From assembly GCA_053919585.1 (NCBI GenBank), contig CM132785.1: a DNA stretch of 64,000 nt; one strand, given 5' to 3'. This stretch comes from Euprymna scolopes. Lineage: Eukaryota. The position numbers were made by a program, and so were the translations under genes. Positions 1-64,000 of this stretch are shown in pieces (positions within the stretch are counted from its first letter, which is position 1; each line of letters opens with the position of its first letter). The notes beneath the pieces are model-generated. The model saw nothing but the letters and a program-made list of their open reading frames with translations, ran no database searches and was not told where the DNA came from.

Positions 1-353
1 CCTTCATAGTTTTAGCTCGTGTAAATAATGTATAAGAATGTTAAGCAGTATAAAATTATTGCATATCGTTTCTTCACTTTAAAACTATATGGATTAAGAA
101 AGGAAATTTTCTAATCCGTTTTATTGAAATTATGTGTTCACGAGTTTTACCAGTGCTTTGATTTTTACCGTTTAATTGATTCGTTTCAAACATTGCTAAA
201 GTTTACTGTTAAATTTTATTATTTATTAACAATTAAAATATATGTCACCATATGTTATTGAATTATATAATCAAATTAAAAATTTATCTGACGTGCCGAT
301 TAATTACATTGATTAAGATAAAAAAGTTAGTGATTTCAATTTGAATATCTAAC

Positions 354-536
354 CTCCGAATCCGCCTCCTAATTTGTTGAGCGCAATCCTGGCATCCCGA
401 AGATCAATAGCAACTTCTGGATATTGAGCTTTTCCGGCAATCTCAATAAGTTCTTCTAATTTTGGTTGGTCACTGTTCTTTATGGCTAATCGTAATTGTT
501 TACGCAGAGCGTCCGGTGACATGTCCACGGAAATAT
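354..536 (-). CDS. Exon class D (variant, 183 nt)
   Basis: DISVDMSPDALRKQL...GGGFG; tag acceptor, gttag donor. Confidence 0.85.
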
Positions 537-1947
537 CTACGTAAAATGACACAAATTATCTTACTAAACGGAAACGACATTTTATTACTTAATGTAAAGT
601 TACATGACACTTCTTATTTATGAAAACTTAATTTGAAAAATTAGATAGAAGCATTAAAATAGTGTGAATAATAAAATGATAAAATAGTCTTTTAAGCAAT
701 ATGAAATTAATGTATATATTATTAGTTCAATACATTTATTATCGTTTGCTCTTATAGCAATATTCTATTCATTAATAATCATGTTACTAGAATTATAATA
801 TAAAACGTTTGGTTCATTCTAAAATATTCAGAAAAAAACGTAAATATGTTGTTGTTTTCAAGATTAAAGTTAAAACCAAAATTAACCAATAATGAATGTT
901 TATAATGAAAACAATACATTCAGATAAGGTGTGTGAAAATGAAAGGTTCGAACCTGCATCGGCATGTTTCTTTTTGAAAAGACGGAAGCTAGGACGTTTC
1001 ACATGTAATCTTGGCAACGAGAATGATCCTGATAATTAAAATTAATTATAATCATGAGAATTTCAACCATGAAAAAACATGATTCAAACAAACAAATATT
1101 TATTCTGAAGCTGATCTAAAAGTGTTCCTTTTTTATTATTTATTTTTGAGCTAAAGACATAGCTTATCAAATTTATCTACATGCATATTGAGAATTATAA
1201 TTGATTCTTAGATAAAATGCTAATTTCATAAGCTTAATAAATTTACGCAAATAAATAGTTTTAATGAGAATTTATTCATGGGTTTATAATTATTAATGTA
1301 GAACATTATATAATAGTTATTCATTTAAATGTACGCGATGAATTATATTTTTCATTAACATTATAAACATGCTGTCGATAAATTTAAGGTAAATGTGATT
1401 TTATTTCAGAATAAAGTCAGATAATGTCAACATATATTCTTTAAAATGCATTAAGATGAGATCAAATTCGTCAAACCATGCAAAGAGAGAGAGAGAGAGA
1501 GGGGGGTAATGTCAAGCTGATCTGTTATATAGAGAATTTTAAAAAAGCCGAATGAATGGTAGGGCGTTAGGACAAACCTTTTCCACTTTCTTCCAAGGAT
1601 CCCAGATGAAGTCTGGCTTCTTGGATATCGGGCAAAAGTTCGGCGTGTCCAGAACTTACACATTCGGCTATTACTTTTCCTAGAATTTCTGGATCGTTTT
1701 TCTTCATGGCATTCTCTAGCTTCACGCGGAGTTTGTCTACGCTCAATTTTCCTGATAAGCAAAATGTACCATTGAAGAAAATAGTCAATCCTCTCCCCTC
1801 CAGTAAAAAATTGTTAATAAAAATATATACCAAAAATGTCAGTGCAGGGGATTGATGAAAAAAGGGTGCAAGAAAGATGAACTAAGAATCAGATTCCCAA
1901 ATTACAACATATAGACCATGCATTTTTAAAAAATTTCAGTGGAAAAA

Positions 1948-1991
<44 letters not shown>

Positions 1992-4179
1992 AATAATGAA
2001 AATAAAAAGTTAAATATTTATATCTTAATAGAAACTTTATATGAATCAAGATGACATGTATTATGCATAGTTATGATATATTGGATAATCATCGATTGTT
2101 AACACTCTTATTATTATTAATGTTTATTTCTAACTCAAAATAAAACCATCTTATACATTTAATCGAATTTGATTACAAACTGTTCTTAGTATTTTTTAAA
2201 TGATGTTTAAAGACGCTAAAGTCTCACATAAAATTATCTCCATTTTTTAAATTTCTTATATGGAAGATTCTTGTCAAATATTTTTACTTTTCCGACTGAC
2301 AATATGCAAAAATAAAGAGTGAAAGAGAGAAGATACAGTGCGAACACAAAAGAGTTTATACAAATGAAAATTTTAATCCTCTCAACTAACCTCCTCGGCC
2401 AAGACCCAATCCTTCCATAGTGTTTCTAGCCTGAGCAAGGTCAAAATAAAGTTCCGGAAAACCGGCTTCCTCACACTCAGTTATGGCCTTTTCCAATTCA
2501 ACTTTGTTCTTGTGTTTAATTGCTGCCCTTAGTTGTGCACGGAGGGCCTCTGGAGTTTTCAGTCCTGATTAAGGTAATTATTAATTATTAATTATAAATA
2601 TTATTAATTATGAATAACTATTAGTGATTATAATCTCAAGATTATTTATTAGAAAGCTTCTTTATAAATGTTAAGTAGAATGAACATTGACATTATTGTA
2701 TGGATTGAACATTATCTACGTAAATGTCAAGAATAATTAACACGCAATATGTAAACCAATAAAATAAACACATAAGTTTATGAAAAAACCGCATTAGAAT
2801 CCAATCTCATACTTAATCAACATGTTTTAATGTATAAAATACTTTGTATTTCACAATTTTTTCTTTAAAATCTGGCTTCTCTACACGCGATTTTAATAAC
2901 TGCAAGACATGTAGATATGTTATGGTAATAATTAAAATCGAGTGCCGAGAGGACATATTTTATAATAAATAAAATTATGACATTAAAACTGTTAAAAACT
3001 TTCCAAGTTTGCTAGAGAATATTTGTATTCTATTCTAATGCGTCTTATATACGTTATGTGTTGTTATTTTTCGTTTACCAGTTATCGAATATATACTATT
3101 CGATAATTTACATGTTATTTATTTTATATAATTGTAAGAAAAATAATGTTGATATATTCATGAATTATAATCCACAGTTAGCTTATTATAAAATAGTTTC
3201 ATATATTTCAAATGTATTTTCTAGTCATGTGTATATAATTATAAATCAAATTTACCACGATAATAAATATTAGATCATTTAATAACTTTAAATGTTAGAT
3301 AAATCATTTAAGTATTTCATGCTATTTTAATATATATGAATCAGTATTCCAACCTCCTTGTCCTCCTTCCAGTTTGAATAAGGCCTCTCTTGCTTGATGA
3401 ATGTCGACATCAAGGCCTGGAAGACCAGCGGATATACTTTCGGTAATGGCGGCATTCAAGTTCTTCTTGTCATTTGATTTAAACGCTGCCTTCAACCGTC
3501 CAAGAAGATTGTCCAGCGAGAGATTTCCTATTAATCGAAGTTCGACGGTATTAAAGAGTTTGAATAAGAAAAGAGAATTCAATTTCTAACTTTTACTTTT
3601 TCCAGATTAAATTACTACAAATTTTTAAAAAATGTAAAATTGTGAATTTATATAAAATTCTGTTGATAAATTAAAATTTAAATGTGATACAAATTATATT
3701 TTATTTAAAAACTGGAAAATATTTTTTTAAAATTATTTTTTATATATATTTTCATGTGAGAATCTAACCTCCAAATCCGCCTCCTAATTTGTTGAGAGTT
3801 TCCCGAGCTTCACGAAGATCAAACGCCAATTCTGGATATCGGGATTCTTCAGCAATTTCAATGAGTTGTTCTAATTTCGCTCGGTCTTTGTTCTTTATAG
3901 CTAATTGCAGTTGAGTACGCAGTTTCTCAGGTGACAAATCGCCAATGGATATATCTATATGCAATAACAACCATCAGGTTTTAAAAGAAAATATCAAAAA
4001 TAAAATAATTAATGGTATTTAACATAAGTAAAATGAAACTGCAAATTAATAGTTCTATTCAATACACCGATTTTATTTTATCTTATTTTACATGTTAATA
4101 TTATATTTAAGTCTTTACTATTAATCTTATATGTATATAAATGACCGATTATAAATTTATAATAAATAGCTTATAAATT

Positions 4180-4233
<54 letters not shown>

Positions 4234-4640
4234 TGCAAGTTTATAGTAATAATAACAATAATAAGTTAATAAGTGTATAATAATACCAATGCTCGATCTA
4301 CAACATATAATAAAAACGATGTATGCACGGAGTTACGATCATAAATTTAGAATTGTGATGAACCTTATCCTTTCGTAAAGGATTTTAACTACTTTCTGAA
4401 AAGAGATGTACAGTAAAATGTTTTTCGTTTACGATAATAAATCGCAAAGTAAAGATTCGCACCTGCATCTCCATGTTTTTTACCGAACAAACTGAATTTA
4501 GGAGCTTTGAAATGGAATTGTGGGAACGACCATGATCCTGATAATCAAAATAAAAAAAAATGTCAAACACCTTTACTATATTCGATAAAAAAAATTCTAT
4601 ATTGTATTTCAACATTTTCTACCTTGAGTAATAAAAGATT

Positions 4641-4709
<69 letters not shown>

Positions 4710-7700
4710 TTACTATTTAATTGTTGGTATTGATATGAAGGAAATGTATTTGTTTATCACGATTTGAAATTGAATGTTGATGAAAATATGTATTTTAAGT
4801 TAGCATATCTATAACATTAATGCGGTAAGTGATTATCAAAAGGGAAAATAAATCGATAAACTTTTATTAAAATAAGAATTTACAAAAATATATTTAATTT
4901 AGAATACATATCGTTTAAATGCAAGTTAAATATTCTTTGAAAGTTCAGTTTACGAATCGCGAACTCTATAAGAAATCAAACGAATCGGAACAAACCTCTG
5001 TCAGTCGCTTCCAGAGAATCCAGATGGATTCTCGCTGCTTGGATATCAGGTAAAAGTTCTGGATATCCAGAACTGACACATTCGGCGATTACTTTCTCTA
5101 AAAGTTCTGGGTCGTTTTTCTTGATGGCACCATCAAGTTTCAGCCGGAGTTTGTCGACATTCAATTTTCCTAATAAACAAACCCAATTTCAAAGATGAAA
5201 CATATAAATCTAATATTGCTAGGATGTAAAATTAGTTATAAGTATATCTAAGTGAAGAATAATGTCAATTTACGTAAAAAAAAATTTTTAAACCGCACGA
5301 GATATTCTCTTTAATTTATTTTTATGAATACGTTGACAATATATTAGATGAGAGAATTCATATGTATTGATTGTATTCAAAATATTTTTACTGACGAGCA
5401 CTAAAAGAATCTAAACAATTGAGGTTTGATAAAGAAAAAGTGTTAATTTGTAAACTTGATAATAATAGTATAAGCTATACTTTAACATTTTTATTGCATT
5501 AATATTATTACAAAATATTTTACAACCTGATTTCCATATGATATAAATATATTAGTTCAAATATCTTAGTGTGTATTTTCGCTGAAGGACGCTAGTCGTA
5601 AAATATTTAATATAGATTTTATTTGTTTAAATATTCTGTTTGTGAGAGAATTAAAAATATAGAAATAGATAAAGAATAGAGAAAGTGATAAATAGTATTT
5701 CATCTACTAACCTCCACGACCAAATCCCAAACCATCCAATGTATCTCTGGCCAGACGGAGATCCAGAGCAAGTTCCGGATAACCGACTTCCTCACATTCT
5801 ATGATAGCTTGTTCCAGTGCTAGTTTGTCTTTATTTTTAATTGCTGCCTTCAGATCAGCGCGGAGAGCCTCTGGAGTCTTCAATGCTGATTGACGGAATT
5901 AGTGATGAGAAATATCTTGTTAAAGTATTAATTAAAACTACATATTTGTGAATATTTACTAGAAATTTTTACTAAGATGAATTTAATGTAATGCGTGCCA
6001 TTGTATGAAAATCAGCCATTTATTAATACTATCTAGAATGCTATTGAACAGTATATATAATATATTACAAATGAAGCTAAATGTTTGGTTTTACAAATAA
6101 TATTTCTAAACAAACGATTATTTTATTCGCGAATCTGAATATTAGCGTAGAATACCACAAAGTGATATAGCATCAATAAAAATGCAGCTTCATATGCAAT
6201 ACACTATATATTGTCAGAAATATTTTTAATATTAAGATAATATATACCAACAGCATATATAGATTTGGCCCATTTAAAAGTAGCCCAATTACAAGTCGAA
6301 TGAAAGATTGTTATTGAGAATTAAGCAGCGGAATTATGATTTTCATTGTGTACTTGATACTTGTGCAGTTTATGAGCCGTGTTATCTTTAGATTAGATTA
6401 TCAAATTAGAATTCCATTTTTACGGTATTTTTTGCTTATTAGTTTGTTAATTGAATGCATAGAATAGTTAAATAACCTCCTTAACAACAGCTTTCTAAAT
6501 AATAACGTTATTACTTCAGCACAGTCTGTAAATTGCGCAAGTACCGTGTATTTTGTGTGGATATTTGTATTCTTGTTCCACGAAAGAAGAAAACTTAATA
6601 TAGATTGGAGAGCAGTGTATCCATAATATAATAAACAAACTATCAAGGTTTAGAAATTGGGCTGCTTTTAATTGGATACCAAGATTTCATATTCAAATTT
6701 AAATGCTGTCATTTTTCATGTACATACGTATTTCTTAAAATCTCTTTCAATGTACAAAAAACATATTTTATCATTTATCATAACCTGATTCATTGTTTAC
6801 ATATAATTATAGAATTTTTAAAATCCCATTAAAATATGTTATATTAAAATGTATATTAATCACTGATCTAACCTCCTTTGCCGCCTTCTATTTGGAATAA
6901 GGAATCTCTTGCTTGTTGGATTTCAACATCTAGACCAGGAATACCAGCCGATATGCTTTCATTAATGGCTACATCGAGGGCTTTCTTGTCTTTTGATTTA
7001 AACGCTGCCTTAAGCCGCTCACGAAGCCATTCCAAAGAAAGGTTTCCTGACGATTGAACATCGATTTAGAAAAAACATTAAAATGCATTGAATTTATGTC
7101 ACTTACATAAAAAAACGAAGTTGTTATATTTTTGACATAATCGCATTATAATTAATTACATAAGAAGAAGATGTTTCATATTGACAGAATAATCGTTACA
7201 ATTAAACAATATAATTCAAAGTTTATAATACATGCATATGTAGATTTTTATATGTATATATACATACAAAAACATTTGAATCATTATATATAATTTTAAA
7301 ATACAGTACTGTTTATTTTTCCACCATTAATATAATATACATAAATATTCGTAATATGTATACCTCCAAATCCGCCTCCCATTTTGTTTAGTGCTATGCG
7401 GGCATCACGGAGATCAAAAGCCAGCTCTGGATATTTGGCTTCTTCTGCAAGCTCAATAAGTTGTTCCAATTTGTGCTTATCTTTAGCCTCTATAGCTAAT
7501 CGGAGCTGCTCACGGAGAGTATCCGGTGATAAGTCATCCAGAGAAATATCTAAGTAAAATGATAGTTCATTGTCAGGTATTTATATCACAGTTTAAAATT
7601 ATAACATCTTAATATTTGATTTCATTTTAAAATCATTATATTATTATAACATTATGTACTTTTTAAAAATTTATTATTTCATTGCGTAAATATGACGAAA

Positions 7701-10700
7701 TGTACGTATTTATTACGAATTACATCTGACTTGATACAATAATTCCAATTATATTTGAATCGTTTTCATTAAGATACTTTCGTTATAAGTAAGTATATTT
7801 TGATTTCATTAATAAAAAGTATATTGAACTGTTTTATTAATTTATATATGGTTATAATAGAATTATACTACTATACATAATGCAAAAAATGATATTATGC
7901 GTAATCGATATTGAATGGAAAATTCCTGAGATCTTTAGACAAGGATATTTATGTGTTTATATGATAGAACAGAAAGTAAATGATTCGAACCTGTATCTCC
8001 ATGTTTACTACGGAAGAAACTGAACTTTGGAGCTTTCAAATTGAAGCGAGGTAACGACCAGGATGCTGATAATCAAAGTGATTGCAATTTAAATTACTTG
8101 ATTTAAAACAATATTCACAAAAAAGAAATTAACTCAAGAAATCGACAAAGACTCGGACAAAGACCGGTAATAGTTAAACGAAAATTTACGTGTAATATTT
8201 ATTTACGTATGCAATATAAAACACGATTATATTCGTATTTAATGAATTAGTATTTGAATGAAGTGGTGTATATTTGATCGCAACTTGAAGATTTTAGGTG
8301 TATATGTCAGTAATTATAACACTGTAAACAAATTAAAAATTTCACTTTAGGAATGATTCATAATTCGTATTATTATATGTTGAAATTGTACATATAACAA
8401 ATAAAAGTCAATAAATGACATNNNNNNNNNNNNNNNNNNNNNNNNNNNNNNNNNNNNNNNNNNNNNNNNNNNNNNNNNNNNNNNNNNNNNNNNNNNNNNN
8501 NNNNNNNNNNNNNNNNNNNNNNNNNNNNNNNNNNNNNNNNNNNNNNNNNNNNNNNNNNNNNNNNNNNNAAGTAAGCTGCGTAGAAGCGTTTGTGTATAAT
8601 CCTTGTAGGAAATNNNNNNNNNNNNNNNNNNNNNNNNNNNNNNNNNNNNNNNNNNNNNNNNNNNNNNNNNNNNNNNNNNNNNNNNNNNNNNNNNNNNNNN
8701 NNNNNNNNNNNNNNNNNNNNNNNNNNNNNNNNNNNNNNNNNNNNNNNNNNNTTTACTATATATTTGTATTATTTTCATGTAATGATTTGTATGAAGAAAT
8801 CAATATAATTAGACAAAACCCACCTCCACCACTTTCCTCCAGCGAATCAAGATAGATTCTAGCCCCTTGGATATCGGGCAAAAGTTCCGGGTGGCCGGAA
8901 CTGACACATTCGGCTATCACCTTAGCTAGAACATCCGGATCCTTTTTCTTCATGGCCCCATCTAGTTTCAAACGGAGTTTATCTACACTCAGTTTTCCTG
9001 ATGAACAAACAGAAATACTAATAACATCTCGGAAATAAAATGCATTAAATTAATGATGACAAACAATAAGTACGAAACCAAGAATTGACGAAATAGCGGG
9101 GTTTATACTATTTGTCCAAGGTATAAGCTGTCCACACTGTTTATAACAAAGTACACATAATGAAATGTAAGTAGACATCAGTCGCAAATCGCTACTTATT
9201 AATTTTTATATAAATTTGTGTTAAGGATCTAATAATTAACCTTAAAATGAAGATAATGGCAAGAACGCTATCAAAATATTATACATAATAAATAAATAGC
9301 ATTGTTTTTAAAAAGAATTAATTTATTCATATGATGTATAAAAACTGTAATTTCAATACACGTTTAACTAAACATTTATGTGAGTGTGATTTATTGACTA
9401 AAATATGTTCGACAGAAGAAAATTGGGCAAGAAATGATGAGATATGTTTAATAATCGAAACCTTGATATAAATGGATTTTTCAAATACATGCATTGATAA
9501 CGCTTGATATTCATTAATAGTTTCTTAATATCAAAAACATATCATTTGAAATATCTAAAGTCCAAGTAAATATATATGAAATACCCTATTAATAAACTGT
9601 AAAAGGGAACTTCTCTTATGAAATATTTTTAGGAAAAATAAATGTGTTTTCATTTATCCACAGATGTTACCATCAAAATAAGTCACTGTTATTTTATTTT
9701 TAATTCACATAAATAATTATTAAGTATTTCATAATAAATCAACGCTTGATATAATTAATTTATTACTTTCTTGCCTTATTTTCATATATATATATATATA
9801 AATATATATATAATATTTTTGTCGATATTAATGGTAAATAATTAAATTATTAAAAATAAAAACAAAACCCATAAAATATCATGTTTATAATTATTTAAGA
9901 AAATTAATTTTATTAACAATATTAGTTTTAAAATTACAACAGATAAATATAGATAATGTTATGCTTTCAGAATGAATGCTTATAGCTAAATGAATAACCG
10001 TCGGATGGCGGGTTGTGTTTCGCTTTTACAAAATAAAGAATTGTTAAACAATATTCGCACGTTAATTAATAGTACAATAAAGCCGATGTAAGTGTGGAAT
10101 AAGGAATTAAGGAACAAATATTAAATAAAAATAAAATAGATATTAACGATCCCATTTACTAACCTCCACGACCAAAGCCCATTCCGTCCAATGTGTCCCT
10201 GGCTAGACGAAGATCGAGAGCAAGTTCGGGATAACCGGCTTCTTCACATTCAATGATGGCCTTATCCAACTCAAGTTTGTCTTTGTTTTTGATAGCTGCC
10301 CTCAATCGTGCGCGGAGAGTCTCTGGGGTTTTCAACCCTGATTAATATAAGTAGTGATTATAAACATCTCGGACCAATAAAAATCTTATTTTAGATATAG
10401 ATTATTATTTTTTATAGATAAAATAATAATTTACTTTTAGTATCATAATTTATATGTAGTTAATTAAATAACATGTGTATATAATTATAATTTAATGATT
10501 GAATTTGGCTTATAGGCCATTGATTATTATTATTTTCCATGAACATATTACATTATTTTTATAAAATATACGCAAAGAATATAAAGATTAAACTTACGAC
10601 ATTAGAATGTGTTAAGTTTCAATTTAATTGCAAAAGTATGAAATAAATTAAACATTCAAGAGTTGGAAGTCGTGTTAATCTAACCTCCTTTGCCGCCTTC

Positions 10701-12521
10701 CAATTTGAATAATAGCTCTCTGGCTTGTTGTATTTCGAGATCCAGACCAGGAATACCGGCCGATAAACTTTCATTAATGGCGGCTTCGAGAACCTTCTTG
10801 TCATTTGATTTGAGCGCTGCCTTTAGCTTTCCACGCAGTCCTTCCAGAGTAATATTTCCTGATAATCAAATTGAATAAAGTAGGTAAATGTCATAATTTA
10901 AATTTTATCATGCAAATTGCATAGTTGCTATTTAGTAAATATTTAATGTAACGCCATTTAAGAAACACAAAAGTGTTGAATTATATATTTTAAAAATATA
11001 AGTTTTTTAAAATTATCTAACCTCCGAATCCACCGCCATTATTGTTGAGTGCTTCACGGGCGTCGCGGAGATCAAATGCCAATTCTGGATAATTGGCTTC
11101 TTCGGCAATCTCAATGAATTGTTCTAGTTTGGGTCGGTCATTGTTCTTGATGGCTAAGCGAAGTTGTTCACGGAGTGTGTCCGGTGTGATATCATCCAGA
11201 GAAATATCTAAGTAAAATAGGTAAAATGTATTTGCCTTTGTGGACTAAGAAGAACGTTCAGTACTAAAGGGTCTCATTTTGAAAGAAATGGGCTACTTAT
11301 TTATGAATATCAAACCGAATATTTATTGAAATTGTCTGACATGAATTTCACGTCATTATACGTCATTACTGGTATAGTTATAAAACAATTCTATAGATAT
11401 CTCATTACATTATTTGAAATTACTTTGACTATAGCTAATATAAATGTACATTTAATTCTAACTTTACATGATTAGTAATGTTTTTCATATAATTACCATT
11501 ATTTTAATTATTTAATCTTTAACCCGTTTAATCATTCCATATTAATTATATAGAGTAAAGAGAAAAATTATTTTGAACAGCGTGACAATTTAAAAAATAA
11601 TATTAATAATGTTTATAAAAAAACTAAAAGGCCGAACCTGTGTCTCCATATTTCTTACGGAACAGACTGAATTTGGGAAGTTTCATTTGGAATTGTGGAA
11701 ACGACCATGATCCTGACAATCAAAATGCATTTAAATTTTTAAAATACTTTAACCGGTAAATCGAACATCAAATTTGCGTTTATTTTTGGTTTACATGATT
11801 TTTTTTACTAAAGATATATATAATCATAATGTTTAATACAGATTTTTATTTTTCTATCGGATGAATCCACTTTATAAAGTACACAATTTTATGAATATTT
11901 ATATTAGATATCATGAAAAATTACAATATGAATATTTTTATCGAGGTATCGTTTGTAATTATTATACGGAGATGGTTGTGTTCAATTCAAGACAAACAAA
12001 TACTTTATAAATTTTAATAAAGTAAACGATCATTTTTAAATTAAAATAGTATGCACATAAAAACTATTACATAAGAACATTCTACATTTCCTATAAGAAT
12101 CAAGAAGTACAGACCTCTGTCACTTCCTTCCAGAGATTCAAGATGTAATCTGGCCTCTTCGATATCGGGCAAAAGTTCCGGATGTCCAGAACTGACACAT
12201 GCTCCGATCACTTTAGCCAAAAGGTCTGGGTCATCTTTCTTCATAGCGCCTTTGAGTTTCAAGCGAAGGTCGTCTACGCTCAATTTTCCTGACAAACAAA
12301 ATGTATCTATAATAATATATTTAACTTTATATCTCACTATTAGAAAAAGGTATCCCACAAAGAGACTGGTAACAAAAGCTAAAATTTAATCACCGCGAAG
12401 AATTTTGTATTAAATACTTGAAAATCCTAAACAAAAAAAGAAAAATGCTAAAAGTATAATACATAATACTATGAAGTTGCTATTCAATTTTCAATTTAGC
12501 CAGACTTAATGAATTGAATTA

Positions 12522-12575
<54 letters not shown>

Positions 12576-14495
12576 AAACATCTTATCATCTTGTCTTTGG
12601 AGTCTATTCACATTAAAATACTAATAATGAATTGTATAGTCATTATGTAAAACTTTAGTAAACATTTAATATATAATACAATGTTACTACTACACGTTAT
12701 TAACATTGCCCTAGAAACATATTTTACACGTGTATTTAAAATAGACTTACACATGACGGTTGCGTAATTTATAAACAAATATTACAAACTGGAAGTTATT
12801 TTGAAATAATTATGAATTAAAACATATTTAAGAATTATTTCCGAATTCATTAGCATACAATATTATAGCATGTTTATATAAATTTTAGTTGGCCTATAAA
12901 ATTAAAAAAAAGAATGGGAAAGATAAATAAACAGACAGTGGGGACACAAGCGGTTTCATTTGGTAATATCACATTTACTAACCTCCACGACCAAATCCCA
13001 TTCCATCCAATGTGTCTCTAGCAAGACGAAGATCGAGAGAAAGTTCCGGGAAGCCGGCTTCTTCGCATTCAATGATGGCCTTCTCCAATTGAATTCGATC
13101 CTTATTTTCAATTGCTGCCTTCAGTTGGCCACGGTAAAATTCCGGCGTTTTCAATTCTAATTAACGTAATTATTATTTATTATAAACGTAATATGAATAG
13201 AAAATAAGTTCAAATTTTAAGTTTACAATCAATACTTATATTTGTTTAATTGGTTTAGTCAATATATGAATTACATTTAATTATCATGTGGTAGTTATAT
13301 GTATAATTCATTTAATGGATAGCAATTTAAAATTAAAGTTAATTAACATTTTCATGCAACAAGTAATCTATCAGTGGAATAGACTAGAAAATTAATATTT
13401 TCATGTAAATATGGATATCCATCAACATGAGCGCTTTACGCGCATACATATTAATATATATAAAAATCATTACTCATATTACTTAAACAAATTTTCAGTT
13501 TTTGTATATATGGATGTTAAAAAATCTTATGATTATTGTGTAGCTATAGTCAAATATAAGTGTGTCAGCTAACCTCCTTTACCGCCTTCCAATTCAAATA
13601 AGGCAAGTCTTGCATCTTGGATATCGACATCAAGGCCAGGAAGACCGGCTGAGACGCTCTCATTAATGGTTGCATCTAAAGCTTTCTTGTCCTTTGATTT
13701 AAACGCTGCTCTCAGCCGTTCACGCAAATAGTCCAAGGACAGGTTTCCTAATAACCGAATATTGATTTTATTTAATAAAATAGAAACAAAATACACGTTT
13801 AATTCGTTTATAGATATGATAAATATTGATCTCAAAATGCCACCCATTTAATTGTTAATAAAATCCACGAACCTATTTACAACCCAATCATAATTCATAC
13901 AAATAAATAGGTTCTATGCCAGACAGTCTCTATTCATCAAGTTTTTTGTATAAATACACAACCGTCATTATTTTACTGTACTTTAATGATAAGCACACAT
14001 GAAGGCAACGTTCAAAATTGATCAATATCCCCTTTATTTAACTGTTATAGCTCTATCAAATCCGCAAATAGTAAGGGGATTGTTTTGATAGACATTATAT
14101 TTGAGATAATTACTCTAACATCCCATGGGTAAGGTGCAGTGAGTTTGAAACTCCTTCGGTACTACACCTTTACTGATAAGCTGATCGGCAATTGGCCCCG
14201 CAACAGAATATTCAACAGAATAAAGCAATATGTATTAAATGTTTATGATTGAAATTTGTTAGACAATTACATCGTAAACAAAAGTTTAATTGTATCGAGT
14301 ATAATTGGGTGGTAAATAGCGTGGTGAATTATATTAATAATCCTTTGAGTATGATCTTAGGGAAGGTAAACTTGTACATTTTATTTATATTTGATATAAC
14401 GAATTCATTTAATAGATCAGATTAGAATTCAGTACCTGCAATAAATATATATGCTTATGTACTGAAGTGTACATATTCATTTGCTTTACATGTTC

Positions 14496-14562
<67 letters not shown>

Positions 14563-17500
14563 TTAGCAATTTATAGTTATGTTAATAATTATTAAATACA
14601 AATTAAAATGATAGCCTATTATTTTTGAGAATTTGTATTCGATGCAAAATATATGTGACATTTTAAGAATGTCTAACCTCCAAAACCTCCTCCCATGTTG
14701 TTAAGTGCAATTCTGGCATCACGGAGATCAAATGCCAGTTCTGGATATTTGGCTTCCTCGGCAATATCAATCAGTTGTTCTAATTTCTTTCGGTCATTAT
14801 TCTTCACCGCTAACTGCAGTTGTCCACGCAATGTTTCCGGTGTCATATCGTCCAAAGAAATATCTATGAAAAAATTGCCATTAAATTTATTCAGTAATAT
14901 AAATAAGAAATAAAGTTTTTTTTTTCAATTGTCTATACATTGTTTGTAAGGAACTTCTATATCTTTGTTCATTAATTTTTACTATATTTTTAGACATTTA
15001 TTCAAGTGTAATATTTACTTTAGTGAATGGGAATTGTTTTTCGTAATGATATAAATGTAACACTTTATTGATTTAAGTATTTATTTGAAAAGTATGCATA
15101 CATATCTTTAAAAACATTTTCATTTTGATTTTAAATATTTTAAAGTCATGATATTTAATATTATTTTTGTTGCTGCATAAACGTTAACTTGAATTTCAAA
15201 CAAAATGGAATGTTTAGTACATGGAATGTTTCGACAATAAAAGCAGATATTTCTATTCAATAAAGGTAATTTTACATTAATGATTAAGGACACTTAAATC
15301 TACCGAAATATCGATAGATTTAGAGATGTTTCTGTGTTATTATTTATAATATCTGGTTTTTATGCTTATCTACCATTCTATATACTAAATATCCATTTTT
15401 GTTGTTTTATAGGTTACACTTTAAAAATCGTTGTATTTACAACTTATGAACATATTAAAATTCTCTAATTAAAAATATGTAATTAAATAATTATAACGAA
15501 TAGATTTATAATCAATCATTGTTATTCAAATAATAGATCGCAAAGTATAAGATTCAAACCTGTATCTCCATGTTTCTTTCGGAACAAACTGAATTTAGGA
15601 GCTTTGAAATGAAAACTTGGAAATGACCATGATCCTGATAATGGAAAGGAATTACACTTTCTAAAGTAAACAACGATAAAAATACTCGGGAAAATGAATA
15701 AACGAATGCCCAAATAATATTTATGATTCTTCTTAATAAATGGGTTTCCTGAACAACATTAAAATAATATAATAGTCATTTCTTTGTATTTAAACATCGT
15801 GTTTATTTTTTAAACAATTTATTCCTAAAACAAAGCAATTTAGAATGTGCACGCACACTTAGGAGTAAAGCTAGAAATAATTATGTATTAACATTGATAA
15901 CCAATATTATTCTTCATTCATCTTAATAAGACATAGTTTTGTTATTGTACTTACTTCTAAATCAAAATAATCATTTAATAAAATTCAAGATGTAATCTGA
16001 CGATAAAATACATATTGTTAAATATTGGAATTGATTTGAAGTTTATAATTATTTAAGGACAGTTGTGAAAAATTAATAGAAAATATATAAATAATATGGA
16101 ATTTAAAAAATGAAGGAATCCGTGGAAAGTACAGATACGTATTTGAACGAACCTTTTCCAGTGTCTCCCAAAGATTCTAGATAAAGCCTAGCCTCTTCAA
16201 CATCAGGCATAAGTTCTGCATGTCCAGAATTGATACATTCTTCTACCGCTAATTTTACAAGTTCTGGGTCATTTTTCTTTATGGCTCCCTTTAGTTTCAA
16301 GCGAAGTTTATCTATATTCAGTTTTCCTGACAAACAAAATGTACCAATATAAATTCAGAGTACTAGGTTGACACAAATATTAACAAGAGAAAAAACGTTT
16401 ACGTATAAATTTTAATCATTAAAGATGGTTAGAATTTTAGAATGTTCTTTTTATTAATCATCAAAATAAATTTCTTCATAGATTATATTTAATCACTGGA
16501 TGTGTTTAAAATAACATATTTAAAAATCATTGCATCAGTATTAATCTTAAGTGAATCTATTTTTGGAAAACAATATGTAAAAAAATTGAATGATAATCCT
16601 GTAAACATTCATTAATTTATAAATGAAAAGCTCGTTATTATTTTGTAAGAATCCATTTATAGATTATTTGTTAAAATTAAAAAGCTATTTAATTCTTCTA
16701 ATAGGTACTTTAATAATACAAAAAATGTTTAATCAGAATACTTTTTATGAGATGGCTGTATTTGATTTATAAATTTTTATTGATAATCATTATATAATTT
16801 TGCCATATGTATAATATTTACTGTTTAATAGATGTATTATAAAACATATATAAGCATATATTCGAACCTCCTTTGCCGGCATCTGGTGCATCAAAGGTGA
16901 GTTTTGCTTCTGGCATATCGACATCCACACCAGGAATACCAAATGCGATGCTTTGTTTAGCGAATGCATCTAAGGATTTCGTATCTTTAGTTTTGAGGGA
17001 CAATTCCGGTGTTGTGATTTCGGGTGTTATGGATCCTAATAAGTGAAGGTTAAATTTAATACAGATTTCGAAGCAATCGTAAATCAATACAGACAAACGG
17101 TTTTTATTACGATACTATGTGAAAATTTCAAACGTCTAAGATCATTTAATTTTTTTTCATTTGGAAAAAATGTGAATAAAGATCTACATTATAAACAATA
17201 CATTTCTTTATTTAATTATTAACATTATATTAAAATATGAAAATTTTTAAAATCAACTTTACTTTTCATTTTATGAGAATCAAATATTTTGTATGATTTT
17301 CTAACCTTCAAAATCAACTCCCAATTTTGGAAGTGCTTCACGAGCCATTTTCAGGTCGAGCTCTAGTTCTGGATATTGGGCTCTTTCGGCTTCCAGAATA
17401 AGCTTTTCTAGCATAGGTCGATCATTGTTCTTAACTGCAAAATGCAGTTGTTTACGTAGCTCTTCTGGTGACATCGTTGGTACAGATATTTCTATGAGAA

Positions 17501-20500
17501 ATGGAGTAAGATTTTCTTCTTAATTTAGAGATTTATAACATATCAACATTGTTTATTTTGCATGCAGTTTTATCCAAGTTTTGCGCTTAATTTGTTATTT
17601 TTGTGATATACAAAAGTTATTTGATTGGTAAATTTCTTGTAGGTAATAAATTTAAAAAAATAAGGAAAATCCTTGTTCCAAATAATATAAGTTATTTAAT
17701 TAATTGTTTTGTATCATTAATTTTATAATGAACCATTATGAATTAAAAAGAAAATTCTATATACAAGAACACTTTTTATCATGATTATATCAATAAGGAT
17801 AAAAGAAAACTGTTTAATTTAAATAAATTTTAGCAATCGATGATTGATCAAATTTATTTACGAATTATAAACACTAATTTCTTAGACAATAAAATAAAAC
17901 AGTAGAATTATATCAGAATGTTGACAAATATTGACGAACAATTACAATTTTCGTTTTTAAATACAATTTTTGTTATCTGGATTAAAGTAAAGAATAATCC
18001 AAACCTGCATTTCCCTGCTTCTTGCGAAACATACCGAACTTAGGAACTTTCATTTGGAATCGCGGCAATGAGAAAGATCCTAGGAATGAAAATATTATGC
18101 CGCATTTAGAGATTTTTCATAGGAAAACAGTTCTATTACGATGGAATTCTATCATTTAATGATTAATGAAAGTAGAGTTCTTACAAACTTTCTATTACAT
18201 ATAAATACATTGCGATTAATGCGTTGTATTGTAACTTGGAGGCAGTAAATAAAATGAAGTCGGATTAATATTATATAATAAAAAGAAATGTCCATTTATA
18301 TTTCCAAAGAATTTAATTATTTAATATTCGGATTAAATTCATATTGATTTTTCTACTGATACAATTCACATTTTTTTAAATACAGACAAATGTCTTTTGA
18401 TAAAAAATGTGAATAAATTTTAATTCATGTGATATAATAATTCATTAACTTTTAAATTATTTTAGTAAGACTTTTAATCAATAGTAACACACCTTTGCCA
18501 CTTTCTTCCAGATTTTCCAGGTATAATCTGGCTTCTTGAATATCAGGTATAAGTTCTGGGTGCCCAGAACTAATACAATCAGCTATCAGTTTCTCAATAA
18601 GTATTGGGTCGTTTTTCTTCATAGCACTCTTTAATTTTTGGCGGAGTTTGTCTATTTTCAATTTTCCTGATGAAAAAAGAGTATACATGAACTCTATTTC
18701 GACTAAAATAACGCAGTTTGAAGCGAGTCCGCATTATTCATAAGAAAAATATTTAGATAAATTCTACTAACATTTTATGAATAGCCATATGCCATAATTT
18801 ACTGAATTATATTTAAAATGGCATGAACTAAAGAAGGTTAAGTAGAATTATTACCGTTTAACAATTAACAACAATATTAAAGTGAAATATGATGAATATA
18901 TTAAATAATTGGAAGTTGTTTTTTTTTAAATAATTATCGTGTGTTTTATTTAATATTTTCAATACTAATTTCATGCGATATCTTCTAATTTAAAGGCAAA
19001 ATGTGACTATAGTGTTGTGTATTAGATGTATGATATGATTTCATATATGATTAAAACAAAAACAAAAGGGATATATTTTATAGATAAATTATTTATCTAG
19101 TCATTAAACGCCATTAACACAACTCTGATCAAACGGATATACAGAGAGCTTTAGGATAATCGAGTTGCTGACGTTTAATGATTGAATACACGTAAAGATA
19201 TTGCTTTTATAGTTTATCTATTGGAAATACATAAATCAACGACTCGTCTACTAACCTCCACGACCAAATCCCATGCCGTCCAGAGTATCTCTGGCCAAAC
19301 GCAGATCAAATGAAAGTTCCGGATAACCGGCTTGTTCGCATTCAATGATGGCCTTCTCCAATTCAACTTTGTTCTTATTTTGCATTGCTGCCTTTAGTTG
19401 CGCACGTAGGGCATCGGGGGTTTTCAATCCTGATTGGCGTAAGTAGTAATTAATAATATATATTAGAAATTTCAGTATTCGTAAATTAGTCTAATGAAAT
19501 TGCAGTTTTATTTATTTAAGTGATTTACATTTAAATTAGAAAGTAAATAAAACTTGAAACATAAGATGTTAAACAGTTATTATATGTTAATTGTATTTAA
19601 TGATGATTAAATACTTTGGGCTAAATATTTGAATTGAGTAATAAAAACGAATCAATTGTTTATATATTATATTATATATGTTGTGTTACAGATAGGAATA
19701 ATTACGAGATACAACTTCTGTTGAATGCCCTTATTACACGCATCTTCTTCTTAGAAGGTTATTAAATAGATAAATAAGTTTAAAGTCTGATAGCAGGGTT
19801 CTTTTTTGCTTGAGAAATGTCAGCATGTTTGAAAAGATCGATATGTAATCAAGACGTAATATTTGCATTTGAACATTGTTTCTAAAAATACAGATATTCC
19901 TTATATGAAACTATATCAAAACGAAATAAGTAAAATTGTATACAACGTATTATTTTCTCGTTCTACATCGTGAGATTTTGCAAGGGAAGATGCGTTTTAT
20001 AAGCCGTCCAAAGCCTCTACACAATTATCATTTTGAAATATTTAAACTATCCAAGATTATCATCTACGTGCAAATAAAAGACGCATTCTAACCTCCTTTG
20101 CCGCCTTCCAATTTGAATAGATTTTCCCTGGCACCGTGAATGTCAACATCTAGACCAGGAAGGCCGGCCCATATGCTTTCTTTAATGGTTGCATCAACAA
20201 GCTTCTTGTCTTTTGATTTATGTGCCCCCTTAAGGCCGTCTCGCAGATCTTCCAGTGAAAGATTTCCTGATAATTAAACGTTTATTAAAATTGAGGTGAT
20301 TACCATCTTATTCATTTATATGGATAATTTTATAGGATTTTAACACAAGAACTAATTAAAAAAGAATCATTTTTAATGGTATATGATTCGGCGTTTTACT
20401 TATAAAAGTTTAATCTTCAATTCAAAATATTTTACTACTTACTGGATAAACGAACTGAATTTGTAAGATACTGTATATTTAATATCAATATCATTTATTA

Positions 20501-20623
20501 CAATTATATGGATAAATTTACAATAATAGACAATACAGTACAAAATTGTAGATATTGTCTTTTAATGATGGTTTTAGTTATAAAATTTTAACATTCTGAT
20601 GAAATTATTTTATTAATATTTAA

Positions 20624-20701
<78 letters not shown>

Positions 20702-23700
20702 TGATGAATTGTGAACAGCCCGGGATATTATTCTGAAACACTTAAAACAAAATTCCAAAAATTGTCTAACCTCCAAATCCAGCTCCCATATCATTGAGTG
20801 CAATACGAGCATCGCGGAGGTCAAAGGCCAGTTCTGGGTATTGGGCTTCTTCGGCAATATCAATGTATTGTTCTAATTTCCGTCGGTCTTTGTTGACCAC
20901 AGCTAAGCGTATTTGGTCTCGCAAAGTTTCCGGTGTCATGTCATCGAGAGAAATATCTAAGTAAAATGACATTCGCATTAATACCATGTTTTTTTCAACG
21001 AGTTATTTTTGTTCTAAACTTAAATATTTTCAGACATTTCAGATATATTTTGTAAATGCTTATAATTATTTTCAGGACAGCATTAAAAATAATCAATGAT
21101 AAAAAATTGTTTTATTTAACATATTTTTTATATTTAAAAAGACATGTAGAATATGAATATATATGAACGTATTGATGATGATAAAGAGAGTTGGGCTGCC
21201 TGAGAAAATATTTAGGATAATATTTAGTATTCATAATCTTATCCCTTTTTAATGATGGAAAGTTACAGTTATTGTACATATTACTTTTACAATAATCACT
21301 TTATGTTTATAATGGCACAACTACACAACCACAAATGTGTGTTGCATTTTTAGTGTTATTAATGTATATCAAATAAAGTCTCGAACCTGCATCTCCATGT
21401 TTCTTACGGAAGAGACTGAATTTAGGAAGTTTCATGTGCAATTGTGGGAAAGACCATGATCCTGATGAAAAGAATTAGCACGCTTTAAAAGTGTATGTTA
21501 ACATCGAATCAGTGTTAATTTGTGTAATTATATACGTATGAGATCATTTGAATATTTAAATATATATACATTAAGAATTAAATCAATGAGAAAACTTTAT
21601 TTGAGTTAAATACTTCAAAATCTAGAGTACCTGGATATACCATTTTATAGTGATATGAGGAGAATATTATGCCAGTCTGATTAAATTTAAAGTTCAGTTT
21701 TAACACGAACAGCATAGAAAGGCTTATTAGTTAAAATATGATTGCACTAAAAATTTATTTTGTTATTTATTGTCACTCTTACGTTATAAATACGCTTTAA
21801 AAGAAAGGTTTATGCAATATACTGTTTCCAACATAGTGTGAATTCGTAAATATTTTCAATGATTAGTATATGTAGAAAATGGATTTTAAACAAACCTTTG
21901 CCACTGTCTTCGAGGGATTCCAGATGTAATCTGGCTTCCTCGATGTCAGGCAAAAGTTCAGGATGTCCAGAACTAACACATTCAGCGATCACTTTAGCAA
22001 GAAGATCTGGATCGTCTTTCTTGATGGCTTTTTTAAGTTTCAGGCGGAGTTTATCTATGCTTAATTTACCTGATAACCAAAGAAAATTAATGATGATACT
22101 AGCGAAACAAAATAATTGTGAAGATTAATAACTAAGGGATAAATATATTACAATATTTTATAAGTTGCATTAAGAAAAACGTGAAGACTGGAAACCGTTT
22201 AATCATACCTCATAACATATTAATTATTAACTTCATTAAATGAATCAATAATAATTATTTTATTAATGAAATAATAATATTACATACACTATTAAGTTAT
22301 ACTTTAAAATTATAAAACACTATAAATATGTTCAAATAATTTACAATTCAAAAATATCTTTATATTAAAAATATATATGCTTCATTATATTGTTAAAAAA
22401 AATAAGAAATCCGGCATTGCCCGAGAAAATAACCTTAAAACAGAAAGTTTGGGTGAGTTGCTTACATTTTTATTATTTTAAATACATTGAAACAAAACGA
22501 TGTTCCATTATATTGTTAAGGAGAAAGGGGGATCTAGAAACTCCTATGAATTCTTTTATTAATATTTTTAATACATTAAAACATGAGAGAGGGTTGAGAG
22601 AGGGAGTGGAGGAAAGGGGGAAGGTTGATCATCAAAGAAGTTAAAGCGAAAAGAGAGGGGGCATATATAAAGATAGAGGTAAGGATAGAGAAAGGTAGAG
22701 CGAAGGGGGTTAGAGAAAAGTAGGGAAAGATGAGTTTTAAAAGAATAATGTTTCGCAATTTGTTAACTCCTCTATTTTATTGTTCATGCTTCGGGCAACA
22801 TCGGGTAACTTGCTAGATTATTATGAGATTATAGAGAAATTATATTATATGAAATTCAATTAAAGTTCGTTTCTATTTAGAATAGAAAAAGGCAGACAAA
22901 ATTAATCATATAATTATACAAACACTAACCTCCACGACCAAAGCCCATTCCGTCTAGAGCGTCTCTGGCCAGACGGAGATCGAGAGCAAGTTCCGGATAA
23001 CCGGCTTCCTCGCATTCGATGATGGCTTTTTCCAATTGAGCTCGGTCTTTGTTTTTGATTGCTGCCTTCAGTTGGCCACGGAGAAAGTCTGGTGTTTTAA
23101 GATCTGATTAACGTAATTAATTATAAATTATCAATCTACTGTTTAACAATAATTTCTATGTACAGTTTCCTGAACATTATAATTACATGAAGAATCCGAT
23201 GAAATTTAATGAATGTTTACATATTTATACATGGTGAAAAGGTATTTATATATCTTATTGCCATCATGATGAAATAACTTTTAACGTCAATTTATATTGA
23301 TTAATTATCTTTGTTTACTATGGTTCATATGAATTACATTTACGAGCATTGAATAGTATTTAGTAATATATAAAATTAATTTTAAAATGATATGAATTGT
23401 AAACTCTTTAAATGAAATTTAAATCATGAGATTGATGTGAAAATAAAAATGTGAATCTGTCTACAGTTATATTATCACTTGTTTAGATATAATATTTTAA
23501 CTGGGCTTTGTAGGAAAAAGATTAGAGAAAGCTTATTTAAACAGTATTCTAACCTCCTTTGCCTCCTTCCAATTTGAATAAAGCAAGTCTGGACTGATGA
23601 AGATCGACATCAAGTTCAGGATGTCCGACAATTAGGCTTTCGTTTATGACAGCTTCCAAAAGTTTTTTATCCTTCGAAGTAATTGCGATCTTATGTCGGT

Positions 23701-26700
23701 CACGCAATTCATCCAGAGATAAATTACCTGAGAATCGTAATTTAATTGCATTGAATAACAAATTGACATTTTTCAAAATATATACAATATTAATTTGGTT
23801 ATTAATTTAATTATTATATAATTTGTACTAATTTTTTTTAATTCATTCACGGCAATAATTTTAACATTCAAGAATATTTTATAATATTATTTTGCTGACT
23901 TAACTGACATACGTTGACATTTTCTTCAGTTAAGAAATTAAAATTAATACTTTATAATATAAAACTTTTTATATAATTTATGTAAAAAGCAAAATTTGAA
24001 ATATCTGTTTTATATCTAACCTCCGTATCCTCCACCCAGTTTGAAGAGAGCTTTCCTGGCATCACAGAGGTCAAACGCCAGTTCTGGATATCTGGCTTCT
24101 TCTCCAATATCAATAAGTTGTTCTAATTTTCGGCGATCATTGTTCTTAATTGCTAAGTGCAGTTGTTCACGTAATAGATCCGGTGTCATGTCGTCCAGGG
24201 AGATATCTACGAAAAGTTTGGGGCAAATTGTTTTCTTTGATCTTCATAATTTAAATTAACATACAGTTGTAAAAGGGATTAATTCTTAAGGCTAATATTA
24301 TACATGTAAATAAGCATATGTATATTGTGCTTCGGAAAACGAAATAAAAAGGTAGAAAGGATCGATTAAAATAATAACAATAATTAATCGTTATAATAGA
24401 TTTAAATGTTATTAAGTTACAAAGTAATCAGAATAAATATATAGCAGAAGAAATAAATTACATATTATTTAAAGTATTTCCTTTATTTGAATAAATTCAT
24501 AATTTTGATGTAACAAAAAATCTTGTAAAATTATAACTTATATTGATTAACCCTAATGATTAAACATAATAGTTATATTTTATCCAACATTTATATTACT
24601 AATAAAATATGTTATAATCGCAAATAGAAAATTTCGCCAGGGACAAATTCTCTTAAGATATGTTGCATAATGTTAGCAAAGGGAATTTCATCGATAATTG
24701 TGCTTAATAATAAATATCAAATAAAAGTTTCTAACCTGTTTCTCCGTGTTTCTTGCGGAACAAACTGAACTTAGGAACTTTCATATGGAAACTAGGGAAT
24801 GACCACGATCCTGATAATCAAAGTTGACAATGTTTAAAATATAAGATAATATATTATTTTTGTTTTGTTCTAATTAAGTGGAAAATATATTTGTAATTTA
24901 TGTTCAGTATTTAAATATGTATACATATAATATCGATGTATAATATTTACATAAAAATAATTGTTTATATTCGTGCATATATATACATATGAATATATAT
25001 ATATGTATGAATATACATATGAATATATATATATATATACATATATATACTTTTAATGAACGGTACTCGATATAATAAAGAATATACCTTAATCAAGATT
25101 CTATTACATTACTTTCAATATGTTCAATAATAAATAGACTTTCATCAAGATAAAATATAAAGTCTCATTTAAAATTATGAAAATATACTTCTCACAGGCA
25201 AGAAACGTTACCGATTAACTTTGCCAAGAGTTTTAAAGGACTTTTTTGATGCAAACATTTATTATAGATCAATGTTTGGCTTATAATACTTTTTGAGTAC
25301 TAAACGTATTCTAAACAAACCTTTTCCACTTTCCTCCAGCGTGTCCAGATGTAATCTGGCTTCTTCAATATCGAGCTTAAGTTCCGGGTGTCCAGAACTA
25401 ACGCATTCAGCTATAACTTTAGCCAAAACATCTGGATCATCTTTCTTCATGGCCTTTTTCAGTTTCAATCGAAGTTCGTCAACACTCAGCTTTCCTAAGC
25501 AACGAAATCCACACGAAACTGTCACTAATTTATCTAATATTGAGCAGTAAGTGAAAATGACAAAATAGGAATAAACTGACGTTAATTAATCAGAGGTTAA
25601 AATTACTTTAAAATTTTAATATTCGTAGAAATCAAAATTAGGTGAAAATACATTTGCATGAATTCCCCAAATAGATGAGATAATATTTTTTTTTAAATCA
25701 AAACGGAGACTCGAAAAGTATAAAGTTAAATACATTATAGAGGCAGAATATTTAAATATTTCTTATATATTGTATGGGCACGATGTTAAAACATTCTGTT
25801 TACAGAAAGTCGTATTATGGAAAGTGAAAGTGTTTAATACAAAACGTGGCTACAATTAATTTTATACTGTCATGAAAGATTAATTAAGGGATTTTTTTTT
25901 ACGCGCAGAGACAATATGAAAACAGAAAGAGTAAAAATCATGTATAAACATAGTAGTAATATCCATTATACTGACCTCCTCGACCAAAACCCATTCCGTC
26001 TAAAGTATCTCTGGCAAGACGGAGATCGAGAGCAAGTTCCGGAAAACCGGCTTCTTCACATTCAATGATAGCTTTTTCCAATTGAGCTCGGTCTTTGTTT
26101 TTGATTGCTGCCCTCAGTTGGCCACGGTGAAAGTCCGGTGTTTTAAGATCTGATTAACGTAATTAATTAGTAATTGTTAATCTAATATTTTACACTGTTT
26201 TATCTGGAGACAGTTTTAAATATATCTGATGCTTATAAATACAGGATGAATTTAATTCACAAGAAACGTACTTAATTTAATCATGGTCGTATACATGTTG
26301 TATACAAGTTAAAATTAATAGTTAACATACTTTAATAATATTAAAAGGGACTTATGAAATATATTTGAAACATAAATTATGAAAATATATTTAATATATT
26401 TTAATTCATATTTTGATTGATATTAAAATCGCCATTTAAGTTTACATATGGTAAATACATAGCTTGATTTAATATTTTTAAATGTTAATGAAAACTGTCA
26501 TAGTATGCAAATTTTTTAAAGAAGTTTCATAAAAGTAGGAGATTTTTTAAATTGAATGTATTTTCTAACCTCCTTTGCCTCCTTCCAATTCAAATAAGGC
26601 AATTCTCGACTGATGAATATCAACATCAAGGCCAGGATGGCCTACAATGAGGCTTTCGTTTATGACTGCATCCAAAAGTTTCTTGTCTTTCGAATTTACC

Positions 26701-28687
26701 GCTATCTTATGTCGTTCACGCAATTCTTCCAGTGGGATATTACCTGAGAACCGTAATTAAATTGCATTGAATAAAAAATTATAATTTGAAAATATAGAGA
26801 ACATAAATCAGTTAATAAATTACATTCGTTTATGCAATTATTTTAACAATGAATTAATATTTTTACTGATTGAAATAATATCGGGATATTTCCTTTAGGG
26901 AATTGAACTTTTTTAATTTATTGATATAACATTTATAGAATTTATGAAAACGAAGAAAAATTGTGATATCTGTTTATATCTAACCTCCATATCCTCCACC
27001 CAATTTGAAGAGAGCTTTCCTGGCATCACAAAGATCAAACGCCAGTTCTGGATATCTGGCTTCTTCTCCGATCTCAATAAGTTGTTCTAATTTACGGCGA
27101 TCGTTGTTCTTCACGGCCAAGTGCAGTTGATCACGCAATAATTCCGGTGACATGTCGTCCAGGGAGATATCTACGGAAAATGGCAGGCAAATGATTTTCT
27201 TAGGTTTTCATATTTAAAATTACCGCATGCATTCACAATGTCTATTTCGAAAATGTATATTCTCTACTTTTAATCAGTGCTTATATTATTGATGTGTCAA
27301 GGTGAAAAATTTTACTGAAGTAAGAATATAGTTAGATACTATTAATTAAATTAGTTAACCTTATGAATTGTTGACAAAATAATATGGATTACAAAAAATA
27401 ATTTACACTATTGTTGAATATTTTTTTCTGGTGTTAAAATAAAGACGGATGGAATTAACAAATTTCTTTTAAAAAAAGAAGCTATAACATTGTTTTATCA
27501 TGTTAATTAAATATATGTACGCTTTATTAAAATGTATATTCCTAATATTAGGTGAAATATTTGATTCATCAAAAATATCACGAAAAAATAAACTTTTTAC
27601 ATGGTAGACATAAATTAATTGTTATATTTCCTATTAAAATTTGAATATTTGTCAATAACATCATCATATTGCACTAGTTTATATTAAATAAAAGTTTCGA
27701 ACCTGTTTCTCCGTGTTTCTTACGGAACAAACTGAACTTAGGAACTTTCACATGGAAATCGGGGAATGACCATGATCCTGATAAGCAAAGTTTACAAAGT
27801 TTATATGAGAGTAGTGTAAATATAAAATGTTACGTTATTTCAGTTCAAAATAAGCTTATTATCAAGTTCTAATGTTTACATAAATATTGTATTTATATAT
27901 CTATGTATATATGTTGTGTTTCTATTATAACAACGATGATAATTACAATGGAATAAGTTAGTGCGGATTTTGTTATTATTACTTTCCATATATTAAATAT
28001 GCAATACGCTTTAATTGCAACGTATTTTATCTTTTATTTAAACATAAAAAGAATACAATGAACGAAATGTATTAATTTACGAATATATATTTTGAGCACA
28101 AAGATAATATTTTTTAATAAGACGTTTTACGAATTTTAATTAGTGGAAAAATGATTTTAAACAGACCCTTTCCACTTTCTTCCAAAGTTCCCAGATGTAA
28201 TCTGGCTTCTTCGATATCGGGTTGAAGTTCCGGGTATCCGAAACCTGCACATTCGGCTATAACTTTAGCCAAAACGTCTGGATCATTTTTCTTGATAGCC
28301 TTTTTTAGTTTGAGTCGGAGTTTCTCAACATCCAGTTTTCCTAGGTAACGAAATCCACAGACGACATCGTCAGAAATATATCATATGAAAATGAATATTT
28401 CGAATAGACTAACATTGGATTTATTAGTTATTAAAGCCAAAAGGAGATGAAATAAGATAAGCAATTAAAATAACATTGATCTGATTAAAACAATATTGAG
28501 TTCGTCTATTTTTCTTGGTGATCCAAACGTATCAAGGACAGTATTAAATGAATATTTTTACTTTTAAAATATAGTCTCACCCTAAAACTGAAAGAAATAA
28601 TAAAAGAAAAACTAAATATATAGATGTATTTCTTATTACGAACCAAATGCTTGTTTTCCACTTACATATTATGCATATATGTATATA

Positions 28688-28745
<58 letters not shown>

Positions 28746-31700
28746 GAAAGGGTGAGAGGGGAGAGATAGAGCAACTGTAGGCAAATGGTTCTTGTATAGC
28801 ATTTTTTTGTTATAAACTCATTTACTTGTATTTTCAAAATCAGATAACTTTTCTAATCTGTAACGTAATATGGTTTTCCTGAGTTTTACAAGCTCGCATA
28901 ACACGCAATATGCATCAATTAATGACAAAGAAATATTTGCGGCTCAAAGAAAGATGTAATTATCAAGCTCATTAATGCATTTACTTCACAAGTCGTTGTT
29001 ACTTGTTTGGGTCGCGCAGCCATAATTTCTTTAAGTAATAATTAAAATGTTAATTAAATATAATAATTAAATTAACTTCTTAGTAAAGTAACATATCCTT
29101 ACCAAATTCAGTTTGCAGTAACAAAAGTATTCTGGGCGTTGTTTGTGATAATTGCCTTGTAAAATTGTAGAAAAGATTAACGGGTCATTAAGTAATTTTT
29201 ATGGAATTTTGAATGAAAGTGTCATAAATACGCTCATTCTATCGAATAAGATAATGGTNNNNNNNNNNNNNNNNNNNNNNNNNNNNNNNNNNNNNNNNNN
29301 NNNNNNNNNNNNNNNNNNNNNNNNNNNNNNNNNNNNNNNNNNNNNNNNNNNNNNNNNNNNNNNNNNNNNNNNNNNNNNNNNNNNNNNNNNNNNNNNNNNN
29401 NNNNNNNCTTAAATCTATAATTAACCCTTTTCGAATAAAAAATTGGTTCAAATATAGGTTTAATATATATTAAATAATCTAACCTTTGCCGACGTCAGGT
29501 TCATCTAAGTTGACATCGATTTCTGGAACGTTCGCTTCAAAACCAGGAAGGCCGAGATTTATGCTTTGCTTAGCAAATATACCCAAAGTATTCGTGTCTT
29601 TTGTTTCGACAGAGACGTCTGGTAAATCGATTTCAGGAGATACGCGTGCTGATAAACAAAAACCGATTTTAGACAACAGTGTTAAAAACAGACAACTGTT
29701 TTCTAATTATGCCTTATGATATATAAAGTTTACAATATTTGCAAGCAGAAAGTGCTTTTAAAACTGAGAAAATTCGCTATTTAAATCAACTATTGATGTT
29801 TCATTTATAATTTATTTACAATCGATTTAACGTACAAATGTTATGGTTTTTTTATGAAAATGATTTTAACATATTAAAACATTGAATATGGTTCTCTAAC
29901 CTTTGAATTCACCTCGCAATTTTGCGAGGGCGTCCTTGGCATCGCGGAGCTCAAGTTCAGCTTCTGGATATTTGAGTTCATCTGCAATTCCAACTAGTTC
30001 TTCTAATTTAGGCAGATCATTTTTCTTTGCAGCTAAACGTAGTTGCTCACGCAGTGCTTCTGGTGACATGTCGACCAAAGTGATATCTAAGTCAAACAAT
30101 GAACACAGTTTTATTTTTACCTTAGAGACTTTTTTTTATTCTACTCTTTCTATATTTATGTGTAAGTAATGTAAATTATTATACACATTTACATTTTTTT
30201 GTCTCTAAAAAGACTTACATTTATATAAACGATGAATTCGAAATTAAATCTTTGATTATATATATTTTTTAGTTTGTACTAAAACGTTATCGTATTGTTT
30301 TATCAAGTCGGTGCAAAGAATTTTGCTGGTTTGTAGATTGAACATTTTAAACCAGCATATTTTGATGACGTTAAATGATTCATTTATAACATTTCTTTCA
30401 AATTATTAAAGCATCATTCAGATTTTTCTGCAATATTCTAATCCATGTTGAAGCGGGTTTCTTTACTCAACAAAAAAATTATCTGACATCATGATAACGC
30501 TCGTTTTTCACACATCAGTATTGACCAAAGGCATGAAAATTTGGTTGAGAAATTGTGTCTCATCATGCCTACTCTTCTCACTCAGATTATTACTTATTTC
30601 GAGGATTAAAAAATCAGTTAGGTGGTTTTAGGTTTACATAACGAGTTGAGATTGTACACGAGTTGGATTTAGATTCCATATTTAAACTTAAAACATTTTA
30701 CAAGTAAGGCATTTAGAAGTTCGATGAGGAATGGAATCAAGTTAAGAGAACCTAAATTTTGTTATTCTTTTCAAAAACACGTATTTTCATTTTCAAGATG
30801 ACATTATAAATCTGCAAAACTCTTTGCACCATCCTGATAATAATTTCCTCTTTCTGATTATGTATTAATGTTCGACACTACTCAAGTTCTATTTAATTTT
30901 AACGGAAATTGATTTCAAATTACGATTTAAATATGTTTTTACCAATCATATGTAGGTTATTCTTGTAATATTTCATAAACATTCATTATTATCATCAACA
31001 GAAAATATTCTAACCTGCACTTCCATGTTTCTTTCCGAACATACTGAACTTTGGAACTTTCATATGGAATCCAGGGAACGTGAAAGATCCTACGAATAGC
31101 AATAATTGTGATTTACAGTGGAGTTCGATAATTAAAAAATTGCTTAAAGGATTGATTAGCGAGTAAAATCTTTTTTATTCAATGTTTTATTAAATAATCA
31201 AAAATCAAGTTTATAAATATTTATATTTTAATTCATTTGAAAAATATTTAATATTTCCTCCATGTTAGATAACTTTTATTACATTTTAATATTAATTGCT
31301 AATCATAATTAACGATTTTATATAAAAATTTTCAAATTTAAATTTTGGATTACATTTTATTAAATAAAACCATTAAACGACAAGGAAAACGTAACTTTAT
31401 TGTCCCCAAAGTAATTAATAATTCTAATAGTATTAATATTATATACAGACAAACCTTTTCCACTTCCTTCTAGAGCATCAAGTTGAAGTCTGGCTTCTTG
31501 GATATCGGGGGAAAGTTCAGGGTGTCCAGAACTGATACATTCGGCTATTGTTTTCTCTAAAAGGGCTGCATCTTTTTTCTTGATGGCTTTCTTTAATTTC
31601 GAGCGAAGTTTATCTATACCCAATTTTCCTGAGAAGCAAAATGTATCAGCATGTATAATATAATGTATATCCCCATTTGAATATATAGCATGCGGCGGAA

Positions 31701-34700
31701 TTAGAGAAAATGTCGATTTTTCTTTTAAAATGTATACACTAGAATTGATGCCGATTAAAAAAACCTGATTAAACTATGTGACAACCAAAAGAGTAAAATA
31801 AACTAAAGATAGGATTGAATTAATTCAAAATTATTACATTACAATAGTAAAAATAATACAATTGCATTTAATGTATTAATTTACGTAATGACCAATGGAA
31901 ATGGTGGCGTTTAAATTAAAGTGTAAAATTTCAAATAATTATTTCACTTCATATGTTTCATTTATAATCAATAATATGTAAATTATTTTTGCGGAAGGTT
32001 TACATAAATACTACAATAATATACCGATCGCTTTTTATATAAGAAGCACAAAGTATACGAAAGGAATGGATACACTCTCATTCTTCAAAATAAACGGGAA
32101 AGTCAAAATCTATAAGAGTGCTATAAATAATTTACATCGTATGTACTAACCTCCACGGCCGAAGCCCATACCATCCAGAGTGTCTCTTGCCAGACGAAGA
32201 TCGAAAGAAAGTTCCGGATAGCCAGCTCTTTCGCATTCTATGATAGCCTTCTCTAATTGACTGCGGTTTTTATTTTTGATTGCTGCATTCAATTGTCCTC
32301 GGTAAAAGTCCGGTGATTTCAATTCTGGTTAACGCAATGAAAATTTACTTACAATGGTGTTTCCACAATATTAAATATTTACTCATTATTTATATGCTTG
32401 TATTTATGAGATAAAAAGTATTAACGATAGCTTACTATTCAATAAGATGTTTATACTGAAAATATATGATTATATAATGAATCTTCAGATTTCCATTTAT
32501 ATGTAATATTGTTTGTAAAACGAAAATAAAAAAATTGAGCCAAAATCTTCATAATGTACTTCCTTATTAGGTTAAAAAGGCGGTGCAGTAATAATCACAC
32601 AAAAGTTTTCTGACTATTTTTGTTTATAAAAATCATATAAAATTTTATTAGTGAAAGCTGTTGGCGGTCATTTTCGGCCTTATTAACGTCTATGGACAAG
32701 GGACATAACTTGAAATTTAACTCAACCGATGTTGAGAATATATTTCTAAATTTTCACGGGATTTATATTTTTAAAACAACAATACAGGCTTAATTTGCGT
32801 AAAAATGTGCACACAGTCTTTTTTAACAGAACAGGTGAGTATATAATAAAGTTTTTTGTGCCGTTTAATTTCTTAGATATTGTGGTCGGTTTGGAAAAGC
32901 ATTAATTACATTTATTAGTTGAATTGTATTAAAATTGCTTTAAAATTCATTGAAATGTTTACCTCTTAAATATATGCTTACATTTATAAGTTGAAATGAA
33001 TTAACAATATATTTACTATTCAATTTAATTATTTTCCTTTAAATCCATTATTACATAAATTAGTTTAAATGGGTTAAAAATAAAATTAAAATTCTAAAAT
33101 GTATGTGGCTAATTAAAATTCGAAGATAATACTGTAAACAAAAATTAAGATTCAATAGTTATTGTAATATTCGATACTTGTTATATAATTTATACGTAGT
33201 CCAGTTTGAATATGTTAGTTAATAATTATATTATTAATAATTACAATTAAAATATATTGATAAACGTTATTAATAGAATATTCCAGTATCAGTAATATCA
33301 AGTAACAGTGAAGCCGGATTTATTAAAACGTGACCATTTATTTGTTTAAAACATTTGCAATATAATTCATATAGATAATTATATATAGAAACATTTTAAA
33401 TTATTTCACTAATATATGCGACAGAAAGTTACAAATAAATTATAAAGTAAAACCGTTACTAATGAAGCATCTTTCTTCGATAACTCCCTTTGAATATATG
33501 TAAAAACACAAGATATGCATTATTTTTATAGCATGTCTATGTTGTTAATATTTTATCATACTATTTTTAACTTTTATAGAAATTTGTATTCAAATGTGTA
33601 CTCTAACCTCCTTTGCCACCTTCCAATGCAAATAGGGCGAGTCTGGACTGGTGAATATCGGCATCGAGACCAGGAAGGCCGAGATAGATGCTGTCTTGAA
33701 TGGTTGCATCCAAGAGTTTCTTGTCTTTTGATTTCAACGCTTCATTATGCAGTTGGCGCGCTTCATCCAATGTGATACTTCCTGATAATCGAAATATATA
33801 TTTTTTGATGAAATCAACCACACTTTATCACACAGTTAAATCGATATATTGATGGATTTATGACATAATTATCCAGAATAATTTTCAATCTCTTTACAGA
33901 ATATATTTAGTTTTACCTCACATAAAAAAACAATTAACAGATTTCCATCTGTCTATTAATAAATGAATATTTACTTCAATCATATTACATTAATAATATA
34001 TTATTGTTTTATATAATTCAGAAGTTATAAGAACAGAAACATAGTATTTGTTATTCTAACCTCCATATCCGCCTCCGAATTTGAAGAGTGCTTCGCGGGC
34101 ATCACAGATATCGAACGCTAGTTCTGGATATTTTGCTTCTTCGGCAATGTCAATAAGTTGTTCTAATTTCGGGCGGTCATTGTTCTTCACAGCTAAACGC
34201 AGTTGATCACGCAGTGTATCCGGTGACATGTCGTCCAGAGAGATATCTATGTAAAAGCATGTTTCAGTCGTATTATATACGTATATTTACTTCAGGAAAA
34301 AAACACAAAATATAGTATAATAAATATTTATATTAACTATATTTAAATATTAATTCATTATTTTTAAATATACTCTTATTCGTAATTCGAATATCGATAC
34401 ATTATTTGACATTAAATCTTAAAAAGTAATAACGTTATTCATCATAAATGAATTTATATCTTTATATTACAAAAGTTTAGTATATATACTTTAATTTATA
34501 TAAATTCTGACAATATAAATTCGTAAATACGTATTGCTAAGTAACAATGAATATTTAATTTTATTCTCTCTACTTTAATAAATTCTTGACGATTTGATAA
34601 AATATTAAGACATTTTAAATGTAAGTATTGTCTAGACTTAACACAAAGAAAACGTCATCAACAGTCCCTGCTTCAAATTGTGATTGGATTATTTTTTCCG

Positions 34701-35016
34701 GAATTTATTATCCATGATAAGGTTTAATTTAAAATGAGCACATGTATAAAATGATGCTAACCTGTATCTCCATATTTCTTACGGAACAAACTGAACTTTG
34801 GAAGTTTCATATGGAACTGTGGAAACGACCATGATCCTGATGATCAAAATGTAATAACGTTATTAGGGTTAGAATAAAGGAATTATTTATTTAGCGTAAA
34901 TGTGCAAATATTACCATGTAATTTATATGAATAACATAGTTAATGTTTTGTTTTTATTTGTTCATAGTACATATTCAGGAAAATAAGGTGAAGTTATTAA
35001 TTACTTTTAATTAATC

Positions 35017-35067
<51 letters not shown>

Positions 35068-35648
35068 TATATATGTATGTATATATATGTAGTAAGTAGT
35101 TAAAGATAAATTCTCGAAATGTTTAACTTGTAAAATAAAATAAACGATTCATTAAATAAAATAAAATAAATTAAATAAAATTTAATAAAATTAAAGAGTC
35201 ATTAAAAAAATAATTTATTTTTAATTGTTATTGCTTTTTAATAAATCATCAAATATGGACCCAAACGTTAAATTAATACGATTAGAACAAACCTTTGCCA
35301 TCATCGTCAAGAGTATCCAGTTGAATTCTGGCTTCTTTGATAGTAGGAGCCAGTTCCGGATATCCAGAACTGACACATTCGTCTATTACTTTCCTTAGAA
35401 GTTCTGGCTCGTTTTTCTTCATTGTGTTCTCTAGTTTCAGGCGTAGTTTATCTACACTCATTTTTCCTGGCAAACAAGATGATCCATTGATAACACGGTA
35501 TATATATAACAGAGTAGAAACGGAAGTAACGAGAATATAAAGAGTAGAAAATATTTAACAAAAAAGTTAAGATTTGAATCAGAGCATATAAGTTAATACA
35601 CTAATGTGTATCAAATTAGAGGGGCTATATTGACTATAAAAACAAAAG

Positions 35649-35717
<69 letters not shown>

Positions 35718-38700
35718 GAGTTTTAAAATGAATAATGGTGTATAATTATATAAATATTAAATAATATTTATTCGGTAAATGATCAAGATCAATTCGATTA
35801 CAAGTACATATAACTATTAAGGAAATCATTTCGATCCATAGCTAATACCCGGGCAACAGCGGAATAGCATAAGGCAACAGGATTCTGATATTTCGGTATA
35901 AGTTGTTTTTTTGTAAGTAAATCTTGTTATATACTTTTTAAAAATAAAAACAAAGAATGAAATATGGATTTTAAGTTGATAAGTATTTTTCATGTACGTG
36001 CGTTTGTATTAACTGATAATTATAGGCTCTGATAATTAAAATATCGATTTCATTACAGTAATCAATTTATAGGGGACGATATTAAAATGCTACCCGGTGC
36101 ACTTTTGACAATATGAATCCTGACAAAAAGGAATTTGTTGAAAAGGGCAATATAAAAATATTTATAAAATAATCAAGTGATATGCCGAAGCATGGAATCG
36201 ACTAAATGTTTAATCAAAAAAGACATAATTTTATTCGCTCCATATTTTCCATGAACAGATCCCTTCTCATGTAATTAGTTCGAAAGCTCGATTAAGTTTT
36301 ACGAGAAGAAATACATATTTGTAAGAGTAGAAATGCATATTTATAAATACATATTTTATTTTAATCTTTTAAGTATATACTGGTGCATTTTACGACATAT
36401 TTATGAATATAACAATCCGTATGAATAATATAATGATCATCATAGATTAATATTCGAATACAAATTAGTTACACAAAAATAGTTATGATTTTGCATAAAA
36501 CATACTTATTTAAGAACAGTTTAAGGTATATAGATGAACACTAGGACAAACCATGATATTAATTAAGGAAGCGATATTATGGAGAATACTAAATTACAAA
36601 GACAATACTCTTATAAATCTGATAATACTGACCTCCACGACCAAAGCCCATGCCGTCTAGTGCATCTCTGGCCAATTTGAGATCGAAAGAAAGCTCCGGA
36701 AATCCGGCTTTCTCACATGCAAGGATGGCTTTTTCCAATTGAGCCCGATCTTTGTTTTTGATTGCTGCTCTTAGTTTCTCACGGTGAAAGTCCGGGGTTT
36801 TCAGTTCTGATTAATGCAATTGATATTTAAAATTATTTAATCACTAACAAGACGATGTTCGTTATATCCATTACTTAGTAGAAAATAAATAAAAATAAAT
36901 GAATTGGTAATTATTAATTACACTGAGCCACATAAATATATTCACACAGATAATTACATATTGGTTTTCAGAAATATATCAATATATGATATAATTTACA
37001 ATAGTAATAGAAAAGTAATTCATACTGTATTTCATGATTTTTAACTAAAATATAGATACCAACAGATTATTACAATATGTGTGTAAGAAGCGAGTAGGCT
37101 AACCTCCTTTTCCGCCATCCAGTTTAAATGAAGTTGATCTTAATTGGTGGATATCAGCATCTAATCCAGGAAGACCGAGATAAACGCTGTCCCTAATAAT
37201 TGCATCCAAATGACTCCCATTTTTTGATTTCAATGCTGCTTTATGACGTTCTCGTAAATCGTCCACGGAAATTTCTCCTAATAATTGAAAGTCGATTCAT
37301 ATGAAAATATGAAATAAAATACCATTTCAAATTATTCAAATGTATATGTTTTATAATTAATTATTAAAAAAAATGTAAATTCAAATATTATTACATGTTC
37401 GTTTACTTCGATGTAATTTGTAAATATAGCTTAATGAATTAATGAATATAATTCAAGATATTAAAGTTTTAATACATATAAAACGAGCTGTTATTATTAT
37501 TATTATGATAATATGATTATAAAATATTAATATAACTCATAAATTATCATCTTTTTAATCTAACCTCCATATCCGCCTCCCAATTTGAAGAGTGCTTCCC
37601 TGGCCTCACAGAGATCGAACGCCAGTTCTGGATACTTGGCTTCCTCGGCAATGTCAATAAGTTGTTCTAATTTCGGTCGGTCATTGTTCTTCACAGCTAA
37701 ACGCAGTTGGTCACGTAATGTTTCTGGTGTCAAATCGTCCAGAGATATATCTATTCAAAATCAAATTGAAATAGCCATAATTATATATCCTATTACTACG
37801 ATGATATAATACAATTATTAATAATCTATATTATAAGAAAGTGTATAGTTCATAAGTTATTAATGGCCTGCGTTATCCGTATGTTTGCATACGAATATAC
37901 ATTACATTTTATCTTTGCATCTTTTATCTTTGTAAGTTTAAACATGTAGATTTAAACCTTGTCATTTTTAATATCATAGATTTACGTATTATAGAATTAA
38001 ATATTGTGGGTGTAAATATTGTAGATAAAAACATTGTCGAGTAAAACATAAATGTTAATAATTAAGCATTTTGATTAATATGTAAAATTACTGTATGGTT
38101 TTTCGATTCTGTGTGTGTATGTGTGTGTGTGAGGGGTGTATTCAATAGTGTTTTTAAATCTATCAGAATATACGAGAGAAATAATGAATTGCTTACATAA
38201 TTTTTCTGTATTCAGTATATAATATTCAGAGAATATATTTTTAGTTTTTATTTTAAAGTAATTTATCAATAAAATGTTGCAAACCTGTATCTCCATATTT
38301 CTTTCGGAATAAACTGAACTTTGGAAGTTTCATTTGGAATTGTGGAAGCGACCATGATCCTGATATTCAAAATGTAATTAATATTATACAATAATAAATT
38401 TAATTGTTGGTGACGGTTTTTAAATAGTTGCATGTTTATCTAAAAACACCGGAATAAAATAATTCATTAATACTGTAAAATAAATTACTATTATGTCTTT
38501 GAGTTCTTTAATCTTATTGAAATATATGTATATTATTAAATACATTTACCTGGTGTGTGTGATCGATTATTATTTAAATAGTTTTAGTTTTAGACAATAT
38601 AATTACAGATTATATTTGCTTGAGGATTGATACTTTAATCAATGTTTCTATGTAGATGAAATGTAAAGGTGCAAACTCGATATTAAAAACGTATCTAACC

Positions 38701-39250
38701 TTCAACATCTGCTTTCATTTTTGGAAGTGCTTCACGCGCCTCTTTAAGGTCAAGTTCAAGTTCCGGATATTGAGCTTTCTCGGCCTCCAAGATAAGCTTT
38801 TCAAGTGCAGGTCTATCATTGTTCTTCATAGCCAACCTCAGTTGGCCACGTAGATCTTCAGGAGACATCAATTCGATTGTAACGTCTGGATAAAATTATT
38901 AGTTTTTTGTAGTTTTATATTAAAAATTGACTAATATATATTAGAAAAATCGTTTTATACGTTTTATTATTAAATGTAAGTGCATATAAACATTAAAATT
39001 AAATAACCTGCGTGTTTGCTATTTATCTATAATTACGTTAATATGCTCATTAACGCCATTATTAGTAAACTATATATAAATAATATGCATAATAAATTAT
39101 TATAAGTATATTTTAGGTGTAATTACAATTTGTCGAATTATTTCTTTTTACTTTCATTTTGACATTAGGCTATAGTAGTTTAATGAACTCAATTATATAG
39201 ATAACCAATTCTAAAACTATCTGTAAACATGAGCTTATTCAATGTATGCG

Positions 39251-39326
<76 letters not shown>

Positions 39327-42300
39327 GATTGCAACGGCTTCTTAGACGAGTGTCACTCTCTCAGTCACTGAAAAGCCATGAGCCTGAAGATGACTTTTTA
39401 GTCCTGCCAGCGACTTTCACACCTTCAAGCAGACATAACACTAAAGACNNNNNNNNNNNNNNNNNNNNNNNNNNNNNNNNNNNNNNNNNNNNNNNNNNNN
39501 NNNNNNNNNNNNNNNNNNNNNNNNNNNNNNNNNNNNNNNNNNNNNNNNNNNNNNNNNNNNNNNNNNNNNNNNNNNNNNNNNNNNNNNNNNNNNNNNNNNN
39601 NNNNNNNNNNNNNNNNNNNNNNNNNNNNNNNNNNNNNNNNNNNNNNNNNNNNNNNNNNNNNNNNNNNNNNNNNNNNNNNNNNNNNNNNNNNNNNNNNNNN
39701 NNNNNNNNNNNNNNNNNNNNNNNNNNNACATAGTAACATTGAACCGTTATTCATTAATATAAGTTTTCTATTAATAATCCAAGTGTAATGCATATTATGT
39801 AAGTATTTCATAATTATATAATATATATTCCATATTAATTAATTATTTAAATTTTACGTTTCGATAAATAAAACTCCATTTTATTTCACTCCATTTAGTA
39901 TATAATTTTCAGTACATTAGATTGACAATTGTTACAGTAAAATGATGTTATATTACTTAAATCCTATTATACAGCTTTTTATCACCTAATACTATTTTTA
40001 ATTTTATAAGCTTTAAATTAAAATTGCATGTTATATTAACAGACAGTTGAAATCAAAGTTTTATTTTACTTAAGATAAGACTTAATCCAATAAAAATGAT
40101 CCATTTTTGAATGGATACCACGTTCATATAAATCTCTCATATTAGTATCTCATAGTTTTCTACATAAGAACAGTCTAAAAATAACATCTCAGAATTATAT
40201 GAAGACTTCGAATACTAAACGCAATAAATGCCATTTTTAGTTATAACTACATAAATTTGTTGATCATTTTGTAGTTTGATATAAAAAAAAAAATGAAGAA
40301 TCAGTTGCATTTTCACACTCGACCCCAAAATCATGTTTTACATAATATGATACTAACATATTTTTCTTAATTTAAATAAGCTTTTAGTTGAAGTCTAGTT
40401 TTTGATATTCATCCTTGTGTGATTTAATATCGCAACTCAATTTCACTGGATTTATCGCGTATCGCATTCAAACTTTTTGAATCTGAACAACTTAATGTTT
40501 TATTAATTTATTATTTAAAATTAAAAGATGTATGTTTGTTGTAAGTATTATGTATGCATTTAAAATTTTAACATAGCGAACCTTTATCTTTTTTCTTCTT
40601 AGAGAAAAGTCCAAAGCTGGGCATTTTGATATTGATGTCTGGGAATGACAGTGATCCTGGTGACCAAAATGAGATATTTTTAAATGACACGAAAAAAAAA
40701 TAAAACTGATTGAAAATTTGATTTACATTAATTTAAAAAATAAAAATTACTATTCATTCGTTTGATAATAAATGAATTAAATTCCGAAAATGTCATGATT
40801 TAAATAACATAAAACTTTACAGATGAAAACGGGAACATAATTTACCCATGAGAGCCGTATTTCTGTAAATATATTGCATAGATTATAAATGATTGCAATA
40901 ATTTATAAAAGAATTATCAGTGGCTGTAAATGGTGAAAACAAACCTTTGCCGCTTGCTTCCAAATTATCCAGATGTAATCTGGCTTGTTCGATATTTGGC
41001 ATAAGTTCTGGGTGTCCGTAACTGACACATTCGTCAATCACTTTCGCCAGAAATTCTGGATCATTTTTCTGGATTGCGCCATTCAGTTTCAGTTTAAGGT
41101 CATCTACAGTCAATTTTCCTGATAGACAAAAAATACCTATGTCTTAGATATTTACGCCTTTTCCACTTTAACTCGATTAGATGTATTTAAATGAATAAAT
41201 GTATAATATTCCTTATGTAAAAATAGAGTTAATCAAAGAAATATTTACAAATATAATTTTACTTCTGTATTATATGAAATGACGTGTCGAATTACAGTTA
41301 TATGATAAATTATTTATTTTTCACTTATTTTATTGAATTAATATAGAAAATTATAGTGATACGAGAAATAATGAATATTTTGATGTTTATACATAACGAT
41401 TTTAATATAAATGTTATTTCAAAGATATTTAACCTCTTTATGTAAGTTATCACATAATAATTAGCAGGTTTAACTGGAAATCAATCATCATTTTAAAACA
41501 AAATTACTTTACCACATTAGCGGATGATTTAAGAAACCCTAACACAGATTGCGTATTCATGGATGGTTATGAAGAATGATATATTAAAATGAATTTATTA
41601 CGAACTTCAAAAATACGAACCTCCACGACCAAAGCCCATACCGTTCAGGGTGTCTCTAGCCAAACTGAGATCGAGAGCAAGTTCCGGAAATCCGGCTTCC
41701 TCGCATTCAATAATGGCTTTTTCCAACTGAAGTTTGTCTTTGTTTTTGATTGCTGCTCTCAATTGGCCCCGAAGAAAGTCCGGTGTTTTAAGATCTGATT
41801 AATGTAATTAATTGGGAATCAGAATTCTATAGATTTAATAACATTTCGGAATTATGTTAAGATGTCTTCATAGGATCAAAGATCTTTTAAAACTGTAATT
41901 CACATTTATAAATATTTAACTTATGTTTAAAGTTAATGTAAAGTATTAATCAGAATAATACTTATATCCGTTAAAATTACAGATTATTTTATACGCAAAT
42001 ATTTGCTTTTTGTTAGAAAAGTTATATTTAAATTCCTCTCTGTAAATGTCGTAGTAAATGATTTAAATTATTTAAGACAATTAAAACATAATTATAAAGT
42101 AAAAAAATTACATTATGTCGATAAATAAATTATGAAAATTCCATTCTTATACATAAATATATATAAGATTAATATGCATATTTCCTATATGATGTAAAGG
42201 TTACTAAAAGTGTAATATTATATTAAAACCTTTAGAAATATTCTAACCTCCTTTTCCGCCTTCCAGTTTAAATAAGGCAAGTCTGGACTTGTGGATATCG

Positions 42301-43018
42301 GCATCGAGTCCAGGAAGACCAAGACTGATGCTGTCTCTAATGGTTGCATCCAAAAGTTTCTTATCTTTTGCTTTCAATGCTGCTTTATGCCGTTTACGTA
42401 GATCGTCCACGGAAATTTCTCCTAATAATGGAAAGTCGACTTAATTAAGAATAGAATAATGAACAGATCCTACAAATATATTAATTTGGGGGTGTTTAAT
42501 ATTAAATAACTTCAAAAATTAGGTATTAGTTGCAATACCTTAGGTCGTGTATTATTTTATATACTTCATAGTTTTTACGTATATAATTAAAGGATTAAAA
42601 TTTAAATATAAGTTAAACGAATAATTATAATAATGTACTTGTAAAATATGAAATTTCAAATTAGTAAATAATTATTTTGTTAATCTAACCTCCATATCCG
42701 CCTCCCAATTTGAAGAGTGCTTCCCTGGCCTCACAGAGATCGAACGCCAGTTCTGGATACTTGGCTTCCTCAGCAATGTCAATAAGTTGTTCTAATTTCT
42801 GTCGGTCTTTGTTCTTCGCAGCTAAGCGCAGTTGGTCACGCAATGCTTCTGGTGTCAAATCGTCCAAAGATATGTCTATTCAAAAGCAGATTTAAATACT
42901 CAGAAATATATTTCTATATCGTTATTAGTGAAATTAATACGAATTAATATGCATCGTAAATTATCTAATGTGAAACTCCCATTTATATCAATTATTAATC
43001 GCTTAAAATGTATATCTT

Positions 43019-43050
<32 letters not shown>

Positions 43051-46000
43051 ACTTTTATATACATTAAAATTCTAACTTTTACCTTTGTAGATTTAAGAAA
43101 GCATTTTTCATACATCAATTTTATCGCTATACATGTTCTCCTGTATATATGAAATTGATTCTTTAGAATCAAAATGTAAATGAAATAATTATTCAATCAA
43201 AAAATGTAAATATATTAAATTTTGTAAATATATTATTGACTAAAATATGTTCTATATAATTAAAATTATGTATATGAGTTAATTAACTTTTAAAATATAC
43301 ATGAATATACGCCATAAGTCTTTTGTCTTAGATTGAGTATTTAATGTTAACAAATGTTTTTTTACATGACTTTTATTTCTATCAAATTATAAACAAATGA
43401 TGCGAACCTGTATCTCCATATTTCTTACGGAACAGACTGAACTTTGGAAGTTTCATTTCAAATTGTGGAAAAGACCATGATCCTGATAATCGAAATGTAA
43501 TATTATGTATAATAACTGAATTAATTGTTTCGACCAATCATTTTTATTTTCGCATGAACTTAATAAAAAAATAAAATATTTCTTTTAATGACAATTCTTT
43601 ATGAATTTCAATTTTTGTTAAATCATATTAACTTATAATTATATGTAGAGGAAATTTATCGCATAATTATAGGTCAACGTAAATTAGACCGATATAATTA
43701 AAAGTTTTTACTTTATAAAAGTATTTGATTTAGAGAAATCTTTTTAAGAAGTTCAAGATAAGAACGTTATGAAATGTATTAATTAATTGATGCAAACACT
43801 ATATGATATACTTATCTAACCTTCAACGTCTGCTTCCATTTTAGGAAGGGCTTCACGGGCCTCTTTTAGATCAAGTTCAAGTTCGGGATATTGGGCTTTC
43901 TCTGCCTCCAGGATAAGCTTCTCAAGTGCGGGTCTATCATTGTTCTTCATAGCTAACCGCATTTGGGCACGTAGGTCTTCGGGGGACATCAATTCGATTG
44001 TTACATCTATATAAAATCATTAGATTTTTGTAGTTTAATATTGTAAAGTGGATTATGTATACAATCAATTCTTATAATGTATCTTATAGATTATACTATT
44101 ATATGTATGTATATATGTTAATCTCTAATCTATCCATAGAGTAAACATTCGACTGTGATATGCATTTTTAATTGTTCATGTTCATGAAATTATTAGTCAA
44201 TTATATACGAATAATACGTATTATATTTGTCAGTAAATTGCACAATGAGGCAAACGTTTACTAATGCGTGACGTATTTCTTTTTTTACTTTTGTTCTGAT
44301 AAATGAAATTTTATTTTACTTATATTACTTATAGTATATATCTTCTCATATATTTTTATTAGAATAAAATCATCAATTTTCGGATTACCGCCAGCGGCGT
44401 TGTTAAGATTATATATTTTAAGTCTACAATCTTAGAATTCTATAAAAGTATCTGCAAAACGTAAAAACAAAACTTTCGTAATATAATGGGTTAGAAATTT
44501 AAATATTTTCATACATGTGGTATTTTAGATCTTGTTATTACTATCTAATATTATTATTATTTATTTACAAGCAACTAAAAAAAACCAGCGAACCTTTATC
44601 TTTTTTCTTCTTTGAGAAGAGTCCAAAGCTTGGCATTTTGATATTAATGTCTGGGAACGACAGGGATCCTGATGACCAAAACAAGATATACAACAGTAGA
44701 AGACAAATATAAAACTGGTCGATTATAGGTGGGTGCTTGGAATCAAATAATTTTTATATTACATTAGATGTACACTTAAATTGGAAAATTAATATTTTTA
44801 AAATGTTATCAATAGAAAATTCAGCTATGGCTCTAAAATCTGAATTCCGCTAAGTTTTTAAATTAAAATCTCGCCAGAAAAATTATAAAATAATAATTCT
44901 GTTCATAATGTCAATTAAATCTCATAAGGAAATCGTAGTAATTATAATTTATTGTAATAATACTTTCTTATATTCCGCAATTAGTTTATGTGAATGATAA
45001 TAACAAACCTTTGCCGCTTTCTTCCAAAGTATCCAGATGTAATCTGGCTTCTTGGATATTTGGCATGAGTTCCGGATGTCCGTAACTGACACATTCGTCA
45101 ATCACCTTCGCCAGAAATTCTGGATCATTTTTCTTGATTGCACCATTCAGTTTCAATTTAAGATCATCTACACTCAATTTTCCTGATAGACAAATAATAC
45201 CAATGTCAACGACGCTAAACCTTTTTTAACGGGACACCGATTTAAAACATTATAAGGGGGTATCATTATGCTTATTGAAAAACAAATTTCATGAAAAGAA
45301 TTGTAATGAGATAATTGTTATTATATATTACATAAAATTGAAGAACAATTATCTTTATATGACGTATTTTGTATCATATTTTTCCGAATTAATATAGAAA
45401 TGCAATGAGTAATATATATTATGCTTTTTATTTGTAACCATTTAAATATACATTTTATGAAACGAGGGTGTTACTTATATCAAGTTATTTTATAAATAAA
45501 TCGTCGTTATTTACCGAAAATGATTTATTACATAAGGATATGAGTAAATAAATCCTAACACAAATTAACATTAAGTAATGGTTAAGCAGAATTATATATT
45601 ACAAATAAATTCATCATGAACATTAACAATACTAACCTCCACGACCAAAGCCCATACCGGCTAAAGCGTCTCTAGCCAAATTGAGATCGAGAGCGAGTTC
45701 CGGGAATCTGGCTTCCTCGCATTCAATGATTGCCTTTTCCAACTGAAGTTTGTCTTTGTTTTTGATTGCTGTTCTCAGTTTGCCACGAAGAAAGTCCGGT
45801 GTTTTAAGATCTGATTAATGTAATTAATTTTAAATTATAATTCTATAGAGCGAATTTAATGATTTTTTTAGATATAATCCTAAAATATTTATATCTTTTA
45901 AAAAATGAAATTCGCATTTTTAAATATTTATCACGAATTTGTGTAAGAAATTAATAAAATATAACCTTTAGGTCAGTTAACTTTTAAGTTTGGATTATTT

Positions 46001-49000
46001 TATATATTAAAGATTCACTTTAATTTATATTTAAAATCATGTATGTGAACCTCGTGCGAAATTATTTTAATAGTGTCAGACTGCATAAAAAACTAATAAT
46101 AACGTGCACAAATTCCAAATCTTACGGCGATAAATGAATCATAAAAATCCTATTGTTATATATAATATATTTTCTTATAAAATTATGTAATTTAATTTAA
46201 ATATTTACTATTAAAATATTTTATAAAGATATTTGTTACAAAATTGTATTCTAACCTCCTTTTCCGCCTTCCAGTTTAAATAAGGCAAGTCTGGACTTGT
46301 GAATATCAGCATCGAGTCCAGGAAGACCGAGACTGATGCTGTCTCTAATGGTTGCATCCAAAAGTTTCTTATCTTTTGCTTTCAATGCTGCTTTATGTCG
46401 TTTACGTAAATCGTCCACGGAAATTTCTCCTGATAATTGAACATCGATTAAATTAAAAATATGAAAGAAAACATCCTTCAAATAATTCAATTTTCAAAAT
46501 TTCAAATGCTCATTTATTGTAAAAATGATAAATTAATTAAAATATGTTTCGAGATGCTAATTCATCTTTATCGAATTAATAGTTATAGTATTGAGAGGTA
46601 TAAGTTGCAATAAATTGTTATGATTACAATATAATTTAAAATATTAAATAACCTCCATATCCGCCACCCAATTTGAAGAGTGCTTCCCTGGCCTCACAGA
46701 GATCGAACGCCAGTTCTGGATACTTGGCTTCCTCGGCAATGTCAATAAGTTGTTCTAATTTTGGTCGATCATTGTTCTTCACAGCTAAGCGCAGTTGGTC
46801 ACGCAATGCTTCTGGTGTCAAATCGTCCAAAGATATGTCTGTTTAAAATCAGATTCCAATAGTCAGCAAAACTTAGAAATAAAATTAATGCGAGCCAATC
46901 TTAATTCATATTGTATGAACCATTATATTATATTAATTATTAATCATTTAAAGTATTTTGTATATGCATTGGAATTATAATAGGCATATTTTCAAATTTT
47001 AACATTTTATATCCAATATGTTATTATATAGTTTGGATTGACTTTGAATTAGAATGGAAATCAAATAACTATTTAAATAAAATATAAAAGTATATGAACT
47101 TTAGTAAAAATTATTTAATCGATGCCTCCATTTAGTCTTGAAAGACAAAGGATACCTCCTGTAGGGGCAGCTGCGCGTGTGACTGAGAGGCAAGGGTTGC
47201 GCAATCCGCAACCATACTTCTCCTGAATCGGCACTGTATGAGTCCAATGGCAAGATGTCCAGGACGATTGGAAGCAATGCCGAGATAAGCGGAGAGCACA
47301 TACAGTACATGGAAGGCCCAAATGGTCATCCATTTAGTACTGACCACGTTCAACGTTGCTTAACTTCGGTAATACAGCAAGAACAGGTGTCTCAACGTGA
47401 TTATGCCATATATATTTAATAAAACTATATCATATAATGAATAATATTTACAAATAAATATAATTATATATGCAAGTTCAATTTTAAATATATTACACAG
47501 TACATAATAGGTATTTAACTGAATATTTAATATTCAAACTTCAGAAATCAGTTATGTTAAGGTTTATATTATTCAAATCATGTATAAATTAATGCGAACC
47601 TGTATCTCCATATTTTTTACGGAAGAGACTGAACTTCGGGAGATTCACTCCGAATTTTGGAAACGACCATGATCCTAATAATTAAATTGCAATAATATTA
47701 CAAAATAATAAAAGCAATTTTGTAAAGAATAATTATTTTGAATGTTCAAATAATTTTACAACAATAAAATTATTCATTTACTGTTCATTTAATGACCAGC
47801 TCATATAAGTCTTAATTTTTCAGGTAAATTGAAAAAATGTTCATGCTAAAAGATATTTACTAGATATTTATTGCTTTAAGATAAAAGGAACGATACCATT
47901 ACGATCAACGATTTTAAAAATAACAAATAAAAGTTATGCTTTAGATTAATTGATAAATAGGATCGATATCAAATATATAATTTACATTAAATTAGTCGGT
48001 GCAATCAGGATATGATATACTTGTCTAACCTTCAACGTCTGCTTCCATTTTTGGAAGTGCTTCACGGGCCTCTTTTAGATCAAGTTCAAGTTCGGGATAT
48101 TGGGCTTTCTCAGCCTCCAGAATAAGCTTCTCAAGTGCGCGTCTATCATTGTTCTTCATAGCCAACTGCATTTGGGCACGTAGGTCTTCAGGGGACATCA
48201 ATTCGATTGTAACATCTATGTAAAAGCATTACGTATTTGTTGTTTAATATTGTAAAGTGGATTATGTATATAATCAATTTCCACAACGTAACTTATATCT
48301 AACACTATTCAATGGCTGCATATACATATTAATATCTAAACTTCTTTTGAGTTAACATTTAACATTTATATGTATTTTTGCATTGTTTATGTTCACGGCA
48401 ATTACTGATAGATTATATATGAATAATATTTATAATATTTATATATTTGATATTTAATCATTTTACTAATGCATGACTCATAAATCTTTTACCTTTACAA
48501 ATGAATAAAATTGTATTTTACGTTATTAATTTTAGTATATTATTTATGTTCATGTTATATTAATGTGATTGTACGTAAGGCAATCGAACCATGTTTAAAA
48601 TGTGATAATAAATGTGTTGTATCTTTGTAGAAATATAATATTTCTAAGACCACAATCAGTGAGTTTTATTAAGATTTCTACAAAAATTAAAATCATTAAT
48701 GATCTAACAGGTTAAATATAATTGATTTTTATACGTTGTATAGTTTTGCTTTTGTAATTATTAGTTACTATTAAATTTATAGTATGAGAAATTCAAAGAA
48801 AGCGAACCTTTATCTTTTTTCTTCTTAGAGAAGAGACCAAAGCTGGGCATTTTGATATTGATGTCTGGGAACGACAGAGATCCTGACGACCAAAATAAGA
48901 TATTTTATAGCAATACAAAAGAGAATACGATAGAAGACAAATATATAACTGATTGATTCAGGCATGTGTTTAAAACAAAATTATCCATATTATTTAGATG

Positions 49001-52000
49001 AAAAATACAAGATAATTAATTACTATGTCCCATTAAGTAAATTATGCAAAATTTTACTATTGTTCTAAGAACTGAATTGCACTAAGTTAAGCATTTTAAA
49101 AATTAACTCAAGTGGAAAAAATAAAACACCCATATTTATTAATATTATCAAAATCCTGTGAAAGTATCGAATGAATAATAATTTATCACGAAAAAAAATA
49201 TTAACTTTTTCCCAATTAGTGGATGTGAATGATAAGAACAAACCTCTGTCGCTTTCTTCCAAAGTATCCAGATGTAATCTGGCTTCTTGGATATTTGGCA
49301 TGAGTTCTGGATGTCCGTAACTGACACATTCGTCAATCACTTTCGCCAGAAATTCTGGATCGTTTTTGTTGATTGCACCTTTTAGTTTCAGTTTAAGGTC
49401 ATCTACACTCAGTTTTCCTAATAAACAAATAATACGAATGACAACGAAATTAACACTTTCCATAGGTGAAGTCGAGTCATAGTAGATTATAGGGAAAATT
49501 CATATTCATCCGCACTAAGTAACTTAGTTCATCAAAGACATGTAATTAATTCAGATAATATAATGTGTACAACAACGAGTCGATTGATAGTTCATTGTGC
49601 ATGCAAAATGAATTACCGGTTTACGATTTATGAAGTAATATGTAGATTTATAATGGGATATATTAATATTTATTAACTAATATATTAATCCTTATACATA
49701 AACACTTAGATATAGATTGATTTACGCAAAAAATTGGTTTGGTTGATGTACATGTAATTTATTAGAAATCTATGCCTTAATATATGTCTTAATAAAAATT
49801 CTTAAACATTTATAAAGAAATAATATGATCAGGAATTATAAAATCAACATTCGTCGCATAGAAGATTTAGACTGAGTATTTGATAAAAAGGTTCATTGGT
49901 AATAAACTGCGAAAATACTAACCTCCACGACCAAAGCCCATACCGTCCAGAGTGTCTCTGGCCAAATTGAGATCGAGAGCAAGTTCCGGAAATCCGGCTT
50001 CCTCGCATTCAATAATGGCCTTTTCCAATTGAAGTCGGTCTTTGTTTTTGATTGCTGCCCTCAATTGGCCACGGTGAAAGTCCGGTGTTTTAAGATCTGA
50101 TTAATGTAAGTAATTTGAAGTTATTCGATAATCTTAATATAATTTCCACATAATTTTCTGATATATTCCCGAAAATTTTAAAAGTTTAAAACAGCAATTT
50201 CTCTCTTTAAGTTTAATGATACATATTAGCCAAAATAATTCTTATTAGGAAGAAACTTGAATAGCGTTATACATTAAGCACTATAATTTATCTGTTATGA
50301 AATTTATATTTATAATTTTATATTGAAACATATTTTCGGACGATGGAAATCATATATACATAGGATAGAGGTACAAATTAATTATAATGTAAATCAATTA
50401 CAAATCATAAATACATTGAAACCATGTTTTCTAATGAAAATACGAAATTTGCTTATAATATTAGTATACGTAATTCTTATAAAGTGTTTAATATATATTT
50501 GGAAGTTTCATAGAGATTTGTATTAAAAGCGTATTCTAACCTCCTTTACCGCCTTCCAGTTTGAATAAGGCAAGTCTGGAATTATGAATATCAGCATCGA
50601 GTCCAGGAAGACCGAGAGTAATGCTGTCCCTAATGGTTGCGTCCAAAAGTTTCTTATCTTTTGCTTTCAATGCTGCTTTATGTTGTTCGCGTACGTCGTC
50701 CACAGTAATGTCTCCTAAAAGTTGAATGTTCATTCATATGGAAATATGAGAATACTTTTCAAAATGTTACTCTTAAGGCGAAAAAAGATATACATAAAAA
50801 TACGTTTTAGAAGTATTTTGTTTTCACCAAATTTACAATTAATTTCCTAAATAAATATGATTCAAGCTTAATTAATGAATGATAATTAAGACGGTAATAT
50901 TTTAAGATGGTAACATTTATAGAGAAAGAAGTATCTTGTTAATCTAACCTCCATATCCGCCACCCAATTTGAAGAGTGCTTCTCGGGCTTCACAAAGATC
51001 GAACGCCAGTTCTGGATACTTGGCTTCCTCAGCAATGTCAATAAGTTGTTCTAATTTTGGTCGATCATTGTTCTTCACGGCTAAGCGGAGTTGGTTACGT
51101 AATGTTTCTGGTGTCAAATCGTCCAGAGATATGTCTATTCAAAATCAGATTGTAGTTGTCAAAAATATTTCATATATAAAAATAAATGTTATATATTTAT
51201 TAATGTTATAATAAAGTATCCTTATCACAAATGACGCATGTCTCTATTTATGTATATGTTTATATGTCGGATATATATGCACAATAGCATTTTACGTTCG
51301 TAAGGTACATCTTTATATTATATTTACACACATTATTATGTATATATTGAATTATTTTAAAACATTCTTGCCAGACTGTAACACAAATCATAAAACATGA
51401 ATAATATAAAATGGATTTTTTTTTTTGTAAATAGAATCCTTTATAGAGAAGGTATTAAATGATATATGCACACACGCACACGCGCACACACACACTCACA
51501 GACATACACACACACATATATGTACAAAATATATAAGATAATCTACAATTATTAAGGAATCTTGCACATACGTTTTGTACTTGGGATTTAATATTAAGCA
51601 AGTATTTTCTTAAAAATTATTATGAATAAATCATTAGTAAATTGATGCGAACCTGTATCTCCATATTTCTTACGGAACAGACTGAACTTTGGAAGTTTCA
51701 CTCCGAATTTCGGAAACGACCATGATCCTGATAATCAAAATGTAATAGGATTATATAATAATAGTATATATTGGGCTGGAACGGATTTCGTTAATATTTT
51801 CTTGGTTATTTTTAAATACATTAATAGAATGATTCAGTTTACTGGCAACTATCTGTATGCGCAATTTTCTACATTGCTTATATATTTTTATGAATGAAGA
51901 TTACTCGATAAGAATGGTTGACGTTTATTAGTGTAATAAACTTAGAGGATTATGATAAAATGGTGTTAACAGACTCAAAAATGTAAACAAAAAGAAATAC

Positions 52001-55000
52001 TTGAATTAATTAAAAATTTAATCGGATGTGGAATAAATTTGTATATAAAAGTGACAGTGTACACGAAATATTATATACGTAACTAACCTTCAACTTCGTC
52101 TCCCATTTGAGGAAGTGCTGCACGGGCCTCTTTCAGATCAAGTTCAAGTTCTGGATATTGGGCTTTCTCAGCCTCCAAGATAAGCTTCTCAAGTACGGGT
52201 CTATCATTGTTCTTAATAGCTAACCGCATTTGGGCACGTAGGTCTTCAGGGGACATCAATTCGATTTTAACATCTACATAGAATCATTAGGTTATTGTAG
52301 TTTAATATTAGAAACTGAACAATTATACATATAATATATTTTAAAAATATTGTCCTTAATTCTCTGAATCCCTACTATAGTAATATTAAACAATAATGAG
52401 GTGCATAATTGTAATTTATCAATGGGGGCGTTAATTTATCGGTATTAATGATATATAATATATCAATAATATATACCATATTTATTTATTTGATAATTAA
52501 AATTTTTAATAAATTACTTAATTCTTCTTTTACTATGTTTTTATTATCGAACATTTATTTAATTATATTTCATTGCTGAAATTAAATCAAAGAAGTTAAC
52601 TTTAGGTTTAAGTGAAATTTAATGTAATAAAATAATTAATTCTCTTGGATCAAATCGCGCTAAAAAGAAAATTCAGTTTATCCTATTTTTCAAACAAGAT
52701 TGTTTTAAAAATAGAATTTTCACAATGTTATAAAATTACATATGGACATAAAATACTTTTGTGATGGCTATAAAATAAGAATGATTAAAACGTTTATAAA
52801 TAATGTATTTGAATAATACAGATTAGTATTTGAGACTAATATTTGTTATTATAATTACAAGAGTTTCTTTATAGAAACGAGCTAACCTTTATCTTTTTTC
52901 TTCTTAGAAAAGAGTCCAAAGCTGGGCATTTTGATATTAATGTCTGGGAACGACATAGATCCTGATAACACAAATAAGGTATTTTATATAAACATCAAAT
53001 AAATTAAAGTATCATTGTAATAAATCATTTATTCCATTGATATTAAGTTGAAAATAAATTAATGTATTAATCGTTTATAATTGAATTTGTATTATTAAAA
53101 AAATCCATTCGGTAAAGAATGTAAGAAAATAAAATATTGACGGAAAATATAAAATGATAATTTGTCAAATATAGATGCATTTTGAATTTTGTAACTAAAT
53201 CGAAATAAATTATAATATATTGCGATAAGAATTATAACTTTTTCATTATTAAGTTTATGTGAGTGAGAACTACAAACCTCTCCCGCTTTCTTCCAGAGTA
53301 TCCAGATGTAATCTGGCTTCTTGAATATTTGGCATAAGTTCTGGGTGACCATAACTGACACATTCGTCAATCACTTTCGCCAGAAATTCTGGATCGTCTT
53401 TCTTGATTGCACCATTCAGTTTCAATTTAAGGTCATCTACACTCAATTTTCCTGATAAACAAATAATACCAATAGCTAGAATATTTACAATTTCCTATAG
53501 GTATTAAGCAAGTTATAGTAGATATACTAAGAAATTCTGTGTTCTGGAAAAATACGTAATTAGATAATTTTAAATTTTATCAGGAATTTAATTAAATCTT
53601 TAACAAACATATATTTTATGCGTATTTATGATCCGTTTATATTAATATTTTTATATAAATCTGATTACAATAATATTGTCTTATTCCATACGAGATTAAT
53701 AATCTGATGGTTAAGTTTTATTACAAATGTATAAATAATATCTAAGAGGATGGTTTAACTGTTTCTATGATAATTCAAATAGAACTTTCGAATGGATTAG
53801 AAAGATCGATGGATAAAAAAAATGGAATTCGTTATGATCTTTAAAAATACTAACCTCCACGACCAAAACCCATGCCATCTAAAGTGTCTCTGGCCATATT
53901 GAGATCGAGAGCAAGTTCCGGGAATCCGGCTTCCTCACATTCAATGATGGCCTTTTCCAATTGAAGTCTGTCTCTGTTTTTGATTGCTGCTCTCAGTTTT
54001 CCACGGAGAAAGTCCGGTGTTTTAAGTTCTGGTTAATGTAATTAAATATAGATAATGATTCTATATTGTCAATGCGATTTTAATGTAATTTTAAATATAT
54101 TCTGTAAATTTTATATTATGTAAAGATTGGAATTTCTATCTATGATACCTTTTACGATTCTTGAAAAATATCGATCGAAATAATTAATATTGTGCAATAT
54201 TGGTTGCATCTTAAGCTTTAATACTTTATACGTAAAGGATCCACATCAATATTTATATTTTTGAAATGTAATCTATATTTGTAATAATACTTTATGGATA
54301 CCAATTAATAAAGAATTTAAATTATACAAGAGGAAAAGTTAGAAATTAACTATGAGGATAAACAGTTTAAAGACGAGGCTAGCTTATAAGATTAATAAAG
54401 ATAACTCTTATAATATGTTAATGTTATTGAAACTTTAATTAAATATTCAGAACATTCTTATAGATAAATATATAAAAATGTGTAGTCTAACCTCCTTTTC
54501 CACCTTCCAGTTTAAATAAGGCCAGTCTGGACTTATGGATATCAGCATCGAGTCCAGGAAGACCAAGACTGATGCTGTCTCTAATGGTTGCATCCAAAAG
54601 TTTCTTATCTTTTGCTTTCAATGCTGCCTTATGTCGTCCACGTATGTCGTCAAGGGAAATATCTCCTAATAATTGTAAATATGTTTAGTTAAAAAATAGG
54701 GAAAAAACTAACATAATTTAATTAGCATACTTTTAAAGATGCAGTTATCGCGAAAACATATATAACTTTAAAAACATTCAGAAATGTTTTAGCTTCATCA
54801 AAGGTGTGCTTAAATATTTACAATAAAGATAAATATAAACTTTATGTATTAGAATTGAGCAAAGATATAATCATTAGGATATAATTATAAAAATATCAAC
54901 ATTTATTAGTCATATTAATTTTTTTAGAAATCTAACCTCCATATCCGCCACCCAATTTGAAGAGTGCTTGTCGGGCTTCACAGAGATCGAACGCCAGTTC

Positions 55001-58000
55001 TGGATATTTGGCTTCCTCAGCAATGTCAATAAGTTGTTCTAATTTTGGTCGATCATTGTTCTTCACAGCTAAGCGCAGTTGGTCACGCAATGTTTCTGGT
55101 GTCAAATCGTCCAGAGATATGTCTATTTAAAACCAGATTGAAATAGTCAGATATATATTTCCTTTCTTGTTGATTTAAATAAATTTAAATTATTGTATGG
55201 TAGGTCCTTATATAATTCAAATCAGTCNNNNNNNNNNNNNNNNNNNNNNNNNNNNNNNNNNNNNNNNNNNNNNNNNNNNNNNNNNNNNNNNNNNNNNNNN
55301 NNNNNNNNNNNNNNNNNNNNNNNNNNNNNNNNNNNNNNNNNNNNNNNNNNNNNNNAATTGTTTTTGCTATCTTTGTAGATTTAAATATTATTAATAAGCA
55401 AATGTGACTAGTATAAAAACTACGCTGTATTTTTTTTAGAAAATTATTACTATATATGCAACCCGATGGTCACACCATTTACACTTAGGGATATTAAAGA
55501 AATATATTAATTTTTGTAAAAGCGTATCGTTAATGTCAGATTTGTATGATACTTAGGTATAAAAATATGTAGATACAAAATTTATTTTGCCAATATATGA
55601 TGTGTCATAAGCATTTATGTTTTGTAATCTAGTATATGTTTTGCATTTAGTATTTTACATTCAGATATATTTCACCTTTAATTTTATGAAAATCATATAA
55701 TTAAAAAGTGATGCTAACCTGTGTCTCCATATTTCTTACGGAACAGACTGAACTTTGGAAGTTTCATTTCGAATTTTGGAAACGACCATGATCCTGGTAA
55801 TCGAAATGTAATAATATTATATAAAAATAGAATGAATGATATGGGAAAGGATTTCTTTAGTATTTTCATGATTGTATTTAATATATCAAAATATAATTGT
55901 TAATTTTACTGCTAATGTAATATAAAGTACTGATTGAGTTTAGTATTTTTTTTCTCTTAGTAAGTACAAATTAAGAATGAAGTTAAGCGATTTATCACGT
56001 TTTTATTATAACCATGTTAAATTCAGGAAGAAAACTGAAAAGATATATCAATCTTTTGATCTGTTTAAATGTACAAATGTGATTTAATTGTAAAATATTT
56101 TCAAATTAATGTAAAATTTGACATATTTTTGGAATATATTATTCAAATTAATTAATTTAAAACAACATATTATTAACATATCTAACCTTCAACGTCAGCT
56201 TCCATTTTTGGAAGTGCTTCACGGGCTTCTATCAAGTCAAGTTCAAGTTCTGGATATTGGGCTTTCTCGGCTTCCAAAATAAGTTTCTCGAGTGCGGGTC
56301 TATCATTGTTCTTCATAGCTAACCGCATTTGAGCACGTAGGTCTTCGGGTGGAATCAATTCGATTGTAACATCTACATAAAATTATTAGTTTATTTTTAT
56401 TTTAACATTCCAAATTGAATGATTAAAAATAAATCAATTTCAAAAATGTTTGTTACTCTACATCTACATGTGAATATCTAAGACTATAGCAAACATTAAA
56501 GTGTGAGATACATATTTCGATTGTTTATAATAATAATTATATTGTTAAGTGATAAGATTTCTGTATATGACAATTAAGTATTTATACTATTAAATAGTAA
56601 GGTACTAAACTTTTACATGTTTGATGAATTAAATTTTATTTTAATTATATTTCTATTAGTTTATTATTTATTCGTAAGTTATAATATGGCTTAAAAATTA
56701 TTCAATTTTTTACAAATTGTTACTTTTCGATTGTAAATTATAGTTATATACTTTATGTAAAGAAGGTTTTAAAACCGAACCTTTATCTTTTTTCTTCTTC
56801 GAGAAGAGTCCAAAGCTGGGCATTTTGATATTAATGTCTGGGAATGACATAGATCCTGATAACCAAAATAAAATAGTTCTATAGAAACATAATAAAACAT
56901 ACGATGGGACAAATACTTTCTTTGCAAAAATTCTTAATTTAACTTTCATTGATTTTTAAAAAATGATTAAATAATATTTTATAATAATTAAACCGTAATG
57001 TGGCATACTTAAAATGAATTCCGACGATCAATCAAAAATTAACGCAAATTGAAACGCAACCGAAAAATTCTGAAAGAATCATTTTTTTTTCATTTATCAG
57101 TAATTCTATACATTGTGTCAAAATATCAAATAGATTTAAATTTAGAACGACAATAATTTAAATGTTTTCCGATTTTGTATATGCAAATGATCGAGACGAA
57201 CCTTTGCCGCTTGCTTCTAAAGAATCCAGGTGTAATCTGGCTTCTTGGATATTTGGCATAAGTTCTGGGTGTCCGTAACTGACACATTCGTCGATCACTT
57301 TCGCTAAAAGTTCTGGATCGTTTTCCTTGATTGCACCCTTTAGTTTCAGTTTAAGGTCATCTACACTGAATTTTCCTAATAAAAAATGGCACAAATGTCA
57401 ATGACATGAACACTTTTTAGCTGATAAGTGGATTTACACTAGATTATATGAAATAAATACGAAATAAATCCATAATTTGTATTGATCATTAAGGTTGGGC
57501 AACAAAACATTAAAAAAAGATAATTTGAAATTATAGAGTACATAAAATGAAGAATCGAATGACAATTATATTTTCATGAAAAATTAACAGTTATGGAATT
57601 TTTATCGATAAAAGTTATAATTTGCTTAATAAAAATAATTCAGTTCCGTTAATAAACCAAAAGTTGTCACGATTTTATTAAAGTTAACTGTATATGACGA
57701 ATCAAAATAATTTAATTATTTTCTGGAATAATAAAAAAACGTTTGAATATAACAAGATTGGTGTATTCTGAGAAATAAAAATAAATTGAGAGATCCAACC
57801 ACGATTTACTTATGAACTACTGAAATACTAACCTCCACGACCAAAGCCCATACCGTCCAGAGTGTCTCTGGCCAAATTGAGATCGAGAGCAAGTTCCGGA
57901 AATCCGGCTTCCTCACATTCAAGTATAGCCTTTTCCAATTGAAGTCGGTCTTTGTTTTTGATTGCTGCCCTCAGTTGGCCACGGTGAAAGTCCGGTGTTT

Positions 58001-61000
58001 TAAGATCTAATTAATATAATTAATAATTATGTTTTGATAGTAATAATATAATATAATGTTATTATTTATACTTATTTGGGTAATTTTAAACTATTGTAGA
58101 ATGAAATTTAAATTTGTGAATAGTTACTTTGTATTGGAAAGCAGCATGAATTATAATAAAGGAAAAATTATCACATAAAATGCAAAATGACTTTGAAGCT
58201 TAAATTTACCTTGATAATTAATTTTAATATTATTTTTTTATTTACATTCATATATAGATCACCCTTAATAAAATAATTCTATTGTTATAACATGGAGGTG
58301 GGGAAATATACACATTTTACAAATTAAATATAAATTAAAAATTATATATATATATATATAATTATTTTGTTATGTTACTGTTATTAGAGATTAATATAAT
58401 GTTAATGGCTAAGGAGAGATTCATATTCAAAAGTGTATTCTAACCTCCTTTTCCGCCTTCCAGTTTGAATAAGGCAACTCTCGACTTGTGAATATCAGCA
58501 TCGAGTCCAGGAAGACCGAGACTGATGCTGTCTCTAATGGTTGCATCCAAAAGTTTCTTATCTTTTGCTTTCAATGCTGCTTTGTGCTGTTCACGTAAGT
58601 CGTCGATGGAAATATCTCCTAATAATTGAAAGTTAATTTATTTGAAAAACATAATATTCAATATATTTAAATTCATTAATTTTCGTGTTTGTTTATAATA
58701 AAATACTAATTAACATGATTTAAGAAATGTGGTTATATTGTCTTTGAATAATATTCTTTAACAAATCTAAATGATTTCTTCAAAGTTTTACTATAAATGA
58801 TACGGATTATTTACTGTACAAAATAGTTCTAAACTTTTACTATTTATAACAGATAATCATTTTTTAATCGAACCTCCATATCCGCCACTCAATTTGAAGA
58901 GTGCTTCCCGGGCCTCACAAAGATCGAACGCCAGTTCTGGATACTTGGCTTCCTCAGCAATGTCAATAAGTTGTTCTAATTTGAGTCGATCATTGTTCTT
59001 CACAGCTAATCGCAGTTGGTCACGCAATGTTTCTGGTGTCAAATCGTCCAGGGAAATGTCTGTATGAAATCAGATTCCAATAGTCAGAAATATATTTCAC
59101 TTTTTTATGATAAAGATAATGTAAAAGTTTTTATTTTTATTGTAATGATGTATTGACTTTCTTGATTATTAATGAATTGTTTTATATTGCGTTTATAAAA
59201 GCATTTATATTAGAATTATTTATTTTTCTATATTTAGCATTGCTAATGTAGCAATACGTTGTAATGCACCGATTTAAAGTATATATGAAATTATATTTTA
59301 TTTTTAAGACTCAAACATTCACAGAATTTATAATTTAAAAAATAACATAAAAATGCAAGCATTTTTTCAGCTAGGAAAAAATGTGTAAGGGACTTATACG
59401 TCCGAATATTAACACTAAATTTATTTATTAACACTTTATAAGAAATGCGCCATGTAAGGATGATGCTGTATTTCAGTATAAAATATTCAGATACTCAGAT
59501 TCAATGATAGCCTTAATGCTTGTTTTAAATCAAATCATCAATAAACTGATGCGAACCTGTTTCTCCATATTTCTTACGGAACAAGCTGAACTTTGGCAGT
59601 TTCATTTCGAATTTTGGAAACGACCATGATCCTGATAAGTGAAATGCAATATTATACAATATTAGAATTAATTTGACAGGAAATGATATAATTTTATAAT
59701 GAATTGCTTTTACTGATACTTCAGTGTGCACCAACTAGAAATACTTATATTTTATTAATAGTAAATAAGAATTTGAGAGTATATATTATAATGAAGGAAT
59801 TTTACCCATTATATAAGGTCGATTATTGCATAAATTAAGTTAAATTTTTTAGGTTAACTAAACAATATAATAATTGTTAAATGATGTTTATAAATGTGTA
59901 CATGTAATTAAAGCAAAATACGTCCAAGTAATTTAAAACTTTATAGAATATAATCTTTAAATGAAATTAGTGGGTGCAAACACTATATGATATACTTATC
60001 TAACCTTCAACATCCGCTTCCATTTTTGGAAGGGCTTCACGGGCCTCTTTCAGATCAAGTTCAAGTTCTGGATATTGGGCTTTCTCAGCCTCCAAGATAA
60101 GCTTCTCAAGTGCGGGCCTATCATTGTTCTTCATAGCTAACCGCATTTGGGCACGTAGGTCTTCGGGGGACATCAATTCGATTGTAACATCTATATAAAA
60201 TTATTACGTTTTTGTAGTTTTTTTATTAGAAACAATAATATAAATAAGCATTTTTTTTAATGTTTTATACATAATATTGCAATTCATCTACAAATTTAAA
60301 TCTCCCAAATCTAATAAAAATAAGCATTTAACTGTGATTTAATTTGATTTAAATTTGGAAATAATCGCTTGAGATTTAATTTTAAACGCATGCTCTATTA
60401 TAGCACAGTTTTAATGGAAATAATTTATAGTGTTATCTAGTAAAAGTTAGTTATTACCGTTTATATAATGAGAATGGCTTTTTTATTTGCAAATTTATAT
60501 ACCAACATTACGTAACGATATTTACAGAAAGTTCAATATATGTTCATAATATGATAGCGAAATCATTAAATATCTTATATTTTTCGTTCAATAATCGTTA
60601 CAGTTATAATTCATAAATAAGAAACTAAAAAATAGCGAACCTTTACCTTTTTTCTTCTTAGAGAAGAGTCCAAAGCTGGGCATTTTGATATTAATGTCTG
60701 GGAACGACAAAGATCCTGATGACCAAAATTAAATATGTTTTAATGAATTCAGAATAAATTTCGATATATTACAATCATTTTTAAACCACTCATTACCTTG
60801 AGTCAGAGTTATTTTTAATAAGAGAATTAATCATGTTTCATAATGTACTGAATGAAACTTATGATAAAATATGTATTTTACTCAGTTTAAAATTTTACAA
60901 ACGTAAGTTTTAGTCGATCAAAATTTGATAAATATTTTTCTATTAAAAATCTAATCAGAATTCGGAATATTACTGAATAAATTACACTTTAATGCAAATC

Positions 61001-64000
61001 AGAATGAAAACGTTTTTTTTTTCAGTTATTATAAGCAAATTATCGAGACGAACCTTTACCGCTTGCTTCCAAAGCATCCAGATGAAGTCTGGCTTCTTGG
61101 ATGTTTGGCATGAGTTCTGGATGTCCGTAACTGACACATTCATCAATTACTTTGGCCAAAAATTCTGGATCGTCTTTCTTGATTGCACCCTTTAGTTTCA
61201 GTTTAAGGTCATCTACACTCAATTTTCCTGACAAACAAATGATACCAATGGCAACGACATTAACACTTTCAACATGAAGTAGATTTAAGGCAGATTTTAG
61301 TATTGTAAAAATGTGAATTACCTACAGATATAATTAAATAAATTTAAATGTTATATTTAAAAACAAGTCCAAGGTCTTTACGGAGAAAACGAAATTTTTA
61401 TCGATTTATTTCTTACTAAGAACAGAAATTTAAAATGATGAATATTAAGATACATCAATAAACATTTCTGATAGTATTACGTTCATGTTTGAATATGTAT
61501 TTGATTAGAAGTATATACATTTATTTTATTTGTTTTATCATAAACTAGCATCAGTATGTTCACAGTAATAACGATGCACTGTAACACATAATGTTATAAC
61601 TGTGTCAGAGGTTTTAGCAGAGCATTTAGGAAAACCAAGATTAGGATACTGCGAGGGAGATTTAAGAACTAATAAATACAAACTGATACATTTATCAACT
61701 TCGAAGATACTAACCTCCACGACCAAAGCCCATACCGTCTAGTGTGTCTCGTGCCAAATTGAGATCGAGAGCAAGTTCCGGAAATCCAGCTTCCTCGCAT
61801 TCAATGATAGCCTTTTCCAATTGAAGCTTGTCTTTGTTTTTGATTGCTGCCCTCAGTTTGCCACGAAGAAAGTCCGGTGTTTTAAGATCTGATTAACGTA
61901 ATTAATTAACAATTATGATCTGACAGAAGTAATATAATATGCGATTGTTTTTACACTCATTTCAGAGATGCTAAATTATTTTATAACTATAGTTTCCATT
62001 CATAGATATTTTATTTGTATTAAAGAATAATAAACAACATCTATCAGAATATTTTATATCATAAGATGCAAGTCTGATACAAGTATGTTTCATATATTAT
62101 ATACATTTATATAAGTGTTTACATTCGAATATAGCAATTATTTATGATTTTACATGAACAACTCTTAATAAATGAATTAATAGATATAAAGAAATTTTAC
62201 TGCATTTAAACTCTATGATACATTTATTATTGTTGGGAAATATAGATATATCTTATATGATGTTAATGTTCTAAAATATTTATTTTATTTATTTACAATA
62301 TCTGCATTTATTAAAGAGATTTGTATTCAAATGTATATTCTAACCTCCTTTTCCGCCTTCCAGTTTGAATAAGGCAACTCTCGACTTGTGGATATCAGCA
62401 TCGAGTCCAGGAAGACCGAGACTGATGCTGTCTTTAATGGTCGCATCCAAAAGTTTCTTATCTTTTGCTTTCAATGCCGCTTTATGCCGTTTACGTAGAT
62501 CGTCCACGGAAATTTCTCCTAATAATTGAAAGTCGATTTATATGAAAATATAAAATTTTATATTTCGGATTTTTTAATAATTGTGTTTAAAATACAATGT
62601 TTGCATAGTTACATATGAATTAAAATACTTTCTTATGTTTTTCTTATCGATGATATATCAGATAATAATAATAATAATCAACAATTATAAGTAAAACATT
62701 AAAATATGAATATTAATATAACGAATTATTATCCATAAAGAGTTTCTTATTAGTTGGATTTTTACAATAAATAATCATCTTTTTAATCTGACCTCCATAT
62801 CCGCCACTCAATTTGAAGAGTGCTTCCCGGGCATCACAGACATCGAATGCCAGTTCTGGATACTTGGCTTCCTCAGCAATATCAATAAGTTGTTCTAATT
62901 TTGGTCGATCTTTGTTCTTCACAGCTAATCGCAGTTGGTCACGCAATATTTCTGGTGTCAAATCGTCCAAGGATATATCTATTCAAATTCAGATTACAAT
63001 AGTCAGCAAAATATTTCATATCGCTATGATAAAAATAATACGAATTATTGTATTGTTATTTATTGCATTATAATAATCTTTCTTCTCTTGTAATTATTGT
63101 ATCGGTCAGTTTATATATTTGTACATATCTTAAACTTGAAATTTATCCGTGTAGATTTGCATATATTTATCAATATGCTTTTATTAAGCATTCTACCCTA
63201 TACATAGATTTATGGTGAAATCAGAATAGAAAACAAATTTATGATTCTATGAATATGATGAAAACAATTAATCATTTGGAAATAGAATCAGTAATGAAAA
63301 TAATTGTATATGTATAAATATATCCATGTATATAAAAATAAAGAAGGTAGGAAATACGTAATGAATCATGCTGGCAATTATATTGCATTTAGTATTTAAT
63401 ATTTAAAATATAGTTTCTTTTAAAAAATATTAATATACTAAAATCGTGATTCGAACCTGTATCTCCATGTTTCTTACGGAACAGACTGAACTTTGGAAGC
63501 TTCATTTCAAATTGTGGAAACGACCATGATCCTGATAATCAAAACGGCAATAATAATCTCCTATAATTTTGTATAACTATATAAGAAAATAATGAAATGA
63601 TTATTTTTACAGTTAATCAATTACTGATGGGTTCCATTTTTTTTAATTTCGTAAATTGTAATCAACATGATATCAATGATTATTTAAATTACCTTGCCTT
63701 TCTGAGGTAAACAAATACGATATGATGATCATTAAAATAGGGTTTATATATTTACCCATTTAATTAAAATGTTATAATTAAAATTAATTTAAAAGTCTGT
63801 TTGTTATAGAATATATTATTTACATAAAATGAAAGGGTGCAGATGCAATATGATATACTTATCTAACCTTCAACATCTGCTTCCATTTTTGGAAGTGCTT
63901 CACGGGCCTCTTTCAGATCTACTTCAAGTTCTGGATATTGGGCTTCCTCGGCTTCCAAGATAAGCTTCTCAAGTGCAGGTCTATCGTTGTTCTTCATAGC
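354..64000 (-). CDS. Interior of a giant tandem-exon repeat gene (98 exons, ~14.9 kb coding); start and end lie outside the window
   Basis: Homologous GC-richer blocks in AT-rich DNA, each bounded by AG..GT on the minus strand, all phase 1-1, with class-invariant lengths of 75/174/186 nt (E 165-168, one D 183). No in-frame stops in the exons I translated or that appear in the ORF track. Family assignment (hillarin/KY-like tail) is recollection only. Confidence 0.88.
954..1028 (-). CDS. Exon class S* (75 nt)
   Basis: GSFSLPRLHVKRPSFRLFKKKHADA; gttcg donor. Confidence 0.82.
1578..1751 (-). CDS. Exon class A (174 nt)
   Basis: GKLSVDKLRVKLENAMKKNDPE...EESGK; gtttg donor. Confidence 0.87.
1949..1983. 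repeat. (TAA)n microsatellite
   Basis: Direct read. Confidence 0.9.
2391..2564 (-). CDS. Exon class B (174 nt)
   Basis: GLKTPEALRAQLRAAIKHKNKVELEKAITECEEAGFPEL...GLGRG; gttag donor. Confidence 0.87.
3354..3527 (-). CDS. Exon class C (174 nt)
   Basis: GNLSLDNLLGRLKAAFKS...LEGGQG; gttgg donor. Confidence 0.87.
3769..3954 (-). CDS. Exon class D (186 nt)
   Basis: DISIGDLSPEKLRTQL...GGGFG; gttag donor. Confidence 0.87.
4181..4229. repeat. (ATA)n microsatellite
   Basis: Direct read. Confidence 0.9.
4463..4537 (-). CDS. Exon class S (75 nt)
   Basis: GSWSFPQFHFKAPKFSLFGKKHGDA; gtgcg donor. Confidence 0.85.
4643..4706. repeat. (AT)n microsatellite
   Basis: Direct read. Confidence 0.95.
4996..5169 (-). 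CDS. Exon class A
   Basis: 174 nt, AG/GT, phase 1-1, class homology. Confidence 0.87.
5712..5885 (-). CDS. Exon class B
   Basis: 174 nt, gttag donor. Confidence 0.87.
6261..6687. mobile_element. Tc1/mariner-like MITE relic
   Basis: Inverted ends CCCATTTAAAAGTAGCCCAATT (6269-6290) and AATTGGGCTGCTTTTAATTGGA (6655-6676) in an enlarged intron. Confidence 0.6.
6873..7046 (-). CDS. Exon class C
   Basis: 174 nt, gttag donor. Confidence 0.87.
7364..7549 (-). CDS. Exon class D
   Basis: 186 nt, gtata donor. Confidence 0.86.
7991..8065 (-). CDS. Exon class S
   Basis: 75 nt, ASWSLPRFNLKAPKFSFFR; gttcg donor. Confidence 0.84.
8422..8751. other. Assembly gaps (8422-8568, 8614-8751)
   Basis: N runs. 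Confidence 1.
8824..8997 (-). CDS. Exon class A
   Basis: 174 nt, gtggg donor. Confidence 0.84.
10164..10337 (-). CDS. Exon class B
   Basis: 174 nt, gttag donor. Confidence 0.87.
10685..10858 (-). CDS. Exon class C
   Basis: 174 nt, gttag donor. Confidence 0.87.
11022..11207 (-). CDS. Exon class D
   Basis: 186 nt, gttag donor. Confidence 0.87.
11638..11712 (-). CDS. Exon class S
   Basis: 75 nt, gttcg donor. Confidence 0.85.
12115..12288 (-). CDS. Exon class A
   Basis: 174 nt, gtctg donor. Confidence 0.87.
12525..12573. repeat. (TA)n microsatellite
   Basis: Direct read. Confidence 0.95.
12983..13156 (-). CDS. Exon class B
   Basis: 174 nt, gttag donor. Confidence 0.87.
13574..13747 (-). 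CDS. Exon class C
   Basis: 174 nt, gttag donor. Confidence 0.87.
14496..14560. repeat. (AT)n(GT)n compound microsatellite
   Basis: Direct read. Confidence 0.95.
14678..14863 (-). CDS. Exon class D
   Basis: 186 nt, gttag donor. Confidence 0.87.
15560..15634 (-). CDS. Exon class S
   Basis: 75 nt, GSWSFPSFHFKAPKFSLFRKKHGDT; gtttg donor. Confidence 0.85.
16153..16326 (-). CDS. Exon class A
   Basis: 174 nt, gttcg donor. Confidence 0.87.
16868..17035 (-). CDS. Exon class E (Pro/acidic derivative of C, 168 nt)
   Basis: GSITPEITTPELSLKTKDTKSLDAF...DAPDAGKG; gttcg donor. Confidence 0.8.
17306..17491 (-). CDS. Exon class F (D-derived, 186 nt)
   Basis: EISVPTMSPEELRKQL...YPELELDLKMAREALPKLGVDFE; gttag donor. 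Confidence 0.85.
18005..18079 (-). CDS. Exon class S*
   Basis: 75 nt, GSFSLPRFQMKVPKFGMFRKKQGNA. Confidence 0.84.
18493..18666 (-). CDS. Exon class A
   Basis: 174 nt, gtgtg donor. Confidence 0.86.
19105..19182 (-). pseudogene. Decayed partial copy of a class B exon
   Basis: Plus-strand CTCTGATCAAACGGATATACAGAGAGCTTTAGGATAATCGAGTTGCTGACGTTTAATGAT aligns by eye to the B core with an indel; no splice sites. Confidence 0.5.
19256..19429 (-). CDS. Exon class B
   Basis: 174 nt, gttag donor. Confidence 0.87.
20093..20266 (-). CDS. Exon class C
   Basis: 174 nt, gttag donor. Confidence 0.87.
20626..20700. repeat. (AT)n microsatellite
   Basis: Direct read. Confidence 0.95.
20771..20956 (-). CDS. 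Exon class D
   Basis: 186 nt, gttag donor. Confidence 0.87.
21387..21461 (-). CDS. Exon class S
   Basis: 75 nt, gttcg donor. Confidence 0.85.
21896..22069 (-). CDS. Exon class A
   Basis: 174 nt, gtttg donor. Confidence 0.87.
22403..22816. mobile_element. Helitron/Helentron-like non-autonomous relic with internal GA-rich tract
   Basis: CCGGCATTGCCCGA (22411-22424) is an imperfect inverse of TCGGGCAACATCGG (22791-22804), followed by GTAACTTGCTAG; purine tract at ~22585-22730. Confidence 0.4.
22930..23103 (-). CDS. Exon class B
   Basis: 174 nt, gttag donor. Confidence 0.87.
23554..23727 (-). CDS. Exon class C
   Basis: 174 nt, gttag donor. Confidence 0.87.
24021..24206 (-). CDS. Exon class D
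   Basis: 186 nt, gttag donor. Confidence 0.87.
24736..24810 (-). CDS. Exon class S
   Basis: 75 nt, gttag donor. Confidence 0.85.
25321..25494 (-). CDS. Exon class A
   Basis: 174 nt, gtttg donor. Confidence 0.87.
25976..26149 (-). CDS. Exon class B
   Basis: 174 nt, gtcag donor. Confidence 0.87.
26570..26743 (-). CDS. Exon class C
   Basis: 174 nt, gttag donor. Confidence 0.87.
26985..27170 (-). CDS. Exon class D
   Basis: 186 nt, gttag donor. Confidence 0.87.
27703..27777 (-). CDS. Exon class S
   Basis: 75 nt, gttcg donor. Confidence 0.85.
28167..28340 (-). CDS. Exon class A
   Basis: 174 nt, gtctg donor. Confidence 0.85.
28690..28741. repeat. (TA)n microsatellite
   Basis: Direct read. 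Confidence 0.95.
29259..29407. other. Assembly gap
   Basis: N run. Confidence 1.
29484..29648 (-). CDS. Exon class E (165 nt)
   Basis: ARVSPEIDLPDVSVETKDTNTLGIF...LDEPDVGK; gttag donor. Confidence 0.8.
29901..30086 (-). CDS. Exon class F/D-variant (186 nt)
   Basis: DITLVDMSPEALREQL...YPEAELELRDAKDALAKLRGEFK; gttag donor. Confidence 0.85.
30301..30839 (+). mobile_element. Non-autonomous mariner deletion derivative
   Basis: Imperfect ~30-bp TIRs (TA-TCAAGTCGGTGCAAAGAATTTTGCTGGTTT / reverse complement TA-TCAGGATGGTGCAAAGAGTTTTGCAGATTT) flanked by TA; internal transposase relics HDNAR (~30490) and SDYYLFRGLKNQLGGFRF (~30582). Confidence 0.85.
31015..31089 (-). CDS. Exon class S*
   Basis: 75 nt, GSFTFPGFHMKVPKFSMFGKKHGSA. 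Confidence 0.84.
31455..31628 (-). CDS. Exon class A
   Basis: 174 nt, gtttg donor. Confidence 0.87.
32151..32324 (-). CDS. Exon class B
   Basis: 174 nt, gttag donor. Confidence 0.87.
33608..33781 (-). CDS. Exon class C
   Basis: 174 nt, gttag donor. Confidence 0.87.
34061..34246 (-). CDS. Exon class D
   Basis: 186 nt, gttag donor. Confidence 0.87.
34762..34836 (-). CDS. Exon class S
   Basis: 75 nt, gttag donor. Confidence 0.85.
35019..35064. repeat. (AT)n microsatellite
   Basis: Direct read. Confidence 0.95.
35293..35466 (-). CDS. Exon class A
   Basis: 174 nt, gtttg donor. Confidence 0.87.
35652..35714. repeat. (TA)n microsatellite
   Basis: Direct read. Confidence 0.95.
36633..36806 (-). 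CDS. Exon class B
   Basis: 174 nt, gtcag donor. Confidence 0.87.
37104..37277 (-). CDS. Exon class C (divergent)
   Basis: 174 nt, open frame, gttag donor. Confidence 0.82.
37565..37750 (-). CDS. Exon class D
   Basis: 186 nt, gttag donor. Confidence 0.87.
38285..38359 (-). CDS. Exon class S
   Basis: 75 nt, gtttg donor. Confidence 0.85.
38700..38885 (-). CDS. Exon class F
   Basis: 186 nt, DVTIELMSPEDLRGQL...LPKMKADVE; gttag donor. Confidence 0.86.
39251..39324. repeat. (TA)n microsatellite
   Basis: Direct read, one G interruption. Confidence 0.95.
39449..39727. other. Assembly gap
   Basis: N run. Confidence 1.
40582..40656 (-). CDS. Exon class S*
   Basis: 75 nt, GSLSFPDINIKMPSFGLFSKKKKDK. 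Confidence 0.85.
40945..41118 (-). CDS. Exon class A
   Basis: 174 nt, gtttg donor. Confidence 0.87.
41621..41794 (-). CDS. Exon class B
   Basis: 174 nt, gttcg donor. Confidence 0.87.
42248..42421 (-). CDS. Exon class C
   Basis: 174 nt, gttag donor. Confidence 0.87.
42690..42875 (-). CDS. Exon class D
   Basis: 186 nt, gttag donor. Confidence 0.87.
43408..43482 (-). CDS. Exon class S
   Basis: 75 nt, gttcg donor. Confidence 0.85.
43821..44006 (-). CDS. Exon class F
   Basis: 186 nt, gttag donor. Confidence 0.87.
44594..44668 (-). CDS. Exon class S*
   Basis: 75 nt, gttcg donor. Confidence 0.85.
45009..45182 (-). CDS. Exon class A
   Basis: 174 nt, gtttg donor. Confidence 0.87.
45637..45810 (-). 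CDS. Exon class B
   Basis: 174 nt, gttag donor. Confidence 0.87.
46256..46429 (-). CDS. Exon class C
   Basis: 174 nt, gttag donor. Confidence 0.87.
46653..46838 (-). CDS. Exon class D
   Basis: 186 nt, gttat donor. Confidence 0.86.
47119..47407 (-). mobile_element. 5S rRNA-derived SINE-like insertion (SINE3-type)
   Basis: Minus strand begins GGCATAATCACGTTGAGACACCTGTTCTTGCTGTATTACCGAAGTTAAGCAACGTTGAACGTGGTCAGTACTAAATGGATGACC, a degraded 5S rRNA, followed by ~180 nt of unrelated GC-richer body; absent from paralogous introns. Confidence 0.75.
47600..47674 (-). CDS. Exon class S
   Basis: 75 nt, gttcg donor. Confidence 0.85.
48030..48215 (-). CDS. Exon class F
   Basis: 186 nt, gttag donor. 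Confidence 0.87.
48808..48882 (-). CDS. Exon class S*
   Basis: 75 nt, gttcg donor. Confidence 0.85.
49244..49417 (-). CDS. Exon class A
   Basis: 174 nt, gtttg donor. Confidence 0.87.
49923..50096 (-). CDS. Exon class B
   Basis: 174 nt, gttag donor. Confidence 0.87.
50541..50714 (-). CDS. Exon class C
   Basis: 174 nt, gttag donor. Confidence 0.87.
50949..51134 (-). CDS. Exon class D
   Basis: 186 nt, gttag donor. Confidence 0.87.
51653..51727 (-). CDS. Exon class S
   Basis: 75 nt, gttcg donor. Confidence 0.85.
52088..52273 (-). CDS. Exon class F
   Basis: 186 nt, gttag donor. Confidence 0.87.
52887..52961 (-). CDS. Exon class S*
   Basis: 75 nt, gttag donor. Confidence 0.85.
53278..53451 (-). 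CDS. Exon class A
   Basis: 174 nt, gtttg donor. Confidence 0.87.
53855..54028 (-). CDS. Exon class B
   Basis: 174 nt, gttag donor. Confidence 0.87.
54492..54665 (-). CDS. Exon class C
   Basis: 174 nt, gttag donor. Confidence 0.87.
54937..55122 (-). CDS. Exon class D
   Basis: 186 nt, gttag donor. Confidence 0.87.
55228..55355. other. Assembly gap
   Basis: N run. Confidence 1.
55719..55793 (-). CDS. Exon class S
   Basis: 75 nt, gttag donor. Confidence 0.85.
56187..56372 (-). CDS. Exon class F
   Basis: 186 nt, gttag donor. Confidence 0.87.
56781..56855 (-). CDS. Exon class S*
   Basis: 75 nt, GSMSFPDINIKMPSFGLFSKKKKDK. Confidence 0.85.
57202..57375 (-). CDS. Exon class A
   Basis: 174 nt, gttcg donor. 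Confidence 0.87.
57833..58006 (-). CDS. Exon class B
   Basis: 174 nt, gttag donor. Confidence 0.87.
58445..58618 (-). CDS. Exon class C
   Basis: 174 nt, gttag donor. Confidence 0.87.
58874..59059 (-). CDS. Exon class D
   Basis: 186 nt, gttcg donor. Confidence 0.87.
59557..59631 (-). CDS. Exon class S
   Basis: 75 nt, GSWSFPKFEMKLPKFSLFRKKYGET. Confidence 0.85.
60005..60190 (-). CDS. Exon class F
   Basis: 186 nt, gttag donor. Confidence 0.87.
60641..60715 (-). CDS. Exon class S*
   Basis: 75 nt, gttcg donor. Confidence 0.85.
61054..61227 (-). CDS. Exon class A
   Basis: 174 nt, gttcg donor. Confidence 0.87.
61715..61888 (-). CDS. Exon class B
   Basis: 174 nt, gttag donor. Confidence 0.87.
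62345..62518 (-). CDS. Exon class C
   Basis: 174 nt, gttag donor. Confidence 0.87.
62793..62978 (-). CDS. Exon class D
   Basis: 186 nt, gtcag donor. Confidence 0.87.
63457..63531 (-). CDS. Exon class S
   Basis: 75 nt, gttcg donor. Confidence 0.85.
63868..64000 (-). CDS. Exon class F, truncated by window edge
   Basis: AMKNNDRPALEKLILEAEEAQYPELEVDLKEAREALPKMEADVE; gttag donor. Confidence 0.85.

What the first reader, a model, noticed from the sequence alone, without database searches (positions are those of the whole stretch)
349..63868. Splice donors contain an in-frame Gly-stop (G|GT TAG): a terminal exon turned into a repeat, or dozens of optional C-termini
Seen: 53 of 98 donors are G|GTTAG (D 12/16, B 12/15, C 14/15, F 9/9, E 1/2, S/S* 5/24, A 0/17). 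In phase 1 the unspliced read is GGT TAG, so B/C/D modules end cleanly as GRGG*, GKGG* or GF/YGG*. Inference 1: the ancestral module was a last exon ending GG-stop whose final Gly codon was captured as a donor, allowing tandem amplification. Inference 2: intron retention or intronic polyadenylation gives a ladder of lengths, each ending at a domain boundary. Caveat: GTTAG may persist simply because +4A/+5G favour U1 pairing.
Basis: partly seen in the sequence, partly recalled or inferred. Interest (0 to 1): 0.8.

Follow-up and report, generated by a model that had tools for sequence, protein, structure and literature searches.

The report
Splice donors that spell a stop
In one giant repeat gene of a squid, more than half of the exon ends carry an unusual splice signal (G|GTTAG) that reads as glycine-stop if the intron is left in, so unspliced copies would end exactly between protein modules; the pattern is real, special to this gene and old, but the stop may be only a side effect of an inherited splice signal.

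Summary
Confirmed. The minus strand carries 98 phase-1 exons of one giant repeat gene. No assembly gap touches an exon or donor.

The wider pattern is AG|GTTNG: +3 is T in 89 of 98 donors. This is not a genome habit. Fifty exon ends from myosin and kinesin genes of the same genome give GTAAG 26, +3 A 37, GTTAG 0. U1 snRNA is canonical.

Over at least 250 kb of the array, B, C and D module ends are GTTAG in 90 of 105. Octopus copies and about half of the deep paralogues in public data also stop right after the split glycine.

One public RNA contig of this genome has one intron of the array removed exactly at the predicted junction. It still holds the intron behind a GRGG|GTTAGT donor, so partly spliced RNA exists.

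T at +3 is kept equally well where it makes no stop, and other introns show no early stops. So I read the TAG as a probable by-product of an inherited, conserved donor type. The terminal-exon origin is not supported; a ladder of poly(A) ends is untested.

The scan noted the giant gene before on nearby DNA.

The parts
349..64000 (-). Part of a giant tandem-repeat gene: 98 phase-1 (1-1 symmetric) exons. Every exon ends in G and is followed by GT. Acceptors are ordinary (Y-rich)AG.
   Evidence: the array continues on both sides
52088..52273 (-). F exon of a representative super-repeat (three-helix module, ends ...EVEG); donor GTTAG
51653..51727 (-). a1 exon (25-residue short module GSWSFPKF..KLPKFSLFRKK); donor GTTCG, no stop
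50949..51134 (-). D exon (three-helix module, ends GGGYGG); donor GTTAG
50541..50714 (-). C exon (three-helix module, ends EGGKGG); donor GTTAG
49923..50096 (-). B exon (three-helix module, ends GFGRGG); donor GTTAGTAT
49420..49920 (-). Intron behind the B donor. Its words are held in RNA-run assemblies: 0.80, 0.49 and 0.36 in three small oligo-dT runs.
49244..49417 (-). S exon (helical module GKLSVDDL..., ends ESDRG); donor GTTTG, no immediate stop
48808..48882 (-). a2 exon (short module GSLSFPDINIKMPSFGLFSKKKK); donor GTTCG
63863..63868 (-). GGTTAG donor, F
62340..62345 (-). GGTTAG donor, C
61710..61715 (-). GGTTAG donor, B
60000..60005 (-). GGTTAG donor, F
58440..58445 (-). GGTTAG donor, C
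57828..57833 (-). GGTTAG donor, B
56182..56187 (-). GGTTAG donor, F
55714..55719 (-). GGTTAG donor, a1
54932..54937 (-). GGTTAG donor, D
54487..54492 (-). GGTTAG donor, C
53850..53855 (-). GGTTAG donor, B
52882..52887 (-). GGTTAG donor, a2
52083..52088 (-). GGTTAG donor, F
50944..50949 (-). GGTTAG donor, D
50536..50541 (-). GGTTAG donor, C
49918..49923 (-). GGTTAG donor, B
48025..48030 (-). GGTTAG donor, F
46251..46256 (-). GGTTAG donor, C
45632..45637 (-). GGTTAG donor, B
43816..43821 (-). GGTTAG donor, F
42685..42690 (-). GGTTAG donor, D
42243..42248 (-). GGTTAG donor, C
38695..38700 (-). GGTTAG donor, F
37560..37565 (-). GGTTAG donor, D
37099..37104 (-). GGTTAG donor, C
34757..34762 (-). 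GGTTAG donor, a1
34056..34061 (-). GGTTAG donor, D
33603..33608 (-). GGTTAG donor, C
32146..32151 (-). GGTTAG donor, B
31010..31015 (-). GGTTAG donor, a1
29896..29901 (-). GGTTAG donor, F-like
29479..29484 (-). GGTTAG donor, E
26980..26985 (-). GGTTAG donor, D
26565..26570 (-). GGTTAG donor, C
24731..24736 (-). GGTTAG donor, a1
24016..24021 (-). GGTTAG donor, D
23549..23554 (-). GGTTAG donor, C
22925..22930 (-). GGTTAG donor, B
20766..20771 (-). GGTTAG donor, D
20088..20093 (-). GGTTAG donor, C
19251..19256 (-). GGTTAG donor, B
17301..17306 (-). GGTTAG donor, F
14673..14678 (-). GGTTAG donor, D
13569..13574 (-). GGTTAG donor, C
12978..12983 (-). GGTTAG donor, B
11017..11022 (-). GGTTAG donor, D
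10680..10685 (-). GGTTAG donor, C
10159..10164 (-). GGTTAG donor, B
6868..6873 (-). GGTTAG donor, C
5707..5712 (-). GGTTAG donor, B
3764..3769 (-). GGTTAG donor, D
2386..2391 (-). GGTTAG donor, B
349..354 (-). GGTTAG donor, D
8422..8751 (.). Two assembly gaps (8422-8568 and 8614-8751) inside the intron between the S exon (8824-8997) and the a1 exon (7991-8065)
29259..29407 (.). Assembly gap inside the intron behind the E donor, 77 nt from it
39449..39727 (.). Assembly gap inside the 1.7-kb intron between a2 (40582-40656) and F (38700-38885)
55228..55355 (.). Assembly gap inside the intron between a1 (55719-55793) and D (54937-55122)

Best explanation
G|GTTAG is one form of a gene-specific, inherited type of ordinary U2-type splice donor, AG|GTTNG. 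All exon families of this giant cephalopod repeat gene carry it.

Shown:
- The donors are used for splicing at the predicted phase-1 positions.
- They pair with a canonical U1 at -2, -1, +1, +2, +4, +5 and +6 (B type also +7 and +8), with a single U mismatch at +3.

The in-frame TAG follows automatically from four things together: intron phase 1, the split glycine codon, T at +3, and consensus A and G at +4 and +5.

Inferred effect: whenever such an intron is left in, the ribosome stops right after the Gly-Gly linker that follows a three-helix module. The product has no junk tail, and the message is open to nonsense-mediated decay.

My reading is that the donor type is kept by stabilising selection on each family's splice site since the founding module. 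The stop is then a harmless or mildly useful by-product, not the selected feature, and not a programmed set of C-termini.
For: The pattern is real and gene-specific.
- 53 of 98 donors are GTTAG, and 89 of 98 have +3T.
- In 50 myosin and kinesin exon ends of the same genome, GTAAG is 26, +3 A is 37 and GTTAG is 0. Fisher p is 5e-20 for +3T and 3e-13 for GTTAG.
- All 28 readable U1 genes have the canonical 5' end.

The pattern holds across the array. B-type ends are GTTAG in 34/41, C-type in 23/25 and D-type in 33/39, over C3:154.43-154.69 Mb.

The donors are family-specific out to +6 to +8, for example B GTTAGT, C GTTAGAAT, S GTTTGT and a1 GTTCG. That fits inheritance plus stabilising selection.

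The donors are used.
- Contig L033 matches this genome at 99-100% identity, with a 336-nt piece missing exactly at the C|B phase-1 junction.
- The octopus annotation joins ...GYGRGG to the next module across a GTTAG donor.

The pattern is old.
- Synonymous sites between module families are near saturation (0.27-0.44 identity against 0.27 by chance), yet all families share +3T.
- In octopus, 4 of 7 donors have +3T and 2 of 7 are TAG.
- 61 of about 125 cluster representatives (50% identity) stop right after the split Gly.

The stop looks like a by-product.
- +3T is kept as well in families where it makes no stop (S and a types, 36/41) as in TAG families (about 91%).
- T to C changes, which turn TAG into CAG, are equally frequent in both groups (8/116 against 2/41).
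- Donors that lost TAG have no nearby replacement stop (read-through of 4-26 codons).
- The 45 other introns have first stops at the control distance (median about 9-14 codons against 9).
Against: - No splicing advantage of U at +3 is known, so stabilising selection does not explain why the founder's T was never replaced by the consensus A. +3 changes about three times more slowly than fourfold synonymous sites (about 10% against 26-30% changed).
- TAG is the only stop that keeps +4A and +5G, which is what selection for a stop would produce.
- One D copy has TAA, which keeps the stop at the cost of +5G.
- The gene has hundreds of introns, and partly spliced RNA is demonstrably present, so exposure to retention is high.
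- Sample sizes for comparing stop and non-stop families are small.
Confidence: 0.45

Rival explanations
1. The TAG is itself selected as a fail-safe. With hundreds of introns per transcript, some are often left in. A stop placed in the first intron codon ends translation at the flexible Gly-Gly linker. This avoids sticky tails encoded by AT-rich intron sequence and flags the RNA for decay.
For: - The immediate stop is present at 54% of donors against 4% in controls.
- 91 of 105 B, C and D ends across the array have an immediate stop, including one TAA.
- The stop persists in deep paralogues (61 of about 125) and in octopus.
- In phase 1, TAG is the only stop compatible with +4A and +5G.
- Partly spliced RNA exists.
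- Selection for early intronic stops, and donor motifs that contain stops (phase 2, GTGAGT or GTAAGT), are described in fungi (PMC2911113, PMC4991832).
Against: - +3T is equally conserved in S and a-type donors, where it makes no stop.
- The 45 non-TAG introns show no early stops.
- Donors that lost TAG are not compensated.
- Within families, +3T retention is not an outlier among fourfold sites: 10-40% of such sites are as conserved.
- Stopping at once rather than about 9 codons later is a very small gain.
Confidence: 0.27
2. The gene makes a programmed ladder of protein lengths. Regulated intron retention or intronic polyadenylation behind GTTAG donors produces many isoforms, each ending at a module boundary.
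For: - Every GTTAG donor would give a clean ...GG end.
- Intron sequence behind a GTTAG donor is held in oligo-dT RNA assemblies from three studies.
- Contig L033 keeps the whole intron behind GRGG|GTTAGT.
Against: - L033 also keeps its upstream intron and runs through the whole downstream intron to the next acceptor. That looks like unfinished pre-mRNA, not a polyadenylated isoform.
- AATAAA and ATTAAA are no more frequent behind GTTAG donors (1.9 against 2.2 per 300 nt). They are no more frequent on the sense strand than base composition predicts.
- Oligo-dT priming on A-rich introns can explain intronic reads.
- No 3' ends or peptides were examined.
Confidence: 0.1
3. Origin by capture of a terminal exon. 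The ancestral module was a last exon ending Gly-Gly-stop, and its last Gly codon plus stop became a donor, which allowed tandem growth. It concerns origin only and is compatible with the other readings.
For: - The only strong single-copy relative of the module sits at the extreme C-terminus of the KY/hillarin-like protein P0092.
- GTTAG looks ancestral to most helical modules. The commonest non-stop continuation in deep paralogues is Gln (CAG, one transition away).
Against: - The P0092 tail goes on for 8 residues after the GG position.
- The weak copies in other KY-like proteins are internal and continue.
- Non-helical a-type exons share GTT donors.
- No outgroup with a GG-stop end was found. 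No DNA was on record for P0092.
Confidence: 0.08
4. A dedicated recognition factor reads GUUNG donors: either a variant U1 snRNA with a compensating 5' end, or a protein that binds GGUUAG or UAG.
For: The donor class is gene-specific, and +3U is conserved in all exon families, which a trans-acting reader would explain.
Against: - All 28 readable high-scoring U1 copies have the canonical 5' end.
- The two genomic matches to a U1 start with the compensating change are not U1-like by Rfam.
- No protein factor was tested.
Confidence: 0.05

Closest known systems
Early in-frame stops in introns as a safeguard against intron retention, including donor motifs that contain a stop (Yarrowia lipolytica GTGAGT/GTAAGT in phase 2, PMC2911113; stops near the intron 5' end in fungi, PMC4991832)
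   Same: A stop is read in frame at the very start of an unspliced intron and forms part of the donor motif. The expected consequence is a truncated product and decay of the retaining transcript.
   Different: - There the stop lies in the consensus donor and works only in phase 2.
- Here the introns are phase 1, and the stop needs a non-consensus T at +3.
- It is confined to one gene family in an animal whose other genes use GTAAG.
- The same T is conserved where it gives no stop.
Giant modular proteins built from symmetric exons (titin PEVK and Ig exons, nebulin super-repeats); the AHNAK comparison is from my own knowledge
   Same: - There are hundreds of tandem exons, one module per exon, all in the same phase, so any subset keeps the frame.
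- The exons are organised in super-repeats: 7 exons of about 3.9 kb in the upper half of the window and 5 exons in the lower half.
   Different: - The modules are 58-residue three-helix bundles with Gly linkers, plus 25-residue basic short repeats. They are not Ig, PEVK or nebulin repeats.
- No Pfam family matches.
- The resemblance of the short repeat to AHNAK is recalled, not tested.
KY / hillarin family (Transglut_core plus Ig-like_KY)
   Same: The helical module matches the C-terminal tail of the KY-like protein P0092 (E = 3.9e-11 with the module profile). It matches weakly the tail regions of mollusc, bryozoan and leech KY-like proteins.
   Different: The window encodes no transglutaminase-like or Ig-like_KY domain. 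Only the tail module is shared, and here it is amplified hundreds of times.
Non-consensus 5' splice sites with a pyrimidine at +3
   Same: The site is GT-AG and U1-dependent, with a mismatch at +3 compensated by full pairing elsewhere.
   Different: Such sites are normally a scattered minority: at most 8 of 50 in this genome's control set, several of them doubtful. Here they make up about 90% of one gene's donors and are conserved between squid and octopus.

Membership tests
U2-type GT-AG intron | GT at +1 and +2, AG at the intron end, and a pyrimidine-rich tract before the AG | tested here: met
   All 98 donors are G|GT, preceded by AG in all but one. Acceptors are of the form ttatcag|, ttaatag|.
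U2-type GT-AG intron | The predicted junctions are used in RNA | tested here: met
   L033 lacks 336 nt of this genome exactly at a C|B phase-1 junction. The octopus gene model joins modules across a GTTAG donor. Only a few junctions could be checked.
U2-type GT-AG intron | The donor is complementary to the canonical U1 5' end | tested here: met
   U1 starts ATACTTACCTG in 28 of 28 readable copies. The donors match at -2, -1, +1, +2, +5, mostly at +4 and +6, but not at +3.
U12-type intron | Donor /RTATCCTT | tested here: not met
   No donor has this motif.
Fail-safe stop at the intron start (linked to nonsense-mediated decay) | An in-frame stop within the first intron codons, more often than chance | tested here: met
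   53 of 98 donors against 4% in control frames. This holds only in the B, C, D and F families and a few a and E exons.
Fail-safe stop at the intron start (linked to nonsense-mediated decay) | Introns are in fact retained in RNA | tested here: inconclusive
   There is one partly spliced contig and intron words in small RNA assemblies. Whether the RNA is nuclear or cytoplasmic, and how much there is, are unknown.
Fail-safe stop at the intron start (linked to nonsense-mediated decay) | The stop itself is under selection | tested here: inconclusive
   The stop persists deeply across families and species. But +3T is equally kept in non-stop donors, and there are no compensating stops.
Alternative C-termini by intronic polyadenylation | Poly(A) signals or 3' ends behind the donors | tested here: inconclusive
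   Hexamer counts are not enriched. 3' ends could not be examined, because the single read-laying run was lost to a filter.
KY / hillarin family | Transglutaminase-like core and Ig-like_KY domains | tested here: not met
   No Pfam hit in any module of the window. P0092 has both domains.
AHNAK-like repeats | Sequence similarity of the short a-type exons to AHNAK repeat units | tested here: inconclusive
   Pfam gave nothing. The PDB profile search returned only Strep-tag look-alikes. The resemblance is from memory.

The most novel reading that the evidence does not exclude
AG|GUUAG is a selected dual-purpose signal, both splice donor and stop codon. It would turn each of several hundred introns of a titin-sized gene into a switch. 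Splice, and the chain grows by one module. Skip splicing, and a clean, functional shorter protein ends at the linker. One gene would then yield a tunable ladder of lengths, possibly read by a factor that prefers +3U donors.
Probability: 0.1. Interest if true: 0.8.

Novelty: new variant of a known kind. Interest (0 to 1): 0.55.

Why it matters
- **Annotation.** A glycine-stop at the end of most exons makes ORF callers and gene predictors break this gene into hundreds of small "proteins" ending ...GG. More than 100 such fragments are in public protein sets, and the octopus locus carries a 192-residue model inside a 5242-residue one. Knowing the donor type lets the giant gene be assembled correctly.
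- **Splicing biology.** About 90% of the donors of one gene use a base at +3 that the same genome's other genes rarely use, and the pattern is conserved between squid and octopus. This is a natural test of how much +3 matters and of how splice sites in tandem exon arrays are kept uniform.
- **Evolution.** The phase-1 counterpart of the stop-containing donors known from phase-2 introns in yeasts can be tested here. The same gene offers donors with and without the stop as internal controls.

Tried and rejected
- **Read-level evidence.** No depth, joints or 3' ends could be seen.
- **Variant U1 snRNA.** Rejected within the limits of the search.
- **Genome habit.** Rejected, since control donors are GTAAG.
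- **Recent amplification as the whole explanation.** Rejected. Introns of same-family copies cannot be aligned beyond about +8. Synonymous sites are 50-68% identical within families and near saturation between families. A first identity measure was useless: unrelated introns scored 0.76.
- **Poly(A) hexamer enrichment.** None found.
- **Compensating early stops where TAG is lost.** None found.
- **KY-like homologues ending at GG.** None found. The region-only search found only the query itself.
- **Pfam on modules.** No hits.
- **Protein atlas.** Only unnamed clusters below the useful score.
- **PDB search with the short module.** Only Strep-tag look-alikes.
- **Literature on cephalopod AHNAK.** One passing mention in an octopus mucus proteome.

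Full report
**What is in the window**

The sequence is AT-rich (about 27% G+C). Earlier notes of this scan say it comes from a squid genome. That genome is 5.9 Gb, and the window is C3:154566001-154630000.

The minus strand carries a long series of short open frames that repeat in a fixed order. I placed splice sites by frame, by family-typical exon length and by the pyrimidine tract. This gives 98 exons, all in phase 1 on both sides. One exon was corrected by hand.

There are five families of helical modules of 58-62 residues:
- B ends GFGRGG.
- C ends EGGKGG.
- D ends GGGY/FGG.
- F ends ...VEG.
- S starts GKLSVD.

There are also two families of 25-residue basic short exons (a1, a2) and two odd E exons.

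The five helical families align over their whole length at 33-53% identity, with the same exon limits. They therefore descend from one module exon. AlphaFold predicts a three-helix bundle followed by a disordered Gly-rich end (mean pLDDT 77). Pfam has no family for any module.

**The observation**

- GGTTAG occurs 57 times on the minus strand and 4 times on the plus strand.
- 53 of the 57 sit exactly at module ends, where GGT TAG is in frame.
- In control frames of the same introns, the first codon is a stop in 4% of cases and the median distance to a stop is 9 codons. So 53 of 98 is far beyond chance.
- The five N runs are all inside introns, at least 73 nt from any donor. The count does not depend on them.

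**The wider pattern**

The five bases after each exon are as follows:

| Donor +1 to +5 | Count |
|---|---|
| GTTAG | 53 |
| GTTCG | 21 |
| GTTTG | 13 |
| GTCAG | 3 |
| GTCTG | 2 |
| Six other forms | 1 each |

- +3 is T in 89 of 98 donors, C in 5, G in 3 and A in 1.
- +5 is G in nearly all donors, and -2/-1 is AG in all but one.
- The S exons use GTTTGT and the short exons use GTTCG.

So TAG is the form that the general motif AG|GTTNG takes in the B, C, D and F families.

**Is it the genome's habit? No.**

I took 50 exon ends of myosin and kinesin motor genes of the same genome. An unsupervised one-site-per-sequence model chose the donors.
- The result is the ordinary AG|GTAAGT.
- GTAAG occurs 26 times and GTTAG 0 times.
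- +3 is A in 37 and T in 8, and several of the 8 are doubtful picks.
- The differences are extreme.

The U1 snRNA genes have the canonical 5' end in all 28 readable copies. Two genomic matches to a U1 start carrying the compensating change are not U1-like.

**Extent and age**

Pattern searches of the whole genome list the module ends over C3:154.43-154.69 Mb, all on the minus strand.

| Module type | GTTAG | Other forms |
|---|---|---|
| B | 34 of 41 | 6 GTCAG, 1 GTTCG |
| C | 23 of 25 | GTTGG, GTACA |
| D | 33 of 39 | 2 GTCAG, plus TAA (also a stop), TCG, ATA and TAT once each |

A related two-module exon lies at C3:154.944 Mb. The array is therefore at least 250 kb long and probably more than 500 kb.

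Evidence on age within the window:
- Introns of same-family copies cannot be aligned beyond about +8.
- Fourfold synonymous sites are 50-68% identical within families.
- Between families they are near saturation (0.27-0.44 against 0.27 by chance).
- Yet all families share T at +3.

Evidence from other species:
- In Octopus bimaculoides (GCA_001194135.2) a 23-kb stretch of the homologous gene has seven modules. Their donors are GTTTG, GTGAG, GTTAG, GTAAG, GTTAG, GTTGG and GTAAC.
- A profile of the module finds only 220 proteins among 1.84 billion cluster representatives.
- Of about 125 short fragments that reach the module end, 61 stop one residue (Gly) later.
- The commonest continuation is Gln (CAG, one transition from TAG), and Lys (AAG) occurs once.
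- A contig from another species, 77% identical in the exon, also has GRGG|GTTAGT.

GTTAG is therefore old and probably ancestral for the helical modules.

**Are the donors used, and are introns retained?**

Contig L033, from a public run, matches this genome at 99-100% identity in two pieces, C3:154500093-154500519 and C3:154498518-154499756.
- The 336 nt between the pieces are missing exactly at the predicted C|B junction. The 3-nt overlap is what a GT...AG intron gives.
- The contig still holds 250 nt of the upstream intron. It also holds the whole 1064-nt intron behind GRGG|GTTAGT, up to the next acceptor.
- I read this as partly spliced RNA. It shows the predicted junction in use, and it shows that RNA with a retained GTTAG intron exists.

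Supporting points:
- The intron at 49420-49920 is held at shares of 0.80, 0.49 and 0.36 in three oligo-dT RNA assemblies of 143-281 million letters.
- It is also held in runs of two further studies.
- Such small data sets could not assemble it from stray genomic DNA of a 5.9-Gb genome.

None of this shows mature or polyadenylated isoforms. My single read-laying run was lost to a filter.

**Selected stop, or by-product?**

For selection of the stop:
- The stop persists deeply across families and species.
- No splicing benefit of +3U is known.
- +3 changes about three times more slowly than fourfold sites: about 10% changed against 26-30%.
- In phase 1, TAG is the only stop that keeps consensus +4A and +5G.
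- Donor motifs containing stops are known to serve this purpose in phase-2 introns of Yarrowia. Early intronic stops appear selected in fungi.

Against selection of the stop:
- T at +3 is kept as well in S and a-type donors, where it makes no stop (36 of 41), as in TAG families (about 91%).
- T to C changes are equally frequent in both groups.
- Within each family, +3T retention is matched by 10-40% of fourfold sites.
- Donors that lost TAG have no nearby replacement stop.
- The 45 other introns have stops at the control distance.
- Each family conserves its own donor out to +6 to +8. That looks like stabilising selection on an inherited site.

I therefore put the by-product reading first (0.45) and the selected fail-safe second (0.27). 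Either way the effect is the same: an unspliced GTTAG intron ends translation right after the linker.

The module is related to the C-terminal tail of a KY/hillarin-like protein. P0092 has Transglut_core plus Ig-like_KY, with the module at residues 788-842 of 851.
- That tail continues 8 residues past the GG position.
- The weaker copies in other lophotrochozoan KY-like proteins are internal.
- So the captured-last-exon origin is not supported, though it is not excluded.

The ladder idea has its first step (retention) but nothing more. Poly(A) hexamers are not enriched behind GTTAG donors or on the sense strand.

**Verdict**

This is a real, striking and conserved gene-specific class of splice donors. 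More than half of them spell an in-frame stop. It is a new variant of known themes: stops at intron starts, and giant genes built from symmetric exons. Whether the stop has a function is open, and it can be tested with existing raw RNA reads.

Noticed in passing
window 51654-51728 and the other a1 exons: The start of the short a1 module (GSWSFPQFE) resembles the laboratory Strep-tag II. The only PDB matches to the a-type profile are tagged constructs. I take this as coincidence, but it could give false hits in tag-based searches.
   Followed up: partly
window 47104-47359 (minus strand), in the intron between a1 (47600-47674) and D (46653-46838): A stretch of about 250 nt is open in all three minus-strand frames and richer in G+C than the surrounding intron. 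This intron (761 nt) is longer than its counterparts. It may be an inserted short mobile element.
   Followed up: no
window 29484-29648 and 16868-17035: Two E exons sit where a C module is expected. They lack the helical pattern (acidic, Pro-rich, ...LGLPG...DVGKG). They look like a degenerate or different module type.
   Followed up: no
G000:C3:154944035-154944406 (outside the window) and L096: One exon holds two helical modules with no intron between them. It is conserved at 77% identity in another species, again followed by GTTAGT. Two-module exons also occur on large genomic contigs of another assembly (P0005, P0006).
   Followed up: partly
G000:C46:150-212 Mb, C36 and others (L001-L030): U1 snRNA genes fall into at least three subtypes that differ just after the splice-site-pairing end (continuing GGTA, GATG or GGCA). 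A large cluster lies on contig C46.
   Followed up: no
many contigs of G000: A dispersed repeat containing TTTGGTCGGGGAGGTCATTWA matches the B-type exon-end pattern by chance. It is probably a mobile element.
   Followed up: no
window, many introns (for example 4630-4700, 1950-1985, 4180-4225): Long (TA)n and (ATA)n microsatellites occur inside the introns of the array.
   Followed up: no
window 0-37 kb versus 38-64 kb: The repeat unit changes from 5 exons (a1 D C B S) in the lower half to 7 exons (F a1 D C B S a2) in the upper half. The upper copies are more alike.
   Followed up: partly

What the first reader, a model, noticed from the sequence alone, without database searches (positions are those of the whole stretch)
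354..64000. Array of 98 symmetric phase-1 exons: a giant modular protein or a combinatorial splicing system
Seen: 17 A, 15 B, 15 C, 16 D, 9 F, 2 E and 24 S/S* exons, every one phase 1-1. Lengths are fixed per class and I saw no frameshifted member, while most intron sequence is unalignable, which suggests purifying selection on each copy. A/B/C/D/F are paralogues of one ~58-62 aa helical module (LRxxLxxAxKxxDxxxLxxxIxxxxxxGxPELxxDxxxARxxLxxLxGGxG). Inference: any exon can join any other in frame, so the locus could make a nebulin/titin-style chain (at least ~4,970 aa, 72 helical modules in this window), many length or composition isoforms by skipping, or Dscam-like choices. I know of no described gene with this module amplified like this. 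Sequence alone cannot separate these models.
Basis: partly seen in the sequence, partly recalled or inferred. Interest (0 to 1): 0.92.

Follow-up and report, generated by a model that had tools for sequence, protein, structure and literature searches.

The report
Giant three-helix-module gene array, KY-like
The window is an internal 64-kb stretch of one very large protein-coding gene on the minus strand. It is built from 98 in-frame exons that each encode a small three-helix bundle or a short basic spacer. The bundle is the same module found in the tail of octopus kyphoscoliosis-peptidase-like (KY-like) proteins, so this is a real and unusual expansion of an existing, uncharacterised gene family rather than a new kind of system.

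Summary
**Observation:** confirmed almost to the letter. The minus strand carries 97 complete exons plus 1 cut exon. All are phase 1-1 with AG/GT borders and class-fixed lengths, and none has a stop codon. They form 5-exon (S-A-B-C-D) or 7-exon (S-A-B-C-D-T-F) super-repeats. All five N gaps lie in introns, and the exon cycle continues across them.

**Selection:** the copies are under purifying selection. In the six youngest units pN is 0.04, pS is 0.25 and intron divergence is 0.28. No decayed relic was found.

**Module:** a confident three-helix bundle followed by a glycine-rich linker. It has no Pfam model and no PDB relative.

**Family:** the module is homologous to the 10 to 25 or more modules in octopod KY-like proteins (transglutaminase-like core plus Ig-like_KY). 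Gene models of 5,242 and 6,596 aa span the homologous Octopus loci. A giant chain is therefore the favoured reading, probably as part of a KY-like gene.

**Splicing models:**
- Dscam-like mutually exclusive choice is disfavoured.
- Regulated exon skipping stays open and is hinted at in two ways. Array donors carry T at +3 in 88 of 97 exons. Octopus gene models differ in which modules they include.

The source species was not identified.

The parts
63868..64000 (-). 3' part of an F-class module exon, cut by the window end. It is the most 5' coding piece of the gene in the window.
   Evidence: Open frame ...AMKNNDRPALEKLILEAEEAQYPELEVDLKEAREALPKMEADVE, with a donor at 63868.
60005..63531 (-). 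Unit 1, 7-exon super-repeat (348 aa): S 63457-63531; A 62793-62978; B 62345-62518; C 61715-61888; D 61054-61227; T 60641-60715; F 60005-60190
56187..59631 (-). Unit 2 (348 aa): S 59557-59631; A 58874-59059; B 58445-58618; C 57833-58006; D 57202-57375; T 56781-56855; F 56187-56372
52088..55793 (-). Unit 3 (348 aa): S 55719-55793; A 54937-55122; B 54492-54665; C 53855-54028; D 53278-53451; T 52887-52961; F 52088-52273. The N gap 55228-55355 lies in the S-to-A intron.
48030..51727 (-). Unit 4 (348 aa): S 51653-51727; A 50949-51134; B 50541-50714; C 49923-50096; D 49244-49417; T 48808-48882; F 48030-48215
43821..47674 (-). Unit 5 (348 aa): S 47600-47674; A 46653-46838; B 46256-46429; C 45637-45810; D 45009-45182; T 44594-44668; F 43821-44006. 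The S-to-A intron is enlarged by a 5S-rRNA-like insert.
38700..43482 (-). Unit 6 (348 aa): S 43408-43482; A 42690-42875; B 42248-42421; C 41621-41794; D 40945-41118; T 40582-40656; F 38700-38885. The N gap 39449-39727 lies in the 1,696-nt T-to-F intron.
35293..38359 (-). Unit 7, 5-exon super-repeat (261 aa): S 38285-38359; A 37565-37750; B 37104-37277; C 36633-36806; D 35293-35466
31455..34836 (-). Unit 8 (261 aa): S 34762-34836; A 34061-34246; B 33608-33781; C 32151-32324; D 31455-31628
28167..31089 (-). Unit 9, variant S-F-E-D (200 aa): S 31015-31089; F 29901-30086; E 29484-29648; D 28167-28340. The N gap 29259-29407 lies in the E-to-D intron.
25321..27777 (-). Unit 10 (261 aa): S 27703-27777; A 26985-27170; B 26570-26743; C 25976-26149; D 25321-25494
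21896..24810 (-). Unit 11 (261 aa): S 24736-24810; A 24021-24206; B 23554-23727; C 22930-23103; D 21896-22069
18493..21461 (-). Unit 12 (261 aa): S 21387-21461; A 20771-20956; B 20093-20266; C 19256-19429; D 18493-18666
16153..18079 (-). Unit 13, variant S-F-E-D (201 aa): S 18005-18079; F 17306-17491; E 16868-17035; D 16153-16326
12115..15634 (-). Unit 14 (261 aa): S 15560-15634; A 14678-14863; B 13574-13747; C 12983-13156; D 12115-12288
8824..11712 (-). Unit 15 (261 aa): S 11638-11712; A 11022-11207; B 10685-10858; C 10164-10337; D 8824-8997
4996..8065 (-). Unit 16 (261 aa): S 7991-8065; A 7364-7549; B 6873-7046; C 5712-5885; D 4996-5169. The N gaps 8422-8568 and 8614-8751 lie in the intron between D of unit 15 and this S.
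1578..4537 (-). Unit 17 (261 aa): S 4463-4537; A 3769-3954; B 3354-3527; C 2391-2564; D 1578-1751
354..1028 (-). Start of unit 18: S 954-1028; A 354-536 (183 nt). The array runs on past the low end of the window.

Best explanation
**What it is.** The window is an internal segment of one very large protein-coding gene on the minus strand of a cephalopod-like genome. The species was not identified.

**What the exons encode.** Each 174/186-nt exon encodes one ~50-residue three-helix bundle plus a glycine-rich linker (GGxGG). Each 75-nt S or T exon encodes a short basic, aromatic-rich spacer (SWSFPKFxMKLPKFSLFRKK..). Because every exon is phase 1-1, splicing neighbours together gives a continuous chain of about 4,970 residues from this window alone. 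That chain holds 72 bundles, 2 degenerate bundles and 24 spacers, arranged as 261-aa and 348-aa super-repeats.

**How it grew (inferred).** The array grew by tandem duplication of whole units, and every copy has since been kept by purifying selection.

**Homology (shown).** The bundle is homologous to the C-terminal modules of octopod KY-like proteins, which have a transglutaminase-like core and Ig-like_KY domains.

**Gene membership (inferred).** The array is most likely an expansion of the A/F-B-C-D-type exon unit that sits inside that gene in Octopus. It would then be part of, or derived from, a giant KY-like gene.

**Function (inferred, no direct evidence here).** The product would be a long beads-on-a-string scaffold or spring, tethered by the KY head to the cytoskeleton.
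For: **Exon anatomy and frame**
- Anatomy, phases and splice sites.
- Gaps are all intronic.

**Selection**
- Within-class median dN/dS is 0.14-0.24.
- In the six young units pN is 0.03-0.05, pS is 0.23-0.29 and intron p-distance is 0.27-0.31.
- There are no decayed module or spacer relics outside the 98 exons.

**Fold**
- Single module: pLDDT 84, with helices at 8-20, 24-37 and 40-56 and a disordered Gly-rich tail.
- Two-module model: pLDDT 82 but pTM 0.47, so the bundles are independent.

**Homology**
- A profile built from the window's modules finds Octopus proteins as its best hits.
- It matches 16 modules of the O. vulgaris KY-like protein P0156 at 1e-11 to 1e-22 each, and 10 modules of P0164.
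- Octopus KY module exons are also 174 nt and phase 1-1.

**Link to the KY-like gene**
- In O. sinensis and O. bimaculoides an F-B-C-D-like unit lies between KY modules 11 and 12, inside called genes of 6,596 aa (with Ig-like_KY) and 5,242 aa.
- In a module tree, window classes A/F, C and D have those Octopus unit exons as outgroups.

**Conservation in other genomes**
- The same S-A-B(-C-D) order, with introns, occurs in contigs from other genomes (L001, L003-L005, L009).
- In L002, B and C are fused into one 348-nt exon with the class-C donor. This is a precise intron loss that implies adjacent B-C joining.
Against: - No transglutaminase or Ig-like_KY exon lies in the window, and both ends of the array run off it. 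Linkage to a KY head in this genome is therefore not shown.
- The annotated octopod KY-like proteins I could read (P0156, P0161, P0164) contain no S or T spacer and no window-like A-D series.
- I could not retrieve the 5,242- and 6,596-aa models to see whether they contain such arrays.
- No giant array protein appeared in the representative search, though clustering under shorter representatives may hide it.
- There is no RNA or peptide evidence for this locus.
- The tree rests on ~57 residues per module, with no support values examined.
Confidence: 0.7

Rival explanations
1. Regulated cassette system. The array exons are mostly optional, and tissue- or stage-specific skipping of symmetric exons or whole units yields many length and composition isoforms of the same protein. 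This is compatible with the best explanation but makes isoform diversity the main point.
For: - All exons are phase 1-1, so any skip stays in frame.
- Array donors are AG|GTTNG. Position +3 is T in 88 of 97 exons and a purine in only 4. The same holds in arrays of other species (L001, L003, L009) and in the Octopus unit exons that annotated mRNAs skip.
- Octopus exons that are present in annotated proteins have GTAAG, GTGAG or GTAAA donors: 8 of 8 have a purine at +3, against 2 of 6 in the skipped exons (Fisher p = 0.015).
- Octopod gene models contain different subsets of module exons, always in frame: P0156 has 16, P0161 about 25 and P0164 10.
- NCBI models a separate short gene (P0001/P0151) on the unit that the long models skip.
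Against: - No transcript data are available here.
- Differences between gene models may be annotation artefacts, and the models come from different species.
- Strong purifying selection on all 98 copies, with no relics, argues that each exon is used, but it does not say how often.
- The +3 T may simply be inherited from the ancestral unit. No control set of ordinary introns from the window's own genome is available.
Confidence: 0.35
2. Stand-alone gene. In this species the S-A-B-C-D array is its own gene, derived by duplication from KY-like module exons, and is not spliced to a transglutaminase-like head.
For: - The S and T spacers are absent from the KY-like proteins I could read.
- No KY head lies in 64 kb of window, or in 30 kb of the related contig (L001 and L009).
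- NCBI annotates module-only proteins (P0001, P0151, P0161).
Against: - In Octopus the homologous unit lies inside the span of the giant KY-like gene, on the same strand.
- In L009/L001 the array grades upstream into more divergent A-B-C-D units without any visible gene boundary.
Confidence: 0.25
3. Dscam-like mutually exclusive choice. One exon per class is picked from many alternatives to give a short, combinatorially variable protein.
For: Class members have identical length and phase.
Against: - The classes are interleaved in fixed S-A-B-C-D order rather than clustered by class.
- In the older units intron conservation falls to background within 20-30 nt of the acceptors and 10-20 nt of the donors. 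No docking or selector-type conserved intronic elements are seen in ungapped register.
- A relative fused adjacent B and C into one exon.
- Homologous loci carry 5-6.6 thousand aa gene models.
Confidence: 0.04
4. Non-functional repeat or assembly artefact. On this reading the exon-like blocks are a decaying satellite or falsely duplicated assembly copies.
For: The tandem array contains five N gaps, so copy number is uncertain.
Against: - The copies differ by 23-54% at synonymous sites, yet 98 of 98 keep frame, length and splice sites. pN/pS is about 0.15 and no relics were found.
- The same exon classes are conserved in other genomes.
Confidence: 0.02

Closest known systems
Octopod kyphoscoliosis-peptidase-like (KY-like) proteins. 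Examples: O. vulgaris CAI9725887.1 (P0156, 2,069 aa), O. bimaculoides XP_014780069.1 (P0161), the protein named 'LOC115214248 isoform X1 [Argonauta hians]' (P0164), and the 5,242-aa and 6,596-aa gene models on O. bimaculoides CM046607.1 and O. sinensis CM016865.1.
   Same: - The same ~58-aa three-helix module with a GGxGG linker, at per-module E-values of 1e-11 to 1e-22.
- The same gene anatomy: one module per 174-nt phase 1-1 exon.
- An A/F-B-C-D-like exon unit lies inside the Octopus gene.
- Very large predicted products.
   Different: - The window has 5- and 7-exon super-repeats, amplified at least 17 times.
- It has 75-nt basic spacer exons (S, T) and two degenerate E exons. None of these occurs in the KY-like proteins I could read.
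- No transglutaminase or Ig-like_KY exon is in the window.
- The family is uncharacterised, there is no Pfam model for the module, and I found no paper on it.
Nebulin and titin (giant modular muscle proteins). This comparison comes from general knowledge and is an analogy only.
   Same: - Tandem small modules organised in super-repeats.
- Modules coincide with symmetric exons, so the array can grow by unit duplication and be shortened in frame by skipping.
   Different: - The folds and sequences are unrelated: there was no Pfam hit of any kind.
- The modules here are three-helix bundles joined by flexible Gly linkers. They are not nebulin SDxxYK repeats or Ig/FN3 domains.
Vertebrate KY (kyphoscoliosis peptidase)
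   Same: The octopod relatives share the transglutaminase-like core and the Ig-like_KY domain. Vertebrate KY is a skeletal-muscle protein tied to filamin C and Z-disc maintenance (PMC6078408), which motivates the scaffold hypothesis.
   Different: Among the mollusc KY-like proteins retrieved, the gastropod, bivalve and flatworm ones have no such modules; only the octopod ones do. Nothing in the window itself is KY head sequence.
AHNAK-type repeats. This is a resemblance recalled from memory and was not tested.
   Same: The S and T spacers (..SFPKFxMKLPKFSLF.., ..INIKMPSFGLF..) and the E exons (..PGVDVDMPEAKL.FDAPD..) recall the PKF/MPKF and P-x-V-D-V motifs of AHNAK's central repeats.
   Different: No sequence comparison was run, and the spacers gave no Pfam hit. 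The resemblance may be convergent low-complexity similarity.
Spectrin-type and other tandem three-helix-bundle arrays
   Same: Tandem three-helix bundles forming a long chain.
   Different: The bundles are about 50 aa rather than 106 aa, and they are separated by glycine linkers rather than continuous helices. There was no Pfam or PDB sequence hit, and no Foldseek hit at E <= 0.001.

Membership tests
Octopod KY-like giant protein gene | Tandem ~58-aa helical modules homologous to those C-terminal of the KY head | tested here: met
   The window-derived profile A1 matches 16 modules of P0156 (E 1e-11 to 1e-22) and 10 modules of P0164. The best database hits are Octopus proteins.
Octopod KY-like giant protein gene | One module per symmetric (phase 1-1) 174-nt exon | tested here: met
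   This holds for window exons and for Octopus KY module exons in L006 and L008.
Octopod KY-like giant protein gene | Transglutaminase-like core (PF01841) and Ig-like_KY (PF23265) encoded in the same gene | tested here: inconclusive
   No such exon lies in the 64-kb window, and both ends of the array run off it. In Octopus the head lies more than 150 kb upstream of module 11, so absence from the window says little.
Octopod KY-like giant protein gene | Array exons spliced to KY head or tail exons in mRNA | not testable with these tools
   No transcript data are available. The 5,242- and 6,596-aa models could not be retrieved, because the length limits of the protein search exclude them.
Nebulin/titin-type giant proteins | Nebulin repeats or Ig/FN3 domains | tested here: not met
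   No Pfam family was matched by any exon class or by the 44 aligned modules. The resemblance is architectural only.
Dscam-type mutually exclusive exon clusters | Alternatives of one class clustered side by side | tested here: not met
   The classes are strictly interleaved as S-A-B-C-D(-T-F).
Dscam-type mutually exclusive exon clusters | Conserved intronic docking or selector elements | tested here: not met
   In the older units, identity falls to background (0.30) beyond about 20-30 nt upstream and 10-20 nt downstream of exons. This was an ungapped comparison, so short shifted elements could be missed.
AHNAK-like repeat proteins | Sequence homology of the spacer and E exons to AHNAK central repeat units | not tested
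   The resemblance is from memory only, and no AHNAK sequence was compared.
Spectrin repeat | Match to a 106-aa spectrin repeat profile or fold | tested here: not met
   There was no Pfam hit and no PDB sequence hit. Foldseek found nothing at E <= 0.001.

The most novel reading that the evidence does not exclude
The array is a lineage-specific length-tuning device. It would consist of about 100 optional three-helix 'beads' and basic spacers inside a KY-like gene. Their uniformly weakened donors (pyrimidine at +3, conserved across species while the rest of the intron decays) would let tissues dial the length of a cytoskeletal tether or spring. That would make it a cephalopod analogue of titin or nebulin isoform tuning, built from an undescribed fold family.
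Probability: 0.25. Interest if true: 0.75.

Novelty: new variant of a known kind. Interest (0 to 1): 0.55.

Why it matters
If transcribed as inferred, this would be one of the largest invertebrate proteins outside the titin family. It is built from a three-helix module that has no Pfam model, no solved relative and no literature. It is attached to a protein family (KY) whose vertebrate member is a poorly understood myopathy gene.

The locus is also a clean natural example of growth by duplication of symmetric exon units, with every copy kept under selection.

Its near-universal GTT donors offer a directly testable link between 5' splice-site strength and the use of repeat exons.

For annotation, it flags a locus that gene finders fragment or skip.

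Tried and rejected
- **Pfam.** All exon classes and 44 aligned modules gave only sub-threshold noise. The precomputed PF24398 tag on P0161 is a chance sub-threshold hit.
- **Structure databases.** The PDB sequence search found only designed helical proteins at E > 0.01. Foldseek of the module model against PDB found nothing significant.
- **Identifying the source genome.** Exact look-ups of 12 window ORFs all failed. Megablast and blastn against the Octopus loci gave only ~70% exon matches and no shared interspersed repeats. The species is therefore left open.
- **Retrieving Octopus gene models.** Look-up of P0156's locus failed. The 5,242- and 6,596-aa models could not be fetched, because protein-search candidates are limited to 1.75 times the query length. 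I judged a search seeded from a protist myosin too weak to justify.
- **Literature.** KY-like with cephalopod or octopus, and AHNAK with cephalopod, returned only incidental proteome or expression-list mentions. Searching the run accessions found nothing.
- **tRNA scan.** No tRNA gene was found.
- **Pseudo-exon relics.** None were found.
- **Protist hits.** Dinoflagellate proteins and Rhodelphis and other myosins score only about 10-28 bits per repeat. I treat these as distant or convergent helical repeats, not as evidence of orthology.

Full report
**1. What is there**

The window is AT-rich (GC 0.22-0.30 per 2 kb). On the minus strand it carries a strictly periodic series of short open blocks.

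I enumerated every AG...GT interval that is open in phase 1. Filtering by class motif and length gave 97 complete exons plus one exon cut by the window end.

| Class | Count | Length (nt) |
|---|---|---|
| A | 16 | 186 (one of 183) |
| B | 15 | 174 |
| C | 15 | 174 |
| D | 17 | 174 |
| F | 9 (one partial) | 186 |
| E | 2 | 165 and 168 |
| S | 18 | 75 |

Every exon ends ..G|GT and starts after AG, so all are phase 1-1. Every junction codon begins with G, so no stop can arise at a junction.

In gene direction the order is: (F), six S-A-B-C-D-T-F units, two S-A-B-C-D units, S-F-E-D, three S-A-B-C-D units, S-F-E-D, four S-A-B-C-D units, then S-A.

The complete exons sum to 14,772 nt, or 4,924 codons. 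Exon GC is 0.437 against 0.228 for introns.

**2. The assembly gaps**

All five N runs fall in introns:
- D to S, 8422-8568 and 8614-8751.
- E to D, 29259-29407.
- T to F, 39449-39727.
- S to A, 55228-55355.

The exons on either side are the ones the cycle predicts. Because all exons are symmetric, frame cannot be broken by a gap.

What cannot be known is whether a unit was collapsed at a gap, or whether a 75-nt exon is hidden in one. The exon count is a lower bound.

**3. Selection**

- Within classes, pairwise Nei-Gojobori estimates give pS of 0.28-0.54 and median dN/dS of 0.05-0.24.
- The six 7-exon units at 38-64 kb are the youngest, and only their introns still align. Across them pN is 0.03-0.05, pS is 0.23-0.29 and intron p-distance is 0.27-0.31. 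Synonymous sites therefore drift like introns, while replacement sites are held about seven-fold lower.
- A sensitive scan of all non-exon open stretches with the module profile and the spacer profile found no decayed copy.
- This rules out a dead repeat or an assembly duplication. It shows that each copy has been useful as protein.

**4. The module**

- The five helical classes align without gaps over 57 columns. The nearly invariant positions are R12, A18, L27, I31, P40, L42, R50 and L53.
- AlphaFold2 on that alignment gives a confident three-helix bundle: pLDDT 84, pTM 0.67, helices at 8-20, 24-37 and 40-56, and a disordered Gly-rich tail.
- A natural two-module protein, modelled with a 23-row alignment, keeps both bundles (pLDDT 82). 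Its pTM is only 0.47, so their mutual orientation is undetermined and the chain behaves as beads on a string.
- Pfam, PDB sequence search and Foldseek give nothing specific.
- S and T spacers carry a net charge of about +4. A and F modules carry about -4 to -5.
- The two E exons align with class B, but their helices 1 and 3 are replaced by Pro/Asp/Glu-rich stretches.

**5. Relatives**

*Database hits.* A profile search of 1.84 billion representatives found 219 hits.
- The best are Octopus bimaculoides LOC128248363 and its O. sinensis counterpart. An 'O. bimaculoides kyphoscoliosis peptidase-like, partial' protein also appears, and its 90% cluster includes a 2,069-aa O. vulgaris protein.
- That O. 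vulgaris protein has a transglutaminase core, three Ig-like_KY domains, and 16 modules matching the window profile at 1e-11 to 1e-22 each.
- Further searches returned O. bimaculoides LOC106876157, with about 25 modules and the same C-terminal tail. They also returned a 1,720-aa protein with a KY head and 10 modules.
- Gastropod, bivalve and flatworm KY-like proteins have no such modules.

*Genomic context in Octopus.*
- In O. sinensis and O. bimaculoides the KY modules are single 174-nt phase 1-1 exons.
- Between modules 11 and 12 lies an F-B-C-D-like exon unit that the long protein models skip.
- The loci are spanned by called genes of 6,596 aa (with Ig-like_KY) and 5,242 aa.
- The KY head lies more than 150 kb upstream on the same strand.
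- In a tree of all modules, window classes A/F, C and D nest with arrays from other genomes, and the Octopus unit exons are their outgroups.

*Other genomes.*
- Contigs of unidentified origin (L001, L009, L003-L005) carry the same S-A-B-C-D order with introns.
- In L002, B and C form one 348-nt exon (174 + 174) with the class-C donor. This is a precise intron loss, which implies that B was spliced to the adjacent C.

**6. Splicing signals**

- Array donors are AG|GTTNG. Position +3 is T in 88 of 97 exons and a purine in 4, and +5 is G in 95.
- The same pyrimidine occurs in arrays of other species and in the Octopus exons that annotated mRNAs skip.
- Octopus exons that are present in annotated proteins (modules 1 and 11-14, plus three head introns) have GTAAG, GTGAG or GTAAA donors. 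That is 8 of 8 purines against 2 of 6 (Fisher p = 0.015).
- In classes A, B, C and F the GTTAG donor also places an in-frame TAG directly after the exon.
- Intron conservation in the older units is confined to about 20-30 nt before acceptors and 10-20 nt after donors.
- I read this as a hint that array exons are regulated cassettes. It is not proof.

**7. Interpretation**

*Shown:*
- The exons are real, selected and symmetric.
- The module is a three-helix bundle.
- It is homologous to octopod KY-like modules.
- The gene anatomy is shared with those genes.
- The unit order is conserved in other genomes.

*Inferred:*
- Neighbouring exons are joined into a chain of about 5,000 aa or more.
- The array belongs to, or derives from, a giant KY-like gene.
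- The product acts as a flexible scaffold or spring.

*Disfavoured:* Dscam-like choice, and a dead repeat.

*Open:* the extent of exon skipping, and the source species. Exact look-ups of window ORFs all failed.

**8. Novelty**

The kind is known in two senses. It is a giant modular protein built from symmetric exons, and the module-bearing KY-like family already has very large gene models in public Octopus annotations.

What appears undescribed:
- The 5- and 7-exon super-repeat with basic spacer exons.
- The scale of the amplification.
- The module fold family itself, which has no Pfam model and no literature.
- The uniform GTT donors.

I rate it a new variant of a known kind, of moderate interest.

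Noticed in passing
window 47297-47413 (-), inside a GC-rich insert of roughly 260-290 nt at about 47130-47415: A 5S-rRNA-like element (Rfam RF00001, 41.6 bits, full model length) sits in the S-to-A intron of unit 5. It makes that intron about 250 nt longer than its paralogues. It looks like the head of a 5S-derived SINE rather than a 5S gene.
   Followed up: partly
all 97 donor sites in the window, for example 352-353, 2389-2390 and 62791-62792 (minus strand): Donors are AG|GTTNG, with T at +3 in 88 of 97 exons and a purine in only 4. This pyrimidine is conserved across classes and across species, although the rest of each intron has diverged. In Octopus it marks the exons that annotated mRNAs skip.
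   Followed up: partly
window, donors of classes A, B, C and F: GTTAG places an in-frame TAG immediately after the exon, in 12 of 16 A, 14 of 15 B, 12 of 15 C and 8 of 8 F exons. Retention of any of these introns would terminate translation one codon past the module.
   Followed up: no
L002:253-600 (+) (Logan contig SRR24189495_80248): A single 348-nt phase 1-1 exon equals a B module plus a C module, with the intron precisely removed and the class-C GTTAGT donor kept.
   Followed up: partly
window 16868-17035 and 29484-29648 (-): The two E exons are class-B derivatives. Their first and third helices are replaced by Pro/Glu/Asp-rich stretches (..PEITTPELSL.., ..PGVDVDMPEAKLTFDAPD..). Together with the S and T spacers they recall AHNAK-type motifs, but this is from memory and was not tested.
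   Followed up: no
L006 and L008 (O. bimaculoides CM046607.1, about 38.70-38.72 Mb; O. sinensis CM016865.1, about 71.29-71.32 Mb): NCBI models a small separate gene (LOC128248363 / LOC118764272, 192 and 313 aa) on the F-B-C-D-like unit. That unit lies inside the span of the 5,242- and 6,596-aa gene, and the small gene's first residues come from intron sequence.
   Followed up: partly
proteins P0156, P0161, P0164: Octopod KY-like gene models share the head, the first modules and the tail, but contain 16, about 25 and 10 modules, joined in frame in different combinations.
   Followed up: partly
proteins P0015, P0026, P0037, P0041, P0132 and others: Dinoflagellate proteins and protist myosins (Rhodelphis; one with MyTH4-FERM) contain 7-20 weak matches (10-28 bits) to the module profile, at a ~45-50 aa period. 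This may be distant homology or convergence.
   Followed up: no
window 38886-40581, 35467-36632, 32325-33607, 30087-31014, 8998-10163: Several introns are two to three times longer than their paralogues (928-1,696 nt against about 300-550 nt). No module or spacer relic was found in them, and their content was not examined further.
   Followed up: no
window 1921-1985, 4640-4700, 20640-20700, 28700-28760, 39200-39330 and elsewhere: There are many (TA)n, (ATA)n and (TATG)-type microsatellites in introns, and a (GA)n run at about 1487-1500.
   Followed up: no
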